A DNA stretch of 64,000 nucleotides. It comes from an uncultured virus (IMG/VR IMGVR_UViG_3300037483_001817). Lineage: Duplodnaviria; Heunggongvirae; Uroviricota; Caudoviricetes. Made by a program: the position numbers and the translations under genes. The DNA lies in the IMG/VR virus record IMGVR_UViG_3300037483_001817; one strand, written 5' to 3'. The notes beneath the pieces were generated by a model, which was not told the origin of the DNA, did no database searches, and saw only the letters and a list, made by a program, of their open reading frames with translations. Below are positions 1 to 64,000 of this stretch, one piece after another. The first letter of the stretch is position 1. Each line of letters opens with the position of its first letter.

Positions 1-57
1 GTTGCCGCTGTCGACGGGCGTCCCGGTCTTGCCCACACAGTCAGCACACATCACTGC

Positions 58-629
58 ATGCCCGAGGATGCTCTGTGTGCCAAACCGCTTCATGATCTCG
101 AGCTCGGGTACGACATCTTGATCGCGCTCGCCGAGTTGGAGCTGCGCTCCAGGCAGATTCCTGCGGCAATCGAAAACGTCCGATCAACACGCATGTCCGT
201 CGAATCCGCCAAAGCAGCGCTCGCCGCCGCCAGGCACGAACATGCGCGGTCCGAAGCCGAGATCCTCATCGCGCTCGGGTACCACGAGAAGGCCGAAGCA
301 TTGGGCTTCCCCCTCCTGCACGAACGAACCTCCTGATGGCGAGGGCGGAAAAGCACGTCCTGACCGAGACGGACTACTGCGCCACGATGTTCGAGCATCC
401 GAAAGTCAACGGGCGCTACCGGTGCACGGCCGCTGGGCGTTACATGGACACGGACGGGCGAGTGATCTGCGAGCGGTGCGCCGTTGATCTCGTGGTAGTT
501 AAGCTCACCGACGTCCCGAAGCTCATCAATCTCGTCGATCGCCTCGTCGAGCTGACACCACCGATGACCAACGATCTGCGAGCACAACTGCGCACCCTGG
601 TGAGCCGTTTGGCGAAAGTTTCGCCGTGA
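58..629 (+). CDS. Two small hypothetical proteins (58-336; 336-629 with a CxxC motif)
   Basis: Coupled ORFs (TGATG overlap) in the + strand block; CERC in the second. Confidence 0.6.
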
Positions 630-1195
630 TCACGCTCGTGCATGGCGGGCAGACCGGCGTTGATCGCGGCGGCCACGAAGGCGCGATCGACAACGGCTGG
701 CGGATCGCGGGCTACATGCCGAGCGACGCGCGTGACGAGCTCGGTGCGATCCCAGAGGCGGTCGCACGATTTCTCGTGCCGCACGACAAGGCGCGCTACT
801 CCGCGCGCACCGAGGCAAATGTAGCCTCGGTCAACGCTGCACTGATCGTCGTGCGCGACGCGAACGCCCCGCGGGAGACGCCAGGCACTGCCATGACGAT
901 CGACCTGGCTGCCCAGCGGCAGCTGCCCCGCAAGATCGCCGATCCGAGTACCGATGCGACGCAGATCGCCCTCTGGATTTGGAACGATCTGCTCAGGCCA
1001 AGCACGCTGATGCTGCCGCTCGACGGATTCCAGCCCGATCCAGTGACCACACGGCTGCTAATCGCCGGCCCACGCGAGAGTAAATGGCGTGGCGCGCAAG
1101 CCGATACAGCGGAACTCCTGCGCCAGATCGCCCTCGCGATCACCGAGATCCGCACCCCCATCCCAGATCAAGATCTGTCCCTCCAGCAGCGATAA
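626..1195 (+). CDS. SLOG superfamily protein, cpYpsA / 'putative molybdenum carrier' type
   Basis: Family motifs HGGQTGVDRG, YSARTEANV, GTAMT and IAGPRESK. Confidence 0.85.
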   Translation: MITLVHGGQTGVDRGGHEGAIDNGWRIAGYMPSDARDELGAIPEAVARFLVPHDKARYSARTEANVASVNAALIVVRDANAPRETPGTAMTIDLAAQRQLPRKIADPSTDATQIALWIWNDLLRPSTLMLPLDGFQPDPVTTRLLIAGPRESKWRGAQADTAELLRQIALAITEIRTPIPDQDLSLQQR

Positions 1196-1208
1196 TATCC
1201 GACCAGAC

Positions 1209-2081
1209 ATGCAGAAAAAGGGTCCCAAGTCCATTCCGAGCCAGGTCCAGCTGCCTGGTGGCATCACGCTCAAGGGCGTGCCGTTCAAGATCGTCGAGTA
1301 CAACCCGGATGGCACACCAAAGCTGTTCGAGCTGCTGCCGCTCGGCGCTGCGTTCGACATCACGGAGAACGATACGTGCGTGCTGTTCGCACGGGAAACG
1401 GTCATGCGAAAGCCGTGGCAGAACGGGAAGCCGCCGAAGGAAAGCTGACCCGAACGTATCGGCCACCGCAGCAAGAAAAGTTGCGCGCTACGTGGAGCTG
1501 GGAGAGCGTTGAACCGTGACCGATTCCAAGAACATCACTGAAGCGACGACCCTCGCCGAGTTGCGCGAGCAATGCCTCCTCCTCGAAGTCATCTCACTCC
1601 GGCTCTATCCATCCATGAACGGCGAGGGACGCACAGCGGGCGTGCATCACGCGACGGGGATCTATGTGGACACAGGGCCGACCGAGGCGACGGCGATCGA
1701 GGCAGCCTTTGTCAAGCTCCGACACGCGCTTCTGTCCGAGCCACTCAAGCAGTACCTTGAAGAGATCGAAGACAAGGAGTCGCGATGAAGCATCGTTTCA
1801 TTCCCCTCGCCACGATCAAGCGCTACGAGACGCTCGCGCGCAAACGCAAGGTCTCCGAAGTCGCGCGAGGGCCCGGAGGCTTTCTGCCCGCATACAAGCG
1901 CGCAGGATCTGCGGCGGCGCTTCCCGACTACTGGCGGAGCAAGCGCGAAGCCTTCATCGCCCGGCACATGGCGCAGGTCGAGGAGCGTAACGAGCCTTTG
2001 TGGGATTTGGACGGGCATCCCTCTCATCGTCACCTGGCGCTCATTATGTGGGCCTACTCGCCCGCAGCAAGTCGTCTATAG
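1209..2081 (+). CDS. Three small hypothetical proteins (1209-1448, 1516-1788, 1785-2081)
   Basis: Protein-like composition, co-oriented, ATGA overlap at 1785-1788. Confidence 0.6.
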
Positions 2082-2093
2082 AAGGACCTCGTC

Positions 2094-2603
2094 ATGACGC
2101 GCAAGAAGACAGGTGCCCAGCTCGATCGAGATGTCGCGAAGGCCCTCAAGAAGCCTGCGTTGACGGTCAAGCGCGCCGACGAGGTCATCCGCGCAGCGCA
2201 GCTGGAGGGCTTCAGCGGCCGATGCGGCCGTGTCGCGATCGCGATCAACAGCATCTTGTTTGACAACAAGGGGCGCTACGTCGTCGCCACGAACCCCGCG
2301 ATCAACAAACACCGCGGGCAGCTGTTCATGGGTCACGTCGTCGTCGAGTGGAAGAAACGGCTGTTCGACGCAACGGGTGTCATCAACGACGAGGACACGA
2401 TCGAGTCTTGGGGAATGGTCGACCACACCGATCCAGACTACGACTACCTCACCGAGGACGAAGCCAACGACGGTCAACTTCACTACATCGACGACCTGTT
2501 CCGAAGTCGCGCAGAGCAAGAGAAGGCCATCGAGGTTGGAACGCGGGGACAGTGCCCGCTGCGCGATGTGGAGAAAGCCCTCCGCGAGGCCATGGAGTCA
2601 TGA
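2094..2603 (+). CDS. Hypothetical protein with N-terminal AQLDREI-type tag
   Basis: Starts MTRKKTGAQLDRDVAKAL. Confidence 0.8.
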   Translation: MTRKKTGAQLDRDVAKALKKPALTVKRADEVIRAAQLEGFSGRCGRVAIAINSILFDNKGRYVVATNPAINKHRGQLFMGHVVVEWKKRLFDATGVINDEDTIESWGMVDHTDPDYDYLTEDEANDGQLHYIDDLFRSRAEQEKAIEVGTRGQCPLRDVEKALREAMES

Positions 2604-3103
2604 TGCGCAAGAAGATCAGCGAAGAGGACGCAGTGAAGATCGCCGAGCTGCGTGCTACCTATGAAGAGACCCGGCGCACCGCAGCAGTCGAACCTACTGC
2701 GGCAACACGGGCCGCCGCGAAGGAGGCATGGGCAGCGCTGGACGCCGCGAGCCCCCGCACGGCGACGAAGACGAGCTTTGCAAGCCGCGCCGGCAAGAGA
2801 CAGGACGCGCAAGGGATCCGCGCTTATCGACAGGGCCGATCGCACGCGACGAAGAAGACCCCAGCCCAGCTCAATCGCGAAATCGCCGCCGCGCTCGCGT
2901 CCGAGGACGAGGGCGTCTTCTACCTCACCGACACCAGGGAGCAGCCGCTGGAACTCGAGTTCTCATCCCGCCCCGCGGCAAAGCGCGCGGCAATGAAACT
3001 CGTACGCGAAGGCGTGCACCCCAGGGTTGAAATCTGGCACCGATGGCACGGCGGTCGCTACATGCAGGGCCTCGCAGACGAGGACGGCTGGTCCGATGTC
3101 TAA
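2600..3103 (+). CDS. Hypothetical protein with internal AQLDREI-type tag
   Basis: ATGA overlap at 2600; contains HATKKTPAQLNREIAAAL (2852-2896). Confidence 0.75.
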   Translation: MMRKKISEEDAVKIAELRATYEETRRTAAVEPTAATRAAAKEAWAALDAASPRTATKTSFASRAGKRQDAQGIRAYRQGRSHATKKTPAQLNREIAAALASEDEGVFYLTDTREQPLELEFSSRPAAKRAAMKLVREGVHPRVEIWHRWHGGRYMQGLADEDGWSDV

Positions 3104-4128
3104 GTTACGCTACGCAAAGTTCACGCTGACCGACGGCACGCGTTTCATCCTGCGCGTCACCAGCGAGTCGCCCACCATCGTCCGAGGCTACGAGGTCAAT
3201 GCCGACGGCGACGAGGTCGTTCCGCCCGGCGCCTGCAACCGGTTGCGCATCGTCGGGCGCGACTTCATCAAGAAGACCGTCGAAATGCGCATGAACAACA
3301 AGTACGCGACGCTTGAGGTCGTACCGCACGAGGCGGGCGCCATCGCGAAGCTTGTGAACATCGTCACCGACACCGCGACGCTCGCCGAAGCGCTGTACCC
3401 AGGCAGCGGCCTTCCGACAATGAACACCGGCGTCTACGAGGGCACACGGACTCCGATCAGAAAGCTCACCGGCCGTGAGGTCGTCACGGTAGCCGGCACG
3501 ACCGCGGGCGCGAAGGTCCTGTCCGACGAGACCTGGATCATCGACCGCTTCGGACCGCTCGGCGCGAGGCAGATCAAGAAGCTGCGCGAGCTCACGAAGG
3601 AAGCATTATGAGCAGAAAACTGAACTACGGCGACTTCTCGCGGACCGGCTACCAGGACTGCGCCAACGTGTTCGACACGAACAACCACAACGACGCCTGG
3701 CACCGCCTCGGCAAGCCGCGTGGGACCGGCGTCGCCATCAAGGTCGTGCGTGAGGCGTGGGGAAACGACGAGGACCAGTACGAGCAATGGCTTTCTCAGG
3801 CCGACGTCGACGAGATTCTCAAAGACGGCCTCGAACTGCGGTCCGCATATCGGGCGTGGCGTGACGCCTGGCAGGGCTGCGCGGAGAGCGCCGTGAAAGC
3901 CGACCTGAAGGAGTGGATCGCGCAAGAAGACGAAGAAGACCGATGAAGTCCAAGGCCGATCCGCACAAGCTCATGATCGAAGGCAAAGGGCCCTCGACAA
4001 TGGGCCGCTGTGCGTGCGGCACCGTCTTTCTGTCGGGTCTCGGCCGCGGCACCGAACGGCAGCAAGTCCGCGACCAGCATACCAGGCACCTCACGAACGT
4101 TGCGTGGATGGAGTCGTTGCCAAAATGA
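3096..4128 (+). CDS. Three hypothetical proteins (3096-3611, 3608-3946, 3943-4128)
   Basis: Chain of overlapping start/stop codons. Confidence 0.65.
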
Positions 4129-4535
4129 CCAAGACCCCTGCCCAACTAGACGCTGAGATTGCCGAAGCGCTCGGCAAGGACCGATCGACGCATCCGAACG
4201 TCATCGAATACGCCGTGCAATACCTTTTCAAGAACAAGACACCAAAGGCTGCCGCCGCGGCCACGGCGAAGAAGCTATCCGGCGGTCCGAATATGTTCTT
4301 GGACGTGCATCCACCCGACGTTGTGAAGATCGACGTGTCCCAGCTCGAAGGCGCTGTTTGGGATCGAATGGTTGACTACACGCTCAAGGGCGTCGCCAGC
4401 TTCAAGGCCGACAAAGCACACTGGGCCCTCGACGGCGCTCTTCAACGCTTCCACCAGCGCCCGAGCCTGCGCGCAGAGCTCAAGCGCCGCGTGATCGAAC
4501 GGCTTGGCCGCGATCCATTCGAGGGCCTCGAATGA
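4125..4535 (+). CDS. Hypothetical protein with N-terminal AQLDREI-type tag
   Basis: ATGA overlap; starts MTKTPAQLDAEIAEAL. Confidence 0.8.
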   Translation: MTKTPAQLDAEIAEALGKDRSTHPNVIEYAVQYLFKNKTPKAAAAATAKKLSGGPNMFLDVHPPDVVKIDVSQLEGAVWDRMVDYTLKGVASFKADKAHWALDGALQRFHQRPSLRAELKRRVIERLGRDPFEGLE

Positions 4536-4975
4536 CAAAGTCCGCCCAACTGGATCGGGAGATCACCGAAGCGCTAAACGGCCCCGCATGGCTGGTCTCT
4601 CAAACGAAAAAGCGCGTCGATCCGAAGTCCTTCCGCGATCTCATCCAGAAGGCCGTCAAGTTCCCCGAGTTCAAGGCACCCTCGAAATACACGTGGGACT
4701 TGATCCGTGGCGTCCCTATCCGCGAGCTGGATCCAGGATCGAAGTTCGACTATGAGACGGATCCCGAGAGTAACGACGAGGAAGCCGGCGAGAATCTCGC
4801 GCGCTACCACCGGGTTGAAGCGCTCCTCGTCCACCAGGGAAAGAAGCCTTGGCCCATTGTCGTGGGTCAAGACGGCGCGGTGATCGACGGCCACCATCGG
4901 CTAGCCGTGCTCTCCGATCATGGAGCCGAAACGGTAGACGTCCTGTGGGTCCGGCCAAAGGGCAAGTACCGGTGA
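4532..4975 (+). CDS. ParB/sulfiredoxin-like domain protein with N-terminal tag
   Basis: PIVVGQDGAVIDGHHRL is the ParB/Srx signature; starts MTKSAQLDREITEAL. Confidence 0.75.
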   Translation: MTKSAQLDREITEALNGPAWLVSQTKKRVDPKSFRDLIQKAVKFPEFKAPSKYTWDLIRGVPIRELDPGSKFDYETDPESNDEEAGENLARYHRVEALLVHQGKKPWPIVVGQDGAVIDGHHRLAVLSDHGAETVDVLWVRPKGKYR

Positions 4976-5364
4976 CCAAGACCGCCGCCCAACTCGACGC
5001 CGAAATCGCCGAGGCCCTGCACGCCAAGGCCGTCCAATCATCAGAGGCCGCCAAGCGCCTGTCCGACGGCGTCTATGACGCCGCCGAGCACCGCGCCGCG
5101 GCCAAGGCACATCGACGCACAGCTCGACTTCACAAAGCTGATCCGACCGGGGGCGACGCTGCGTGGCTGCACGAGCTGGCCGCGATCAATCACCGACAAG
5201 CAGCCACGGCACGTGCCTCTCGAGCACTCACGGCGGCGAACCCGGCACGGACGCAGAAGACCTTCGCCGCGTTCAAGGAGAAGCTCTCCGCCGCCAACGA
5301 GCACACGTCGATGGCCCAGGAGTACGCACGACAGGCGCTCGCCGCGGCAAAAAAGCGCCCATGA
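4972..5364 (+). CDS. Ala/His-rich helical protein with N-terminal tag
   Basis: GTGA overlap; starts (M)TKTAAQLDAEIAEAL. Confidence 0.75.
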   Translation: MTKTAAQLDAEIAEALHAKAVQSSEAAKRLSDGVYDAAEHRAAAKAHRRTARLHKADPTGGDAAWLHELAAINHRQAATARASRALTAANPARTQKTFAAFKEKLSAANEHTSMAQEYARQALAAAKKRP

Positions 5365-5759
5365 GGAATGCAGGGACACCTACGATCTCGATCGCCACGC
5401 CATGGGGCGAAGCAACCGTCACGGTTGAAATCGCGTCGACACCGGCTGAGATCGCGCGTGGTCTCATGTACCGAAATCATCTTCCGTACGATGCCGGGAT
5501 GCTGTTTGTCATGGGCAGCGACGCCGTGTGGTCGTTCTACATGCGAAACACCTTCATCCCACTCGACATGATCTTCATCACGCGTGATTTGACCGTCGCA
5601 GGCATGATTGCCAACGCTGAGCCCTGCACCAACACGCTGCGCAGCATCCACAAGCCGTCGTCGTACGTGCTGGAGGTGAACGGCGGATGGGCCGCTGCCC
5701 ACCAGATCACCGCGGGCGCCAAGGTGCGTCCAGGGCACCAGGACAAGAGGCACGGCTGA
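5361..5759 (+). CDS. DUF192 family protein
   Basis: VEIASTPAEIARGLMYR..GMLFV..FYMRNTFIPLDMIFI..YVLEVNGG matches DUF192. Confidence 0.9.
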   Translation: MRNAGTPTISIATPWGEATVTVEIASTPAEIARGLMYRNHLPYDAGMLFVMGSDAVWSFYMRNTFIPLDMIFITRDLTVAGMIANAEPCTNTLRSIHKPSSYVLEVNGGWAAAHQITAGAKVRPGHQDKRHG

Positions 5760-5761
5760 AC

Positions 5762-6881
5762 ATGCAAGAGCGGCGTTTAGAAGAGCGTGAAGTTTTTGAA
5801 GACGTAACGACTGAATGGGGTCCTGCGTGGGAACAGCCAGCAGGTTCGCGTTACTGGAACGAAGCCGACTGGCGAGCTTACGTCCGACAGCGCAACGCCG
5901 AGTTGAAAGCAAAAGGATCCTATACGCGTGTCCGAAGCGTGCCGGTGAACGAGTAACCTACCGCACAAACATCAAGGCGAGGACGAAGAACACATGAGCG
6001 ATCCGATACGCAACATCATGGGTGACGGCTTTATCGAGCTGCGTTGTTGCGGGCAGATCGCTGGCTTCGTGAACGCGCGCCTGTTCACCCCGGAAACGAA
6101 CGAGCGCTTCTGTGCGATCCAGCAAAGTCTTGGCAAGGCATGGGAAGAAGACGCCGAGGTCAGGACATTGCTGTCAGATCCCGCCTCCTACGGACCCCCG
6201 GCTGACGGCACGCCAATCCTGTTTCCGTGCGGTACATGTGGTGCGCAATTCGCCTGGGCCGGTGGCAGACCCGTCCAGATCTCGTCGACGTGATCCCCGT
6301 GCAGTCCCCTGTCAAATCCCACTATCCAACCAAGTAGACTCCCCATTGATGCCCGCTTGCTCCAACCCTCCGAACCGACCACCACGCGAAGTGATCGATC
6401 GCCTGATCGACTCCATCGCGTGGGCGAAGACCTGCATGCTCCTCGCCGCGGCAACGGCGCCGAAAACGCCCGCGCGAGAGCACGAGCTGGAGAAGCTCCG
6501 TAAAGCCGTCATCGAACCACGACGCGACGTCGACGCTGTCTTCAACCAAGGGAAGTCCCTGCCGCGCGAGCTGCTCATCGAGCTGCGGACGTGCGAGCTG
6601 GCGATCCCGAAGCTTGAGACAGGCGCTGTGCTCCGGCAGACAACCGAAGGCACGCCATGAAAACCCGCGAGCTGCGACGGCAATGCGAACGGTTCACCGC
6701 ACGCGTGATCGCAGAGGGCGCCAACCCTGACGAGCTCGCCGGTCTCATGATCGGATCGCTGATGCGCATCATGCGCGACCGCGGCGTCTCGCGAGAGCTA
6801 TACCTGCAAGCGTGCGCGCTGCTGTGGGACAACAACAACCCGACCGATGTCCCCGTGGACGAAGAAGAGCGGGGGAGCTGA
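5762..6881 (+). CDS. Four small hypothetical proteins (5762-5956, 5994-6293, 6349-6660, 6657-6881)
   Basis: Co-oriented ORFs; 5994-6293 has CC and CxxC pairs. Confidence 0.55.
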
Positions 6882-6884
6882 CCG

Positions 6885-8003
6885 ATGCAGGACCTTTACG
6901 CGGTGCTCGGTGTCGAGCGAGCAGCATCCCAGGCCGACCTCAAGAAGGCGTACCGAAAACTCGCGCAGCAGTACCACCCCGATCACCACCCGGGTGACAA
7001 AAGCGCCGAGGACAAGTTCAAGGAAGCTGCGAACGCCTACCACATCCTCTCGGACGACGAGAAACGTGCCGCCTACGATCGCTGGGGCCACGACGGCCTA
7101 CGCCGCGGCGGCGGTGGAGCTGGTCCAGGCCCCGGCCCAGGAGGATTCGGCGGCGGCTTCGAGAACGTTGAGGATATCTTCTCCGCGTTCGGCGATCTAT
7201 TCGGCGATTTCTTCGCGGGGCGTGGGAGAGCGCGACAGGCAGGGCGCGGCGCCGATCTCAGCGTCGATCTGTCGATCGCGTTTCACGAGGCCGTGTGGGG
7301 TGTGCGAAAGAGCGTCGAGATCACGCGATCGGTTGGCTGCTCGACGTGCCGCGGGACTGGCGCAGCAAACGGCGTTAGACCAGAAGTCTGCCGCGGATGC
7401 CAGGGTAAGGGCCAAGTCACCCACCCCCAGGGTTTCTTCATGGTGCAGACGACGTGCGCGCAGTGTCAGGGCGCTGGCAAAACGATCAAAGATCCCTGCC
7501 GTGACTGCCGTGGTCGCGCGATCCGGTCGGAGACCTCGACGCTGACCGTGACCGTGCCGGCCGGCGTCGACAAAGGGCAGACACTTCGCATCGCCGGCAA
7601 GGGCGAGAGCCTCCCTGGCGGCACCCCGGGCGACCTCTACGTCATACTGCTCGTCGCCGAGGACAAGCGCTTCGAGCGTGACGGCAACGACATTATCAGC
7701 GAGGTGCCCATCAGCTTCTTCCAAGCCGCGCTCGGCGGCGAGATCGAGGTCGACACACTCGACGAGGGTTGTGAAGGAACTGCGATCCTCGAGCTACGGC
7801 CCGGGACACAACCCGGAGACGAGATCGTGCGCCGCGGCCAAGGCATCCAGCACGTGACCGACCACGGTCGCGGCGACCACTACATCCGCTTCTCCATCGA
7901 GATTCCCAAGAAGCTGACCTCCAAGCAGGAGAAACTCCTGCGCGAGTTAGCAGCAGATTTCGGTGAGGATCGATCACGCCCCAAGAAGAAGGCGAAACGG
8001 TGA
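6885..8003 (+). CDS. dnaJ: Molecular chaperone DnaJ (class A, full length)
   Basis: J-domain with HPD, G/F-rich region with DIF/DLF, four CxxCxGxG-type motifs, C-terminal GDLYV and LTSKQEKLL segments. Confidence 0.97.
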   Translation: MQDLYAVLGVERAASQADLKKAYRKLAQQYHPDHHPGDKSAEDKFKEAANAYHILSDDEKRAAYDRWGHDGLRRGGGGAGPGPGPGGFGGGFENVEDIFSAFGDLFGDFFAGRGRARQAGRGADLSVDLSIAFHEAVWGVRKSVEITRSVGCSTCRGTGAANGVRPEVCRGCQGKGQVTHPQGFFMVQTTCAQCQGAGKTIKDPCRDCRGRAIRSETSTLTVTVPAGVDKGQTLRIAGKGESLPGGTPGDLYVILLVAEDKRFERDGNDIISEVPISFFQAALGGEIEVDTLDEGCEGTAILELRPGTQPGDEIVRRGQGIQHVTDHGRGDHYIRFSIEIPKKLTSKQEKLLRELAADFGEDRSRPKKKAKR

Positions 8004-8834
8004 AGAGCGATCCCGCTTGGCCGTCACCGCCAACGCTACGTCGCATGTTGTACTGGGGTGACGGTCTCAGCGGCCGACCTCACGATCACGTGCGTCACGA
8101 CATTCCCGACGTTCATCGCCGCTCGATCACACTCGTCTTGGAGCACGGAAACGACGCGCATCCAGCGACGCAGGCGATGGGTTGGGCGGACTGTCGCATC
8201 TGTGGAGCGAAGCTCGGATCGCGGGATATAACCGCATTCGGTTTCGTCTGGCCCGAGAAGGCCGAACACTATCTCCTCGCGCATCACGTGTGGACACCGG
8301 AGTGCGCGGAGCTTCTTCAAGAAGTCCTGCGCAGAGCACCGCCATGACAGCGCGCGGAATATGCGAACGCTGTGGCGTGACGGTCATCGGATCTCGTGCC
8401 GATCGCCGTGTGTGGGCACACTGCATCTGCGTCGGGTGCCTGCCGCCACCGAAACCATTGCCTCTGATTTACGCTGGCAAGTTTCGTCAAGCGAAGAGGG
8501 ATTCGTGACCTCGCAACCTGACTACTGGATGGACGGGACCACGGTCGTCGAGTTTCGATCTGGCGTCCGCGTGCTGCACATCTCCACCTGCACGGCGCTT
8601 TGTGGCCTGCCAGGTTGTCCCCAGAGCGAGAGCTGCCGGAGCTACTTCATCTATCAGCTACGCTTCCACGGCGACGGATCCCGCGAATGGCGTCGCGCCA
8701 GTTCCGCCGGCATACCTCGCGATCAAGCGATCGCAGAGGCCAGCCGACGCGCCATCGACGCAGAGGCGTTCGCAGATCATCGACCTGAAGATCGCGCCGC
8801 GATCGATCACTGGAACGCGGAGGGATGCCCATGA
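8000..8834 (+). CDS. Three small Cys-containing hypothetical proteins (8000-8347, 8344-8508, 8505-8834)
   Basis: Overlapping start/stop chain, CxxC motifs. Confidence 0.6.
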
Positions 8835-8856
8835 TCGCAGAGCGGCCGGTGAACGC

Positions 8857-9489
8857 GTGAGCCAGGACGAGCGCCGCGCCAAGCGCGCGGGCAAGGTCGT
8901 GCTCCAGCTCTACCGGGACAACGCTTCGTACGTCGCCGAGTCCGCCGAGAGCTTGGGAGTGACCTGCAAGGAGGGCTGTGCGCACTGCTGCATGCTGCCC
9001 GCGACCGCCACGGTCCCCGAGATGGTTCCCATCGTCGAGTACCTCGCGAGCCGTTGCGACTGGGATCGTCGCCGCCCTGCGCTCGAGCGCGAGCTGGCGC
9101 ATCAGCTCTCCGAGTACGCGGGAGTCAACGTCCTCGACGAGCGCGAGCGTGACGCCTTCTTCAAGCGCCAGCTCCCCTGCGCGTTCCTGAAAGACAAGCG
9201 CTGCGAGATCTACGCGGTGAGGCCCGCCGTGTGCCGCTATCACATGGTGGTATCACCGCCTGAGAACTGCGCACTCGGCGCAGGAGATCCCATCGTCGCC
9301 CGCGTTGACTTTCGCAAGATCGAAGCCACGGTCGCGGTCCACGCAGCACAGGCGTTCGGCGAGCTCACGGGAGGCCCGATCGCCCTCGCGTTCGTGCTCG
9401 CGGCCCAGGTCCTCGGCGTCAAGCTCAACGTCGATCGCGAGCTGGTACGTCGCGTGACGAAGGTCAACATCGAGGTGAAACCGTCGTGA
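8857..9489 (+). CDS. YkgJ / CxxCxxCC cysteine-cluster protein
   Basis: CKEGCAHCC ... CAFLKDKRCEIYAVRPAVCR; GTG start at 8857 inferred. Confidence 0.85.
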   Translation: MSQDERRAKRAGKVVLQLYRDNASYVAESAESLGVTCKEGCAHCCMLPATATVPEMVPIVEYLASRCDWDRRRPALERELAHQLSEYAGVNVLDERERDAFFKRQLPCAFLKDKRCEIYAVRPAVCRYHMVVSPPENCALGAGDPIVARVDFRKIEATVAVHAAQAFGELTGGPIALAFVLAAQVLGVKLNVDRELVRRVTKVNIEVKPS

Positions 9490-9637
9490 AACTACTGCGG
9501 CGACTGCTCTGCGCGTTCACGTGGCACTCGTGGGTACCCCTGGTGGTCGAGGCGCGCTTGCTCTGCCAGTGCTCATTCTGCGGGACCCGGCGCTGGATCA
9601 CGCTCTCGTGTTTCGACAAACGATCGTAAGATCTGCC

Positions 9638-10661
9638 ATGACCCTGGAACAAAAAACCCTCGTGGACGCGGCCCTACATCGTTACGGCGCGCATCTCACC
9701 GAAGACAACTTCATTGCGAAAGGTCCCAAAGTGATGAGCGTGCACGTCGATGTACAGAAGGGTCGACTGCGCATGCTCGGAGGAACCTCGGTGCTGGCCA
9801 GCTATCCTGCCGCCCGCATCGAGAAGGGTGTCGGTGACTTCGTCCAGAAGTTCTGGTTTTGGAAACCTGCATGACACGACCGAAGATGCGCGAACGCGCG
9901 CTTGCCGTGACATGTCCGACGTGCGAAGCACCGCCTGGCCAGAGCTGCGGCGGAAACTTCATGGGTCGACCCGACGTTCACCCAAAGCGCATCGTGCTGG
10001 CCGATCGGACGTATCCGCGATGAGAACACTTGCAGTCAAGATCGGAGATCCGTAGGGTGAGCGTCGTGGTCGTGACGACAATCTCCTGCGACGCGGCGAT
10101 CTTGCGCTGCTCGAGCTGCCAGGCAGAAGTCGCCACCGCGTCAGCTGTGTCCGATGTCGACTGCCGGCTGTGCAACGGCACCATGCAGTTCGCTCATCGC
10201 TGCGAGACCGGCTTCTCGCTGCACAAGGACAGCATCTTGATCCGCTGCATCGCCGAGAACAAAGACGGCTGGTGTTGCGAGGCTCGCGGAGGTCGCGACT
10301 TCTGCCCCGCGCATATCCACCTCGCGAATCCAGCCCGCGTCTCGCAGCCGACGCCACGTGCGATCGGCGACCGATGAAACTCCGCGCACGCTGGCACGGT
10401 TCGCCGCCGCGCGTCGGCGACTACCTGGCAAGTCCCACGAGGCCACGCTTCGCGTACCACGTTCGCGGCGTTGCTTGCGTCGACTCGCTCGTGCGCTGGG
10501 ATCCTGTGCAAAAGGCAGAGCTGCGCCGTCTCGCCATCGAAGTCGATCGCGTACCTATCGCTGAGCTGCCAGCTGCGGCACGCGTTCACGCTTGGCGCTG
10601 GGACGCGCGCACGTCGAAAAGAGATCTCACGCACTTACGAGCTGACGCGTTGCCACGCTGA
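9638..10661 (+). CDS. Three hypothetical proteins (9638-9874; ~10057-10377, Cys-rich; 10374-10661)
   Basis: Co-oriented ORFs; starts are approximate. Confidence 0.5.
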
Positions 10662-10702
10662 CCTCGGTCAGTTTCTGGCGGAAGATCGCCCACCAGGGCT
10701 AG

Positions 10703-12404
<1,702 letters not shown>

Positions 12405-12408
<4 letters not shown>

Positions 12409-13934
12409 GCTTCTTCCGCCGCGCTGGCGCGCTCATCGCGCGCTTCTTCACCTCCACTGCTGATCCAGGGGCAGCCGCTGGAGAGTTTCAGCTCTACAGC
12501 AAGGGCGACGGGGGCGGCGTCACGCAGTTGTTCGGGCAGTCTGATGACGGCACGGTGCATCAGATCACGCCATCGGCTGCCGGCGATAGCACCTGCTTGG
12601 TCTTCAAGCCCGGCAGTGGTGAGACCGGCCCGGTCATCTTCGATACGTGGGCTGGGTTGTACGCGCAGCTCACGACATTGCGTGCCACTGCGAACGGCGG
12701 TGGCTGCTACACGATCCAGTTCGACAGCTCGACGGCTGCCGACTTCTTCGGGACAACGATCCCGGCTGGCGCGTACGACATGACGGGCGTCTCCTGGGAG
12801 GGCACGAATGTCGGGAACGCGATCGGCGGTACGCCACCCACGGCGGCCGTGATCGCGGAAGGCGCGACGTTCACGGGCGGTCCGCTTCGTTTCGAAGCAT
12901 TGCTCTTGTTCTCTCGCGCCACGGCCACGCCGCCCTTCACGATCACGAACACGGCGACGGATACAGTCGAGCTGATCAACGTGATCATTCAAACCGAGAC
13001 GTCACCAATTCCGGTGTTCAATGTATCAGGTGGTGGGTTTCTACAGCTCCATCTCACGTTCACCGACTTTGCCGGCGGTACCGGGAAACCTACGCTTGAA
13101 GTGGGAGCGTCCAGCGCTGCAAATCTTCGACTGGGACCTGGAGCAGTCGTCGAAGCAAATGCCTTCATCACGACGGGCGACGGCGGAATCGGTATCACGC
13201 TCGACGCCTCGACAGCGAACTACAGTGAGGATCAACCGTTAGCGACCGGCGCAGCAATCGCACCCGACGGCGACGTGAATGACACGATCACTCGTCACTT
13301 CACGACGGACGTCCAGGTCGCCAACGCTGACGTCTTCCCGCAGCAGCTCGCCCTGTTCAATGCTTCAGGGGGTTCACTGCCCGTTGCCCAGCTTCCGCAA
13401 GCGCTGCTCAGCGACAACCGTTACAAATGGGTACTGATCAAGGAGACGTCTGGTCAGCCGTCTTCGAGCGCTGACGGCAGCATGGGTGTCGTGATCCAGC
13501 CGTTCGCGGGGGATTCGATCGACGGCGTTCCAGGTGCTGCGTTGCTTCTGCCCGGAGCGCAGGTCGCATATCTCTCGCGCGGTAACGGCAACTGGAACTC
13601 AGCCTGGAAGACTGCGGGCGTTCCCGAGAAGGTCTTCGCGAGCGTCGTAATCAATCCGAACGGCGGTGTCGAGCAGCGCGTCGCCTTCTTCAACGTCGGT
13701 GCCGTGACCAAGAACGGCAACGGCGACTGGACGCTCACGTTCAGCAATCCGTTCCCGACCGGCTACTTTCCGATCGTCACGTTTGGATTCCGTGATCAGG
13801 GGTTGGTCTTCGGCAACTACGTCTTGATCGATAACTCCAGCATCGAAATCCTCACGTACAACGCTGCCGGCGTGCTCACGGATCCCAATTACGTCAATGT
13901 CGTGGTGCATCTCGCACCGGAGCTCGTTGATTGA
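12405..13934 (+). CDS. Putative virion fibre/appendage protein 2 (509 aa)
   Basis: True start is the ATG at 12405 (ATGA overlap). Same N-terminal module; G/T/A-rich beta body; LP..IKE..DSIDG..GNW and NGNGDWTLTF segments typical of phage fibre proteins. Confidence 0.7.
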
Positions 13935-14100
13935 TGAGCTTCTTCCGTCGAGCCGGCGCACTCATTGCGCGTTTCTTCACATCAGCTGCTGATCCGGGTG
14001 CTGCCGTTGGAGAGTTCCAGCTCTACAGCAAGGGCGACGGGGGCGGCGTCACGCAGTTGTTCGGGCAGTCTGATGACGGAACGGTGCATCAGATCACGCC
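12489..14100 (+). repeat. 83-bp direct repeat (12489-12571 and 14018-14100) with 1 mismatch
   Basis: cagctctacagcaagggcgac...cagatcacgcc is identical except GGC/GGA. Confidence 0.95.
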
Positions 14101-15061
14101 GGCCGCGGGCGGCGGCGGTTTGCAGTACGCCTTCGTGTACCAACCGGGCGGCGTTCCGCACGACAACGTCTATGACGACTGGACAGTGCTGGTCTCCGCA
14201 ATGAGCGCAATCAGTGGCCCGAAGTTGCTCCAGTTCGACGATCAGTTCGGCACGCTATCGGTTCCCGTCGGCACATGGGACATGACGAGCACCGTATGGG
14301 AAGGCGTCGATAAGGGGCCGACGCTTGCGCTGGGCTCGACGACAGTCCTGTTCGACGATGGCGCGGTGATTACGCGGCTGCGTACGGTCCGAGGGCTACA
14401 CCTCCAGTGTCTCGGAGCGACGGCCATCAACGATCTTGACGATGGGGACATCTTCATCCTCGACGACTACTCTGTCATCGGCGGTGACGACTTCCCCGTG
14501 ATCAGCCTGGCCGGCATCGGGCTATTCAAGACCGCTACGATCTGCGTCCGTCACGGCTCCCAAGTGCTTCAGCAGGAGATAGCGATCACGGATCTCACGC
14601 AGACCTTGGTCATCGAAGTGGACAAGTTCTCGCTGCTCGAATCGAACACCATATCCAACGGCTTCTCAGGTACCGGCACCCTCGTCATTCACAGCCAAGG
14701 TTCGACGCTGAGCGCGCCCGCGCTGCAAAGTTTCTTTGCTGGCATTGTGCAGCTACGCTACGACATCAGCGGCTTCAACCCGGTAGCGGACCAAACGCCA
14801 CTGGCGCTTGATCCCGGCATGGTTGCCTACTACACGCTCGGCGCGGCCAGCACGATCGTCAACCTGCCTGTGGCATCGTGGCACCCCGGCGCGATGATCA
14901 TCGTGAAGAATTCGTCGTCGTCCCCAAATCCGATCGTGATCACGCCGACCGCGCCCGACACGATCGACGGTGCGGTGGACTACACCATCACGGTCGCGCA
15001 AGGTTCAGCGATCGTGGTCTCAGATGGCGTCTCGAATTGGATGATCGTGTCAAAGACCTAA
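13934..15061 (+). CDS. Putative virion fibre/appendage protein 3 (375 aa)
   Basis: Same N-terminal module; C-terminal VNLPVA..GAMIIVKN..PDTIDG..VSDGVSNWMIV domain. Confidence 0.7.
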   Translation: MSFFRRAGALIARFFTSAADPGAAVGEFQLYSKGDGGGVTQLFGQSDDGTVHQITPAAGGGGLQYAFVYQPGGVPHDNVYDDWTVLVSAMSAISGPKLLQFDDQFGTLSVPVGTWDMTSTVWEGVDKGPTLALGSTTVLFDDGAVITRLRTVRGLHLQCLGATAINDLDDGDIFILDDYSVIGGDDFPVISLAGIGLFKTATICVRHGSQVLQQEIAITDLTQTLVIEVDKFSLLESNTISNGFSGTGTLVIHSQGSTLSAPALQSFFAGIVQLRYDISGFNPVADQTPLALDPGMVAYYTLGAASTIVNLPVASWHPGAMIIVKNSSSSPNPIVITPTAPDTIDGAVDYTITVAQGSAIVVSDGVSNWMIVSKT

Positions 15062-15087
15062 CGTCACTCCACGGCGACGAAGAGAAC

Positions 15088-15579
15088 ATGATCAATAAGC
15101 CCCTCGAGTTCTGTACACACCTTGCCCGCGCGATCCGCGCAAACGTGAAGACGACCACGTGGAAGCCACTGTCCCCCGCAGACCAGGAACGTCGTGCAGC
15201 GGGCTATACGAGTCCGAACGTGCCATTCCCTGCGGGATCGGTGTCACCGCTGATGGAGCCGTGGGGCTACGTGAATGGCAAGATCACGTTCGCCTCTTCA
15301 TTCGCGCCGGACACTGCGACCGGACCCTCAACGCCACCACCTGGATGGCGTCCGATGCGGGGAACACGCTGGGAAAAGTCACTGCTCATCAGCTCATGTG
15401 ACCTCGTCCAGCTCTCGACGATCACCGAGGAGAAGGCACGCCTCACAGGAACGAACCCTCCCGAAGGCTCGACGTACCTTGCCGAGTTCGAACGGCAGTG
15501 GCGTGCTGCCTACCGTGGAGCGCAGGCGTGGGACAGCGATCCGTACTGCTGGTTGATCGCGTTCACGCTCGCCGTATAG
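15088..15579 (+). CDS. ASCH/PUA-like phage protein (tentative)
   Basis: AIRANVKTTT, L.TITEE.A, and C-terminal AWDSDPYCWLIAF resembling the W..NPWVWVIEF ending of this family. Confidence 0.45.
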   Translation: MINKPLEFCTHLARAIRANVKTTTWKPLSPADQERRAAGYTSPNVPFPAGSVSPLMEPWGYVNGKITFASSFAPDTATGPSTPPPGWRPMRGTRWEKSLLISSCDLVQLSTITEEKARLTGTNPPEGSTYLAEFERQWRAAYRGAQAWDSDPYCWLIAFTLAV

Positions 15580-16406
15580 CACTGCAAGAGCCCGCAATCC
15601 CTCCAACGTGGTGACTTAGCGGTCGGCCTCGTCTGTTCAAGGCAGCGAGGTGCGGAAACGGTCGGCGACGCTGCCCTCTATCTACCAGCGAATCTCCCAG
15701 CCACCTGGTGCCCAGCCCTGGCGCACGATCGCCGCGACGCACTGATCCTTTGCATCTCGCAGCGACGAGCACTCACTGTTCTCACCGCCCGTGCCGCGGT
15801 CGTCCCACGTATGCCACGTAAACCGATCTTCACTGTTCTGCCAAATCGTGGCTCGTTCGCGACCGCGACCGTCGAGGAGATCCCACTGCCGTTGCAGTCC
15901 GAGATGCGGAGCGATGGATCGATCGACCCAGCGCCACGACTTGATCACGAACGCCCCTGATGCTTCTCGATCGCGCGTGCCAGCCCGCGGATACGCGAGA
16001 GCGTGAGCCGCAGTCGACCGCCCGGGCTCCACCTCGAGTGCGAGTCCCTCGGGCCACGCGCGATACCACTCATCACACCCTCACAGCGAGGGCTTCCTTT
16101 CGAGTTCGCCGTCCGCGTCGAGTTCGTTCACGAGCCGGAACAGCTCGCGGTACGCAACCTCGCGACCCGTCGCGCTGCTCTGGACCTCAAGAGAGGTGTA
16201 CTTCTTGACCTGGTCAGCGAGCATAACGAGCGCCTCAAGCACGGTCGAGTACGCGGTCTTGTCGTGCGGGATGTCGTGCTGGAACCGGTCCGACTCGACG
16301 ACCTGGCGCGCGGTCTTGATGATGTTATGCAAACGCTCGTTCATCGTATCTCCGTTGAAGTTAACCGAACAGCTCACGCATTCTTCTCACATGCATCGGC
16401 ACTCAG

Positions 16407-16919
16407 TCACCAGCGCTCTCCAAACAGGTCGAGCTGCGTCGCTGCCGAGGAAGCACACTCTGGTTCTAAGCTGCCGTTACCCCGGACGTGGACCACCGCG
16501 GCACCAGAACGTGCGAGGACGGGCGCGATAAGAAGACGGCGATGACAGCGTGACGGATCTTCCTCGGCGCAGAGAATCACGGTCTGCCGGCACCGCGCGA
16601 TCGCAACAAGGTTTGCGATTCCCTCCGCGAAATCAGGAGCCAACGCACGGCGATCGTAATCGACGGTACCGTCCTGCCGATAGAACGTCCGATCGTCAGG
16701 ACGACCGCCGAGCTGCCGGCCCAAGAAGACATAGGCGACTTGCTCGCCGAGCAAACGCGCCAACTCAGCTTTGTCGAAGTGCGGTGCCCACTTCGAGTGA
16801 GGCTGCGATCGAACATCAACGAGCTGCTCGATCGCGTGTGTACGCAGGAGTGCTAGGAAATGCTCGGCCGTGTGCCTCGAATGCCCGATGGTAAAAATCG
16901 TGTTTTCGGGCATGGGCAA
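16407..16919 (-). CDS. DUF488 family protein
   Basis: IFTIGHS..LVDVRSQPHS..LGGRP..LCAEEDPSRCHRRLLIA. Confidence 0.92.
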   Translation of the reverse strand: MPMPENTIFTIGHSRHTAEHFLALLRTHAIEQLVDVRSQPHSKWAPHFDKAELARLLGEQVAYVFLGRQLGGRPDDRTFYRQDGTVDYDRRALAPDFAEGIANLVAIARCRQTVILCAEEDPSRCHRRLLIAPVLARSGAAVVHVRGNGSLEPECASSAATQLDLFGERW

Positions 16920-17495
16920 CGATATCTTCCTTCAGAGTACAAGAGCGGCGATCTGAGCGCGAAGGTTCCGCAGCGCGGGCCCTGGCGGTCCATTAAACCA
17001 CACGTCGTCCTTACCGCGCTCCATGCTCTTGTTGCTATCGAACTGCGTAACCACGCCGAGCGACCGTGCACGATCGAGCAGGGCCGTCGCGCGCTCGATG
17101 TCGATATCACCACCGAACCGGTAGCCAACAACGCGTGACAGCGACGGCTTGTGGGACGGGCGACGCTTCATATCGATTCCTTGAGCTTGTAGAGCTTGGC
17201 GGCCAAGAAAGCTGGATTGGGCGAAACGCCGAGCTCGCAGTGGATGCAGCGGACGCGCTCCGGCGCAAACGGCGGCTTCTCACCGTTCAACACACGCGCG
17301 GTCCTCGGGCCCAGTGCTGGGATCGAGCGAAAGGCGAGATGTCCGCATTCGAGCGTCAGCATCCACGCCTCCCCACCATGTACTCCGGTCTGTGTCTCGA
17401 TGAACCGGACCTCGCGCCACGGCGCGGTCGATGCAGTTCGAGACTTCGGCGGAAGGCCGACCGATCGCCGCTTCGTACCCATTACGTTAGCCTCT

Positions 17496-18134
17496 TCACG
17501 GTACCATCTCCGTCGCGAGCGCGTGTTGCGCCCAGAAGGTCTGGGCCTCCTCAAGCTGCTTCCACAACTGAGTCAACTTCGCGTCGGTAGCGTCCACTGT
17601 CCCAGCGATCGCGGTGATCTGCGCGGAAAGGTCGCCCGGCTCCTTCGGCGACGCAGGCGTGTCGAGCGCTGCAACACCATATGCGGTGTAGAGGATGCAC
17701 GGATGCTTGATCGTCTTCGACCCCGCGCAATGCACGCAAGTCACATTTCCCTCCCCGTTGCAGGTGGAACACGCCTCTTGGTGCGGACCCGCAATCATGC
17801 GCACGAAACGCGTCGGCCTCTTCGGCCGTGTGACGAGTCGCGAGACCCATGCGCGATCACCGCGCTGCGCGTAGTAGACGTCGGCTTCGGGGACAGGCGG
17901 ATCGCCCGCGCTTGGCCCGTAAAGCTCATTCGTTGCCGTCCCGAGATAGTCAGGAAGCTCGAACGTATGAACGAAGACCCGTGCGTTCCGCGGCAACGTT
18001 GCGCAACCTCGTTCGTTGAGGGTCTCGTAATTCCCCGTGCGCGCACGAAACACCGCACGCCCTTCAGCGAAGATGTGGTCCCATTGCTCGTCCGTGAACA
18101 CGTGATCCACATGCGAAAACTTGTGTAGAAGCAT
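17496..18134 (-). CDS. Hypothetical protein with DnaJ-type CxxCxGxG Zn finger
   Basis: CSTCNGEG..CVHCAGS..CILY. Confidence 0.6.
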   Translation of the reverse strand: MLLHKFSHVDHVFTDEQWDHIFAEGRAVFRARTGNYETLNERGCATLPRNARVFVHTFELPDYLGTATNELYGPSAGDPPVPEADVYYAQRGDRAWVSRLVTRPKRPTRFVRMIAGPHQEACSTCNGEGNVTCVHCAGSKTIKHPCILYTAYGVAALDTPASPKEPGDLSAQITAIAGTVDATDAKLTQLWKQLEEAQTFWAQHALATEMVP

Positions 18135-18136
18135 CC

Positions 18137-18733
18137 CTACGTTTGCCTCTTGGTCAGTCCATCATCGTTTGATGGCAGTGCTCCCCAGGTCTCGCCGTGC
18201 TGTACGTCGACGCACAACGGGATCTTTCCAAACTCGCAGGGCTCATCCAGCGTGGAAATCATCTCCCGTTCCATCGCGCGCAGCGCGCCCAGGTCGGAAT
18301 CCGGCGCGTCTTCGATCCCGAGCTGGATCGTGAACGCGACAGCAGCGACCGTCAGATCCCTCGGAACGATCCTTTGCGCGACGCGTATCGCGGCGGACTC
18401 CGAGGCGACCAGCTGCGGAAGCGCGTAACGACGAGCCGCACGCGCCAGGTCGCTGAGGACGCACGACATGTCATGGGTCATCACCAGCCGCAACGTCATG
18501 GCACCCCACTCGTCGTGCCACGTCCCCAGCTTGGAGATCACGGCACGTTCCAGCTCGTGGGCCTCATCCGAGGAGCGGCCCGCCTCGATCGCGAGCTGGA
18601 TCGTGAACGCAACTGCTGCTTCGATGAGGTGTTTGGGAACACCCGTCTCGTTGGACGGCGTGTACCGGTAAGCGGCGCTCTTCAGCGCTTCGAGAGCCTC
18701 CCAGAGATCGTTGGTCATGAGGACGAGCTTCAC
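18137..18733 (-). CDS. Hypothetical protein built from two tandem homologous domains
   Basis: MTNDL..AAYRY..AAVAFTIQLAIE and MTHDM..AARRY..AAVAFTIQLGIE. Confidence 0.75.
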   Translation of the reverse strand: MKLVLMTNDLWEALEALKSAAYRYTPSNETGVPKHLIEAAVAFTIQLAIEAGRSSDEAHELERAVISKLGTWHDEWGAMTLRLVMTHDMSCVLSDLARAARRYALPQLVASESAAIRVAQRIVPRDLTVAAVAFTIQLGIEDAPDSDLGALRAMEREMISTLDEPCEFGKIPLCVDVQHGETWGALPSNDDGLTKRQT

Positions 18734-19106
18734 GCTGGATCCCTCCTGTGTGGACGCATGTTGAAGTAGCGGTGCGCGAAATCGCGAAGAGCGAGCGGTT
18801 CGCTCCACGCTCCGGGAGCAGACATCGCGCACCGCTCACACTCCCTCACGCACCATTTGTTCATGTGCTCCGCCGAGGTCGCACCAACCGGCTTTGCGTG
18901 CCCACCCTCGTACGTCCCAGGATCAACCGGAGCGTCGCCTAGCTCGTCATCGGAGAGCCATGCGAAGTCATCCGGATCGGAGCCGTCGCCGACCATGACG
19001 TGCGGCCTCGTGTTGGTGCCCCACGCCTTATCGCAGCGACCGTCACACGCGACCTTGGCGAGCTGGTCGCCAAAGTCGACGAAATTCTCGAACCTGCGTG
19101 GACCGC

Positions 19107-20315
19107 TCACTCGGGCCTTTTTCCGATCACCTCGACCTCGTCGAAGTCTAGTTCACGGTTGATGAGATACACGGGATCCTCGTAGTCACCCTTGTAGTCG
19201 AGGATCGAGACGATCGTGCACGCACGCACGCGGAGGAAGTCGTTGACCTCCTCCTGAGTGAAGCAGTCGCGTTGACCCTTGATCGCCTCCGCGAGCGTCT
19301 TGCGGCGCTTCTCGTAGGCCGCGTGATCGGCAACGTAGATGCCGCGAGCGTCCTTCGGCGTCACCTTGACGAGCTGGTTCTCGCACGATCCACGCGAGTG
19401 GCCTGGAACGCGCCAGCCCTCGGCGCCGATCACGCCACACCAGAGGAACCCGTCATAGGCCACCTCGGGAAGATCAGGTCCGCTCTTGATGTAGGTCGGC
19501 GCCAGCCGCTGACCCGAGCCGTCCATGCCGTAGCGATCGGCCAACTGCAACTCGTCCAGACACTTCTTCCCCAGCTCGATGCGCCGCGCGTCGCGTGGCT
19601 CGCCGTATGCGAAGAAAGGTCCGATCCCCGACGGAAACGGGATCGGAGCCGGCTCTGCGCATACATCGGGAATTACTTCCACGAGAGGAAACTCTTCGAT
19701 GTATGCGAGGACACCCTGAAGGTGCGTGCGTACTTCGTTCATAACCTCCGCCGTGTCGTAGGACTTGGGTTCGTCGCCCTCAGGGCCGTACTCGCGTCCG
19801 TCCTGGTCCCACTCCAAACTGCTGGCCCGCTGCCCACGATAAGAACGCTGCCCCGAGTATTTGACGCACACGCGCGGTTCGTTGTTGAGCCGCGCGTTGG
19901 GACGCGTCCACCAGGTAGCGCGATCTCCTTCCCAGTTATCGCCGACGTAGACGTAGAAGGTGGGTCCCGAGTCGTCCTCGTACACGGTCAGCGATCGCGT
20001 ACCGAAGCGAACGTCGTGGACCGCCGCCGTATCGTTCCACCGCCCTCCGGCTAGCTGACCTTGCGGACGTCCAAAGTGGATCATGATGTCGTGATGGCCA
20101 AGATCGATGGCGTTCTGGTCGCTCGTAACGCTCTCGACGTATCGGAGCTTCTGGGCCCCGCTGCCGTAGTCGTAGAAGACGACGGACAAACCAGGGACCT
20201 TCCAGTCGCGTGCATGGAGGGCACGGACGATCTGCTCGGACACCTCGTCAAACGGGAACTGACGGCTCTTGGGGTAGAGAAACTGCATCGAGAGTAGGGC
20301 TCCTGGTTGATTCAC
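19107..20315 (-). CDS. Hypothetical protein (402 aa), first gene after promoter cassette 1
   Basis: Long clean ORF; GTG start 14 nt after the GC of a sigma54-type core. Confidence 0.8.
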   Translation of the reverse strand: MNQPGALLSMQFLYPKSRQFPFDEVSEQIVRALHARDWKVPGLSVVFYDYGSGAQKLRYVESVTSDQNAIDLGHHDIMIHFGRPQGQLAGGRWNDTAAVHDVRFGTRSLTVYEDDSGPTFYVYVGDNWEGDRATWWTRPNARLNNEPRVCVKYSGQRSYRGQRASSLEWDQDGREYGPEGDEPKSYDTAEVMNEVRTHLQGVLAYIEEFPLVEVIPDVCAEPAPIPFPSGIGPFFAYGEPRDARRIELGKKCLDELQLADRYGMDGSGQRLAPTYIKSGPDLPEVAYDGFLWCGVIGAEGWRVPGHSRGSCENQLVKVTPKDARGIYVADHAAYEKRRKTLAEAIKGQRDCFTQEEVNDFLRVRACTIVSILDYKGDYEDPVYLINRELDFDEVEVIGKRPE

Positions 20316-20329
20316 GGTGGACTGCTATT

Positions 20330-20450
20330 GCGCTCCGCGTGCCGAGACCGGCACGTGCAACACCGCGATCATAGTGCCTGGGTGTCGCAGTACCTGGCTC
20401 GGAACGAACACGCTGGCCGTGACGCTCGAGAGACGGGTATGCAGGTACCC
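20330..20450 (-). promoter_or_regulatory. Cassette 1: sigma54-type promoter with two upstream GGGT-N8-ACCC boxes
   Basis: Minus-strand GGCACGCGGAGCGC (20343-20330); boxes at 20380-20395 and 20435-20450. Confidence 0.75.
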
Positions 20451-20950
20451 AGGACCATCAGCGCTTGAAGTCCGTGCGCGCCGCGAGTTGCGGAAGCTGG
20501 CTCCGACGAATCCGATAGACCTGGCAGCCGCTTGCATCGACTGTCCATGCGTCGCCGGTGCCGAAGTAATCGTGGAAGAGCTTGGACGGCACGGTGCCCA
20601 GAACCGCCTGAATCAGCACGCAACCAACCTTGCGGTGTTTGACGTCGTAGGCAATCCGATACTCTGGATCGTCCTCGGGATCGGCGAAGTCTTTCGGTGA
20701 CGTCGGTGCAGAAGACACTTTGTTCTTGGTAGACATCCCTATTCCTTTACGGCGGGCGGAGTGCCGGCTGCCGCGCGCGCTGCAACCTTCGGCAGCTTCG
20801 ACACTGTAATTTCGGAGGCGCGTGTGAGCTGATCTTGAGTCACGCCGACGGCGACGAGCGCTTGGAGGAATGTCTGCCGTCCCGCTTCGAAGTCGGCGAA
20901 GGCTTCCTCGCTCAATGCGTTGAACTCAGCCTTCAGCGTATCGATATTGG

Positions 20951-21011
20951 CGTTGGTCTCCTTGGCCATCGCGTCGATAGCGTCGTTGGTCTCCTTGGCC
21001 ATCGCGTCGAT
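20951..21011 (-). repeat. 33-bp-period in-frame tandem repeat (IDAMAKETN x2) in ORF 20739-21296
   Basis: cgttggtctccttggccatcgcgtcgat at 20951 and 20984. Confidence 0.9.
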
Positions 21012-22598
21012 GTCGTCTTTGAGCATCATCTCGGCGATCGGCGCAAGCAAATCAACGCGGTGATCGTGTAACCAGAGCAGCAGATCCTTCAAGTCGACGA
21101 GCGTCGAGTTGTGGCCGCCTTCGTTTGTCGCTTCGAGCACGAAACGTCGTTCTCCGCCAACATCGACGATCTTGTCGTCGGCGATCTGCACCTCGTTGAG
21201 GTACACGAGGTAGCTCTCCGCGTACTCGCGCACACCGAGGGTCACGCCATCGCGAACAAATGTCATCGGGACACCTTCTCGCTGTCGCCGGTTCATGCTG
21301 CCGCCTCCAGCAGCTCGACGTCACGAGGCCGCAGCTGCCGCAGCCATTCGAGGACCGCGGCCCAGCTGCGACGTGGCTCGAGCGCGCCATCCCCGAAGTC
21401 GACACACCACTGACCGTCCGTGGTGCGAAGCACCTCGTACGTGCGATTGGTCCACGTCATGCCAGGCCCCGTCTGGATCTGGCAGGTGATCAACGCACGA
21501 CTTTGCGGTTCGCGAAGTGCCTCGATGGTCGCGTAGTCAGCTCTCTCGTACGTAGTCATTTGCGGTACCTCCCCTTCGCCTCTGGTAGCAGCTTCGTCGA
21601 CCACTGCTCGATCGCGTGCGTGGCATCGTCGAACGTCGCACGCGGATCTAGTACCCAACGCCAGACTGCATGTAGTGGGCATATCCCTGTTGCAACGGCG
21701 TCAGCTCTCGCCACTCCTTCAGCGTGATGAGGTGCCAGTCGCAATGTTTGCAATGCAAGGGTGCGTCGATCGGCTCGGAGATGAGACCGCCGCACGCGGG
21801 GCAGTGGTGGCGCGTAGTGGTCATGGGCTGGATCTCCTTGCGTCTTTGCGCTCGCGTCTCACCCATTCCGGCAGCTTCGCGGGATCCAGCTCGATGAAGT
21901 GCTTGCAGACAGCGCAGTCGACGACGTAGCAGTTTGCGCTGTTGAAATCGTCCATGCCGCTGCCCAACTCGGCCATGTAGACGTCCGTATCGACAATTTC
22001 CAGGAGGGCCGAGCACTGGCGGCACGAGATCTGGATCGTCCAGGCACTCTTCGGATCTTTGATGATCTTCACGAGAGTTCTCCAGCGTCGTTGAACAACG
22101 GGCCTCCGCCAGCACCGAGCATTACCGTGTTGGTGAGCGCGCGCGCCTTGCTATTCATACCTATACGCGCCTCCGGGGACCCAGCGCAGTTGGAGATCGA
22201 GGCTGTCGAGCTGGCGATCGATCTCGTCGACCGCTTCAATCGACTTCGGGTCGTAGTTCTCGGGTGGCGCGGAGGCGTTCACACGCGTTCTCGCCAGCTC
22301 GGTTGTCAGCTCGGCCATCGTGGCCTTGAGCTTCTCGATGAGAGCAAACACTCTCTTTTCCTGGTAGCTGAAGGCGTGGTTGAACGGGTACACGCGCATG
22401 TCGCCGGCCTTGATCTTCTTGATGGTCCTCACGGGATACTCCTCAGTAGTGCTTTCCGTCTATGGACACTTCCGGCCTTGGTGACCTCGGCACGAACCCA
22501 GCTCCTTGCGGAACTCCAGCCGCAGACGCAGATCGCCTGGAAGCCTCCGCCGCCGAGTCCAACGATGATCCGGTGGATGACTCGAGCGTGGTCCTCGG

Positions 22599-22964
22599 TC
22601 ACAGGGGCTTCCTTCCTCGGCGTTGAGCAAGGGGGCGCTGTGCCTTGCCGTGCACCGGGCATCCGGCATCGCGGCAGCCTTTGATCTCGTTTGGATCGAC
22701 AGCGTGCGCGAGGGCGCTTGCCTGGGCTGCACTTTCGTCCGACACGTACGGCAGCTCGTGGTAGCCACCGATCGAGTACCCGATGAGCTGTGCGAACTGC
22801 TCGCGATCTTCCTGCGAGAAGGGCAGCTCCGCGAGGCTGTTCAGGTCGGCGAGCTTGTGTTTCTTGGCGAGGTCGCGCAGGTAGCAGACGATCGCGTTCC
22901 CGCGGAACCGCAAGATGCCCTCCTCGTCCTTGATGACGGGCTGCATGGGTTGCGGATCTTTCAC
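22599..22964 (-). CDS. Conserved phage-type hypothetical protein
   Basis: LRFRGNAIV..REQFAQLIGYSIGGYHELPYVSDE, a pattern I recall from phage hypotheticals. Confidence 0.6.
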   Translation of the reverse strand: MKDPQPMQPVIKDEEGILRFRGNAIVCYLRDLAKKHKLADLNSLAELPFSQEDREQFAQLIGYSIGGYHELPYVSDESAAQASALAHAVDPNEIKGCRDAGCPVHGKAQRPLAQRRGRKPL

Positions 22965-25900
22965 GGCGGGTCTTTCTTCATGTGGTGGGCCTCGGTGATG
23001 ATCCGTGCCGCGGTGATGCACGCGCGGTGCTCGGCGGCCATGTCGCGTGTCTGTCCCCACGGCACGCCGTCTTCACGCGTGGTGCGGATCGCCGTCTTGA
23101 GATCGACGACGAATTTGTCGAAGATTTTGTAGAGCCTGATGAGCGAGGCGCGGTCGTCCTCGTTCGCGTCGTCGGCCAGATCGGCGAAGTTGTCGTTCGT
23201 GCTGGCGTCAGCTGACAGTTCGGCGAAGGCGCGGAGCCAGAGTTCGAAACCGAAACGGGCGACGAGCCGCTCGGCGTCCTCCACGGTTTCGCAGGGGAGG
23301 TCGGGACCTACGAGGCTTACTGGCACAGGTGCGCCGCGTGCGGCAAGGCGCTTAGCGAGCTTCAGCCGCATCTCTGGGCTGAGTGTCATCGGAGTGTCCT
23401 CGTAGGCAGATCGAAGTGGGCGACGTTGCCCTGGTTCGTGCGGAAGGGAACACGGAGCGTCCCGAAGTCGACTGAGATGCGATCAGGGATGGGGAAGGGG
23501 AACTCGATCGGTCGCACGATTGCGGGCTCAAGACCGGTCAGGCGCACGCGATCCCGCGCGCCTTTGCAGATCTCGATCAGACGAAACTCGTCGCCGCTGC
23601 GATCGTGATTGGCCCCTTCCTCACGTAGCAGCTCGCCGACACGTCGCTCGTAGGTGAACTCCAAGTACGTCTTGGCACCCGGAGAGATGTCCATGCCGGC
23701 GAAGAACTGCTGACCGAGGCGCGCTGGAATGATGACGTTCATTGACAGCACGAGCGTGGAGGTCAGGAAGCCCGCGTCGTAGTCAGCGACAAGACGAACC
23801 TTGTTGACGACCTCTGGAGCGGTGCCGGGATCCTTCTCGCCGATGTAGTCGTAGGCGAAGATCCAGCGCAACTCTCGATCCGAGAAGTACAGCAGCGTGA
23901 GCTGTGCCCCGGATGCGAGCTTGAGGTCGATTTTGTGCTGGGTCGGATCGTCGGTCACGTGGACCTTTCGTCGGACGTTGGGGCGATCATCGCGACACAC
24001 GCGGCGCACCGTTGGATGGGCCAGCGTTGTGAGGAGAGTTGTTGGGGTGACGCGTTGGAGAGACGGCACGTAGTTTCCGCCGCACAGGGCAAAGCCGTCG
24101 TCAAGTTTGCAGTGAACGTCGAGGGTCCTCATGCTGGCAGCTCCTTGTCCATGCGCAGCACCTGGAGCAGCAGTTCACGAAAGGCGGCGAAGACGGGGGC
24201 ATAGATCTGCATTGTTTCTTCGCCCTCCGTGCTGAACGTGAAGTGACCTGCCAACCCTTCGACCATCTTCCAGTCGCCTTCGATCACGGCTTCGATCGCC
24301 ATCTCTGCCAGGCGTGTTGAGAACAACGTGGTTTCTTTGATACGCCCTAGTTCCTGCGATAGCCGAAGGACCGCATGGAGGCGGCGTTTCTTCTCCTCGG
24401 GCGACTGGAGAGCCCAGGAGGCGGTTAGCTGCTCGGCGCGGTGGAGTTGCATGAACTCATTCATCGTGAGTCCCGTGCCGAGAAAGTTTTTCGAGTTGGT
24501 GCCGAGCAGCTCTGCAAAGCGTTCGCGAGGATCTGGCTTGTTGGGCTTGTCTGTCACGCGCGCCTCCGCTTTGGGGATCTTGCCGTCTTCAATTCCTTGG
24601 GCGTACCCAACCACGGAGCGAACGGCACCTTTTCGCCGATCACGAAAGCGCTCTTCGCTCCTTTGGTCATAACCGCCTCTCCTGGGCGTAATGTGCCGCT
24701 GCTGCAAGCGCGAGCAACCTTCTGCGCGAACAGTAGAGGAGTGACCTCTTCGTCAAGCAGGAAGATCAGCGTAACTTCGTGCTTTTTGATCTTCTTCATG
24801 CGCGCTTCCGTTTCGTTGGCGCGGTTTCAGCTGGTGCAGTGAGCAAGCGACTTGGATCGGTCTGGGCCGCAGCATCGATCTTGCCCGCGAGGACCTCGAC
24901 GTCACCGGTGAATAGCTCGAGCAGACGCGCATCGAGCTTGCCGAGTGCGGCGACGATGTCCGCGAGCACCGCTTCGCGCTCGGGCGTCCAGGGCAGAATC
25001 CCCCGTGGCAGGACGTCGTTCTCCCACTCCTGGGTCTCACAGATCTGTTCCTTACCCATGTCGGGTCCCCATTTATGGATGCTGACTCTGCGCTGGGCGC
25101 GTACGCGCTTGCTGGGCGCTTCGGGCAGCGCATAGGGCTCGGAGATTTCGCAAAGCGCCCAGTGCAGCTCGATCGCGCAGATCGCGTGCTTGTCATTCGC
25201 ACGAGCCGTCGTTGCGTCGAACTTCGTACGATCGTCGTCGAGCTCGTAGGTGTGGTATTGGCCGGACGTCGCCGGCCTCCCGCTCTTCTCGTCCTCGATC
25301 GGCCAGCCTCTCGCCTCGTAGTCGATCTGGATGTAGCGCTTCCACTCGATCGATAGCGCCTTGGTCGCGGCGGTCTTGATCTGCTCAGAGAGCGCGTCCT
25401 TGGTCTTGGCCGAGTACCAGTCACCTTCGTATTGGGCGTGGAAGGTGCCGTGGGTGATCTCGAAGCGCAGCTCGACCTTGACAGATGCCCACTCGGAGCG
25501 TGTCTTCTGACGATCGAGCTTGACCTCGAGCGTGCCGATCTTTTTGCCGGGACGCTTGCTCATGCGGATTCTCCCGGATCCGCCTCGTAGGCGATGCAGT
25601 CGTCGCACGCGGTGCAGCTCGTTGATCCTGGGTGCTCGTCGTCATGGCCGTGCTCCTCGATGGAGCAGCCACAGACGCAGGGTAGCGGGCCCGTCACAGG
25701 TGTTCGTGACGACGGGTTTGTCACAGGTGACTCCTCACGCAACTGTCGGGCCTTGTGGAGTCCCTTCGTGCTCAGGCGCCAACGGGACGAGCCCTCGCTT
25801 GGTGCGTGCTCGACGAGCCCTTCCTTCTTGAGGCGCCCCAGCAGCATCTGCGCGGCGTAGTCGCCACCGCCGTTGACCGACACGCCCTGTCCGCTGCGGA

Positions 25901-28589
25901 GCACGCGATCGGGCCACGCGGCATGACCGACCTCGAAGCAAGACACACCGGAGCGATTGCCGTCCTGGTAGAGGCAGAGCAGTGCACGGTGTGCGGCGGT
26001 GAGGCTCACGGAGTAGCCTCTTGGGCGTCGAGCCAGGCTTCCAAGCTTCTGATCGCGTAGCCGTATGCGATCTCCGCACGCGTGAAGCGGTCCCAGCCTG
26101 GGGCTTGGAAGTTTTCGCGCCGTTCTCCGAGCTGGGCTTGTTCCGCTACCCAGGAAGCAACGTCGGCATGCGCTAGGTTGCGCTCGCGGCGAGTGGCGGC
26201 GAGGCGGCCGAGCATGCTGCCGCGGCTCGCGGATCTAGCTTCGATCCGGGGTGCGGACATGCCGTATGCTGCGGCGATGACGCGCTCCTTGGCGTCGTCG
26301 CGCGTCGTGCCGAACGCCTTCGCGCACAGCTCGTAGAAGTTCTTGACGATCGGGCGCTCACCGGTCGTGAGCGTGTGAAGCAGATCTTCTGCCGCGTGAA
26401 CCATCGGCTCGGTGAGCTGATCGCCCTTGGCCGCGACGCCCTCGGCCCTGGACTCGGTCCCATCGGATCGGGTGATGACGAGCAGGATCTTCACGAGGTT
26501 CCTCCTGTGGAACCGAAGATCGCATCGACGAGGCAACGCTCGAGTGCGGTCCAGAGTGTCTTGGGCTGTTCGCGCACGTCGATCGAGGCGTCGCGGCTTC
26601 CGTGCGCGTTGAACAGCACGTCCGCGGAGAGAAAGCCAGTGTCGGGCTGGCAGCGCCGTCCTTCACCCAGGATCGTGCACTCGCCGATGATTCCGTGCGG
26701 ACTCTCGTGGTGGATCACGAGCGCGGTGGGGCGATGACCTTGCAGTTCGACAACGAGGCCCCGCGTCTGCCACCACTGCCGCGTGATCGGCAGATAGTCG
26801 TCACCGAGCATCTCTAGCGTGACCGCGTAGCGGAGCCCTTCGTGCTCGGCGCGCACCGCGTAGATCGCGCGGCTTCCGCATACGCCGTGGTTGCCACGGC
26901 GATGCGTACAGACTGGACACGTCGCGTTGTCGTTCACGCAGTCGAACGGGGGCTGATAGGCAATGGGAAGCCGTTCGATGTTCATGGCGACGGGATCATT
27001 CACGATTGTGACTCCATGGCACGCAGGGTGTCGGCGAGATCTTCGTCGCCGTCTTTGCCGGCGAGGATCCGCGTGAGCTGCTTCTTCCAGTGCCGGTTAC
27101 AGTCGATTGCGGCCTCGTACCGTGCACGCCGGGTGTCATCACGTTCCTTGGCAGCCAGCTCTTCATCTTCCGCGATGTTCTCGTCGCAGTCTTCGATGAG
27201 CTCGCTGATTTGCGCACGGAGCCACACGGGGTTGGTGATGCGTTGCGCGGGGGTCTGGTGTTTGTGGTGCTTCATAGAATATCCCGCGAGCGTGTCCACC
27301 TTTTGTTGGACCAACAGATCGTCTTCGCGAGGCGGAGACGTTGAAGTGACGTGGGCAAGAAGTGCGACAACCAGTCACCGTGGCGCACGATGGTGCGTAG
27401 GTCGCGTTCAGACGCTTTGGTGAGCCTGTCGAAGACGGCCTCAGCGATCTTATCGACGGTCTGATGCCCGCCGACGATGGCAGCAAGCACCGCGAGGTCG
27501 AGCGCGGCACGCTGGTTCTTGTTGAGCTTGTAGCTCGGCATTAGGGCTCTCCGCCCCGATGGAGCTTTCCGCTCTCGTAGCGGTGGGCCCATAGCTTCCA
27601 TGTGCGGCCACCCTGGTTCACGCGCGGTCCTTGGACGGCGTGGTGCCGACGGGCACGAAGTGAAGATCTTGGCCGCGTGCGTGGAAGATCGCACGCAGGT
27701 GGACGAGCAGATCCGCGAGGGCGTCGTTGTCATCTTCGTAGCCAGCGATGCCGATGCCGCCCTTAACTTCGTCGACGAGAAACACGATCGCACGATCAAC
27801 GTCACGCTTCTCGCCGTGCTGATTGAACGTGGCGATCATGGCGTTACAAATACGCGTGAGGCGATCCTGGGGCGTTGAACTTTTCGTGGTGGTCTTGGTC
27901 ATGGCTCTTTTCCGAGGATCGGCCGTTGCAGTGCGGGATCGGGATGGTTGAGGAATGGGCGGCCGTGTGCTTCCCACTGCGTCGTTGTCCACCAGCCGTG
28001 GCCGTCCTGCGCGTTCTGGTGCTTGTTTGAATGCGCCCACTTCGCCCCGTTGCCGTGGATGATGTAGCCGCACGAGCAGAAGTGAGAACGTTTCGCGTGG
28101 GCCTGAGCGCGCTGGCGGGATGTCACTTGCGCACCCGTGCAGTGTTGATGATCTCGGCACAGCGACCGCGTGCCTCGCGGATCGTCTGCACGCGGCCGAT
28201 GTCGTCGAACCGCACGATCCCGAGGGCGATCTGGACGTCGGTGAGGATTCCCGTGTCGCAGTCGTGGATCGCAGCGTGGTCTCCATCGCAGCGCTCCAGA
28301 TCGAGCGGTCGACATTCGCAGTGCCGCGCGAACAGGTCGCGCAGTTCTTGATCCGTGATCGTAGTGGCAGTGAGTGGCGGCCCAGGCTCCCACGAGATAC
28401 AGGGCGCGGTCGGTTTCGCCTGATGTCCTCGGGCAATCGCGTCTGCCTGTTCTCGGCAGCTCGCTCCCTGTCCGAAGCCGCACGAGCAGCGCGTCAGGTA
28501 CCGGGTGCCGCAGTCGCCACTTTCGGCGTGTCGCGCCGTGTTGCAGCTGGCGACGTCATGCCGGGTGACCCACGTCTCATGGCGATCGC

Positions 28590-28835
28590 TCACTTCGCAC
28601 CATCCAACCAACGCACCGTGGTGCGACCGTCATGCCCGTGCAGCGCATCGAGCACCTTCACATTCGCGTAGACGTTCACGGATTCGAGCTGACTGATCCA
28701 GTGGATCGCGACTTGTCCATTCGAGAACTCGACGCCTTCCGCAACGATTCCGGTTCCGCTCGTGCCGCTGACATCTTCGACGCGCTCCAGTACGAAGGTA
28801 CGAAGCGTGACGCCCTTGCTGGTTCCGTTGCTCAT
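28590..28835 (-). CDS. Conserved phage-type hypothetical protein
   Basis: F.LER.EDVSGTSGTGIVAEGVEFSNG..HGHDGRT. Confidence 0.65.
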   Translation of the reverse strand: MSNGTSKGVTLRTFVLERVEDVSGTSGTGIVAEGVEFSNGQVAIHWISQLESVNVYANVKVLDALHGHDGRTTVRWLDGAK

Positions 28836-31800
28836 GGTTGATCCTCTTGGGCGCATAGTTCCTTGCCGAGCGCGAGCATCGCCACGAGTGCCTCGTGATT
28901 GGCGTGCTCGATCTCAGTACCGTCGGGATCGCACTCCGCGCATCGACGCGCGCACTCGTCAACGCGCTTGCGCAGCGCACGCAGCTTCGCACCCTCCATG
29001 AGGTGTTCACCCACGGTCATTTGCCTTTCCGCCACACGCGCAGGGCCCTCTCGAGCTGGCCCTTGTTCCAGAACGGGCCCCGTGGCGGCCCATGGACGCG
29101 TGTGACGGGTGAGATCCACACTTGGTCGGAGTTGCCCGCGATGCCACCGCCCGTGTAGACACGCCAGCGCTCGGTGCGCGTCTCGCCGACCTTCGGGCCC
29201 ACAACGCGGTGGATCTCGATGCCATGGCCGTTGGACGTGACGACAGGGATCGCGAGCTTGTTGACGACCTCGCGGGTGCGCACGCGGTTCATGCGGGGAC
29301 CGTGGGTCTTCATCGGGTCGACCAGCCGATCGCACGCACGAGCTTCTTTGTCAGGCGCTGCCGACGACGGACGCGTTCGCGCACGGCGGCTTCTTGGGCA
29401 AGCTCGATCTCGCGTGGTGCGTAGGTCGGCGTAGAGGTGGGAACTCCGACATGACACGCGAGGTAGTGATCTGGCCGTGGCCTGGCCGTGTTAGCCGCGC
29501 GCGCGAGCGCAGCGATCACGGCACGCTGTTCGGGTGTCCAAACAAGCATCATGGATGCGGCTCCTGACAGAACCACTCACCGTGCTGCGAGTTGTGTACA
29601 TGGACGATGGTCCCGCCACGCTCTTCGCAGGCGTCTTGTTCGTCGCGGGTGGCGCGCGCCGCGAAGATCACCACTGCAATGATGATCGCGAAGAGGATCG
29701 TCATCCAGAAGACGTCGGTCTTGCGCACGCTCATCGGCTGCGGACCTTTCGGACCTTGCGCAGCGCACCGTCGATCATCGCCCGCAGCCAGAGGAGATCT
29801 TCTCGCGCCATCGATGCGGTGCTGCCGGCAAAGTGCTTGCCAACACCTCCGCGCTTGGTCTTCACGCGCGCGAAGATCTGGAGCGACCAGCGGCCGTTCT
29901 CTGCGCCGTGCGTCAGTGGGCTGGACGTGCAGTAAAGACGCACGCCGGCCGTGTCAGCTCCTGCCTCCCAGCGCTCGCGGACGGGGTCGTGGAGCGAGGT
30001 CTCGACGAACTCGATCGGGCGGAACTCGTCGCTCACGGCGGCTCGCGTTTTCTGGAGCTTCGGCACGATGGTCTCCTTGGGGAACAGATCGTCGAAAATG
30101 TTGGGAACTACCAGCGCGGCTCGTCCGGCCGGCGTGACTTTTCCACCCGGCCTGCTGTTGGTGCGAAACAGCCTCTTGCGCTGGAGTGCATGGATCGTGT
30201 GGCCATGCACGTGTGTGTAGTCGCGCTGGTCGAGTGGCTTGGCCAGCTCGGCGAGGGCGTGGCGTTCCTTGGCGGTGAGCTTCACCGGCCTAGTCACCGT
30301 GTCCATCACCGGTGCATCTCCCGGCCCTCGGTTCCGTCCCACTGCATGCGCGTGCCGCCGGGGAAGATCAGGAAGTAGTCGATCTCGCTGTACGAGACGT
30401 GGTGGGTGCCGCCACCGGTCTTCTCTGCCCAGTGCTGTAGTGCTTTGTCGCGGGACACTTCGGTCGTGCAGTCGGTCCAGCAACCGTCCATGCCGTCCCA
30501 CAGCCGGACGACGTAGGTCTCGTACGTGAAGGAGGCTGCCGGCACCTGCATGACGCGGCAGTAGAGCGTGAGCAGATCTTTGCTGCTCAACATTTCTACC
30601 TGCACGGGCGATCGCATCAAGCGCGGCTTTGTCCACGCCTGGGGCTCGGGCAGCTTGTGCTCCAGGCCGACTTTCGTGAGTGCGACACCGATCGGATCAT
30701 TCGGATCGGTGAGATCGATCAGGTCGTGGAGCGCGCGGAGCTGTTTGCGCTGCTCGATGTATGCACGCGCGATCAGGCCCAGTGCTATGGGGGTGACGCC
30801 GAGCTTCTCCAGCGAATCGGGCAGGCCGATGTGTTCGGCCATCTCGATTATTCGGATCGCGGCTTCGGCGAGCTGTCGCGCGCTGTCGTCGATGGGGTTC
30901 ACTTCTGGTCCTTCGCTTTGGCCGCGGCCCGCGCGAGCGCGTCGAAGTCCTCGCTGCGCTCCTCTAGCTCTTCGCGCGCGTGGGCCAGCATCGTATGGGT
31001 CTCATCGATCTCGGCACTCGTCGACCACAGCCGAGCGCACGGCTCGGCGTACGGCGGCAGAAAGCCGATGCCCTTGAGCAGGAGGGTCTCTTCCTCGTCA
31101 AACTCGACGTGGTACCGGATGACGGATTCTTTGGCGAGGATCCTCATAGGCCGAGCGCCTCCCTGATCGTCGTCCTGATCTTGGTCCTGGCGGCGTTTTC
31201 TCCCTCCGAGTACGCACGCTGGCGCTGCGAGTAGATTTCGCCGAACAGTGCCTCGAGAACATCCGGCGACATGTGGCGAATAATCGCGGCGACCAGTTCC
31301 TCGCGGAGCTTGAGGACGTCGATCGGTTCGTCCCATGCCGTGGGGATATCCTGGGAATCGACCGCGAACGTGACTCCTTGTGCGGTCAATGTCACTTGAG
31401 CCGATTTGTTGCCTATGGAGACGCCGAAGCCCTTTGCCTCGTGGTCGCCGAAGCGTCTTACCCACGTACCGCCGGGCCTCTCGGTTCTCAGGTCGATGCT
31501 CATCACGCGCTCCCGAACCGAAATGAGTAGAAATTGCGATCACGTTCCTTGGCCATGAAGCCGAGGGCTTCGAGGCGTACGCGATCTTCCGCGGAGACCT
31601 GTGCCGGATCGACGAGCACGTAGAGGGTGTCGTGCTCGCAGCACGTCGGATTCGCGGTGTGCGTGTACTTCGCGAAGATCGTGAAGGCTTCGAGGAGATC
31701 GTTCATAGGCCCACCGCCAGGTGCAGTTTGTTGAGCAGGTTGACCTGGTCGATCGACAGCGCCTTCATCGACTCGGGACAGCCGGCGTCCGTGGCGTCGA

Positions 31801-33001
31801 GGAAGGTGACGATGAGGTCGTGCGTCGCGAGCAGGGCACGGTCGGACTCACTGTGCTCGGCGCGGAGCATCGCTCCTTGTGTGGTGGCGAGGATCTCTCT
31901 TGGCGTCACGACGGTACCTCGCTGATTTGCTGATTGATGCGATCGCGGATGTCGATAAGGGTGGCCACGAGATCTTGCGCGACGCGGGTGGGAGCGTAGA
32001 GCGGATCGTCAGCGGACAATTCGCTCTTGATTTGTTCGAGGGTGACGACGAGGCGCTGGATCACGATCGTCGCGCTCGTCGCGGTCGCGCGAGCTTCTGC
32101 GAGAAGGATCAGTTTGCGTCGGTCTGCGTCCCTCACGGCAGCTTTCCTTCGTTTCCCGTCTCGTTTTGCGATTCGGCCTCTGCCAACTTCTCCGAGAACT
32201 CGGCGGCGATCTCGATGTGGCGCTGCGCGGTGGCCATCGCCGCCGCCAGCTTTTCATCGTCGGTGAATTCGGGACCACCGCGGGTGATCGTGCCGTGTGA
32301 GATCTTCCGCTGCTTGTAGTGGCCGGTCGAGGCGGAGGCAAGCCACCATTGCGCTCGCAGCATGGCGAGCTGGATCTGTCGCTTGCAGTATTCGAGATTC
32401 TTCACGGCTTGGTCCTCAGGCGCCGGATCGTCTCCTTGGCGTCGCGCTCGTTGTCGATCGTCTGCGCCGGTTCGTGGGGGTCGTCGATCTTGCCGCGCGT
32501 CGGCATGCACTCCGCGGCCTGCGGGTCGACGGGCTTCTTAGGCATTCGCGCTGCTCCCTTCATGACGGCAGATACACTTTCCGAATGAACATGCGCGTCG
32601 AGCACACTTCACACGTACGCCACTCGTCCGCGGGCCATTGGCGTGTAGCGATCAGTCGCGCGCAATCCTCCTCCGACGGGATCGTGTGAAACGAGATCTT
32701 CAGCTCGCCCCCGCGGTGAAGTCCAAGCTTGCAAAGCAGCTTACGAATCATGGCGCCTCGTCGTCCTTGAACGCGTCGCGCCAGTTCTCGCCGAACAGAT
32801 TGATGATGACCGTTGCCTTCGGGCTTCCTGCGCGATCATGCCGCCGGGCAGCGCCGCGGCGGCGAGCTTTGCAGTGCTCGCTAGCCGCGAGGTATCGGTG
32901 ATGAGCGGCAGTCCCGCACGGCACGGGGCAGTCGATGGTGATGTCCTTCTTGGTCACGGGCGGTTCTTTCCTTGTAGCGGCGATCGCGTCTGAGTGGAAT
33001 T

Positions 33002-33017
33002 GGGTTGTTTTATACCC
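33002..33017. promoter_or_regulatory. Lone GGGT-N8-ACCC box (gggttgttttataccc)
   Basis: Intergenic, upstream of gene 32748-32957; no partner box or exact GG-N10-GC core. Confidence 0.45.
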
Positions 33018-36000
33018 AGGCCGATTTCTCAGCGTTTCTTCGGCTTTGTTTTCGGCCCCTTCGCCGCCATCGGGGCCTTCGGCGCGGGGCTCGGCAAATC
33101 GGGCATCTCTTTCCCGCGCGCTGCCGCGTAGAGCCCAGTGGCGAGCAGCTCGATCGCGGCGGCTAGCTTCTGAGGGACGTGAGGGCGCGACGGATCGCTC
33201 GTGAGCATGAGCGCGCCCGTTGCCCCTCGGGAGAAGTCGACGTCGTGCCGCAAGAGGACCGCGTCGATCCAGCCGTCGATCGCCGCGGTCTGGCCGGGGT
33301 CGTCGTCTTCGGGTTCGTCGTGCTCGGGTGCGCGTGAGCCGTTGATTCTGGCCCTTGCTCTCGCGGCATTGGCCTGGGCCTCGGTCAGGCCGGCGATTTT
33401 GCGGCGATCGGCCGCAGCCTTGAGCTGGGCGGCGGAGGTCGTGTTCAGGGCCTTGATCTTGGTGTTGACGATCGACAGCTCACCCTGGATGCGGACGCGC
33501 TCTTCGGGCGACAGCTGGGCAGTGAGGAGTTCGACGAGCTCCACACGCGTTCGTGTCAGGGAGACCTTGTCTTCGATCACGGGACGTCCTTTCTGGAGTT
33601 GTTGGCGGCGTGAGCGGCGCTCAGCTCGCGCTCGCGTTGAAGGGCCGTCTCGCGCGAGACCGGACCCTCGACGATGCAGGGATCTCCTCCGGTGACGTCG
33701 ACCACGAGCCAGTGTCGCGCCCGGTGCCAAGCGCCAGAGTCTTTCGCGGGGACGCCTTCGCGATCAGCGGGCCAGATCCTGAAGACGCGCTTCACGATTC
33801 TTCCTCAGGCAGCTCGCCAGCTGTCTTCCACGCGTGTTCGACGTAACTCAGCGCGTGCTCGAGAGGTGCACCACTCCAGGCAGCCATGGTCCCGCCGACT
33901 TGGAGCAAGACGCAGGATGCCGCGTATTCGGGGATGTCGAGACGGTCCTTCCACGCTTTTACGAGGGCCTGGAGTTCCGCGCAGAGCTGGATGTACTCGT
34001 CTTCGGAGATACGTATATTCACGACTCCCTCCGCGCTGGGCGCTGCGCGTCGATGCAGCCGCGGCAGACGGCGTCGTGACCGTTGCCGCCGGGACCGTAG
34101 TAGCCCCATGCCTCGGTGATCGATGCGACGCCGACCTCGCCGCACCACACAGGCTTGGCGGTGGCGTCATCGGGACGCTTGCGAATGTGGATCTCGCGAT
34201 CGCTCACTGGCCACCCCTGATCTTGGCCGCGAGCTCGACACACTCACGTGCGTGCTCTTCGAGCTGATCCGGCGTCAGGAAGATGGAGCACTTCCTGACA
34301 TCGTGTGGACCGGCGCCTTGCCGCTCGCGGATCCGGATGCGTCCCCATGGTCCGCTCCGCTCGGCGAGGACTTCGATCTCGTCGTCGTTGTTGTTGTTGG
34401 GCACGGCTGATTTCACGACCACACCTCCGCCAAGCTGTTGAGCCAGCGCCAGTACAGCGTGGTGTGCTGGCCGCCGTCGCGTACGCTGCGCGCGACGGGC
34501 GGCAGGTGGACATTGGGCGCGGCGAGTGCTGCGTTCTCGAACGCGAGCGCATCCTCGATGGCTAAAAATGAGGCGACGTAGCCGGCCATCGTCTTTGCTT
34601 CGTCGTCGGACTTGTGGGTCTTTGTGATCTTCACGCTTGCTTCTTCCGTTGCTGGAGTTCCAGCAGGTAGACGGCGCCTAGCTCAGTGCAGCGGTCGCAG
34701 TCAGGTGCGACGACGAAGCGATACAAGGTGTCGGGACGAAGGACCAGCCGTTCGGTTTCGCAGAGCTTCAGCTCGACGACCTTTCGCGCCTTGTGAATCT
34801 CACGCACCAGGCGCGCGATAAGCTCTGGATCGGCGATGCCAGGGCCGTCGCCTGGTTTCCCGGCGAGCTTCACGACGAGGACGAGTTCGTCGTTCGAAAG
34901 TGGATCGAGGTTGATGGTCTTCATGGAATGCCTCAGCGCTGCCTGAACCTTCCGCGGTGAGTGTCGAACGCGATCACGGTTTCGCCGTCGTCGTTCTTGT
35001 AGAGGAGCACTGCGTGGTCCTTCGTAAGAGCCTTGAGCTGTTCCAGCGTCAGCTCATGGGGGCCCGGGCCGCGAAACGTAGGCGGGATCGAAGGCTCACC
35101 GGAGAAGTGCCAGGCGTAATCGATCCTCATCACGAGCCCCTTTTCTTCTCGGTTGGCAGAGAGTCGATCAGACTCGCCGCGTTCTCGAGGGCCGACAGGA
35201 TCTCGGAGCGCATGAGCCCGTTGATCATGTAGCGGTTCTGCCGGACCTCCTCGGTGTTCCTGAGCGTGCGCATCTGCTCGACGAGGTCTTGATGGAGCGC
35301 GCGGCTCGTCTCACGCGTCGGATACGGCTTGTCCTCGACGATCTCGGCGAGGTAGCGCAGGCGGCGGTAGACGTGTACCGCACTCTGCGGGTGCTGGTAA
35401 CAGCGCGAGGACACGCAGGCACCACACTCGGAGCACTGACGATCGATGCACGGGCCATCGTGGGCTTCGTCGCCGCAGTCGCGACACGATCCGTCACGCG
35501 GGCGCAGCCGCGCGTCTTTGAGCAGCGCCGAGGTCGTCGTGAGGATCGGTTCGTTCGCGAGCGTTCGGCACTCGACGTGGTCGTGTACGATCGAGATGAT
35601 CGTCAGCGGCAACCACTGGCCGGTTTCGCTGTCTCGCAGCTCGATGAGCGAACCGTGCTTGATGTCCTTGGGGTCCAGCATCACGTGTCTTTCTTCCATT
35701 GCGCGGAATCGTTCGTGAGCAGGATCTGCGCGACGTAGACGATCGTGCGTCCGGCTCCGCGCTCCTTGGCTGCTGCGTGGGCCTCATCTTGTGTCTGGTG
35801 GTACGTCATCGGGCCGCCGATTTCGTCGAAGACGATCCAGCGCGGTAAGGACTTTTTGATGCCGTGAAGCTTCATTGTGGGGTCCTTTCCGCGTCGACGA
35901 GCACACACTCGCCAAGCAGTTGCCCGAGCGTGAGCGCGGCCTCCGTCCCGAAGTGGGAGGGCCGCACCGCACGCGGGTCGTAGACGCGATCGCACCAGTG

Positions 36001-37121
36001 CATCTTCTTGCGGTCCGTGTCGACGCCGATGGTCTGCGTGGGCAGCACCATCCCGCCGGGAAGCGGCAGTGCGATCCATTTCGCCCCGGCCAGTACCTCG
36101 GGCATCTGGAGAGCATCGATCACACGGAGCTTCATGATGAACCTTCCTCCTTCGCGTACCGGAGCGCGTTCGCGATCGTTCGATGCGCGGCAAACGCGAG
36201 GTCGCGATCCGCACGCCCGAGGTCCTCCAGCGCGTTCTCACGCCACTGGTGTGCGCGATCACGGAACAGCTCGATCGCAGCTTCGGCTGTCTCGGATAGC
36301 CCCCACGCGTCGAGTTCGGACCGCTTGAAGGAGATCCGGCCGCAGTAGGGCTTCGCCAGCGTGACTTGCTTGGGACCGTGGGACGCGATCGCGAGCCAGT
36401 AGAGCCGCGGCCCGCGATGCGTACGCGCATTCGCGGAGCGGCGCACGAGCCACAGCTTTGGTGTGCCGGTCACGAAGGCACTGGCCCGATCATCGTCCCG
36501 AGCAGGAACGCCTCAAAGATTTCTGGTGTGTGTGCTGCCGGATCGTACGGCTCGACGATGAACGCGAGGTCTTTCGCACACGTGATCGTGTCGAGGCGTA
36601 TCTCGGGGCGTCGATGGATCAGTTGCGCGAACAGCGACGCGTTCATCGGGTGCGGGCCGTATTCCTTTCGGAGCGGCTCGAGATCGATCCGCGGTTTCCA
36701 TGTAAATTCCGACGCGGCAATGCTCGTGTCGCGTGCGAGCTGGCTGTTGACGCCGATGCGGATGTTCCGGATCGCGATGTCTCGTGCCGCCTTGTCCGGG
36801 ATGAGGATGCATCGCACGCGGAACGCCGCTGTCGGCCGGATGATGATGTGCGTCTCCGCGTTGATCGTCACCAGGCTGTGCAGCCACAGGATGCCGGGAC
36901 ACGTGATCGGAATGCGGTCGCTGTCGTTCACGGTGCCTCCGTCGTGCGCACGTTCTGAAGAGCTGCCTTCTTCGCCGCGTCGATGGTGGTGAACGTGCGC
37001 ATGCGCATCCGGCCACGCTGGAACAGGCCGATGCCGTCGACCTTGGCCCAGTAGCGACGTGTGCCGAAGCGATCCTCGTGGATCTCGATCCGTTTGCCGT
37101 CGACCTTCTCGGTTTTGACGA

Positions 37122-38642
37122 TCATGGCAAGAAGCTCCAGGTGAACAGATGGGGCAGGTCGAGCGCGAGCCTGGTGAGCTTCGCTCCCAGTTTGCAGAGA
37201 CCCTCGTGGTATTTGGCGTCGAGGTGGTTGTCTCCGCCGGGCAAGCCGTGGCCCAGCTCGTGGAGGAGCAGCTGGTTCAGCTGATCGGTCGGCCCGTGGC
37301 TGCACGCGTTGAAGAAGTCGTGCCCCAGGCGCCCGAGGTTGAACACGAGGCCCTGGCTGCCGTAGCAGGCACCCGCGCTCTCGGTGATGTCGGACATGAC
37401 CGACACCTCGACGCGCGAGCCGATCAGCGCGCGGCAGACCTCGGTTGCGTACGCGACGACGGCTCGCATCGCGGGCGTCCACTTCGCGCGCGGCACCCAG
37501 CAGTCCTTGCCGTCGGGCGCGAACAGGACCTTCTTGGTCGGCGCGATCTGACCTGCGGGCTTGAGCTTCGGATCGTGCTTCTTGGCGTTCGCCCACTGGT
37601 CACCGGTGAGCTGCCCGCCCTTGATCAGCGTGTAGCCCTGGCTCTCCAGGTTCATGTTCGCTTCGAGATCGTTCGGATCCCAGATCGCGCGCTTCTTGGT
37701 GAACTTGAGATCGAGCGCCTTGTTCGCGGCCTCGGGCGCGACATCATCATCGGCGAGGGCCTCGTTCACGAACGTTGCGTTGCCGTCGTCCTCGGTGAGC
37801 TTGTCATGCATCGCGTTGACGACGACCGTGCGCACGTCGCGCAGGTACGCGGGTGTCACGTTGTCGCGGTCCATATTGAGCGGCACTTTTTGCGATACGG
37901 ACACGTGGAACTTGTCACCCGTCTCGACGACGGGCATGCCCAGTTCGTAGAGCATCGGGGTCTCGCCAGGCAGTGGCTCGTAGATGTCCACCGTCGTCTT
38001 GCGGATGGACCTACGCAGCACACCCTCGTCATCCGAGATCTCGGTCGCCAGGGTTGCCTCGACCGTCTTGAGGAGCACGCGCACGGGCAGCTGCTCACCG
38101 TTGATGAGGAGCGTGACGCCCGCGGGCACGATGATCTTCTTGAGGCCGGCCTTGATCTCGGCCAGCTCGGCACGCGTGATGCGCGCGATGCCCTGGAACT
38201 CGGTGCCGCGTTCGCGCCGCGCCTTCATCGGCGCGCGTCCGCGCGCGTCGAACTGCACCGCGCTCTTGGTGGAGATGATCGACGCCTCGACGCAGAGTGC
38301 GAGCACAAGCTTCTCGCCCAGATCGAACCGCCCGCGCTTGGTCGGGTACGCCTTGCGGCTCGACTCGGCGAACAGCGTCCAGGCATGGGTGATGTCCTCG
38401 AAGCCGCCGGGGGCGTCGTCGCTTACCAGGATCGTCGCGTGAGGCACGCCCTGCTCGGGTTCCAGCACGACCTCGACGTGCGTCACGCCGTCGGCGTCGA
38501 GCGCGTTCGCGATCAGCTCCAGGAGCAGGGCGATCTTGCCACCGCCCTCGCTGCCCCAGCCCGAGCCGCCACCGCGGCGCTCGATGAGCTTCGCGAGCCC
38601 CTTGCGATCGACGTCGAACCAGTTCTTTTGCGTGACGCTCAT
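37122..38642 (-). CDS. GHKL (HSP90/MutL/gyrase-B-like) ATPase with C-terminal HExxH motif
   Basis: N-box ELIANALDA, G1 VSDDAPGG, G2 RGRFDLGEK, G3 GT; C-terminal LLLHELGHG..HLDAKYH. Confidence 0.8.
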   Translation of the reverse strand: MSVTQKNWFDVDRKGLAKLIERRGGGSGWGSEGGGKIALLLELIANALDADGVTHVEVVLEPEQGVPHATILVSDDAPGGFEDITHAWTLFAESSRKAYPTKRGRFDLGEKLVLALCVEASIISTKSAVQFDARGRAPMKARRERGTEFQGIARITRAELAEIKAGLKKIIVPAGVTLLINGEQLPVRVLLKTVEATLATEISDDEGVLRRSIRKTTVDIYEPLPGETPMLYELGMPVVETGDKFHVSVSQKVPLNMDRDNVTPAYLRDVRTVVVNAMHDKLTEDDGNATFVNEALADDDVAPEAANKALDLKFTKKRAIWDPNDLEANMNLESQGYTLIKGGQLTGDQWANAKKHDPKLKPAGQIAPTKKVLFAPDGKDCWVPRAKWTPAMRAVVAYATEVCRALIGSRVEVSVMSDITESAGACYGSQGLVFNLGRLGHDFFNACSHGPTDQLNQLLLHELGHGLPGGDNHLDAKYHEGLCKLGAKLTRLALDLPHLFTWSFLP

Positions 38643-39761
38643 GTGCTCCTAGAGCAGCTTGACGTGAGGGATGACGTTGTTGAGGCGGGGCTCGGTGCGC
38701 ACGTGGTCGACGTACACGACGATGTAGCGCATGCCCACCTCGGCCAAGTAGGCAAGCTCGCCGTCATCACAGGTGGCGTAGAAGCCGAAGCCCGCTTCGC
38801 CGGCCGACCAGACGTCGCGTCCGCAGGTGACGTGATCGAGTGCCTCCGCGGGCGTCGCCTCGATGGGAACAGCCCAGGTTAGCGCGCCTTTCTTGGGCGC
38901 ACGCAGCTCGATCCGCACGCGGATCACGTCGTGGAACTCGAATTCGGCTTTGGCGCTCACGGCCAGTTCTCCCCGAGCGGTCCGTGCAGCATTTCTGCGC
39001 GGCGCTTCTCGCGAACGCGCGCAGCTTCGTTGCGCAACTCTTCAGGGCTGAGGCTGTCCCCATCGTCGGCGTAGATGTCAGCGGGGTCTGTCCACAGAAG
39101 CTGTCGACCACGCGGCATCTTGGGCATTGTCTTGATGCGGCAGCCAACGACCTGCACGCAGCCATTCGGCAGGGAGACCTCGATACTGCGGATCTTGCCG
39201 TCCGACTCGTTCAGCTGACCGGTTAGCAGGACATCAAGGCCGAGGCCCGTGCCGGCTGGTGTGCGCGCGTAGAGCTTCACGGCGTGACCTTCGACGCCTT
39301 CGCGTCAGAGATGAAACGGCCGACGGTGACAAGCTCCACGCCGTCGGGCGTCATCTGTGAGCAGTACAGGTAGTAGGTTCCGGCGATGCTGGGATCGCGG
39401 TGCGTGACTTCGCACGACCACTGCGGATCGTTGAGGTGCAGGGCAAACTGGATGATGGTGGTCAAGAGCGCAACCATGGTCAAGACTCCTTCGGGGCGCG
39501 AGGCGCGGGGTTCAGGTAACACCGACGAGTTGAAGATCTTCGAGACGCATCCAGTGCTCCTGACCCTTCGCAGGTCCGCCATGAACGCGCACCTTGAACA
39601 GCAAGTGTCCAGGATTCTCGGCAATCACGTCAGCGTAGCGATCGAGCGCCTCGCCGAAGCCAGGAACGGCCTTATGGATGCGCACCTGGCATCCAACACG
39701 GATCGACGGTCTCAGCCAGGGACGTTTCATCTTCATGGTCTCCCGGTCGTGGTCAGCATGA

Positions 39762-40205
39762 TCATTCGCCTTTGGGCTGGGGAAGGTCGTGGTACTCGCG
39801 CACCATGTACGCGAGCTGCTGGTAGTACGTCAGTCCGTCAGCGCGGTAGGGCACGAGCGAGTCCTCGATGCCGTGCTCGGCGCAGTAGTCGCGCACGTAC
39901 GCTTCGACGTCGTCGCTGTACGTGGGTGAAAGCTTGCCGGGCAGCGCGAAGTCGGACACGCACATAAGCTCGGTGCAGATGCCCTCGCCCTCGCCACCGC
40001 ACTCACCGTTCTCGTTCACCTGCCCGCAAAAGTGGCAGACCTCAGCAACCTTGACGGTGGGGTAGTTCTCGTCCGCCCACTCCTGGGTCGTCTCGTAGTT
40101 GAAGTCGCTCGCCTCATGCTGAGCGATCACCGAGCCAGCGAGGATCTCGCGCTGGCGCTCGGTGAGTGCGGTCACGTCGAATCGGAACGTCATGTAGCGC
40201 GGCAT
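39762..40205 (-). CDS. Hypothetical protein with an FDVTxLT..QxEASD domain; first gene after cassette 2
   Basis: FRFDVTALTERQREILAGSVIAQHEASD; the same domain occurs twice in 46711-47109. Confidence 0.75.
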   Translation of the reverse strand: MPRYMTFRFDVTALTERQREILAGSVIAQHEASDFNYETTQEWADENYPTVKVAEVCHFCGQVNENGECGGEGEGICTELMCVSDFALPGKLSPTYSDDVEAYVRDYCAEHGIEDSLVPYRADGLTYYQQLAYMVREYHDLPQPKGE

Positions 40206-40219
40206 GCTGATCCTCCTTT

Positions 40220-40340
40220 GCTTGCGGCGTGCCGTGATTCCAGCGGCCTAAGCCCGCGGACGTAAAACCTGGGTAGCTCGATACCCAGAGCTCCCTGCTC
40301 ACGGCGGCGTGGCGCTCGAGAGCCGGGTACTGGACTACCC
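40220..40340 (-). promoter_or_regulatory. Cassette 2: sigma54-type promoter with two upstream boxes
   Basis: Minus-strand GGCACGCCGCAAGC (40233-40220); boxes at 40271-40286 and 40325-40340. Confidence 0.8.
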
Positions 40341-42183
40341 GGGATCACGAGGGATCCGCCAGAGCTGAGTGCTGAGCGCTGAGCGCCGGTCGGCCCTTGT
40401 CGGCGGCGAGCCCACGCTCCAGCGCAGCGGTCAGGTTGAGCAGGGCAACGGCGGACCACTGCTCGGTGAACAATGTCCAGCGGCGACGCACGGCCCTGTC
40501 ATGCAACCGACGAGTTCTCGGGTCCCACCAAGGTTCAGGTGTAGCGAGCGGTCGAGCGCGAGTGAACTTTGGCTTTGGCGACATCCTCTCGTAGCCCCCG
40601 ACGAAGCGGCCATCCATTTCAATGAGGCCGCATCCAGGCCGGTGGACCCCATAACAAAGGCAGTCATCGCACCAGCGTCGTGGATCGCTCGGAGTCACCG
40701 GTGTCGGCGCGGACGATCGAATGATGCCGTCCGCATGGAGTTCCCATCCGATCGTGTTCGCTACCGTCGTACGTTCGTCGCGCATCGTTTGCCACCTGGC
40801 CGCCGAGGCATTTCGATACTTCGTCAGATCGGCATCGCTTCGCCCGCCAGACGTGGTCGAGACGCCACAGTCCAGGCAGTACCACGCCGTAGTCCGAGCG
40901 TTGCAGACCACACAGCGGCTGCCGCGAATGCGCTGGGCCGCATTCTCCGTCATGGTGTGATTGCGACCTCGAAGCAGCAGCCGAGCGCTTCCTCCGTCGC
41001 GGCCGACAGTTGGTCAGCCTCCGCTGCCGCTTGGTCGCACTTCGCAGAGCAGTGCTCGTGGTGCAAGCGCGCGGGCTTGTGGATCTTGCCGCACCACGAG
41101 CAGCAGCGGGCGTGCCTGTCAGTCTCGCAGTTGGGGCAGAGCGACATTTTCACTTCCCCTTCGGCATCGGCGCGTGTCTGCACGCCCATCTCCAGCCGCA
41201 CGTCAGGCCGCAAAAGCGCTGATCCCCGTAGTCGCCCCACTCTTGCGGCGTGCCGTCGTCGAACGTCTGGCCGTCGCGCGTGTAGCGCCGGAGCGGCTTG
41301 TTGCACGCCAGGCAGTTGGGGCGTGGCGTGGTCGCGGTGGGACGCTTGGCCTTCGGGCGGCGGATGTTGTTGGCGATCGCGTCGCAGCGCTTGATGGCGC
41401 TCATGACGTCGTCGGCCATCGTGCTGTTGCCGCTGTATTGCAGACCGGAGTCGGCGTACAGCTCGCGGGCCTGGCTGTACGCTTCGAGCGCTTCGTTCTC
41501 GCGACCGGCAACGCGCAGTTTCCGCGCGTCCTTCTCTTTGATGCGCGCTTCTTCGAGCGTGACGAAAGCTGCGTTGGTCTCGGAAGCGGTCATGACTTCT
41601 CCTCGTGCACACCTGTCGGCGTGATCACGCGTCGTGCGGAGCGCTCTTTGTCGAGCGTTTGCGCTCCCAGCGCGGTCAGCGCGATGCGGCCCCGGTAGAT
41701 CGGATCCCACGCGAGCAGCTCGTGCTTGAGGAGCCACAACAGCGTGCGGCGCAGGTTGCCGTTGCCCTCGTTGAGATCCTTGGCGTAGAGCTGGCGCCCC
41801 TTCGCGTAGCGGAGCGCATCGAACTGCGGGCGACTCAGCTTCCGCGTCACGACGGCAGCTCCTTGATGATCTGGTTCACCTGGATATAGCGAGTGCCCGG
41901 CTCGTCTTTGGCCAGCGCGGACACCACGAACAAGAGGCCGCGGTCGATGCGGTTGTCGACACATTCCACGAGCCCGAACTCGACGAGCTTGAACATGGCC
42001 GTGAAGTTGAGGCCGAAGATCTTCTCGGTGGTGTCCGCTCTGCGCCAGCAGCCGTCCTTGCCTCGCACGAGCTTGCCTCCGACGGTGCGCAGAACATCGT
42101 ATTGGTACTGCTGCGACGCGGAAAGCCCGCGGCCACTGGCGAGCCGTGTGCGCGGGAAGTGCCTTGGTATGAACCCAACCCAA

Positions 42184-42519
42184 TCAACCACGGCGCCCTC
42201 GCAGGCGAAGGCACTTGAGCGCGGCCATCTTTGCGGCGTACGCGATTGACTGCATCTCCTCGGGGGTGAATCCGGGATCGGGACAGCGGTCGAGACCAAG
42301 GCTCGCGATTACCTTGTCACGCTGCATGCGGTGCCCCATGCCGCCATCGCGAGCGTCTCGGGCATCGCCGTACCCCGACCAGTAGACGGCGATCATGGTT
42401 TCCTTGCCCCCGGCCGCGTCGAGGCTGGCGAACGCCTTCGGATTGATCGTCTTGGTCCACGCAGGTGCGCGCTTCGTTGAGCGCTTCGTTGTCGTCTTAC
42501 GCTTTGCAGTTGCGGTCAC
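42184..42519 (-). CDS. Hypothetical protein whose C-terminus is paralogous to that of 46382-46714
   Basis: PDPGFTPEEMQSIAYAAKMAALK. Confidence 0.7.
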   Translation of the reverse strand: MTATAKRKTTTKRSTKRAPAWTKTINPKAFASLDAAGGKETMIAVYWSGYGDARDARDGGMGHRMQRDKVIASLGLDRCPDPGFTPEEMQSIAYAAKMAALKCLRLRGRRG

Positions 42520-43741
42520 GGCTGCACCGCCTTCCAGTTGACACTGTCGTGTCCGGGCTGGAGATCCTTACCGGCCTTGTACAGCCAACGTCCGTCGTCC
42601 GCGGACTGCGTTGACGCGTTGATGAAGACTTCGTGGTTGTCGGCAAGACGCACGACGAGGTGGATGCGGTTATCTCCGGTGCGACGCAGTTTGCCGATCG
42701 CGATGACGTCGGCGCGCTCGAAGGAGCGCTCGGTGCCCCCGGCCCACTGACCCCAACCGGAGTCAGTGGCGACAGTTCCGATCACGGCGTCACGTCCTTG
42801 ATGACCTGGTCCTGCTTCATCTTGAGGGCTGCTTCGGCGGCCATCTTGGTGGCGAAGCCTTGGGGCAGCACGTGGTACTCGAAGCCGTCGTCTGACCTCG
42901 TGCGCACCGTGAAGATCACGCCGCGCGTCTCGTGCGGAACGTCGGCGATGTTCCAGCACTCCTTGCAGAGGCAGCAGCCGGTGCTAGCGGCGATGTACGC
43001 CATGGTCAGCGGCCTCCTTTGGATCGGGCGAGGAGCGCGCGCGCCAAAATGCGCTCGACGATCGGCAGACAGCGCTCGCGACACAAAACCACGTCGTGGA
43101 CGATCGCGTGGCGCTGTTCGTCTGGAGCTCCAGTGATATCCGGAATGCGCGCCGTGCAGATTTCACATGGCAGTCCCTGTTCGTGTCGGTCCCGTATTAT
43201 CGCCGGCTCGGAGAGCCATCGTGATGCCACCTAGTCCTCCTTCGGTTCAGACTCGGGCGCTGTCGCCATAAGTAGCTTCTCGCCTGCGGCGCAGAGCGCG
43301 AACGGTGAGGTGCGCGTCGGCTGCGGCCTTCCAGCCGGGAGATGGTTCAGCCGTCGGCCTGGTTGTCGACGTCGAAGCATCAGTGCCAATCCAGCACGAT
43401 AAGTTGGTCGTCTGGCATCGTGAGCACGTAAGCCCTGACCGGATGCTTTGGCCAGTGCTCGGCGAGCACGGGACGCAGCTCCTTCGCGGTGAGCCAGCAA
43501 TATGGATCGCCGTAGACATCATCCACGAGCTTGCCGTGGCAACGCTCGCCCTTGCACTGGCCGTCCGGGATCTCCTTGCCGCCGTACGCCGAGATGTCGT
43601 GGCCATCAGGGAGTCGCCGCGCGAGATCGCGGATCGTGCTGCCGAGGTCCCAGCTGAGACCCCCGAGTTCGAGGACAGAACGGGAGAGGCCGAAGCCGTC
43701 GTGGAAGCGATCGACGGGAAGGAGGCGGAGTGCGAGACCCA

Positions 43742-44416
43742 TTACATGCTCCCTTGGCTGGCGTCGGAGCTTTGGACAGCTGCGTCGCGGTCGAAGAAGG
43801 TTTCGAGAAGTCTGCCGAGAAAAGGGAGATCGTCTTGCACGCGCAGTAGCCGCTCGCGGACGTTCGTCGGCAAGGAAATCTTTGTCGTGCTCTGAAAGTT
43901 GTAGTTTTCCCATCCGTCGGGCGTCATCAGATCCAAGAGACCGTCGAGGGCGGCCTCGCGCACATGGACAGGGCACGCCTTCCGTTCGAGCGCGCTCCAG
44001 AGACTATCTTCAGCGTCTGGACCACCGATGCTCGCCAGCGCGAACGCTGCGCCACGGCGCGCTTCTTCACCAAACGTGCGTCCGTCTGCGAGACGATCGG
44101 CATGCAGCAGCGCTGCAAGATCATGAACGCAAGAGGCGTCGCCGAACTCCGCGATGACGTACGTCGCCAGCACACGCGTCTCTTCGTCGATGTCCAACCA
44201 CAGGATGTGGAGGTACGTATCCAAACGGAAGTCCTTCGCTGGGACGACGAACTCGGCAGCTGTGTTCGGATAGTAGCGCCCAGGAACCGGCGTCCTGGCT
44301 GCCGCGGCTTCCGTGCGCGTCCCCCGTGGCTTCCCAAAGGTTGCGCGCGACAACGCTCCCTGGCGACGTAGCGCGGCAGCCTCACGGCGCGTGTTGTCGT
44401 TGCCGTCGAACGTCAC
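43742..44416 (-). CDS. HEAT-repeat-like protein
   Basis: TRVLATYVIAEFGD, ARRGAAFALASIGG and VREAALDGL repeats. Confidence 0.6.
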   Translation of the reverse strand: MTFDGNDNTRREAAALRRQGALSRATFGKPRGTRTEAAAARTPVPGRYYPNTAAEFVVPAKDFRLDTYLHILWLDIDEETRVLATYVIAEFGDASCVHDLAALLHADRLADGRTFGEEARRGAAFALASIGGPDAEDSLWSALERKACPVHVREAALDGLLDLMTPDGWENYNFQSTTKISLPTNVRERLLRVQDDLPFLGRLLETFFDRDAAVQSSDASQGSM

Positions 44417-44592
44417 AGCGTCACGCACTCGGGGCACGGCGCGTAGCCGATGATCCCCAGTCGGTTGGTAACGACGCCGGAGCCGCGGCAGCGCGTGCAC
44501 TTTCGACACCGCTCGATGAACGGATCGGCAGCAGCTTCACGTGCAGCGAGTTCATCCGCGGTTGGTTCTATGGGGGTTCGTTTGTCGCCCAC
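44413..44592 (-). CDS. Small Zn-finger protein missing from the ORF track (~59 aa)
   Basis: Hand translation: (M)GDKRTPIEPTADELAAREAAADPFIERCRKCTRCRGSG...APCPECVTL; it overlaps both neighbours. Confidence 0.6.
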   Translation of the reverse strand: MGDKRTPIEPTADELAAREAAADPFIERCRKCTRCRGSGVVTNRLGIIGYAPCPECVTL

Positions 44593-46381
44593 TATTCAGC
44601 CTCGATGACGGCGGGATGTTCCTTCGCGTGGTCCTTCGTACGCTTTTCCATCTGCGGGCGAAGTTCCTTGACCATGTCCTCTGCGAGACGTCGCAGGCGC
44701 GTTGCTTCCTCGTCCTTGCCATCGCGGAATAGCTTTACAGCGCGCTCGTGAAGATACTCGGCGGCGGCGTCGAGGCCGCTCGCATGACCGCTGAGCCAGC
44801 CTTGCGTTCTGATGTTGTCGTACGAGTACCGGACATCGGCCTCGTCGGTGAGAATAGTGTCTCTGCTCACTTATGTTCTCCTCTGCGGTGGGTTCGTCGG
44901 TTTTTAGCCCGTCCTTTCACGGCATGCCCTCTTGGCAGGAGGCCCACGCGATCGCACGCGCGGCTTCCGTCTTCTTGCGAGCGAGCGACTCCAGCTCAAG
45001 AAGCCGCGCTGTCAGGAAGAACCGAATGGCTTGCAGCGGGGTCTCGAAGAAGATGCGGCCGAGGGCGCTCGGCTCGAACAGGACGTTCGAGACGCCGACA
45101 AAGCGCCTCTGGAGTTTGACCTGCCTTCCGCTCGCGCGTTCCACGGTGACGCAGGCGACCTTCCACGTGTGCGGCGTATCGTCAGGTGGATCTACTTCGA
45201 CCACGCGGTAGACGATCGTGCCGGCCTTGAGTGGCGTGCTCACGCAGCCTCCACCGTGATGCCGTCGGGATGCGTGCCGTCGACGACGTGCTCGATGTCG
45301 AGCGCGGGCACGTAGATCCGTACGTCGACGTAGTGCTCGTGGCTACGGCCCTCCCAGCCGGGGCCTTGGATCTCGATGCGGGCGGGATCGTCGCCGGCAG
45401 GGTCTTCGTGGAAGCCGGCCTTGGAGAGCCATGCCTGGGCGACCGCCACCGCGGCGTCGGTCTCGCTCGGTTTTTCGCGGACGAGCGCGCGTCTGCGCGC
45501 GTTGCCGATCTTCGTCTGTGGCGCCTTCGCAGACTTCGTGGACTTCTTCTTCACGAGGATGCTCCTTCGACCTCGATGATCTGTCCGCGCTCGATCTGTT
45601 CTCCGAGGTAGAGCCACGACACTCCCATCACGTCGGGCGCTGAACGCGCGTTGGTGGGCGGTCCGCCTTCGTCTTTGAGCACGCGCACAGTGCGGTAGTT
45701 CGGGCCAGAGAGATCCTTGTGATCGAGGACCATTTCGCACTCGTGACGGTGCACGCCGGAACCAGTTTGCCCGTGCCAGTGACCCTCGAACTTGGCGATG
45801 ATCCGCGTCGGTGCCCACAAATGGCCGACCTTGGGTGCCAAGAACTCGTCGCGCATGGCGTTGGCGTTGGCGAGTGCACGCTCCGCGCTGGCCGCTTTCT
45901 TCTTGTCGCCGCGCTTCTTTGCGCGCCGCAGGTCAGCCGTCGCGCGGCTGATCCGGTTGTCGATGCGGTTGTACTCCGCGCGCTCGGAGCCCGAGAGTTG
46001 CGGGCCTGACGTGGCTCGCTTCTCGACGGTCGCGAGCTGCTCGTTGAGGACGACGGTCGTGTTCGGCATGACTAGAACTCCTTCAGTGCGACGCCGTAGT
46101 GTTTCGCGATCTCACCAGCGACGTGCCGGGTTACCCAGCCGAGGCCGTAACGACCTACGGACGTTTCGTCGCTGGCGTCGTAGCCCTGTTGATCGATCAC
46201 CGTGACGGGGCCTATGGCCAGGTCGGCCATGGTGTGTGCGCACTTGAACGTCACGGTCACGGGACCCGTGATCACGGGAAGAGGTCTCGTCGTGGCTTTG
46301 GGGCACGAGAAGACCATGTGGTTCCCGGAGGTGGTGACCACCGGAATCCCCGCTTGTCCACGGATGTCTTCAAGCCGGTTG

Positions 46382-46714
46382 TCACCCATTGCCGCGCTTT
46401 CGACGGGCGATGAGTACCTTCGCGAGCGCCATCTTTGCGGCGAACGCGACGGGCTGCATTTCCTCCATCGTGAGCGGAGGATCAGGCATCGCATCATTGC
46501 CGGTATCGGCAGAGACGCGCCCGATCAATCTGAACGGATCGCGGCCAGATACGTAACCGACGACGACCATGCAGACTTCCATGCCAACCGCCTCATTGGC
46601 TGCACGTCGCGTGTCGAACGCCTGTTTTGCTTTCCAGGTCGCGCAACTCTTCGCGTGCATGCCGTTCGGCATACGGCAGCAACGCTCGGATCGTTTGGTC
46701 TTGGTCTTGGTCAC
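46382..46714 (-). CDS. Hypothetical protein whose C-terminus is paralogous to that of 42184-42519
   Basis: PDPPLTMEEMQPVAFAAKMALAK. Confidence 0.7.
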   Translation of the reverse strand: MTKTKTKRSERCCRMPNGMHAKSCATWKAKQAFDTRRAANEAVGMEVCMVVVGYVSGRDPFRLIGRVSADTGNDAMPDPPLTMEEMQPVAFAAKMALAKVLIARRKRGNG

Positions 46715-47109
46715 CGGGACCTTTTCGCGCGAGAGACGACCTTGCTCGTGACGGCGACATTGGGATGACCCGGGGTATTCAACGATGGATCGTTCACCCA
46801 CTCCTCGGCGTCGGACGCTTCAGCCTGCACTTCTGCTTCACTCGCGAGGTGACCGATCGCGGTCTTGGTGAGGCCGGTAACGTCGAACTCGACGACGAGG
46901 TACTGGCTCTTGCCACGCTTGACGACGCGCGTGTCGAGTACAGGCACGTCGGGGTGTCCCGTCTTGCCATCGAAGTGTTTACCGCCCATACCATCGGACG
47001 CTTCGTTTTGCATTTGCGCTTCCTGTGCGAGCTGACCGATCTCGTCCTTGGAGAGATCGGTGACGTTGTACGAGACGACGAGTTTCTTGGGGTTCTTGCG
47101 GCTGCTCAT
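46711..47109 (-). CDS. Hypothetical protein with two tandem (F/Y)xVTxL..QxEASD..GHPxV domains
   Basis: Internal duplication visible in the translation. Confidence 0.75.
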   Translation of the reverse strand: MSSRKNPKKLVVSYNVTDLSKDEIGQLAQEAQMQNEASDGMGGKHFDGKTGHPDVPVLDTRVVKRGKSQYLVVEFDVTGLTKTAIGHLASEAEVQAEASDAEEWVNDPSLNTPGHPNVAVTSKVVSRAKRSR

Positions 47110-47306
47110 GAGCGAACTTCGGCCGGGCTGGTGTCTGCTTCGGCCTTGAGGCCGCGCGTGATCATCTCGGCGGTGACGCTGGCGATCGTGTGCGGCCAGC
47201 CACGCTTTCCGGCGATCTCGGCGATCAGCGCGTGCTCTTCTGGTTTCACGCGCACGTACGTGACGACGCGGGCGTCGCGCTTGGCCTTCCGCTGGGACTT
47301 GGGCAT
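47106..47306 (-). CDS. Ribbon-helix-helix DNA-binding protein (putative)
   Basis: Basic N-terminus, alternating strand VVTYVRV, then helices EEHALIAEIAGKRG and TIASVTAEMITRGL. Confidence 0.6.
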   Translation of the reverse strand: MPKSQRKAKRDARVVTYVRVKPEEHALIAEIAGKRGWPHTIASVTAEMITRGLKAEADTSPAEVRS

Positions 47307-47472
47307 GAGCAAGGTCATGGCACGAGATCGCGCTGCGTTGCAAGAAGCTCTTGCAGCGTCACGGCCGCGTTGCGAATCTTCGAGTGGAAGGACCACCATG
47401 CCTGATCTTCGTCGGACGTCGCGATCTGCTTGGCGAACATCTTCACCTGGCCGGCATCCCACGCAGGCTCCT

Positions 47473-48288
47473 TCATCGGCTCCTCCGCGAAGCTTCCTTG
47501 GTGTCGATCTGATCCTGGATGCCTTCCGTGATCGCGGCGAGTTCATCGCGCACGGTCTTGAGTGCCTTGACGCGGGCCTCGTGCTCGCGCTGCGCGGTGA
47601 GCCCGGCGTCCGGGCCCTGCACGTAGTAGTCGCGCGCGTTGGGACCGGCGTCGCACACGGCGTCGATCGCCTTGCGGACGGCCTCGGCCGCCTCGGCGTA
47701 CTGGTCGCGCAGGACCTCTCCCGCGGTACCGTTCAAGTGGACGGTCGGGATCAGCATCCTAGAAGGCTCCGCGAAGTTTGAGGTGATCGAGCTGGGTCTG
47801 CGCTTCGTCCGACCATTGCTCCCAGGGAACGATCCCGCCGAGGGTGTGCGCGAGCTTGTCGAGGGACGCGTAGCTGCGCGGTGCGAGGTCGTGACTCTGG
47901 AGCACGAACTCGCCGCGGCGCTCGCTGACGTAGTACACGTCGGCTGCACCGCTGACGCGCTGGCCGGGCTTGGTCGCGAGCCTGAGCATCAGCATTACAG
48001 CCACTCCACGTCCGTCACGCGGACGCTGGTGTCGATCTTGTTGCGACGCGACCACACGGTGACGAACTTGCCGCTGGACGGAAGGCCGGGCAGCTCGTCC
48101 TTCTTCTCGGTTGCGATCGCGAATTCTCCGCGCGCGAACGCCAGGCCCGCCTTCGTTTTGACGTCGCCCTTGATGCGCACGAGCCGGTAGGGTGTGAAGT
48201 GGTTCCTGTACTGCGGATACTGGGCGACCTGCGCGGTGGCGGTTTCCTTGAGGCGAGCGAGCGTGGCAGCGAGATCAACGTTCTGCAT
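47473..48288 (-). CDS. Three hypothetical proteins (47995-48288, 47759-47995, 47473-47757) at the head of the minus-strand block
   Basis: Co-oriented ORFs immediately after cassette 3. Confidence 0.65.
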
Positions 48289-48301
48289 GCCAACGTCTCC
48301 T

Positions 48302-48494
48302 GCTCGCGGCGTGCCGGACGTGATCCGAAGCTAAGCTCGCGTCAAGCCGTTTGGCCGCAGTGCTGATTGGCGTGCTCAAGACACGGGTAGAGAGCTACCC
48401 AGAATCCGGCTCGCCACGAGCTCGGGTGGGTGCGGCGCTACCTCGGTGTCAGATCAGTGGCTTAGGCTCGTACTCACGCTGGCACCGCGCGTGG
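48302..48494. promoter_or_regulatory. Cassette 3: divergent sigma54-type promoters sharing two boxes
   Basis: Minus-strand GGCACGCCGCGAGC (48315-48302); boxes gggtagagagctaccc 48385-48400 and 48428-48443; plus-strand GGCACCGCGCGTGG (48481-48494, -12 is GG rather than GC). Confidence 0.75.
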
Positions 48495-48507
48495 ATAGTT
48501 GAGGGAC

Positions 48508-49851
48508 ATGATGTCGAAGGTTCAAATGTCGGCATGCAGCCCAGGTCAGAAGCTTGTTTCGCTCGGGCTCCCCGGTCGCATCGACCGCGGTGTCGAGTCG
48601 CTCTCGGAGCGGATCGCGAAGCTCGAAGCATTGATCGCGGCGCGATCGACGTCAGCTGCCAAGTGCAAGGAGGCCAAGGTCGAGATCGCGGCGATCTCCG
48701 ATTTGGCCGCGGCGCTGGCCGCGAACGCTCCGGTCGCGATCGGTGTGTCCGGCGGCAAGGATTCCTGCGCCGCCGCCCTTGCGACGATCGAGTACCTGGA
48801 CACGATCGGCCACACCGGTCCGCGCATCCTCGTACACGCCGACCTCGGCGACGAGCGCCCGGAGCTGAGCGTCGAATGGACCGACTCGCTGCCGACGTGT
48901 CAGCGCCTCGCAGACCGGCTCGGCGTCGAGCTGATTGTCGTGCGTCGTGCAGCCGGCGGCATGATGAAGCGCTGGCAGGGCCGCTGGTCGAACAACCGTC
49001 GCCGTTACGCGAATCTCGAATGCGTCAAGGTCATCCTCCCCTGGTCGACGCCCTCGATGCGGTTCTGCACGTCAGAACTCAAGAGTGCGCCGATCGCCGC
49101 CGCGCTCGTCAAGCGGTTTCCTGGTCAGACGATCATTTCGGCCGCTGGCATCCGCCGCGCGGAGAGTCGCCAGCGTAGCGGCGCCAAGACGGCGCAGCGC
49201 AACAAGCGCCTTGAGCACAAGGGCTCCTGCACCACGGGCCTCGACTGGAACCCGATCGCCGAGTGGACCGATCGCGATGTCTATGCGTTCTGCGCAGCGC
49301 GCGGCTTCGATCTCCACGAGGGCTACACGGTTTACGGCATGAGTCGGATCTCGTGTCGGTACTGCATTATGGCGCAGCGTTCGGACCTGGTCGCGTCTAC
49401 GACGTGCGAGGACAACGTACCGGTGTTCCGCACGATGGTCGCGCTGGAGATCGCGTCGACCTTCGCGTTCCAGGGCTCGTCGTGGCTCGCTGACATTGCC
49501 CCGCAGTTGCTCGACGAGGAGACGGCGGCTGCGATCGCCGCCGCTAAGCAGCGTGCTCGTGCACGTGAGCAGATCGAGGCTCGCATCCCGAAGCACTTGC
49601 TTTATACCGAGGGCTGGCCGACGGTCATGCCCACGGCGGACGAGGCGGATCTGTTGGCCAAGGTTCGTCTCGCAGTCGCGGCGTTGCTGGGGCTCGAAGT
49701 GAAATACACCGATGCCGCCTCGATCATCGCCCGTTACGCGGAGCTGATGGCCATGAATGCGGCGAAGGCTGAGGCGCTCGCGAAGAAGACCGCGCGCAAG
49801 GCGCAGAAGATGAAGACGTCGAAGATCTTGTCGAAGGAGGTCGTGTCGTGA
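48508..49851 (+). CDS. PAPS-reductase-family (PP-loop) protein
   Basis: VSGGKDS PP-loop, RFCTSELK, GIRRAES, WNPIAEWT, SRISCRYCI. Confidence 0.9.
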   Translation: MMSKVQMSACSPGQKLVSLGLPGRIDRGVESLSERIAKLEALIAARSTSAAKCKEAKVEIAAISDLAAALAANAPVAIGVSGGKDSCAAALATIEYLDTIGHTGPRILVHADLGDERPELSVEWTDSLPTCQRLADRLGVELIVVRRAAGGMMKRWQGRWSNNRRRYANLECVKVILPWSTPSMRFCTSELKSAPIAAALVKRFPGQTIISAAGIRRAESRQRSGAKTAQRNKRLEHKGSCTTGLDWNPIAEWTDRDVYAFCAARGFDLHEGYTVYGMSRISCRYCIMAQRSDLVASTTCEDNVPVFRTMVALEIASTFAFQGSSWLADIAPQLLDEETAAAIAAAKQRARAREQIEARIPKHLLYTEGWPTVMPTADEADLLAKVRLAVAALLGLEVKYTDAASIIARYAELMAMNAAKAEALAKKTARKAQKMKTSKILSKEVVS

Positions 49852-50573
49852 CGAAGGAAGCTGCCCCGCTCACTCAGTCCCAGATCCAGGTGCTCTATAC
49901 CCGCGGCCTCATCGACAGTGCGACGTGGTCCAACGCTCTCCGCTCGTTCCGCGGCGATCATGGGCACGTCGGACAGCACGCGATTCAGACGTGCAAGGTC
50001 GCGATCGAGGCGCTGGTCGAACGTGCCGTCGACGCCGCGTGCGCGGTGATCCAGGAGCGACTCGCCGTCAAGACCGGCGATCTTGCGGCGACCATCCTCT
50101 CGGATGGTACGATCGAGCGCGAGCTGACGCGGTACGTGCATGCGGAGCTGGAGCTGGCCGGCAGTGGAGAGGGCTCGTGACCCGAAAAGCATGCTCGAAG
50201 AAGAAACCCGTGGCGGCGACACCAAGGACGTTCGCTCCGCGCGAGGAGCACGATCCGTTACGGCCGGGCGACATCGTGATGCTTCCGGACGGTGCGGTGG
50301 CGGCGATCGAGCGGATCGTCGGCACGGACGCCTACAATGAGTAACCAAAGTTCCTTCACTCTGGCGACATTGATTACCGCAGCGGGACGACGAGTCGGCG
50401 TCACGCTTGAATGGGACGGTGATTGCGTTAAGGATGCACGACGAAGAATCGCGCTTCCGTCGTCTACTGACAGCATTTACAAGACGATCGAAGTGCCAAC
50501 TGGCACGCAGATGCCTAGGCTGCTCCAGGCACTTGGGTACGCAGTCATTGAAAAGGCGCACAGCGGGCGCTAA
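49848..50573 (+). CDS. Three small hypothetical proteins (49848-50180, 50177-50344, 50337-50573)
   Basis: Overlapping start/stop chain. Confidence 0.55.
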
Positions 50574-50588
50574 CTGGATAGGCATGGA

Positions 50589-51143
50589 ATGTACCAAACG
50601 GATCGGGCGCGGCCCGTGGATCTTTCCGCTTTCGGAGCTGGCGCCCGTTTCGTGACCGACGACATCGTGATCAGAAAGGTACGTGAGCCCTACGGATGGC
50701 TCGGCAACATGTCGCCGCATCCGGTGGGGCTCTGGCGCACCGCGGAACATGCGTTCCAAGCGCAGCGTTTCCCTGACACCTCCGAGGTCAGGAAGCTGAT
50801 CATGGCTGCGACGAGTCCCATGATGGTGAAGAGGATCGCGAAAGAGCATGCACGCGAGATGATCGTGCAGCCGCGCTCCGAGCAGGACATCTCCAACATG
50901 CGCGTGATCTTGGGCCTGAAGCTGGAACAGCATCCGCTGTTATTGGAGGCCCTGCGCGCGACGGGAAACCGCCGTATCGTGGAGGACTGTACTGCGAGGG
51001 CGAACGAATCTGGTTTGTTCTGGGGCGCTGCGCGGCAGGCGGATGGGACGTGGCACGGTACGAATACGCTGGGCGTGCTGTGGATGGCGCTTCGTCCGGC
51101 AGAGAGGGCCGCAGAGATCGTGGAGCAACTGTCGTTGCTATGA
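50589..51143 (+). CDS. NADAR (YbiA-like) family protein
   Basis: YGWLGNMSPHP..WRTAEHAFQAQRF..KLEQHP..LRATGNRRIVED..FWG..GTNTLGVLWM. Confidence 0.92.
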   Translation: MYQTDRARPVDLSAFGAGARFVTDDIVIRKVREPYGWLGNMSPHPVGLWRTAEHAFQAQRFPDTSEVRKLIMAATSPMMVKRIAKEHAREMIVQPRSEQDISNMRVILGLKLEQHPLLLEALRATGNRRIVEDCTARANESGLFWGAARQADGTWHGTNTLGVLWMALRPAERAAEIVEQLSLL

Positions 51144-51422
51144 CGGATACGAAGCGGACGCGCGGGCAATACGTACAGGAGCTGGTCAACGAGGGCGCTA
51201 GCATGATTCGCCTACGGATCGGTGTCGTGACACGCGAGGGACCGCGGCAGTATGAGGTGTGCTGGGAAAGCGGTTTTCGACGTCGCTACCCTCAGGGCTA
51301 CGGGCACAAGCTGATGGACTGGCGCGACTGGACCTCTGACGAGCAGCGCAAGGTGCAGGACGAAATCTTCCAGCTCTGCGGGATTTGAGCGAGACTCGGG
51401 GGACGAGAGCACACCGGCAAAG

Positions 51423-51923
51423 ATGCCCAAAATCATCACGGCAAAGTTCGAGTCGACCTGTCCAGCTTGCTCCCAAAGGATCAAGCCTGGCAGAGCGATC
51501 GCCTATGAAAAAGGGAAGCCCGCAGTACATGCGGAGTGTGTCGGTCATGAGGCTGGGAACCCGGTCGATCAGCTGTTGATCGAACCTGCGCCAGACGGTG
51601 ACACCTGGATCGAATGCAAAGAATGTGGAGCAGCGAACTGGCTCAGTAAGCTGACCAAGCACGGAGTTGATGCCGGCAAGCTCGGGCATCGTTCGCGATG
51701 TCGCTCACGCCAGCAGTATGTGCCGGGCGCCTGCAAGCCCTCTGCGAAGAGTGCTGCCGAGCTTGATCGTGAGATCGGGGAGTCGCTCCGCGACGAAGAG
51801 CTGCGGAAGTTTGCTGACAACGTCCGCCGCACCGGAATGTCCAAAGGGCGTGACGAGGACGTCGCGGAATCCGTTCGTCGGGGCTTTTTGTCTGTCGATG
51901 ACGCCATGAACACCGACGATTGA
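51423..51923 (+). CDS. Zn-finger hypothetical protein with internal tag
   Basis: CPAC..HAEC and CKEC; contains KSAAELDREIGESL (51747-51788). Confidence 0.75.
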   Translation: MPKIITAKFESTCPACSQRIKPGRAIAYEKGKPAVHAECVGHEAGNPVDQLLIEPAPDGDTWIECKECGAANWLSKLTKHGVDAGKLGHRSRCRSRQQYVPGACKPSAKSAAELDREIGESLRDEELRKFADNVRRTGMSKGRDEDVAESVRRGFLSVDDAMNTDD

Positions 51924-51948
51924 TTCGAACGAAAGGGAGCATAGGCTG

Positions 51949-52458
51949 ATGGCGAACAACGGTACGAAGACGCGTGGCGCGCAGCTCGATCGTGAGATCG
52001 ACGAGGTCCTGCGCATGCGCGAAAAGAAGCAGGGAGCGGCGACGGGCGCGAAGGCCAAAGCCTCCGGCGTTCCGAGTCAGGCGGAGTACGAGCGTCGCGA
52101 GCTTGCAGATGCGCGCAAGCATCTCGACGGGCTTCGTCGGGCACCGCTCTCCGATCGGAAGGAGGCACAGGCGGAGTTCTACAAGGCGATGAGCGAAGAC
52201 CCCAATTTGGTGGCAGAGCGCGTCGGCTGGTTGCTCGCTGGTAACTACGGTTACGGCTCGATGCTCATGGCCAAGCAGGTGCTCGCGAACCCGCGCATGA
52301 ATCGCTCTGCGGCTCTCACGCAGATGGTTGGGGCCTTCGAGTGGATGACTCCCGACGACATGGTGCGTGCGGCGTGGAAGAAGCTCTCCGCAAGCGAGAA
52401 GGCTGCACTGGAGAGTGCGTTGCAGGCGGAAATTGCGAGCGCGCAGAGCGAGGAGTAG
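51949..52458 (+). CDS. Hypothetical protein with N-terminal tag
   Basis: MANNGTKTRGAQLDREIDEVL. Confidence 0.8.
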   Translation: MANNGTKTRGAQLDREIDEVLRMREKKQGAATGAKAKASGVPSQAEYERRELADARKHLDGLRRAPLSDRKEAQAEFYKAMSEDPNLVAERVGWLLAGNYGYGSMLMAKQVLANPRMNRSAALTQMVGAFEWMTPDDMVRAAWKKLSASEKAALESALQAEIASAQSEE

Positions 52459-52460
52459 CC

Positions 52461-52973
52461 GTGCCGCGCACGCCGAAGAAGGCGGCTCCCGCGAAGAAGA
52501 AGACGCCCGCCAAGCAACTCGAGCGCGAGATCGAGGAGACGCTGGCGAAGCGGCCTGACGGCAACGGCGGCATGGAGCGGATCACGCGCGAGCGCGTGCA
52601 TGAGGCGCTCATGGGCGAGCGCATCACACGGCGCGAGCCGATCGAGGTCACGCTCGCAGGCATTCCGAGTGCTTGGGATCTGATCTTCACCGTCGGTAAA
52701 ATGTATGGCGGCGGGCGCTCTGGCCGCATTTTGATCGTTTTGCCCAAGGGCGGCGTCGAGGATCCGTTGGCCGGTCTCGCGTATTCCGTCGAACTCGACC
52801 GGCCCTACGTGCATCACTTCTGGGTCGATTCCGATGCGCGCGGACGCGGGCTCGCGCAGGTCTTGTTCGACGCGTACCGGTCCGAGGTCTCGCCCGAGCT
52901 GGTCGTGGTCGGCCCCTTCACGAAGGCGGGCCGCGCGGCGGCCGAGCGTGCTGGCGCGACGATCGAGGAATAG
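52461..52973 (+). CDS. GNAT-family acetyltransferase-like protein with N-terminal tag
   Basis: VHHFWVDSDARGRGLAQVL (GNAT motif A); KKKTPAKQLEREIEETL. Confidence 0.7.
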   Translation: MPRTPKKAAPAKKKTPAKQLEREIEETLAKRPDGNGGMERITRERVHEALMGERITRREPIEVTLAGIPSAWDLIFTVGKMYGGGRSGRILIVLPKGGVEDPLAGLAYSVELDRPYVHHFWVDSDARGRGLAQVLFDAYRSEVSPELVVVGPFTKAGRAAAERAGATIEE

Positions 52974-53155
52974 ACTTTAGGTGTTGCGCGTTGCGCGGAG
53001 GCCGCGGCTTCGACGCCTCCTTTGATCGTAGCACGAGAGCTGTTTCGCGAAGGCTGCCTCACTTGTGGCGATCGCTCGCTCGAAATTGGGGCTTTGCAGT
53101 TCCACGCAGTAGACTCGAACGCGCGGAACGCGGAACCCCAAGACCACGGAGGCCC

Positions 53156-53485
53156 ATGTCGGTGAACAAGTCCGCCCAGCTTGATCGTGAGATCGCAGAG
53201 GCCCTGGCACGGCACAAGTCTCCGCTGCGCGTGGTCTGTCGCACGCTCGCGTTTGGGATCAAGAGCTGTGACTGGAAGGTCGTGGGTCCGCTGCGGGGCG
53301 CCGAATTTTCGTCGAGAATGAGGCGCGACGAGTCGGCGATCGTCCACCCCTCGACCAAGTCCATCGGTAAGTGGCAGGTCAGCTTCTTCGACGAGCTGGG
53401 GCCCGTCCGAGATTCGCAGCACTCGAGCGTCGAGGACGCGCTCAAGCAGGTCTCGCCGAAGAAGTGGAAGCTGAAGGCGTTCTAG
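53156..53485 (+). CDS. Hypothetical protein with N-terminal tag
   Basis: MSVNKSAQLDREIAEAL. Confidence 0.75.
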   Translation: MSVNKSAQLDREIAEALARHKSPLRVVCRTLAFGIKSCDWKVVGPLRGAEFSSRMRRDESAIVHPSTKSIGKWQVSFFDELGPVRDSQHSSVEDALKQVSPKKWKLKAF

Positions 53486-53520
53486 ATCTGCGCGAGACAC
53501 TATCGCGCTAGCCTCGCGGC

Positions 53521-54075
53521 ATGTCGATTCGTACCTTCGCCCTCGTCCTCGTCTTCGCCACGCTCACCGCCTGCTCTCCCATGCACTACACGCACGGGAT
53601 CCCTAACCTCGCGCAGGTCAACACCAACGTCTGGCGCTCTGGCCAGATCACGACGCAGGAGGGTTGGAACTACATCCGCGCGCTCGCGAACGGTCGACAC
53701 GTGCACGTAATCAAGTTGAACTTTGACACGGAAGGATCCGATGACCTCGCGGCGCGCATGGGCATCGAAGTGCATGTTCTCGCGATTCAACCCGAGGGAG
53801 ATCAAAGCACGTGGGACGATCTGAAGAGTGTGTTCAAAGGGCCGGATCCCCTGCTCGTCGACGAGGCAGAGACACTGCTCGTTGGAGCGACCGCCGACGA
53901 GCTGTGGCTCGTCCACTGCACCCACGGCCAAGATCGCACTGGGTACGTTATCGGCCGCTATCGCGTGTTGCACGACCACTGGACGAAGGATCGTGCGTAC
54001 CAAGAGATGCGTGACCATCATTTCCATCCCGAGCTCCATGGCGTGCATGAAGCGTGGGATAATTTCCGACCGTAG
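53521..54075 (+). CDS. Protein tyrosine / dual-specificity phosphatase, predicted lipoprotein
   Basis: Catalytic loop HCTHGQDRTG; N-terminal signal ending LTAC. Confidence 0.88.
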   Translation: MSIRTFALVLVFATLTACSPMHYTHGIPNLAQVNTNVWRSGQITTQEGWNYIRALANGRHVHVIKLNFDTEGSDDLAARMGIEVHVLAIQPEGDQSTWDDLKSVFKGPDPLLVDEAETLLVGATADELWLVHCTHGQDRTGYVIGRYRVLHDHWTKDRAYQEMRDHHFHPELHGVHEAWDNFRP

Positions 54076-54361
54076 CCACGGGACCGCGGCTCCGTGCCTG
54101 GCGCCGGCCCACGAACGTCAGAGGCGCCTTGTAGCGTCGTGGACATGCATGGAGCGCCTTTACAACCAGAGTCGACGGATTTGATCTACTGGAACGGGCG
54201 CTTCTTCTTGTGGTGCCTTAGTCGCCGTCCTGCGTGGGCGATGAGCAAAGATCTCCGGGGGTGGCCCCGGCAGATTCGTCCGACGGCGAGTGCTTGAGCT
54301 ACGATCGGGAGCTGTCGTGATCGTCGCGTCCAACGACGATAACAACTAGAATCGAGATGCC

Positions 54362-54710
54362 ATGGCCAGCAAGTGGAAGCTCACCGAGCGCATCCCTCTT
54401 TCCACCAAGGCGCTCGATCAGGCGGGGCGCAGCTACGACGTCGAGCTGCGCATGGATGGTGGACACTGGGTCGTCGCGCTGCTCGGCACGCCGGGGAGCT
54501 GGCGCTTCGAGACCATCAAGGACGCACCTGCGTTCCTTGCCATTTCTGGCTTCAGTTGGGGGTGGACCAATGCGGCGCCGAGCGCCGATCATTGCAGAGG
54601 CGAAAGAGATTATCGATGCACGCGAGGGGACGACGGCGACGAAAAAGTCTTCTGCACAGTTAGATCGCGAGATCGCCGATGCGCTGGCTCATCGCCCAGG
54701 GAAAGAATGA
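54362..54710 (+). pseudogene. Tagged hypothetical gene split by a 7-nt tandem duplication (frameshift)
   Basis: gcgccga x2 at 54575-54588; removing one copy joins MASKWKL... to ...TATKKSSAQLDREIADAL. Confidence 0.7.
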
Positions 54711-54726
54711 CCTTGGTACTCGGTAC

Positions 54727-55128
54727 ATGAAGACGGCACGCCAGCTCGATCGCGAAATCGCGAACCACCAGGAGCGCACGCGGCTCGTGGCTCGCGTGCA
54801 GACGCTCCTCGACAAGTGGCAACCCATTCTCGGCGTGGCTCTCAGCGACTTTCGGGTCAAGAAGATGCGGCGGTTTGGATCGCTCAACCTGGCCACGCGT
54901 CGCATGTGGATCAGCCAGGCGCTCGCAACGATGCAGCCAGCGGACCTCGAGTACGTGATCGTACACGAGCTCGTGCACCTCCTCATCGGTGACGAGAAGG
55001 GATCCGGGCACGACGCACGCTTCTACACGTTGATGGATCACTACATGCCGCGCTGGCGACAGCGGCATGCGCGACTGCGCAGCGACGAGGGTATCGTCGC
55101 CTCCAAACTTCCGGGCATGGCGCGTTGA
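54727..55128 (+). CDS. YgjP/DUF45-like (M48/SprT-type) zinc metallopeptidase domain with N-terminal tag
   Basis: MRRFGSL..LEYVIVHELVHL..GHDARFYTLMDHYMPRW; starts MKTARQLDREIAN. Confidence 0.85.
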   Translation: MKTARQLDREIANHQERTRLVARVQTLLDKWQPILGVALSDFRVKKMRRFGSLNLATRRMWISQALATMQPADLEYVIVHELVHLLIGDEKGSGHDARFYTLMDHYMPRWRQRHARLRSDEGIVASKLPGMAR

Positions 55129-55420
55129 TCAGCGTCGCGGCCATAGATTTTCGAGGTCTTCGTACACACCCTCGTAGTAGCGCCGAAAACCACGTTCGTT
55201 TTTGGGCCGGTCGTCAGGTTTGAGAGCGTCATCCACCACGCCCACAAACGTGCGTCGACGTCGGGTCCGACATCTTCGATGAAGGCCGCCACCGCGTCGA
55301 CCGGGTAGCCTTGGTCAAAGCCGCGGCGCACCTGCGTTCGGGCTTGTTCGAGTGCCCTGGTCGACGTCTGCCTCGTTACGGCGAGTATATCAGCTGCGCG
55401 GCGGCCGAGACCTCAGTCCT

Positions 55421-56167
55421 TCACTGGATGAAGATCGTTGCGACTTCCGCGTACGGAACAGCGCTGCCCGTACACGTTCCGTAGGGCGCTGTCTTGTCCG
55501 TACAGGGAGGCGTGTTCGTGCACAGCCCCGTCCAGCTGAAGCCACACGTCGTGGTGACGCCGTTGACCGTGCGCGCGCATTCGACGCGCGGATCTGAGCC
55601 CGCAGGCCAGTTGATGGCGCCACAGGCAAACGTCTTGGGTGAAGCCTGGAACAAGTCGCCATAGAACGCTCCGACGGCGACCGCGTATGTCGCGCGCTCC
55701 GCAGCGGTGGATGTCAACGGCAGGTAGGAATCGTGACGGACCGACACGTTCAAAGTAAAGCCGAAGGCGCTGGTCTTGGACAGCACGCACGCAGTCGTCC
55801 AACGCTTGTTCGCGCTGGTCGGAGCCGACGTGCGCCAGGCCGACGCGACACCCAGCGCTCCGTTGAACGTGAGCGTGCCGCTGGGACCTGTGGCGCTGAC
55901 GCTCTGCCCGCTCGAGACGGCGCAGGCCACGATCGCTCCGAATACGGCTTGGCCGTTGGCCGTCGATACGAGGCTCTGGATGGCGGCGCTGTTACTGTTC
56001 AGGCTTGCCCCGCCGATGGCGCTGGCAGCTGCCTTGGCACTGTTGAGCTGTGCCGCCGAGATCGCCTCGGGCGTGACGACTTCGTCTTCGACTGACGAGA
56101 CGGTCTCGTCGTCGATGGTGCAGTTTGCGAACACGAACAGAAGAAAGAGAACACTGAGCTGCTTCAC
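55421..56167 (-). CDS. Cys-rich secreted lipoprotein of a type common in myxobacteria
   Basis: Signal peptide ending FANC; IVACAV..FNGALGVA..W..RWTTACVLSKT..GAFYGDLF pattern, recognised from memory. Confidence 0.7.
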   Translation of the reverse strand: MKQLSVLFLLFVFANCTIDDETVSSVEDEVVTPEAISAAQLNSAKAAASAIGGASLNSNSAAIQSLVSTANGQAVFGAIVACAVSSGQSVSATGPSGTLTFNGALGVASAWRTSAPTSANKRWTTACVLSKTSAFGFTLNVSVRHDSYLPLTSTAAERATYAVAVGAFYGDLFQASPKTFACGAINWPAGSDPRVECARTVNGVTTTCGFSWTGLCTNTPPCTDKTAPYGTCTGSAVPYAEVATIFIQ

Positions 56168-56389
56168 GGAGACCTCGTTGTGGTTGGAAGCGGAAAGTAT
56201 CACGGGCCGCGGCACTCCCGCGCTAGCTGTTGAAGTGTGGGGTGGGTGCGCAAAGCACCCGTGTTTCGTTCTCTCCGGGATCTGTACACTAACTGCCGAG
56301 CTGGCGTCAGCGGGAGGCGCGGCTGCGCAGTGCTGACGGCGTTGTCTCGACGCAACTTCCCGGTGTGTTCGGCACGCGTTGAAGCGTGA

Positions 56390-56773
56390 TCAGCGTCGAG
56401 ACCGCGAGGTCGCTTCCGCGATCTCGCGGTCGAGCTGAGCTGGACTCTTCTTGCGGGCCGCGTGATGAGTCGTCATGTGTTTCGAGTCCGAGCCATAGCC
56501 AGCAGGAGGTGTCGCGATCATGAGTCGAAGGACGTTATCGAGGCGCTTCAGCTCGGTTGAATTGAGGTCGCGCTCGGCAGCGCGGCGGAGATCATCGAGC
56601 ACTTCACCAAACCAGAACTGACGATCGATGCGAGGTCCGATCTCCCTAGGCACACGCGTCATGTACGGACGCAGCGCTGGATTCGCCGCCGCGAAGGGAC
56701 TGTTGGGAGCTGCCCAACGGGCCGCATGATTCGCGAGCTGCAAGTAGCTGTCGAGCGACTTTTTCTTCGCCAT
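56390..56773 (-). CDS. Hypothetical protein with C-terminal tag
   Basis: Ends HHAARKKSPAQLDREIAEATSRSRR. Confidence 0.8.
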   Translation of the reverse strand: MAKKKSLDSYLQLANHAARWAAPNSPFAAANPALRPYMTRVPREIGPRIDRQFWFGEVLDDLRRAAERDLNSTELKRLDNVLRLMIATPPAGYGSDSKHMTTHHAARKKSPAQLDREIAEATSRSRR

Positions 56774-56780
56774 GGGTCCT

Positions 56781-57454
56781 TCACGACGAGTATATCAGCG
56801 TGCTCCACACCGTGCGGAAGCCTTCAGAGCGGCCTGGCGCCCAACCGCGAATCGGTTTGGCGAGGCGGCGCAGGAAGCGCTCATCGTCCTTGCGCTGCTT
56901 GCTCGCATTCACGAACACTTCACGACCGTCACGCAGCCGCACGATGAACTGGCATCCCGCGCTGCCCCAGCAGTAGAGCTTGCCGAGTTGGACAACGTCG
57001 GCCTGGTCGAACTCGACTTCCACCAGGCTGGGTAACGGGCAGCCTGTGTTCGAGATCATCTTCACGCGTCCGAGCATCACAGGCCCGCTTCCTTGCGAGT
57101 GCTTGCGATTTCGCCTTCGATGCGTGCGAGGTTATCGCGGTCGCGAGCCAGCCACGCTTCGGGTGACATACGCTTCCAGCGAGGGGCGTTGGGTCCGAGC
57201 TTCTCTAGGCGCGCCATGTGTTCCGCGATGTCGGCGCGGACCTGCGCGGCGTGAGATTCCATGCGGGCAATTTTGCCGGCCGCGCTCTCGACGAACACGC
57301 GGCCCGAGCCGATGCGCATGGTTTGCCCGCCGCACGCGAAGCACCCGCGCAGAACCTGACCCGACCACCACCCCGTACCCTTGCAGCGACCGCACACGCG
57401 GTAGGTTCCGAGGATCGTGCCGTTCGCCGCCTTCTTCGTTCCCATGTTCGCCAT
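56781..57454 (-). CDS. Two hypothetical proteins (57077-57454 with CGRCKGTG..CFACGG Zn finger; 56781-57080)
   Basis: ATG at 57454 lies 14 nt after the minus-strand core of cassette 4. Confidence 0.7.
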
Positions 57455-57468
57455 GCCCGAGGTTAATT

Positions 57469-57688
57469 GCACCCTGCATTCCACGACCTGACACGTCCTA
57501 TGAAGAGACGCCGTAGGTCTCGCCCGGTACGTCAAGCTCGCGATTGCCCGTGCCTGAGTGGCTGGCTACCCGTGTCTCGAGCGCTTCGGGATCTGTGAAT
57601 ATTAGACCCTGGGTCTACAAGTACCCGCTGGCTTGGACCAGGGACTTGGCGTGCAGCCACATTGCTGTCAGGATGGCGCGGCGGTTGC
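57469..57688. promoter_or_regulatory. Cassette 4: divergent sigma54-type promoters with two boxes
   Basis: Minus-strand GGAATGCAGGGTGC (57482-57469); boxes at 57556-57571 and 57611-57626; plus-strand TGGCGCGGCGGTTGCT (GG 57675, GC 57687). Confidence 0.8.
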
Positions 57689-57701
57689 TCCTGGATAGGA
57701 C

Positions 57702-58530
57702 ATGCGGATCACGCGGCACATGAAACTACTCCGCGCCATCATGCGCACTGGACGCGCACAGCGGGCTCGTAGGTTGAAGGCTCTTGCGCTTCGCGACACG
57801 CGTGACGCAATCGCGTGCGGACTCGATGATGCGCGCGACTGGAATGTCATTCGCGACACGATCAGCATGGCGGCGGACGAGCATGCGGCGGACGCGCATG
57901 AATGGCAGGCGGTCGAGGATTACCGTGAACTCGTAGCGCTTCGCGAGTTGAACGAACGTGCGCTCTGGGATGAGATCGATCGAGCGCGCGACGAAGAGAC
58001 GTTTTCGCGCTTCAACCGTGGGTTCGTGTCGTGAAGGATCTTTCCAAGCGGACCCTCGGCCAGTTCTCCAAGGGGCTGGAGGCAGCGCAGGCTGCGTTCC
58101 ACGCCGAGGTCGAGAAGCTTGCCGAACAGGCCCGCGTCGAGATCTTGCCGTACTTCAAGCTGCATGGCTTCAGCTTCGTCGCGGGCGCAGGGTGGGGATG
58201 GAGCATCTCCAAGCCCTCGGCGGATACCGCGCCGTACTATCGGCCCGAGGACCATGTTCAGAACGAAGATCTACCGCAGAACATCTGCAAGCTGCTCAAC
58301 CTCGAAGTCGCATACAACAACCAGCTTGGCCTCCACATCCGCGAGATCAAGCGAGGGGAGTGGTAGACGTGGCGAACAACGAGAGCAAGAAGCTCCAGTG
58401 CTGCTGGACGTCCCCGTGGCTCGTGCGGCTCTACACAGAGCGCGCGGGACGCCCGATCGCCATCATCACGGGCGCGAACATCGAGGCCGAGCTGGCCGAG
58501 GTCGCTCGACGCCGCGGGACTTCACGATGA
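57702..58530 (+). CDS. Three hypothetical proteins (57702-58034, 58031-58366, ~58369-58530)
   Basis: Co-oriented, coupled ORFs after cassette 4. Confidence 0.6.
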
Positions 58531-59504
58531 AGCGTCCCAAGGTCCTCTCGCTCGGTGGTGGTCTCGACTCGTGGGCGATGCTGCTCGATGCCGAGATTCG
58601 CGGCGAACTGCCCGACATTGTCGCGTTCGTCGACGTCGGGGATGCTGACGATCGTGACGAGCATCCCGGCGAGTGGGATGGCACGTACCGCCACGTTGAG
58701 GAGATCGTTCAGCCGTGGTGTGCGGCCCGCGGTATCGAGTTCGTCGAGATCTCTGCGCGCACGGGCTACTTGATCCGTCCCGACAACCAGGCCGCACGAT
58801 CGCTGTTCCAGTGGCTCTGGAACATGGGTCAGATCCCTGTCGCCGGGCCCAACCGCATCTGCACGCGGATCGCCAAGGTGGAGCGCTTCGAGCGTTGGCT
58901 CGACGATCGCTTCCACGGCCAGGAAGTCGAAGTGTGGATCGGTTTCGATGGTGCGGAGACGAGCCGCGTCGAGAACGATCCGAACGCGGGCAAGCCACGC
59001 GGCCCGAGCTACGGTCGCGAGCCTGGCAAATCGGCTCCACTGCGCGATCTGACGATCGCGTGGCGGTGGACGAAGGCGCTTGCGTTCGCGATGACTCATG
59101 CAGGGCGCGTCAATCGCTTCCCGCTCATGGAGCGCGGACTCTGCCGTTGTCGCTGCGAGGCGCTCGCCCGCGCGAGCGGCTACCCGGTGCCCCGGAAATC
59201 AGCCTGTATGAAATGTCCCTACGGTTCACGTGGTGATTGGAAGGTCCTCGCCGCTGAACGTCCGCGCGTGTTCGCCAAGATCGTCGAGCTGGAGGCACGC
59301 AAGGCACCGACTACCAAGAACGGGATCAAGCTCTCGATCATGGGCTTCGATTCGAAGACCAAGACCGGTACTCCGTTGCCAGTGTTCGCGAGTCGGCCGT
59401 ACAAGCGAAAGATCATGCCGTGCCCCGTGTGCGGCGCCGCGCAGCGCGCGACAAAGGCGGCGGGATGCGGATATCTGGATGATGGGACGGCGGTGGCTGC
59501 GTGA
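58527..59504 (+). CDS. Second PP-loop / PAPS-reductase-like protein (phage type)
   Basis: VLSLGGGLDS, ICTRIAKV, VWIGFDGAE..R, NRFPLME, PVPRKSACMKCPY. Confidence 0.8.
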   Translation: MKRPKVLSLGGGLDSWAMLLDAEIRGELPDIVAFVDVGDADDRDEHPGEWDGTYRHVEEIVQPWCAARGIEFVEISARTGYLIRPDNQAARSLFQWLWNMGQIPVAGPNRICTRIAKVERFERWLDDRFHGQEVEVWIGFDGAETSRVENDPNAGKPRGPSYGREPGKSAPLRDLTIAWRWTKALAFAMTHAGRVNRFPLMERGLCRCRCEALARASGYPVPRKSACMKCPYGSRGDWKVLAAERPRVFAKIVELEARKAPTTKNGIKLSIMGFDSKTKTGTPLPVFASRPYKRKIMPCPVCGAAQRATKAAGCGYLDDGTAVAA

Positions 59505-61169
59505 TCTGTGATGGCCGCTACGTCGTCCCTGACGTTGTCTGGACCGATTCGGACGGCGATCGTTACGCGGCGCATGTCATCCGCCGCGGTCGCGACGCGC
59601 AAGGAGTCTACGTCGTCATCGAATTCGAGGACGACGACGGGCTGCGCAGCGTACGCGTGCAGCCCTCTCAGCTGGAGGAGCTGCGGTGACGCAGAGGCAC
59701 TACATGACCGTCATCAGCCCGGGTCCGCTCATGTTCGTGCGCGTGCCGTGGCCAATGCCGCGGTGGCGCGAAATCCTGCGCGCGTCGACGACGTTGATGC
59801 AGGCGCACGGACTTCGTCAGAAAGACATCTCCGCGTTCGACGGGATGGTGCCGATCGATCCGACGGATCGCGACCCAAAGGACTGGGACCTGATCGCGCG
59901 TGTCGACGCGGCCTACGCTGGTGACCCGGACAAGTTCCCGCGCTTCTGGCTGTATGATTGGCAGGACGGGGCTTTTCGGCTCGTTCGGCCTCCGACGGGG
60001 ATCCCGTCGTGAAGTACATCGTTGTGCAGCGTACCGGCTTCATGCCGTACTTTCTCTCGTCATGGATCGACGACGGGACGGATCGTTGGGACTGCCACGT
60101 CGATCAAGCAAGCGTGTTCGACGGACCGACGGCGCGTCGGATTGCAGACCGGCTCAACAACAGCTATCCGGCGAGGGTAGTGCCGGTCACGGTGGAGACG
60201 CTTCGATGACCTGGCGCGATCACACGTGGGAGTTCGTCATTACGGCGTTCTCCTGGCTCGTGGCGTTCATGGCGCTCGGAGCCGTCATCGGCTTCGTTAT
60301 CTTCGACGCGTACAAGAATCGCCGTGGGAGGCGCCGATGATCTTCATCGTCACGATTCAAGACAAAACGCTCTACGGCGAGCCCGACATCGCGCTCGCGG
60401 TGGTCGACGCGGCCGACGAGACCGAGGCGCTCCGCGCCGCGCGGCCGACGATCGAGCAGCTCGCCGATCGCGGGCGTGGGCGCTGCGTGCCGCACGCGAA
60501 GCCGCTCGAACCCGGCAGGTTCTACCGGCTGGGCGCGGTGGTGCGGATTCCGTACGATCCGAACGTGGAGGTGCCGCATGGCTGAGCACATTCGCGAGAT
60601 CGCCGTGACCGTCGAGGTCGACACGAACAAGAACACGTACAAGAAGCGCCTTACCTGGCAGGAAGGGGAGACGCGCGAGGAGTTCGTTCGCCGGATAGCC
60701 GAGACGATCGGCGAGTTGACGGAGCTGACGTGATGTGGACGAAAGAGCAGCGCGTCGCTGCGTTCAAGAATCCGCAACTCCTTCGCGAGGGCGACAAGCT
60801 CTACCTCGCGGTCACCGCGGACTTCGGACGCGGCCCGAACGAAACACTGATGGACACGCTCTATCAGCGGATCCGGCAAGAGGGTGACGTGCCGCGGAAG
60901 TGGTGGCACGGAACGAAGCTCGCGGCGGATCACCGCTTCGAGAAGCGCGAGGCACAGCTCGCGGAGCTGCGGGCCTTTGCGGAGCGCAACGCGCGTTGAT
61001 GCTGAAGAAACAACAGCTTCCCGATCTCGCGTGCCCGCGGTGCAGCCACACGGACACGGTGCCGCTCCGCAACTACGGCAAGCCGATCGTCGGAGACCAG
61101 CCAGGGACCTCGCGCTGGTGGTGCCTGGAGTGCCATCACCGCTTCGACGGCCCGAAGGTGCGTCGATGA
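59501..61169 (+). CDS. Run of eight small hypothetical genes, one with a predicted TM helix (60206-60340)
   Basis: Chain of overlapping start/stop codons. Confidence 0.6.
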
Positions 61170-61223
61170 GACGACGCGAAGCTGTACGCATCGAAGTGGC
61201 GCGAGATCCCGTCGAGCGGAGCT

Positions 61224-61346
61224 GGGTAGAAAATTACCCGTGTCTCGAGCGTTACGGATCGCGACGCAGCGCGGAACCGGGTTACAAAGTACCCAGCGTT
61301 CGCGGTCGCACACTTACGATGACCGTGGACTGGGCACGCGATCTGC
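61224..61346 (+). promoter_or_regulatory. Cassette 5: sigma54-type promoter with two upstream boxes
   Basis: Boxes at 61224-61239 and 61279-61294; GGCACGCGATCTGC (61333-61346); ATG 13 nt later. Confidence 0.8.
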
Positions 61347-61359
61347 TCTACCTGTCCGT

Positions 61360-62550
61360 ATGAACCTCGACGCTACCGAGACGCCCTGTGGCACCTGCGG
61401 CCTTCCGCTGTACGGTGCAACCTCCTGCGTGGTGTGCGAGCACGAGGCTGCGTATACGCGCACGATCGCCGCGCTGGTCGCGCCCAAGGGTGCCTACAAG
61501 GTCCTGCTCGCGAGCGTCGGCAACCCGGACTTCGGGCAGGACAGCCGTCGCTCGATGCCTGGCGTGCCGCGACGGACCCTCCGCGTGGCCTCGCTTGCCG
61601 ACGCTAGCAAGGCATGCCGCGCGTACATCGAGCACTACGAGCTGGGCGGCGGCAACTGGCTCGGCGGCGAGGTCAAGCAGGGCGCCAAGGTGATCGCCAA
61701 GATCAGCTACAACGGTCGCGCGTGGGAGCCGGGCGCCTGGCCCACCAAGGAGATCCCGCTCACCTCTGAGGTCGCGTCGTGAGCACCACGAGCACTGTTC
61801 GCCGCTTTCTCGCCGCGAAGTCCTGCATCTGGGGCCGCTGCAACGGCACGCAAGGATCGGACGGTCGCTGCAACCGCTGTGGGAGCAAGCGCCCATGACC
61901 GATAAGGAGTGGCAGGAGCGCTACACGATCACGAGCCGCAAGGGCAAGATCTGGACGCGATCCGAGGTCCGCAAGCGCGCTGTCGACATGGCGCACGGGC
62001 TGCTCCTCGGCGCGCAGCCGCGGGCCGTGATCCGCACGGCGATAGAGCTGGTGCTCGACGACGAGAAGTTCATGCAGCCGCGCAGCGGCATGGTGCCCGC
62101 GCGCGTGATCGAGGACGCTGCGTTCGCGGCTTTCGTCAAGCTCTCTCCCAAGTCGGAGGCCAAGCCATGAGCGACACCGTCCGCCGTCTCTGCATCGTCA
62201 TGATCGCGATCCTTGTTGCGTACTTCTTCCTGCACGTGATGCGGTTGCGGTCGTTCAACGTCGCAGCGGAAGCTCGTGGCATCTGCGCCGGCATCGCGGG
62301 CTACATGGCGGCCGATCTGGTCGCGGGCCTGTTCGGCCGTCGGCGGAGGAAGCGGTAGATGACCGCGAAGACGATGACCAAGCGCACCGTCGGGGAGCGC
62401 ATCGTGCACGCCGAGGCGATGGCCGCACGCTATCTCGGCAACTACAACGAGGAGCTTGAGGCCGGGCGCGCGAAAGCTGCGGAGAAGATGCTGGCGAAGT
62501 CGCAATATTGGCTCGACGTCGCCAACGATTTGCGTGGGTGGGGCGAGTAG
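61360..62550 (+). CDS. Hypothetical genes 61360-61782 (GGGNW..ISYNGRAW), 61895-62170, 62167-62358 (two TM) and 62359-62550
   Basis: Co-oriented ORFs after cassette 5. Confidence 0.65.
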
Positions 62551-63347
62551 TGCTGATCAAGATCACGAACTACTGCTCCATGGGCTGCAACCACTGCTCC
62601 GAGGGGTCCACGGTAGCTGGCGAGCACATGACGCGCGAGACTTTTCTTGCTGCGCTCGCGCTCACCGAGCGTCTCGAAGGCGACGCGTGGCGTTCGGGCA
62701 TTCCGCGCCGGATCCTGATCAGCGGTGGCGAGGCTACCGAGCACCCCGACGTCGAGTGGTTCCTTTCGACGGTGATTGACGGAGGGTACGACGTCATCCT
62801 CATCACCAACGGGATGTGGCTCGACGATCCGACGCTCCGGGCGAAGATCCTGCGGCCCGAATGGCCGCGCCTGATGGTGCAGATCACCAACGATCCACGC
62901 TTCTATCCAAGGCGGCCGACGGCTGTTCCGACGGACGATCCACGTGTCGTGTTCGTGCCGACGCTCTCGATCCTGATTCCGCTCGGCCGCATGAAGCCTG
63001 CGCGCGCTCACTCTGGCAAGGACGGCCTGCCCGTTCGCAAGGGACCTACGTCGTTCAATCTGCGCTCGCTCACGCGCTCGCTCGGCGACGTTCGCGCCGC
63101 GCTGACGATGCTGCGCGCGCGGGCCGCGCTCGGTATGTCGGGCAACTGTTCGCCGAGTATCTCGTGCGACGGGACGATTGTTGCCGGCGAGACGAGCAAC
63201 TGCTTTCCGATCGGCGACGTCCACTCGACGGCCGACCAGGTCACCCGCGCGCTCGTGGGCATGGCGTGTAACAAGTGCGGCCTCGTCGACAATCTGACTC
63301 AGGCGCAAAAGCTCGCGATCGGCGAGGCGGGGATCGTGCTGCCGTGA
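62550..63347 (+). CDS. Radical SAM protein
   Basis: CSMGCNHC (CxxxCxxC), ISGGEATEHP, ITNG. Confidence 0.92.
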   Translation: MLIKITNYCSMGCNHCSEGSTVAGEHMTRETFLAALALTERLEGDAWRSGIPRRILISGGEATEHPDVEWFLSTVIDGGYDVILITNGMWLDDPTLRAKILRPEWPRLMVQITNDPRFYPRRPTAVPTDDPRVVFVPTLSILIPLGRMKPARAHSGKDGLPVRKGPTSFNLRSLTRSLGDVRAALTMLRARAALGMSGNCSPSISCDGTIVAGETSNCFPIGDVHSTADQVTRALVGMACNKCGLVDNLTQAQKLAIGEAGIVLP

Positions 63348-63849
63348 AGATCGCTGATCTTCAGATCGGTGACGAGCTTGAGGATTACCTACGTGGTCGG
63401 CAGCTCGTCGTCACTGCGATCGTTCCGTTCTCAGGAGGCGGCAACGGCGAGATCGCTTTCAACGTCGTGGCGAAGGTCGGTCTCGTACGCGCTGTCATGC
63501 GCCGCGAGACCCTGACGTTTCGCGAGTTTGAGCGGCTCCAATTCATTCGACGCCCACTTCATGTGTCGTCGCTGGGAGACAAACCGTGAAGTCAGAGCGA
63601 GGGCATTGCGGCGCCTGCGGTCAGCGCACAGCAGTCCGCGACGGCAAGGCCGCGGACGGTCGTCCGCAGTACCGGTGCCTCGAAGGGCGCTGCGGACAGA
63701 CGTGGACCAAGGGCCACCAGGGCGAGCCGTGGGACACATTTCAATCCACACAATCCACACAATCGCGAATTGCAATTGCGAAGCGTAAACCTAGTTCAAG
63801 GCGACGCCTAGACGCAACAGGTCGTTCGCGAAAGGCAGTGATGCCGTGA
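63344..63849 (+). CDS. Two small hypothetical proteins (63344-63589; 63586-63849, Zn ribbon with a 9-nt tandem repeat at 63742-63764)
   Basis: GTGA overlaps; caatccaca x2.5 encodes QSTQSTQS. Confidence 0.55.
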
Positions 63850-64000
63850 CGTACGATGCGATTTTGCACACCACGACGTGCTCCGTGTGCGGCTACGCGC
63901 GCGGTGTGCCCGGCGTGCGGCTCGCATGCTGCTGCCGCGGCTGGGTGGCGTTCTGGCGACAGCTTCTTGCACGGAAGGGATCGACGTCGTGAGTCGCGCA

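Follow-up and report, generated by a model that had tools for sequence, protein, structure and literature searches.

In the 64-kb window, by which we mean the whole stretch of DNA analysed, 12 genes encode carriers of a peptide of about 18 residues that is common to many otherwise unrelated small proteins and lies at their start, joints or end (Table 1). The consensus of the full module is R-x-H-A-T-K-K-S-P-A-Q-L-D-R-E-I-A-E-A-L. An initial annotation had listed 12 copies of this peptide (hereafter, the tag), and a 21-position HMM built from them was scanned against the six-frame translation of the window. The profile recovered exactly these 12 copies, all in frame within GC3-rich ORFs and scoring 28.4-37.7 bits, with a runner-up at 5.7 bits and no match between 5.1 and 51.7 kb of the window. 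Their placement was also as annotated, with 8 of the 12 tags N-terminal, two internal and two C-terminal.

Table 1. Tag-carrying genes of the window, with the position of each tag and its score in the HMM scan.
Carrier	Product	Coordinates	Strand	Tag placement	Tag coordinates	Bits	Tag sequence	Related features
1	169-aa orphan	2094..2603	+	N-terminal	2094-2156	35.0	MTRKKTGAQLDRDVAKAL	tagged orthologues in L023, L006
2	167-aa two-module protein	2600..3103	+	internal	2843-2905	34.8	SHATKKTPAQLNREIAAAL	
3	136-aa orphan	4125..4535	+	N-terminal	4125-4181	33.7		
4	147-aa ParB/Srx-fold protein	4532..4975	+	N-terminal	4532-4585			
5	130-aa helical orphan	4972..5364	+	N-terminal	4972-5028	31.8		orthologue in L006
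6	166-aa Zn-ribbon-like protein (weak)	51423..51923	+	internal	51735-51797	29.5		phrog_1581
7	169-aa orphan	51949..52458	+	N-terminal	51949-52020	33.5		
8	172-aa GNAT-like protein (weak)	52455..52973	+	N-terminal	52491-52553	28.4		
9	109-aa orphan	53156..53485	+	N-terminal	53156-53215	34.8		orthologues in L031, L020, L024, L007
10		54362..54710	+	C-terminal	54633-54695	37.7		
11	133-aa minimal zincin (YgjP-like, HExxH) peptidase	54727..55128	+	tag-like N-terminus	54727-54780	31.6		
12	127-aa orphan	56390..56773	-	C-terminal	56399-56461	37.0	HHAARKKSPAQLDREIAEAT	

Among the functional labels first given to these carriers, those of ParB/Srx and HExxH peptidase held. Carrier 4 has the fold of the ParB N-domain and sulfiredoxin (AF2 and Foldseek; 5k5d_B, E 2.5e-4), and all of its 20 homologues are tagged. 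Carrier 11 gives a YgjP-like match of 9.3e-23 and has a fold resembling selecase, abylysin and jannalysin, its tag-like N-terminus continuing directly into the first helix of that fold. The two other labels are weak, namely that of carrier 6 as a Zn ribbon and that of carrier 8 as a GNAT protein, the latter matching Acetyltransf_10 with an E value of 1.1e-3, under Pfam's cut-off. In carrier 8 the tag follows a 12-residue basic leader from a presumed start codon, and carrier 5 has a GTG start and overlaps the stop of the preceding gene. In the window, a 7-bp tandem duplication (54575-54588) interrupts the reading frame of carrier 10; P0096 and P0108, its homologues with an intact frame, are 111 aa long and bear the tag C-terminally.

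The specificity of the tag was evident from several controls. The HMM gave maxima of 2.8-7.2 bits in 20 block-shuffled windows, and in GC-matched bacterial loci pre-selected for AQLDREIAE (358,547 bases), the pre-selected sites scored 13.0-20.9 bits and all else at most 8.1 bits, leaving the 12 sites far above background. A back-translated DNA pattern allowing up to 3 mismatches matched 10 sites in the window, 10/10 of them tags, with 0 matches in 100 dinucleotide shuffles; the copy in carrier 9, the nearest to the consensus, has 0 mismatches to it. Codons of the invariant L, D, R and E showed an entropy of 1.1-1.7 bits at the third position versus 0-0.8 bits at positions 1-2, Leu in the tag is encoded by six codons, and no copies out of frame or in non-coding DNA were found in the window. 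Since the third codon positions are free to vary, it is the peptide and not a DNA repeat that is under selection, as had been proposed from the synonymous differences between copies.

The tag consists of two parts, a basic joint (R-x-H-A-T-K-K, or M-x-R/K-K at the start of a protein) and an amphipathic helix, N-capped and some 13 residues long (S/T-P-A-Q-L-D-R-E-I-A-E-A-L), in agreement with the basic patch and helix noted previously. In the AF2 model of the ParB-like carrier, the tag forms a helix at residues 3-16, with pLDDT values of 55-65 versus 75-90 for the core. An S/T-P capping box opens this helix, and behind it come linkers that vary in sequence and are rich in Gly, Pro, Lys and Arg; the capping box, the linkers and the lower confidence of the modelled helix would be consistent with an accessible tag. 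About 12 consecutive residues are nearly invariant, and the tag is far more conserved, on every helix face, than targeting helices known elsewhere. In I-A-E, the presumptive P1 Glu is found in 67/98, below its neighbours in conservation, which is mild evidence against cleavage at I-A-E being the chief constraint.

The tag is spread across a family. Among 1.84 billion representatives, the tag profile matched 268 representative protein clusters at E<=0.001, and out of 8000 candidates scored, 1902 proteins reached E<=10. Lists of the best matches favour internal tags, since H-A-T-K-K is part of the profile. In metagenomes we found 99 copies over 40 loci, on contigs of 202-461 kb syntenic with the window, including arrays of 10 copies in 5.9 kb (L006) and 8 copies in 9.5 kb (L025). 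These contigs and the window have in common cpYpsA, DnaJ, CxxCxxCC, radical SAM and others at 47-86% identity, and a full-length DnaJ lies directly downstream of the tag arrays in the window, L006, L010 and L021/L022. The carriers belong to an uncultured family of orphan-rich, phage-like elements of 200-530 kb. The tag-bearing elements come from sediments and soils. On the other hand, the full DNA pattern had 0 matches in 185,579 species genomes, in which a shorter pattern gave 26 matches, all single, without the basic half and at 13-21 bits, with no true copy. Three pattern scans of IMG/VR contigs returned 0 true copies, and no tag was found among 50,697 phage records (window DNA 1-20000 and four tblastn queries) or in plasmid records (one tblastn query). 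As judged by these sequence searches, the tag appears to be restricted to one lineage.

Pairwise homology between carriers ends exactly at the tag, on either side. Carrier 2 and its L006 orthologue have unrelated N-modules and become homologous precisely at SHATKK. Since homology breaks at this precise point, the tag is a junction for module shuffling. The 342 flanking parts of 226 single-tag proteins were grouped into 152 families, with a single 24-member N-family pairing with 12 different C-families, and in a pattern-based sample of 78 carrier ORFs the tag was N-terminal in 53, internal in 20 and C-terminal in 5. The description of a portable peptide on unrelated carriers was thus upheld, and, beyond that first reading, the tag is family-wide, bipartite and the exact breakpoint of module exchange. 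The basic half alone, H-[AS]-T-[KR], was observed 72 times outside tags versus 1.8 +/- 1.4 expected (maximum 9 in 500 shuffles), a 40-fold enrichment; such helix-less copies sit at module boundaries, with three in P0054. Another protein, P0244, has the look of a fusion product joined at a partial tag. In alignments, internal tags (H-A-T-K-K) have their His where N-terminal tags (M-A-R-K-K) have Met, so that a cut after His would leave the mature end that is also produced when the start Met is removed, and the H-A-T joints are possible processing sites.

A Pfam family was assigned at 1e-4 to 5 of 150 proteins, the bulk of the cargo being unannotatable, so that any "effector" flavour of the cargo rests on a minority. 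The cargo includes the ParB/Srx fold, minimal zincin MPTases, a PARP-like ADP-ribosyltransferase matching ART-PolyVal, GNAT, Sigma70_r4 and HTH proteins, a SprT-like peptidase (P0178) and retropepsin-like proteases (P0119 and P0144). This repertoire corresponds to the hub domains found in proteins that are delivered during invasion (compare PMC5512222). The minimal zincin is a core gene of the family, having 139 homologues at E<=1e-5; among the 120 listed, 15 are on contigs of at least 100 kb, 118 have HExxH and 113 a tag-like N-terminus (at least 15 bits). Untagged relatives of the cargo also exist. The C-module of P0019 occurs as untagged, stand-alone ORFs of about 90 aa in Stenotrophomonas and Xanthomonas jumbo phages, RB43 and others (E 1e-9 to 3e-14); the RB43 homologue adjoins frd.1, in what we take to be an early-gene region, and the cultured-phage records of these homologues bear no marking as virion proteins. 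YgjP-like relatives in IMG/VR have a 100-aa N-domain in the place of the tag, with tag scores of at most 4.5 bits.

The element is likely to be a phage, judging from its sequence. PHROG matches to tail-fibre families in L026 and to a DnaB-like helicase with an intein in L038, together with a 651-aa protein that is a pectate-lyase tailspike lead only (score 0.82), are hints of its viral nature. This is not proven, because the IMG/VR pattern scans gave no tag and a 402-aa window protein has no relative in IMG/VR. The scans turned up no capsid, portal, terminase, scaffold or head protease among 101 window ORFs or the 45 window ORFs put to PHROGs, or in related loci, for which ORFs of at least 110 aa were taken from 8 stretches of 20 kb, 132 ORFs from six loci being put to Pfam and 85 of these ORFs, with 13 window ORFs, to PHROGs.

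Several known systems resemble the tag in part. The encapsulation peptides of bacterial microcompartments (BMC) and the cargo-loading peptides of encapsulins attach diverse enzymes to a shell; they are short peptides or amphipathic helices, found at termini or between domains and connected by a variable linker. Placement and linker are alike in the tag, but the tag is nearly invariant whereas those peptides are poorly conserved, and the window showed no gene for a BMC shell or an encapsulin. Polymorphic toxins have junction motifs, such as VENN of CdiA and PxxxxDPxGL of Rhs; like the tag, these are conserved peptides at the exact point of module exchange, in genes that form arrays. With the tag, in contrast, modules vary on both sides, and the carriers are mostly small proteins of cytoplasmic type without secretion domains. 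Phage T4 packages an ADP-ribosyltransferase, Alt, as cargo, and a tagged PARP-like ART is found here. The T4 capsid-targeting sequence (CTS; MKTYQEFIAE, bioRxiv 10.1101/2021.01.19.427310) of IPI-III and Alt is, like the tag, a short portable label on unrelated cargo, and both begin with M-K-T and end with I-A-E. According to PMC5694885, the CTS has 10-20 residues, occurs at the N-terminus only and is cleaved off by the prohead protease, whereas the tag is also internal and C-terminal, longer, bipartite, far more conserved and a shuffling junction; T4-like head genes were not seen among the ORFs scanned. Polyvalent proteins, in which 2-15 domains are fused in one giant polypeptide, share with the carriers, as described in PMC5512222 (Iyer et al. 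2017), overlapping domains (zincin MPTase, ParB/Srx, ART, DNA binders), combined early-acting activities, proposed MPTase processing and combinatorial domain pairing. No universal connector was seen in the text of that paper ("linker" occurs 0 times), whereas the tag family has mostly separate small or two-module proteins joined by one invariant peptide.

The module could be mainly a handle that an element protease recognises and cuts, the 133-aa mini-zincin being the first candidate, thereby releasing single modules from precursors or stripping N-terminal pro-segments. The enrichment of joints without a helix, the alignment of the internal His with the start Met, the peptidases among the carriers, the conservation of the zincin and its selecase-like fold all favour cutting, as does the proposal that polyvalent proteins are cut by their own MPTase domains (PMC5512222). 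However, 53/78 carriers are single-module proteins with the tag at the very start and nothing to separate, and a 13-residue helix conserved on all faces exceeds the needs of a protease site. To our knowledge, YgjP-like proteins have no established protease substrate. We consider this explanation unlikely as the main function, and it may coexist with an address function. Also unlikely, in our estimation, is that carriers are brought by the helix to a hub of the host or element other than the capsid, such as the machinery of replication or transcription, a condensate or phage nucleus-like body, or chaperones (the element DnaJ with host DnaK). The position independence of the tag is in keeping with a short linear docking motif, DNA-related proteins (ParB/Srx, Sigma70_r4, HTH, SprT/YgjP-like) are numerous among the carriers, and the untagged, stand-alone homologues of one module in cultured phages, with the RB43 copy beside frd.1, point the same way. 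The DnaJ gene downstream of the arrays would fit as well, but its linkage may be mere conserved synteny of related genomes, and an acidic helix agrees poorly with DnaK/DnaJ clients, which are preferred for hydrophobic and basic residues.

The homology breakpoints on both sides of the module, the combinatorial pairing of flanking families and the fusion-like P0244 are also what would be expected from a standard in-frame connector for swapping modules, with the peptide as an inert, stable linker helix. This we regard as improbable: synonymous sites are near saturation, so that the copies are too dissimilar as DNA for nucleotide identity to be the thing preserved, a merely inert linker would hardly hold about 12 residues nearly invariant in at least 268 clusters, and a single-module protein with an N-terminal tag has nothing upstream to be joined to. 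It is very improbable that the helices of different carriers bundle with each other into one mixed complex. The only sequence likeness in solved structures is to designed coiled-coil heptads (REIAKALR; CC-Hept, CC-Type2), and the hydrophobic face is formed by L, I, A, A and L, but the tag spans only about 1.5 heptads, too short for a stable coiled coil alone, and its conserved charged face suggests a specific reader.

The initial interpretation, a position-independent docking tag loading varied cargo into the head or recruiting it to one partner, is partly supported. Our preferred explanation, held tentatively, is a lineage-specific docking or address tag with a partner-bound helix, a particle destination and cut H-A-T joints; the single reader, the capsid destination and the joint cleavage are what we infer. 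The family would place the module before, between or behind a freely shuffled repertoire of small protein modules, and one conserved, element-encoded partner would bind the exposed helix, gathering many different cargo proteins at one place. That destination would most likely be the particle, the carriers being co-delivered with the DNA, so that effector-type proteins (ParB/Srx nuclease-like proteins, an ADP-ribosyltransferase, an acetyltransferase, a zincin and small DNA binders) would reach the next cell together with it. In T4, the CTS serves this purpose for Alt and the internal proteins, and in polyvalent proteins fusion has the same effect. H-A-T-K/R joints would be the cutting points of multi-module proteins, possibly for the tagged, family-wide mini-zincin. 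For these elements, the tag would most likely represent a shared address label on hundreds of otherwise unrelated small proteins.

All 12 copies of the tag claimed in the initial annotation were recovered in frame, within ORFs showing the coding GC3 signature, and their alignment yielded the consensus x-x-x-K-K-T-x-A-Q-L-D-R-E-I-A-E-A-L. An HMM built from these copies and run on the six frames of the window returned exactly the same 12 sites (28.4-37.7 bits), with the best non-tag match at 5.7 bits and no match between 5.1 and 51.7 kb. Five of the copies form one array at 2094-5028 and the other seven a second one at 51735-56461, both lying within operon-like runs of overlapping genes. The window itself (G+C 63%) consists of short, tightly packed ORFs, without tRNA genes over its 64 kb, and a Pfam family was found at E<=1e-3 for only 13 of its 101 ORFs. 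Top HMM scores in 20 block-shuffled windows were 2.8-7.2 bits, and in 358,547 bases of bacterial DNA pre-selected for encoding AQLDREIAE these sites scored 13.0-20.9 bits and everything else at most 8.1, placing the tag above background and ruling out chance or low complexity as its origin.

The proposal that selection acts on the peptide was also borne out. Third codon positions have an entropy of 1.1-1.7 bits at invariant residues, compared to 0-0.8 at positions 1-2, and the Leu residues of the tag use six codons; the loose expression employed in this analysis also caught two non-tag window peptides, which left the cited columns unaffected. A degenerate DNA pattern allowing up to 3 mismatches found 10 window sites, every one a tag, and none in 100 shuffles. 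Because third positions vary at invariant residues, it is the peptide that is conserved, and a DNA-level repeat (REP, CRISPR-like or recombination site) was ruled out by this variation and by all pattern matches being in-frame tags.

The conserved block in the wider set extends beyond the motif first described. Internal copies read R-[SH]-H-A-T-[KR]-K-[ST]-P-A-Q-L-D-R-E-I-A-E-A-L (H in 66, A in 66 and K in 92-97 of 102), and N-terminal copies read M-[APT]-[RTK]-K-K-[ST]-P-A-Q-L, with Met occupying the position of the internal-copy His. The S/T-P at the start of the helix is a helix cap, and the final A-L is followed by a variable stretch rich in Gly, Pro, Lys or Arg. The AF2 model of carrier 4, the window ORF bearing copy 4, places the tag in a helix spanning residues 3-16 (pLDDT 55-65 vs 75-90 for the domain core); in that of the mini-zincin (carrier 11) the tag-like residues form the beginning of the first helix of the fold. 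The basic joint also occurs alone: once tags were masked, H-[AS]-T-[KR] was found 72 times in 233 proteins, compared to 1.8 +/- 1.4 expected from 500 shuffles (maximum 9). The context of these lone joints is R-x-H-A-T-K/R-K/R, mostly between modules; in P0054, P0018, P0050, P0101 and other tagged proteins from the profile searches, up to three per protein stand as R-x-H-A-T-K/R-K at apparent domain boundaries, and in P0054 the helix is flanked by two of them.

Known motif classes were also considered for the tag. An FHA/phospho-Thr ligand was ruled out, since FHA binding requires pThr, whereas Ser occupies position -3 in 75 of 102 copies; a beta-clamp or PIP-box motif was discarded because the spacing of such motifs differs from that of the tag, and a secretion signal because the tag is hydrophilic.

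Regarding the carriers of the window, the ParB/Srx label proposed for carrier 4 is supported by its fold, for which Foldseek gave the pNOB8 ParB N-domain (5k5d_B) as best match, followed by sulfiredoxins and other ParBs, and by a G-x-x-R-type motif, with no variation at G120, H122 or R123 across 21 sequences. The HExxH peptidase label of carrier 11 likewise held, as its model (H4-35, E41-45, E51-54, E59-63, H71-87) is that of a minimal zincin, with a long first helix, three strands and HExxH in the helix at 71-87, in agreement with the YgjP-like match; Foldseek matched it to 4jiu (TM 0.66/0.82) and 4qhi_A (E 1.9e-4), and its nearest folds are those of selecase, abylysin and jannalysin, with Wss1 and SprT coming next. 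For the GNAT (carrier 8) and Zn ribbon (carrier 6) labels matches do exist, but they are weak, and the remaining carriers are orphans. The frame of the copy-10 gene is shifted by a 7-bp tandem duplication (54575-54588, one heptamer twice), which could mark a pseudogene, or else be strain variation or an error of assembly; in its unbroken homologues, P0096 and P0108, both of 111 aa, the tag stands at the very end.

Two untagged genes of the second array (53521-54075 and 55421-56215) encode lipoprotein-type signal peptides (lipoboxes L-T-A-C and F-A-N-C), the former also with a weak tyrosine/dual-specificity phosphatase match. Several of the nucleotide/modification-related window genes listed below are kept in related large contigs.

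Features of the window and of related JGI metagenome loci (L handles)
Location	Feature	Detail
window 4532-4975	carrier 4, ParB/Srx domain	AF2 pLDDT 78; Foldseek 5k5d_B E 2.5e-4
window 54727-55128	carrier 11, YgjP-like HExxH minimal zincin	E 9.3e-23; AF2 pLDDT 87.1
L006:4211-4675	PARP-type ADP-ribosyltransferase carrier	also matches Pfam 'ART in polyvalent proteins'
window 6885-8003; L010:6922-8130; L021:5312-6415; L006:3-173	full-length type I DnaJ	J domain, Zn finger, C-terminal domains
window 11979-13934, 13931-15061	adjacent paralogues, 651 aa and 376 aa	both match phrog_5596
window 43742-44509	HEAT-repeat protein, 255 aa	HEAT_2 28.7 bits, just over Pfam cut-off
window 626-1195, 16407-16919, 48499-49851, 50589-51143, 62508-63347	nucleotide/modification-related genes: cpYpsA SLOG, DUF488, PAPS-reductase-like (phrog_424), NADAR, radical SAM	
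L038:12723-15763	DnaB/KaiC-like helicase split by Hint (intein) domain	333-kb relative

A scan with a DNA pattern for AQLDREIAEAL identified 40 loci in JGI metagenome contigs, holding 99 tags of at least 18 bits, so that the motif does recur outside the window. The densest arrays are those of L006 (10 in 5.9 kb), L025 (8 in 9.5 kb) and L023 (4 in 2.1 kb), and four tag-bearing contigs measure 202-461 kb. Loci and window have a common gene order (cpYpsA, tag array, two small genes, DnaJ, CxxCxxCC protein) with 47-86% identity. From 5.8 billion proteins of more than 72 aa, 8000 candidates were scored with a tag profile; 1902 of them passed E<=10, and the best 120 all have the full motif. When the 1.84 billion cluster representatives were searched exhaustively, 268 passed E<=0.001. 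This last figure includes a few false positives, as the list contains repeat proteins of the P0146 type: P0146, rejected as a tag carrier, is an unrelated protein of L-Q-C-G-P-A-Q-L-G-R-E-I/M repeats that scores against the profile and is probably a translated DNA repeat, and P0218 and P0185, judging by their many matched stretches, are probably unrelated repeat proteins as well.

The full tag pattern had no matches in 185,579 species genomes, where a shorter pattern had 26, all single, devoid of the basic half and scoring 13-21 bits. Three pattern scans of IMG/VR gave 0, 5 (chance) and 0 matches, with no true tag, and phage records contained no tag detectable with megablast of window 1-20000 or tblastn of four proteins, nor any tblastn match to the ParB-like, 402-aa and 651-aa proteins. 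Plasmid records searched with one tagged protein returned noise only (E=8). No description of the tag sequence was found in the literature searched, the keywords leading to T4 and SPN3US background only.

Pfam families were found for 14 of 42 (E<=0.01), 5 of 150 (E<=1e-4) and 7 of 88 (E<=0.01) proteins, the first two samples being drawn from the first 120 proteins and from the 185 others of at least 60 aa, respectively. The few carriers that can be named include ParB/Srx, zincin and SprT-like peptidases, a retropepsin-like protease, GNAT, Sigma70 region 4, HTH_8, DUF6496 and DUF5661. Carriers as a whole have a median length of 182 aa (maximum 377), mostly with one or two modules. The mini-zincin is a core gene of the element family: of 153 candidate homologues, 139 pass E<=1e-5, and among the 120 listed HExxH is present in 118, a tag-like start in 113, and 15 are on contigs of at least 100 kb, up to 502 kb.

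The position of the tag varies among carriers. A simple start-codon rule applied to the pattern-based sample, leaving out ORFs of less than 60 aa and duplicates, placed it at the start of 53, inside 20 and at the end of 5 of 78 distinct carrier ORFs. The profile-based lists (233 proteins: N-terminal 74, internal 144, C-terminal 18) over-represent internal copies because the profile rewards H-A-T-K-K. Cutting 226 single-tag proteins at the tag produced 342 parts of at least 35 aa, which clustered into 152 families, almost exclusively of either upstream or downstream type, and one upstream family of 24 members is paired with 12 different downstream families. Carrier 2 and its syntenic counterpart in L006 share 75% identity over everything from S/A-H-A-T-K-K onwards, with unrelated upstream parts; conversely, P0015 and P0024 are 88% identical through the end of the tag, with unrelated downstream parts.

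Untagged homologues of the cargo, whose existence was worth checking according to the initial annotation, were found for the downstream module of P0019 and for the zincin. The former is a stand-alone ORF of about 90 aa in Stenotrophomonas phages CM1 and RAS14, Xanthomonas phage Xoo-sp13, Bacillus phage pW2, RB43 (adjoining frd.1) and others. The zincin relatives in IMG/VR (12 loci, 28-41% identity) have an N-terminal extension in place of the tag, with tag scores of at most 4.5 bits, and all but one of them are ORFs of 239-289 aa. On the other hand, homologues of the ParB-like carrier kept the tag in 20 of 20. In P0244, a 256-aa ParB-like form, an extra upstream module ends in the partial tag H-A-T-K-K-T-P-A-A-Q-L-D, followed by the usual tagged start, as though two adjacent tagged genes had been fused or read through.

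The element is probably a very large phage. Contigs of the family measure 200-530 kb, with an orphan-rich gene content in strand blocks, and PHROG matches include tail-fibre families (L026), the intein-bearing DnaB-like helicase of L038 and integrases. For the 651-aa window protein ESM Atlas points to phage tailspike clusters of pectate-lyase type, no more than a lead at a score of 0.82, and it and its 376-aa paralogue may be receptor-binding proteins; the conserved 402-aa protein had no usable ESM Atlas match. Homologues of one cargo module in cultured jumbo and T4-like phages and the absence of the tag from reference cellular genomes were counted in favor of a phage nature, and the lack of tags in the IMG/VR pattern scans and of any IMG/VR relative of the 402-aa protein against it. 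Capsid, portal and terminase genes were not found in the window and related loci, which likewise counts against it. Near the L038 helicase are a 1214-aa methyltransferase-glycosyltransferase fusion and 2OG-Fe(II) oxygenases.

Short portable targeting peptides are known from T4, microcompartments and encapsulins. The capsid-targeting sequence (CTS) of T4, whose sequence and role are dealt with in passages of bioRxiv 10.1101/2021.01.19.427310 and PMC5694885, respectively, is N-terminal and 10-20 residues long, whereas the tag is N-terminal in 8/12 window copies and 53/78 carrier ORFs and otherwise internal or C-terminal. At its end the CTS has an L/I-x-E site at which the prohead protease removes it; I/V-x-E occurs in 8 of the 12 window copies of the tag, and the Glu is kept in 67 of 98 of the wider set. 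In T4-type systems the genome also codes for a gp21-like prohead protease and for a scaffold core; neither was found among the 101 window ORFs, from the 64 kb covered of a contig that measures 288,627 bp or more, or the ORFs of at least 110 aa of related 20-kb loci (132 from six loci, 85 of these re-searched). The flavour of the cargo also resembles that of the internal cargo of the T4 head. The tag is like BMC encapsulation peptides in being a predicted amphipathic helix on a variable linker, but no BMC-domain match was present among the 101 window ORFs.

Polyvalent proteins are, according to passages of PMC5512222, sent into the cell with the DNA by phages and conjugative elements, with MPTase, ParB and ART as hub domains and MPTase proposed to cut them into units. 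The carriers overlap with them in domain types; however, polyvalent proteins join 2-15 conflict-related domains per polypeptide around an MPTase hub, whereas the carriers mostly have one or two modules. What is distinct here is that the tag works independently of position, has two parts, is nearly invariant, marks the point at which modules are exchanged in many combinations, and belongs to an undescribed family of very large elements.

The tag thus accompanies hundreds of unrelated modules, at any exposed position, with every helix face conserved and within one lineage, and the simplest account is that of a label read by one lineage-specific partner. Carriers would be labelled by the helix, a single partner would read it, and the labelled cargo would then be loaded into the particle and delivered together with the DNA, particle loading for co-delivery being the destination we favour by analogy with the T4 CTS and polyvalent proteins. 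Carriers with several modules may in addition be cut at H-A-T-K/R, a possibility raised by the statistics of the joint motif and by the proteases among the tagged proteins. As helical-repeat proteins frequently bind peptides, the HEAT-repeat protein is a candidate reader.

The same lone joints and tagged proteases would suit a tag that is purely a processing handle, a reading we consider unlikely with a helix conserved on all faces. It is similarly doubtful that the tag docks carriers to a hub other than the capsid, which might include the adjoining DnaJ: this gene lies directly downstream of the tag arrays in the family, with 62-79% identity between members, and phage records contain only generic DnaJ relatives (at most 47% identity). 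A mere connector for shuffling, compatible with the breakpoints at the tag, appears quite improbable beside the near-invariance of the helix. Least of all do we expect the tag helices to self-associate. The only PDB sequences matched by the tag profile are designed coiled-coil peptides, which speaks for this reading, and a complex prediction for four copies of a 41-residue tag segment, run without controls, scored 0.01 and weighs neither way.

The label read by one partner also has a more ambitious form, which we regard as speculative and rather unlikely: a genome-wide 'universal connector' of 200-530 kb phage-like elements, in which more than 150 module families would be assembled into proteins of one or several modules by means of one invariant cassette of about 20 residues, its helix a zip code for one receptor and its H-A-T-K/R the cut site of the tagged mini-zincin. 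A combinatorial effector library would in this way be sorted to one place, enter the cell along with the DNA and there be freed as separate activities. Such a system would do the work of polyvalent proteins in a distributed and cleavable form.

The element family is widespread in sediment and soil assemblies, and the tag was found in none of the reference genome, IMG/VR and phage collections searched. The sequencing runs matched are DNA runs of sediment metagenomes, two of them possible sources, with no RNA run among those listed. If the reading holds, a small autonomous tag/reader pair working at any protein position, perhaps together with a protease that suits it, could serve as a useful tool for protein loading or co-localisation. 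If one partner does read the helix, it would be retrievable with a 20-residue peptide, and hundreds of orphan proteins of viral 'dark matter' would become assignable to one pathway by their tag. The targeting by short labels demonstrated in T4 would then extend, in a position-independent and combinatorial form, to very large environmental elements, and would be linked to the strategy of polyvalent proteins of bringing many activities to bear at invasion.
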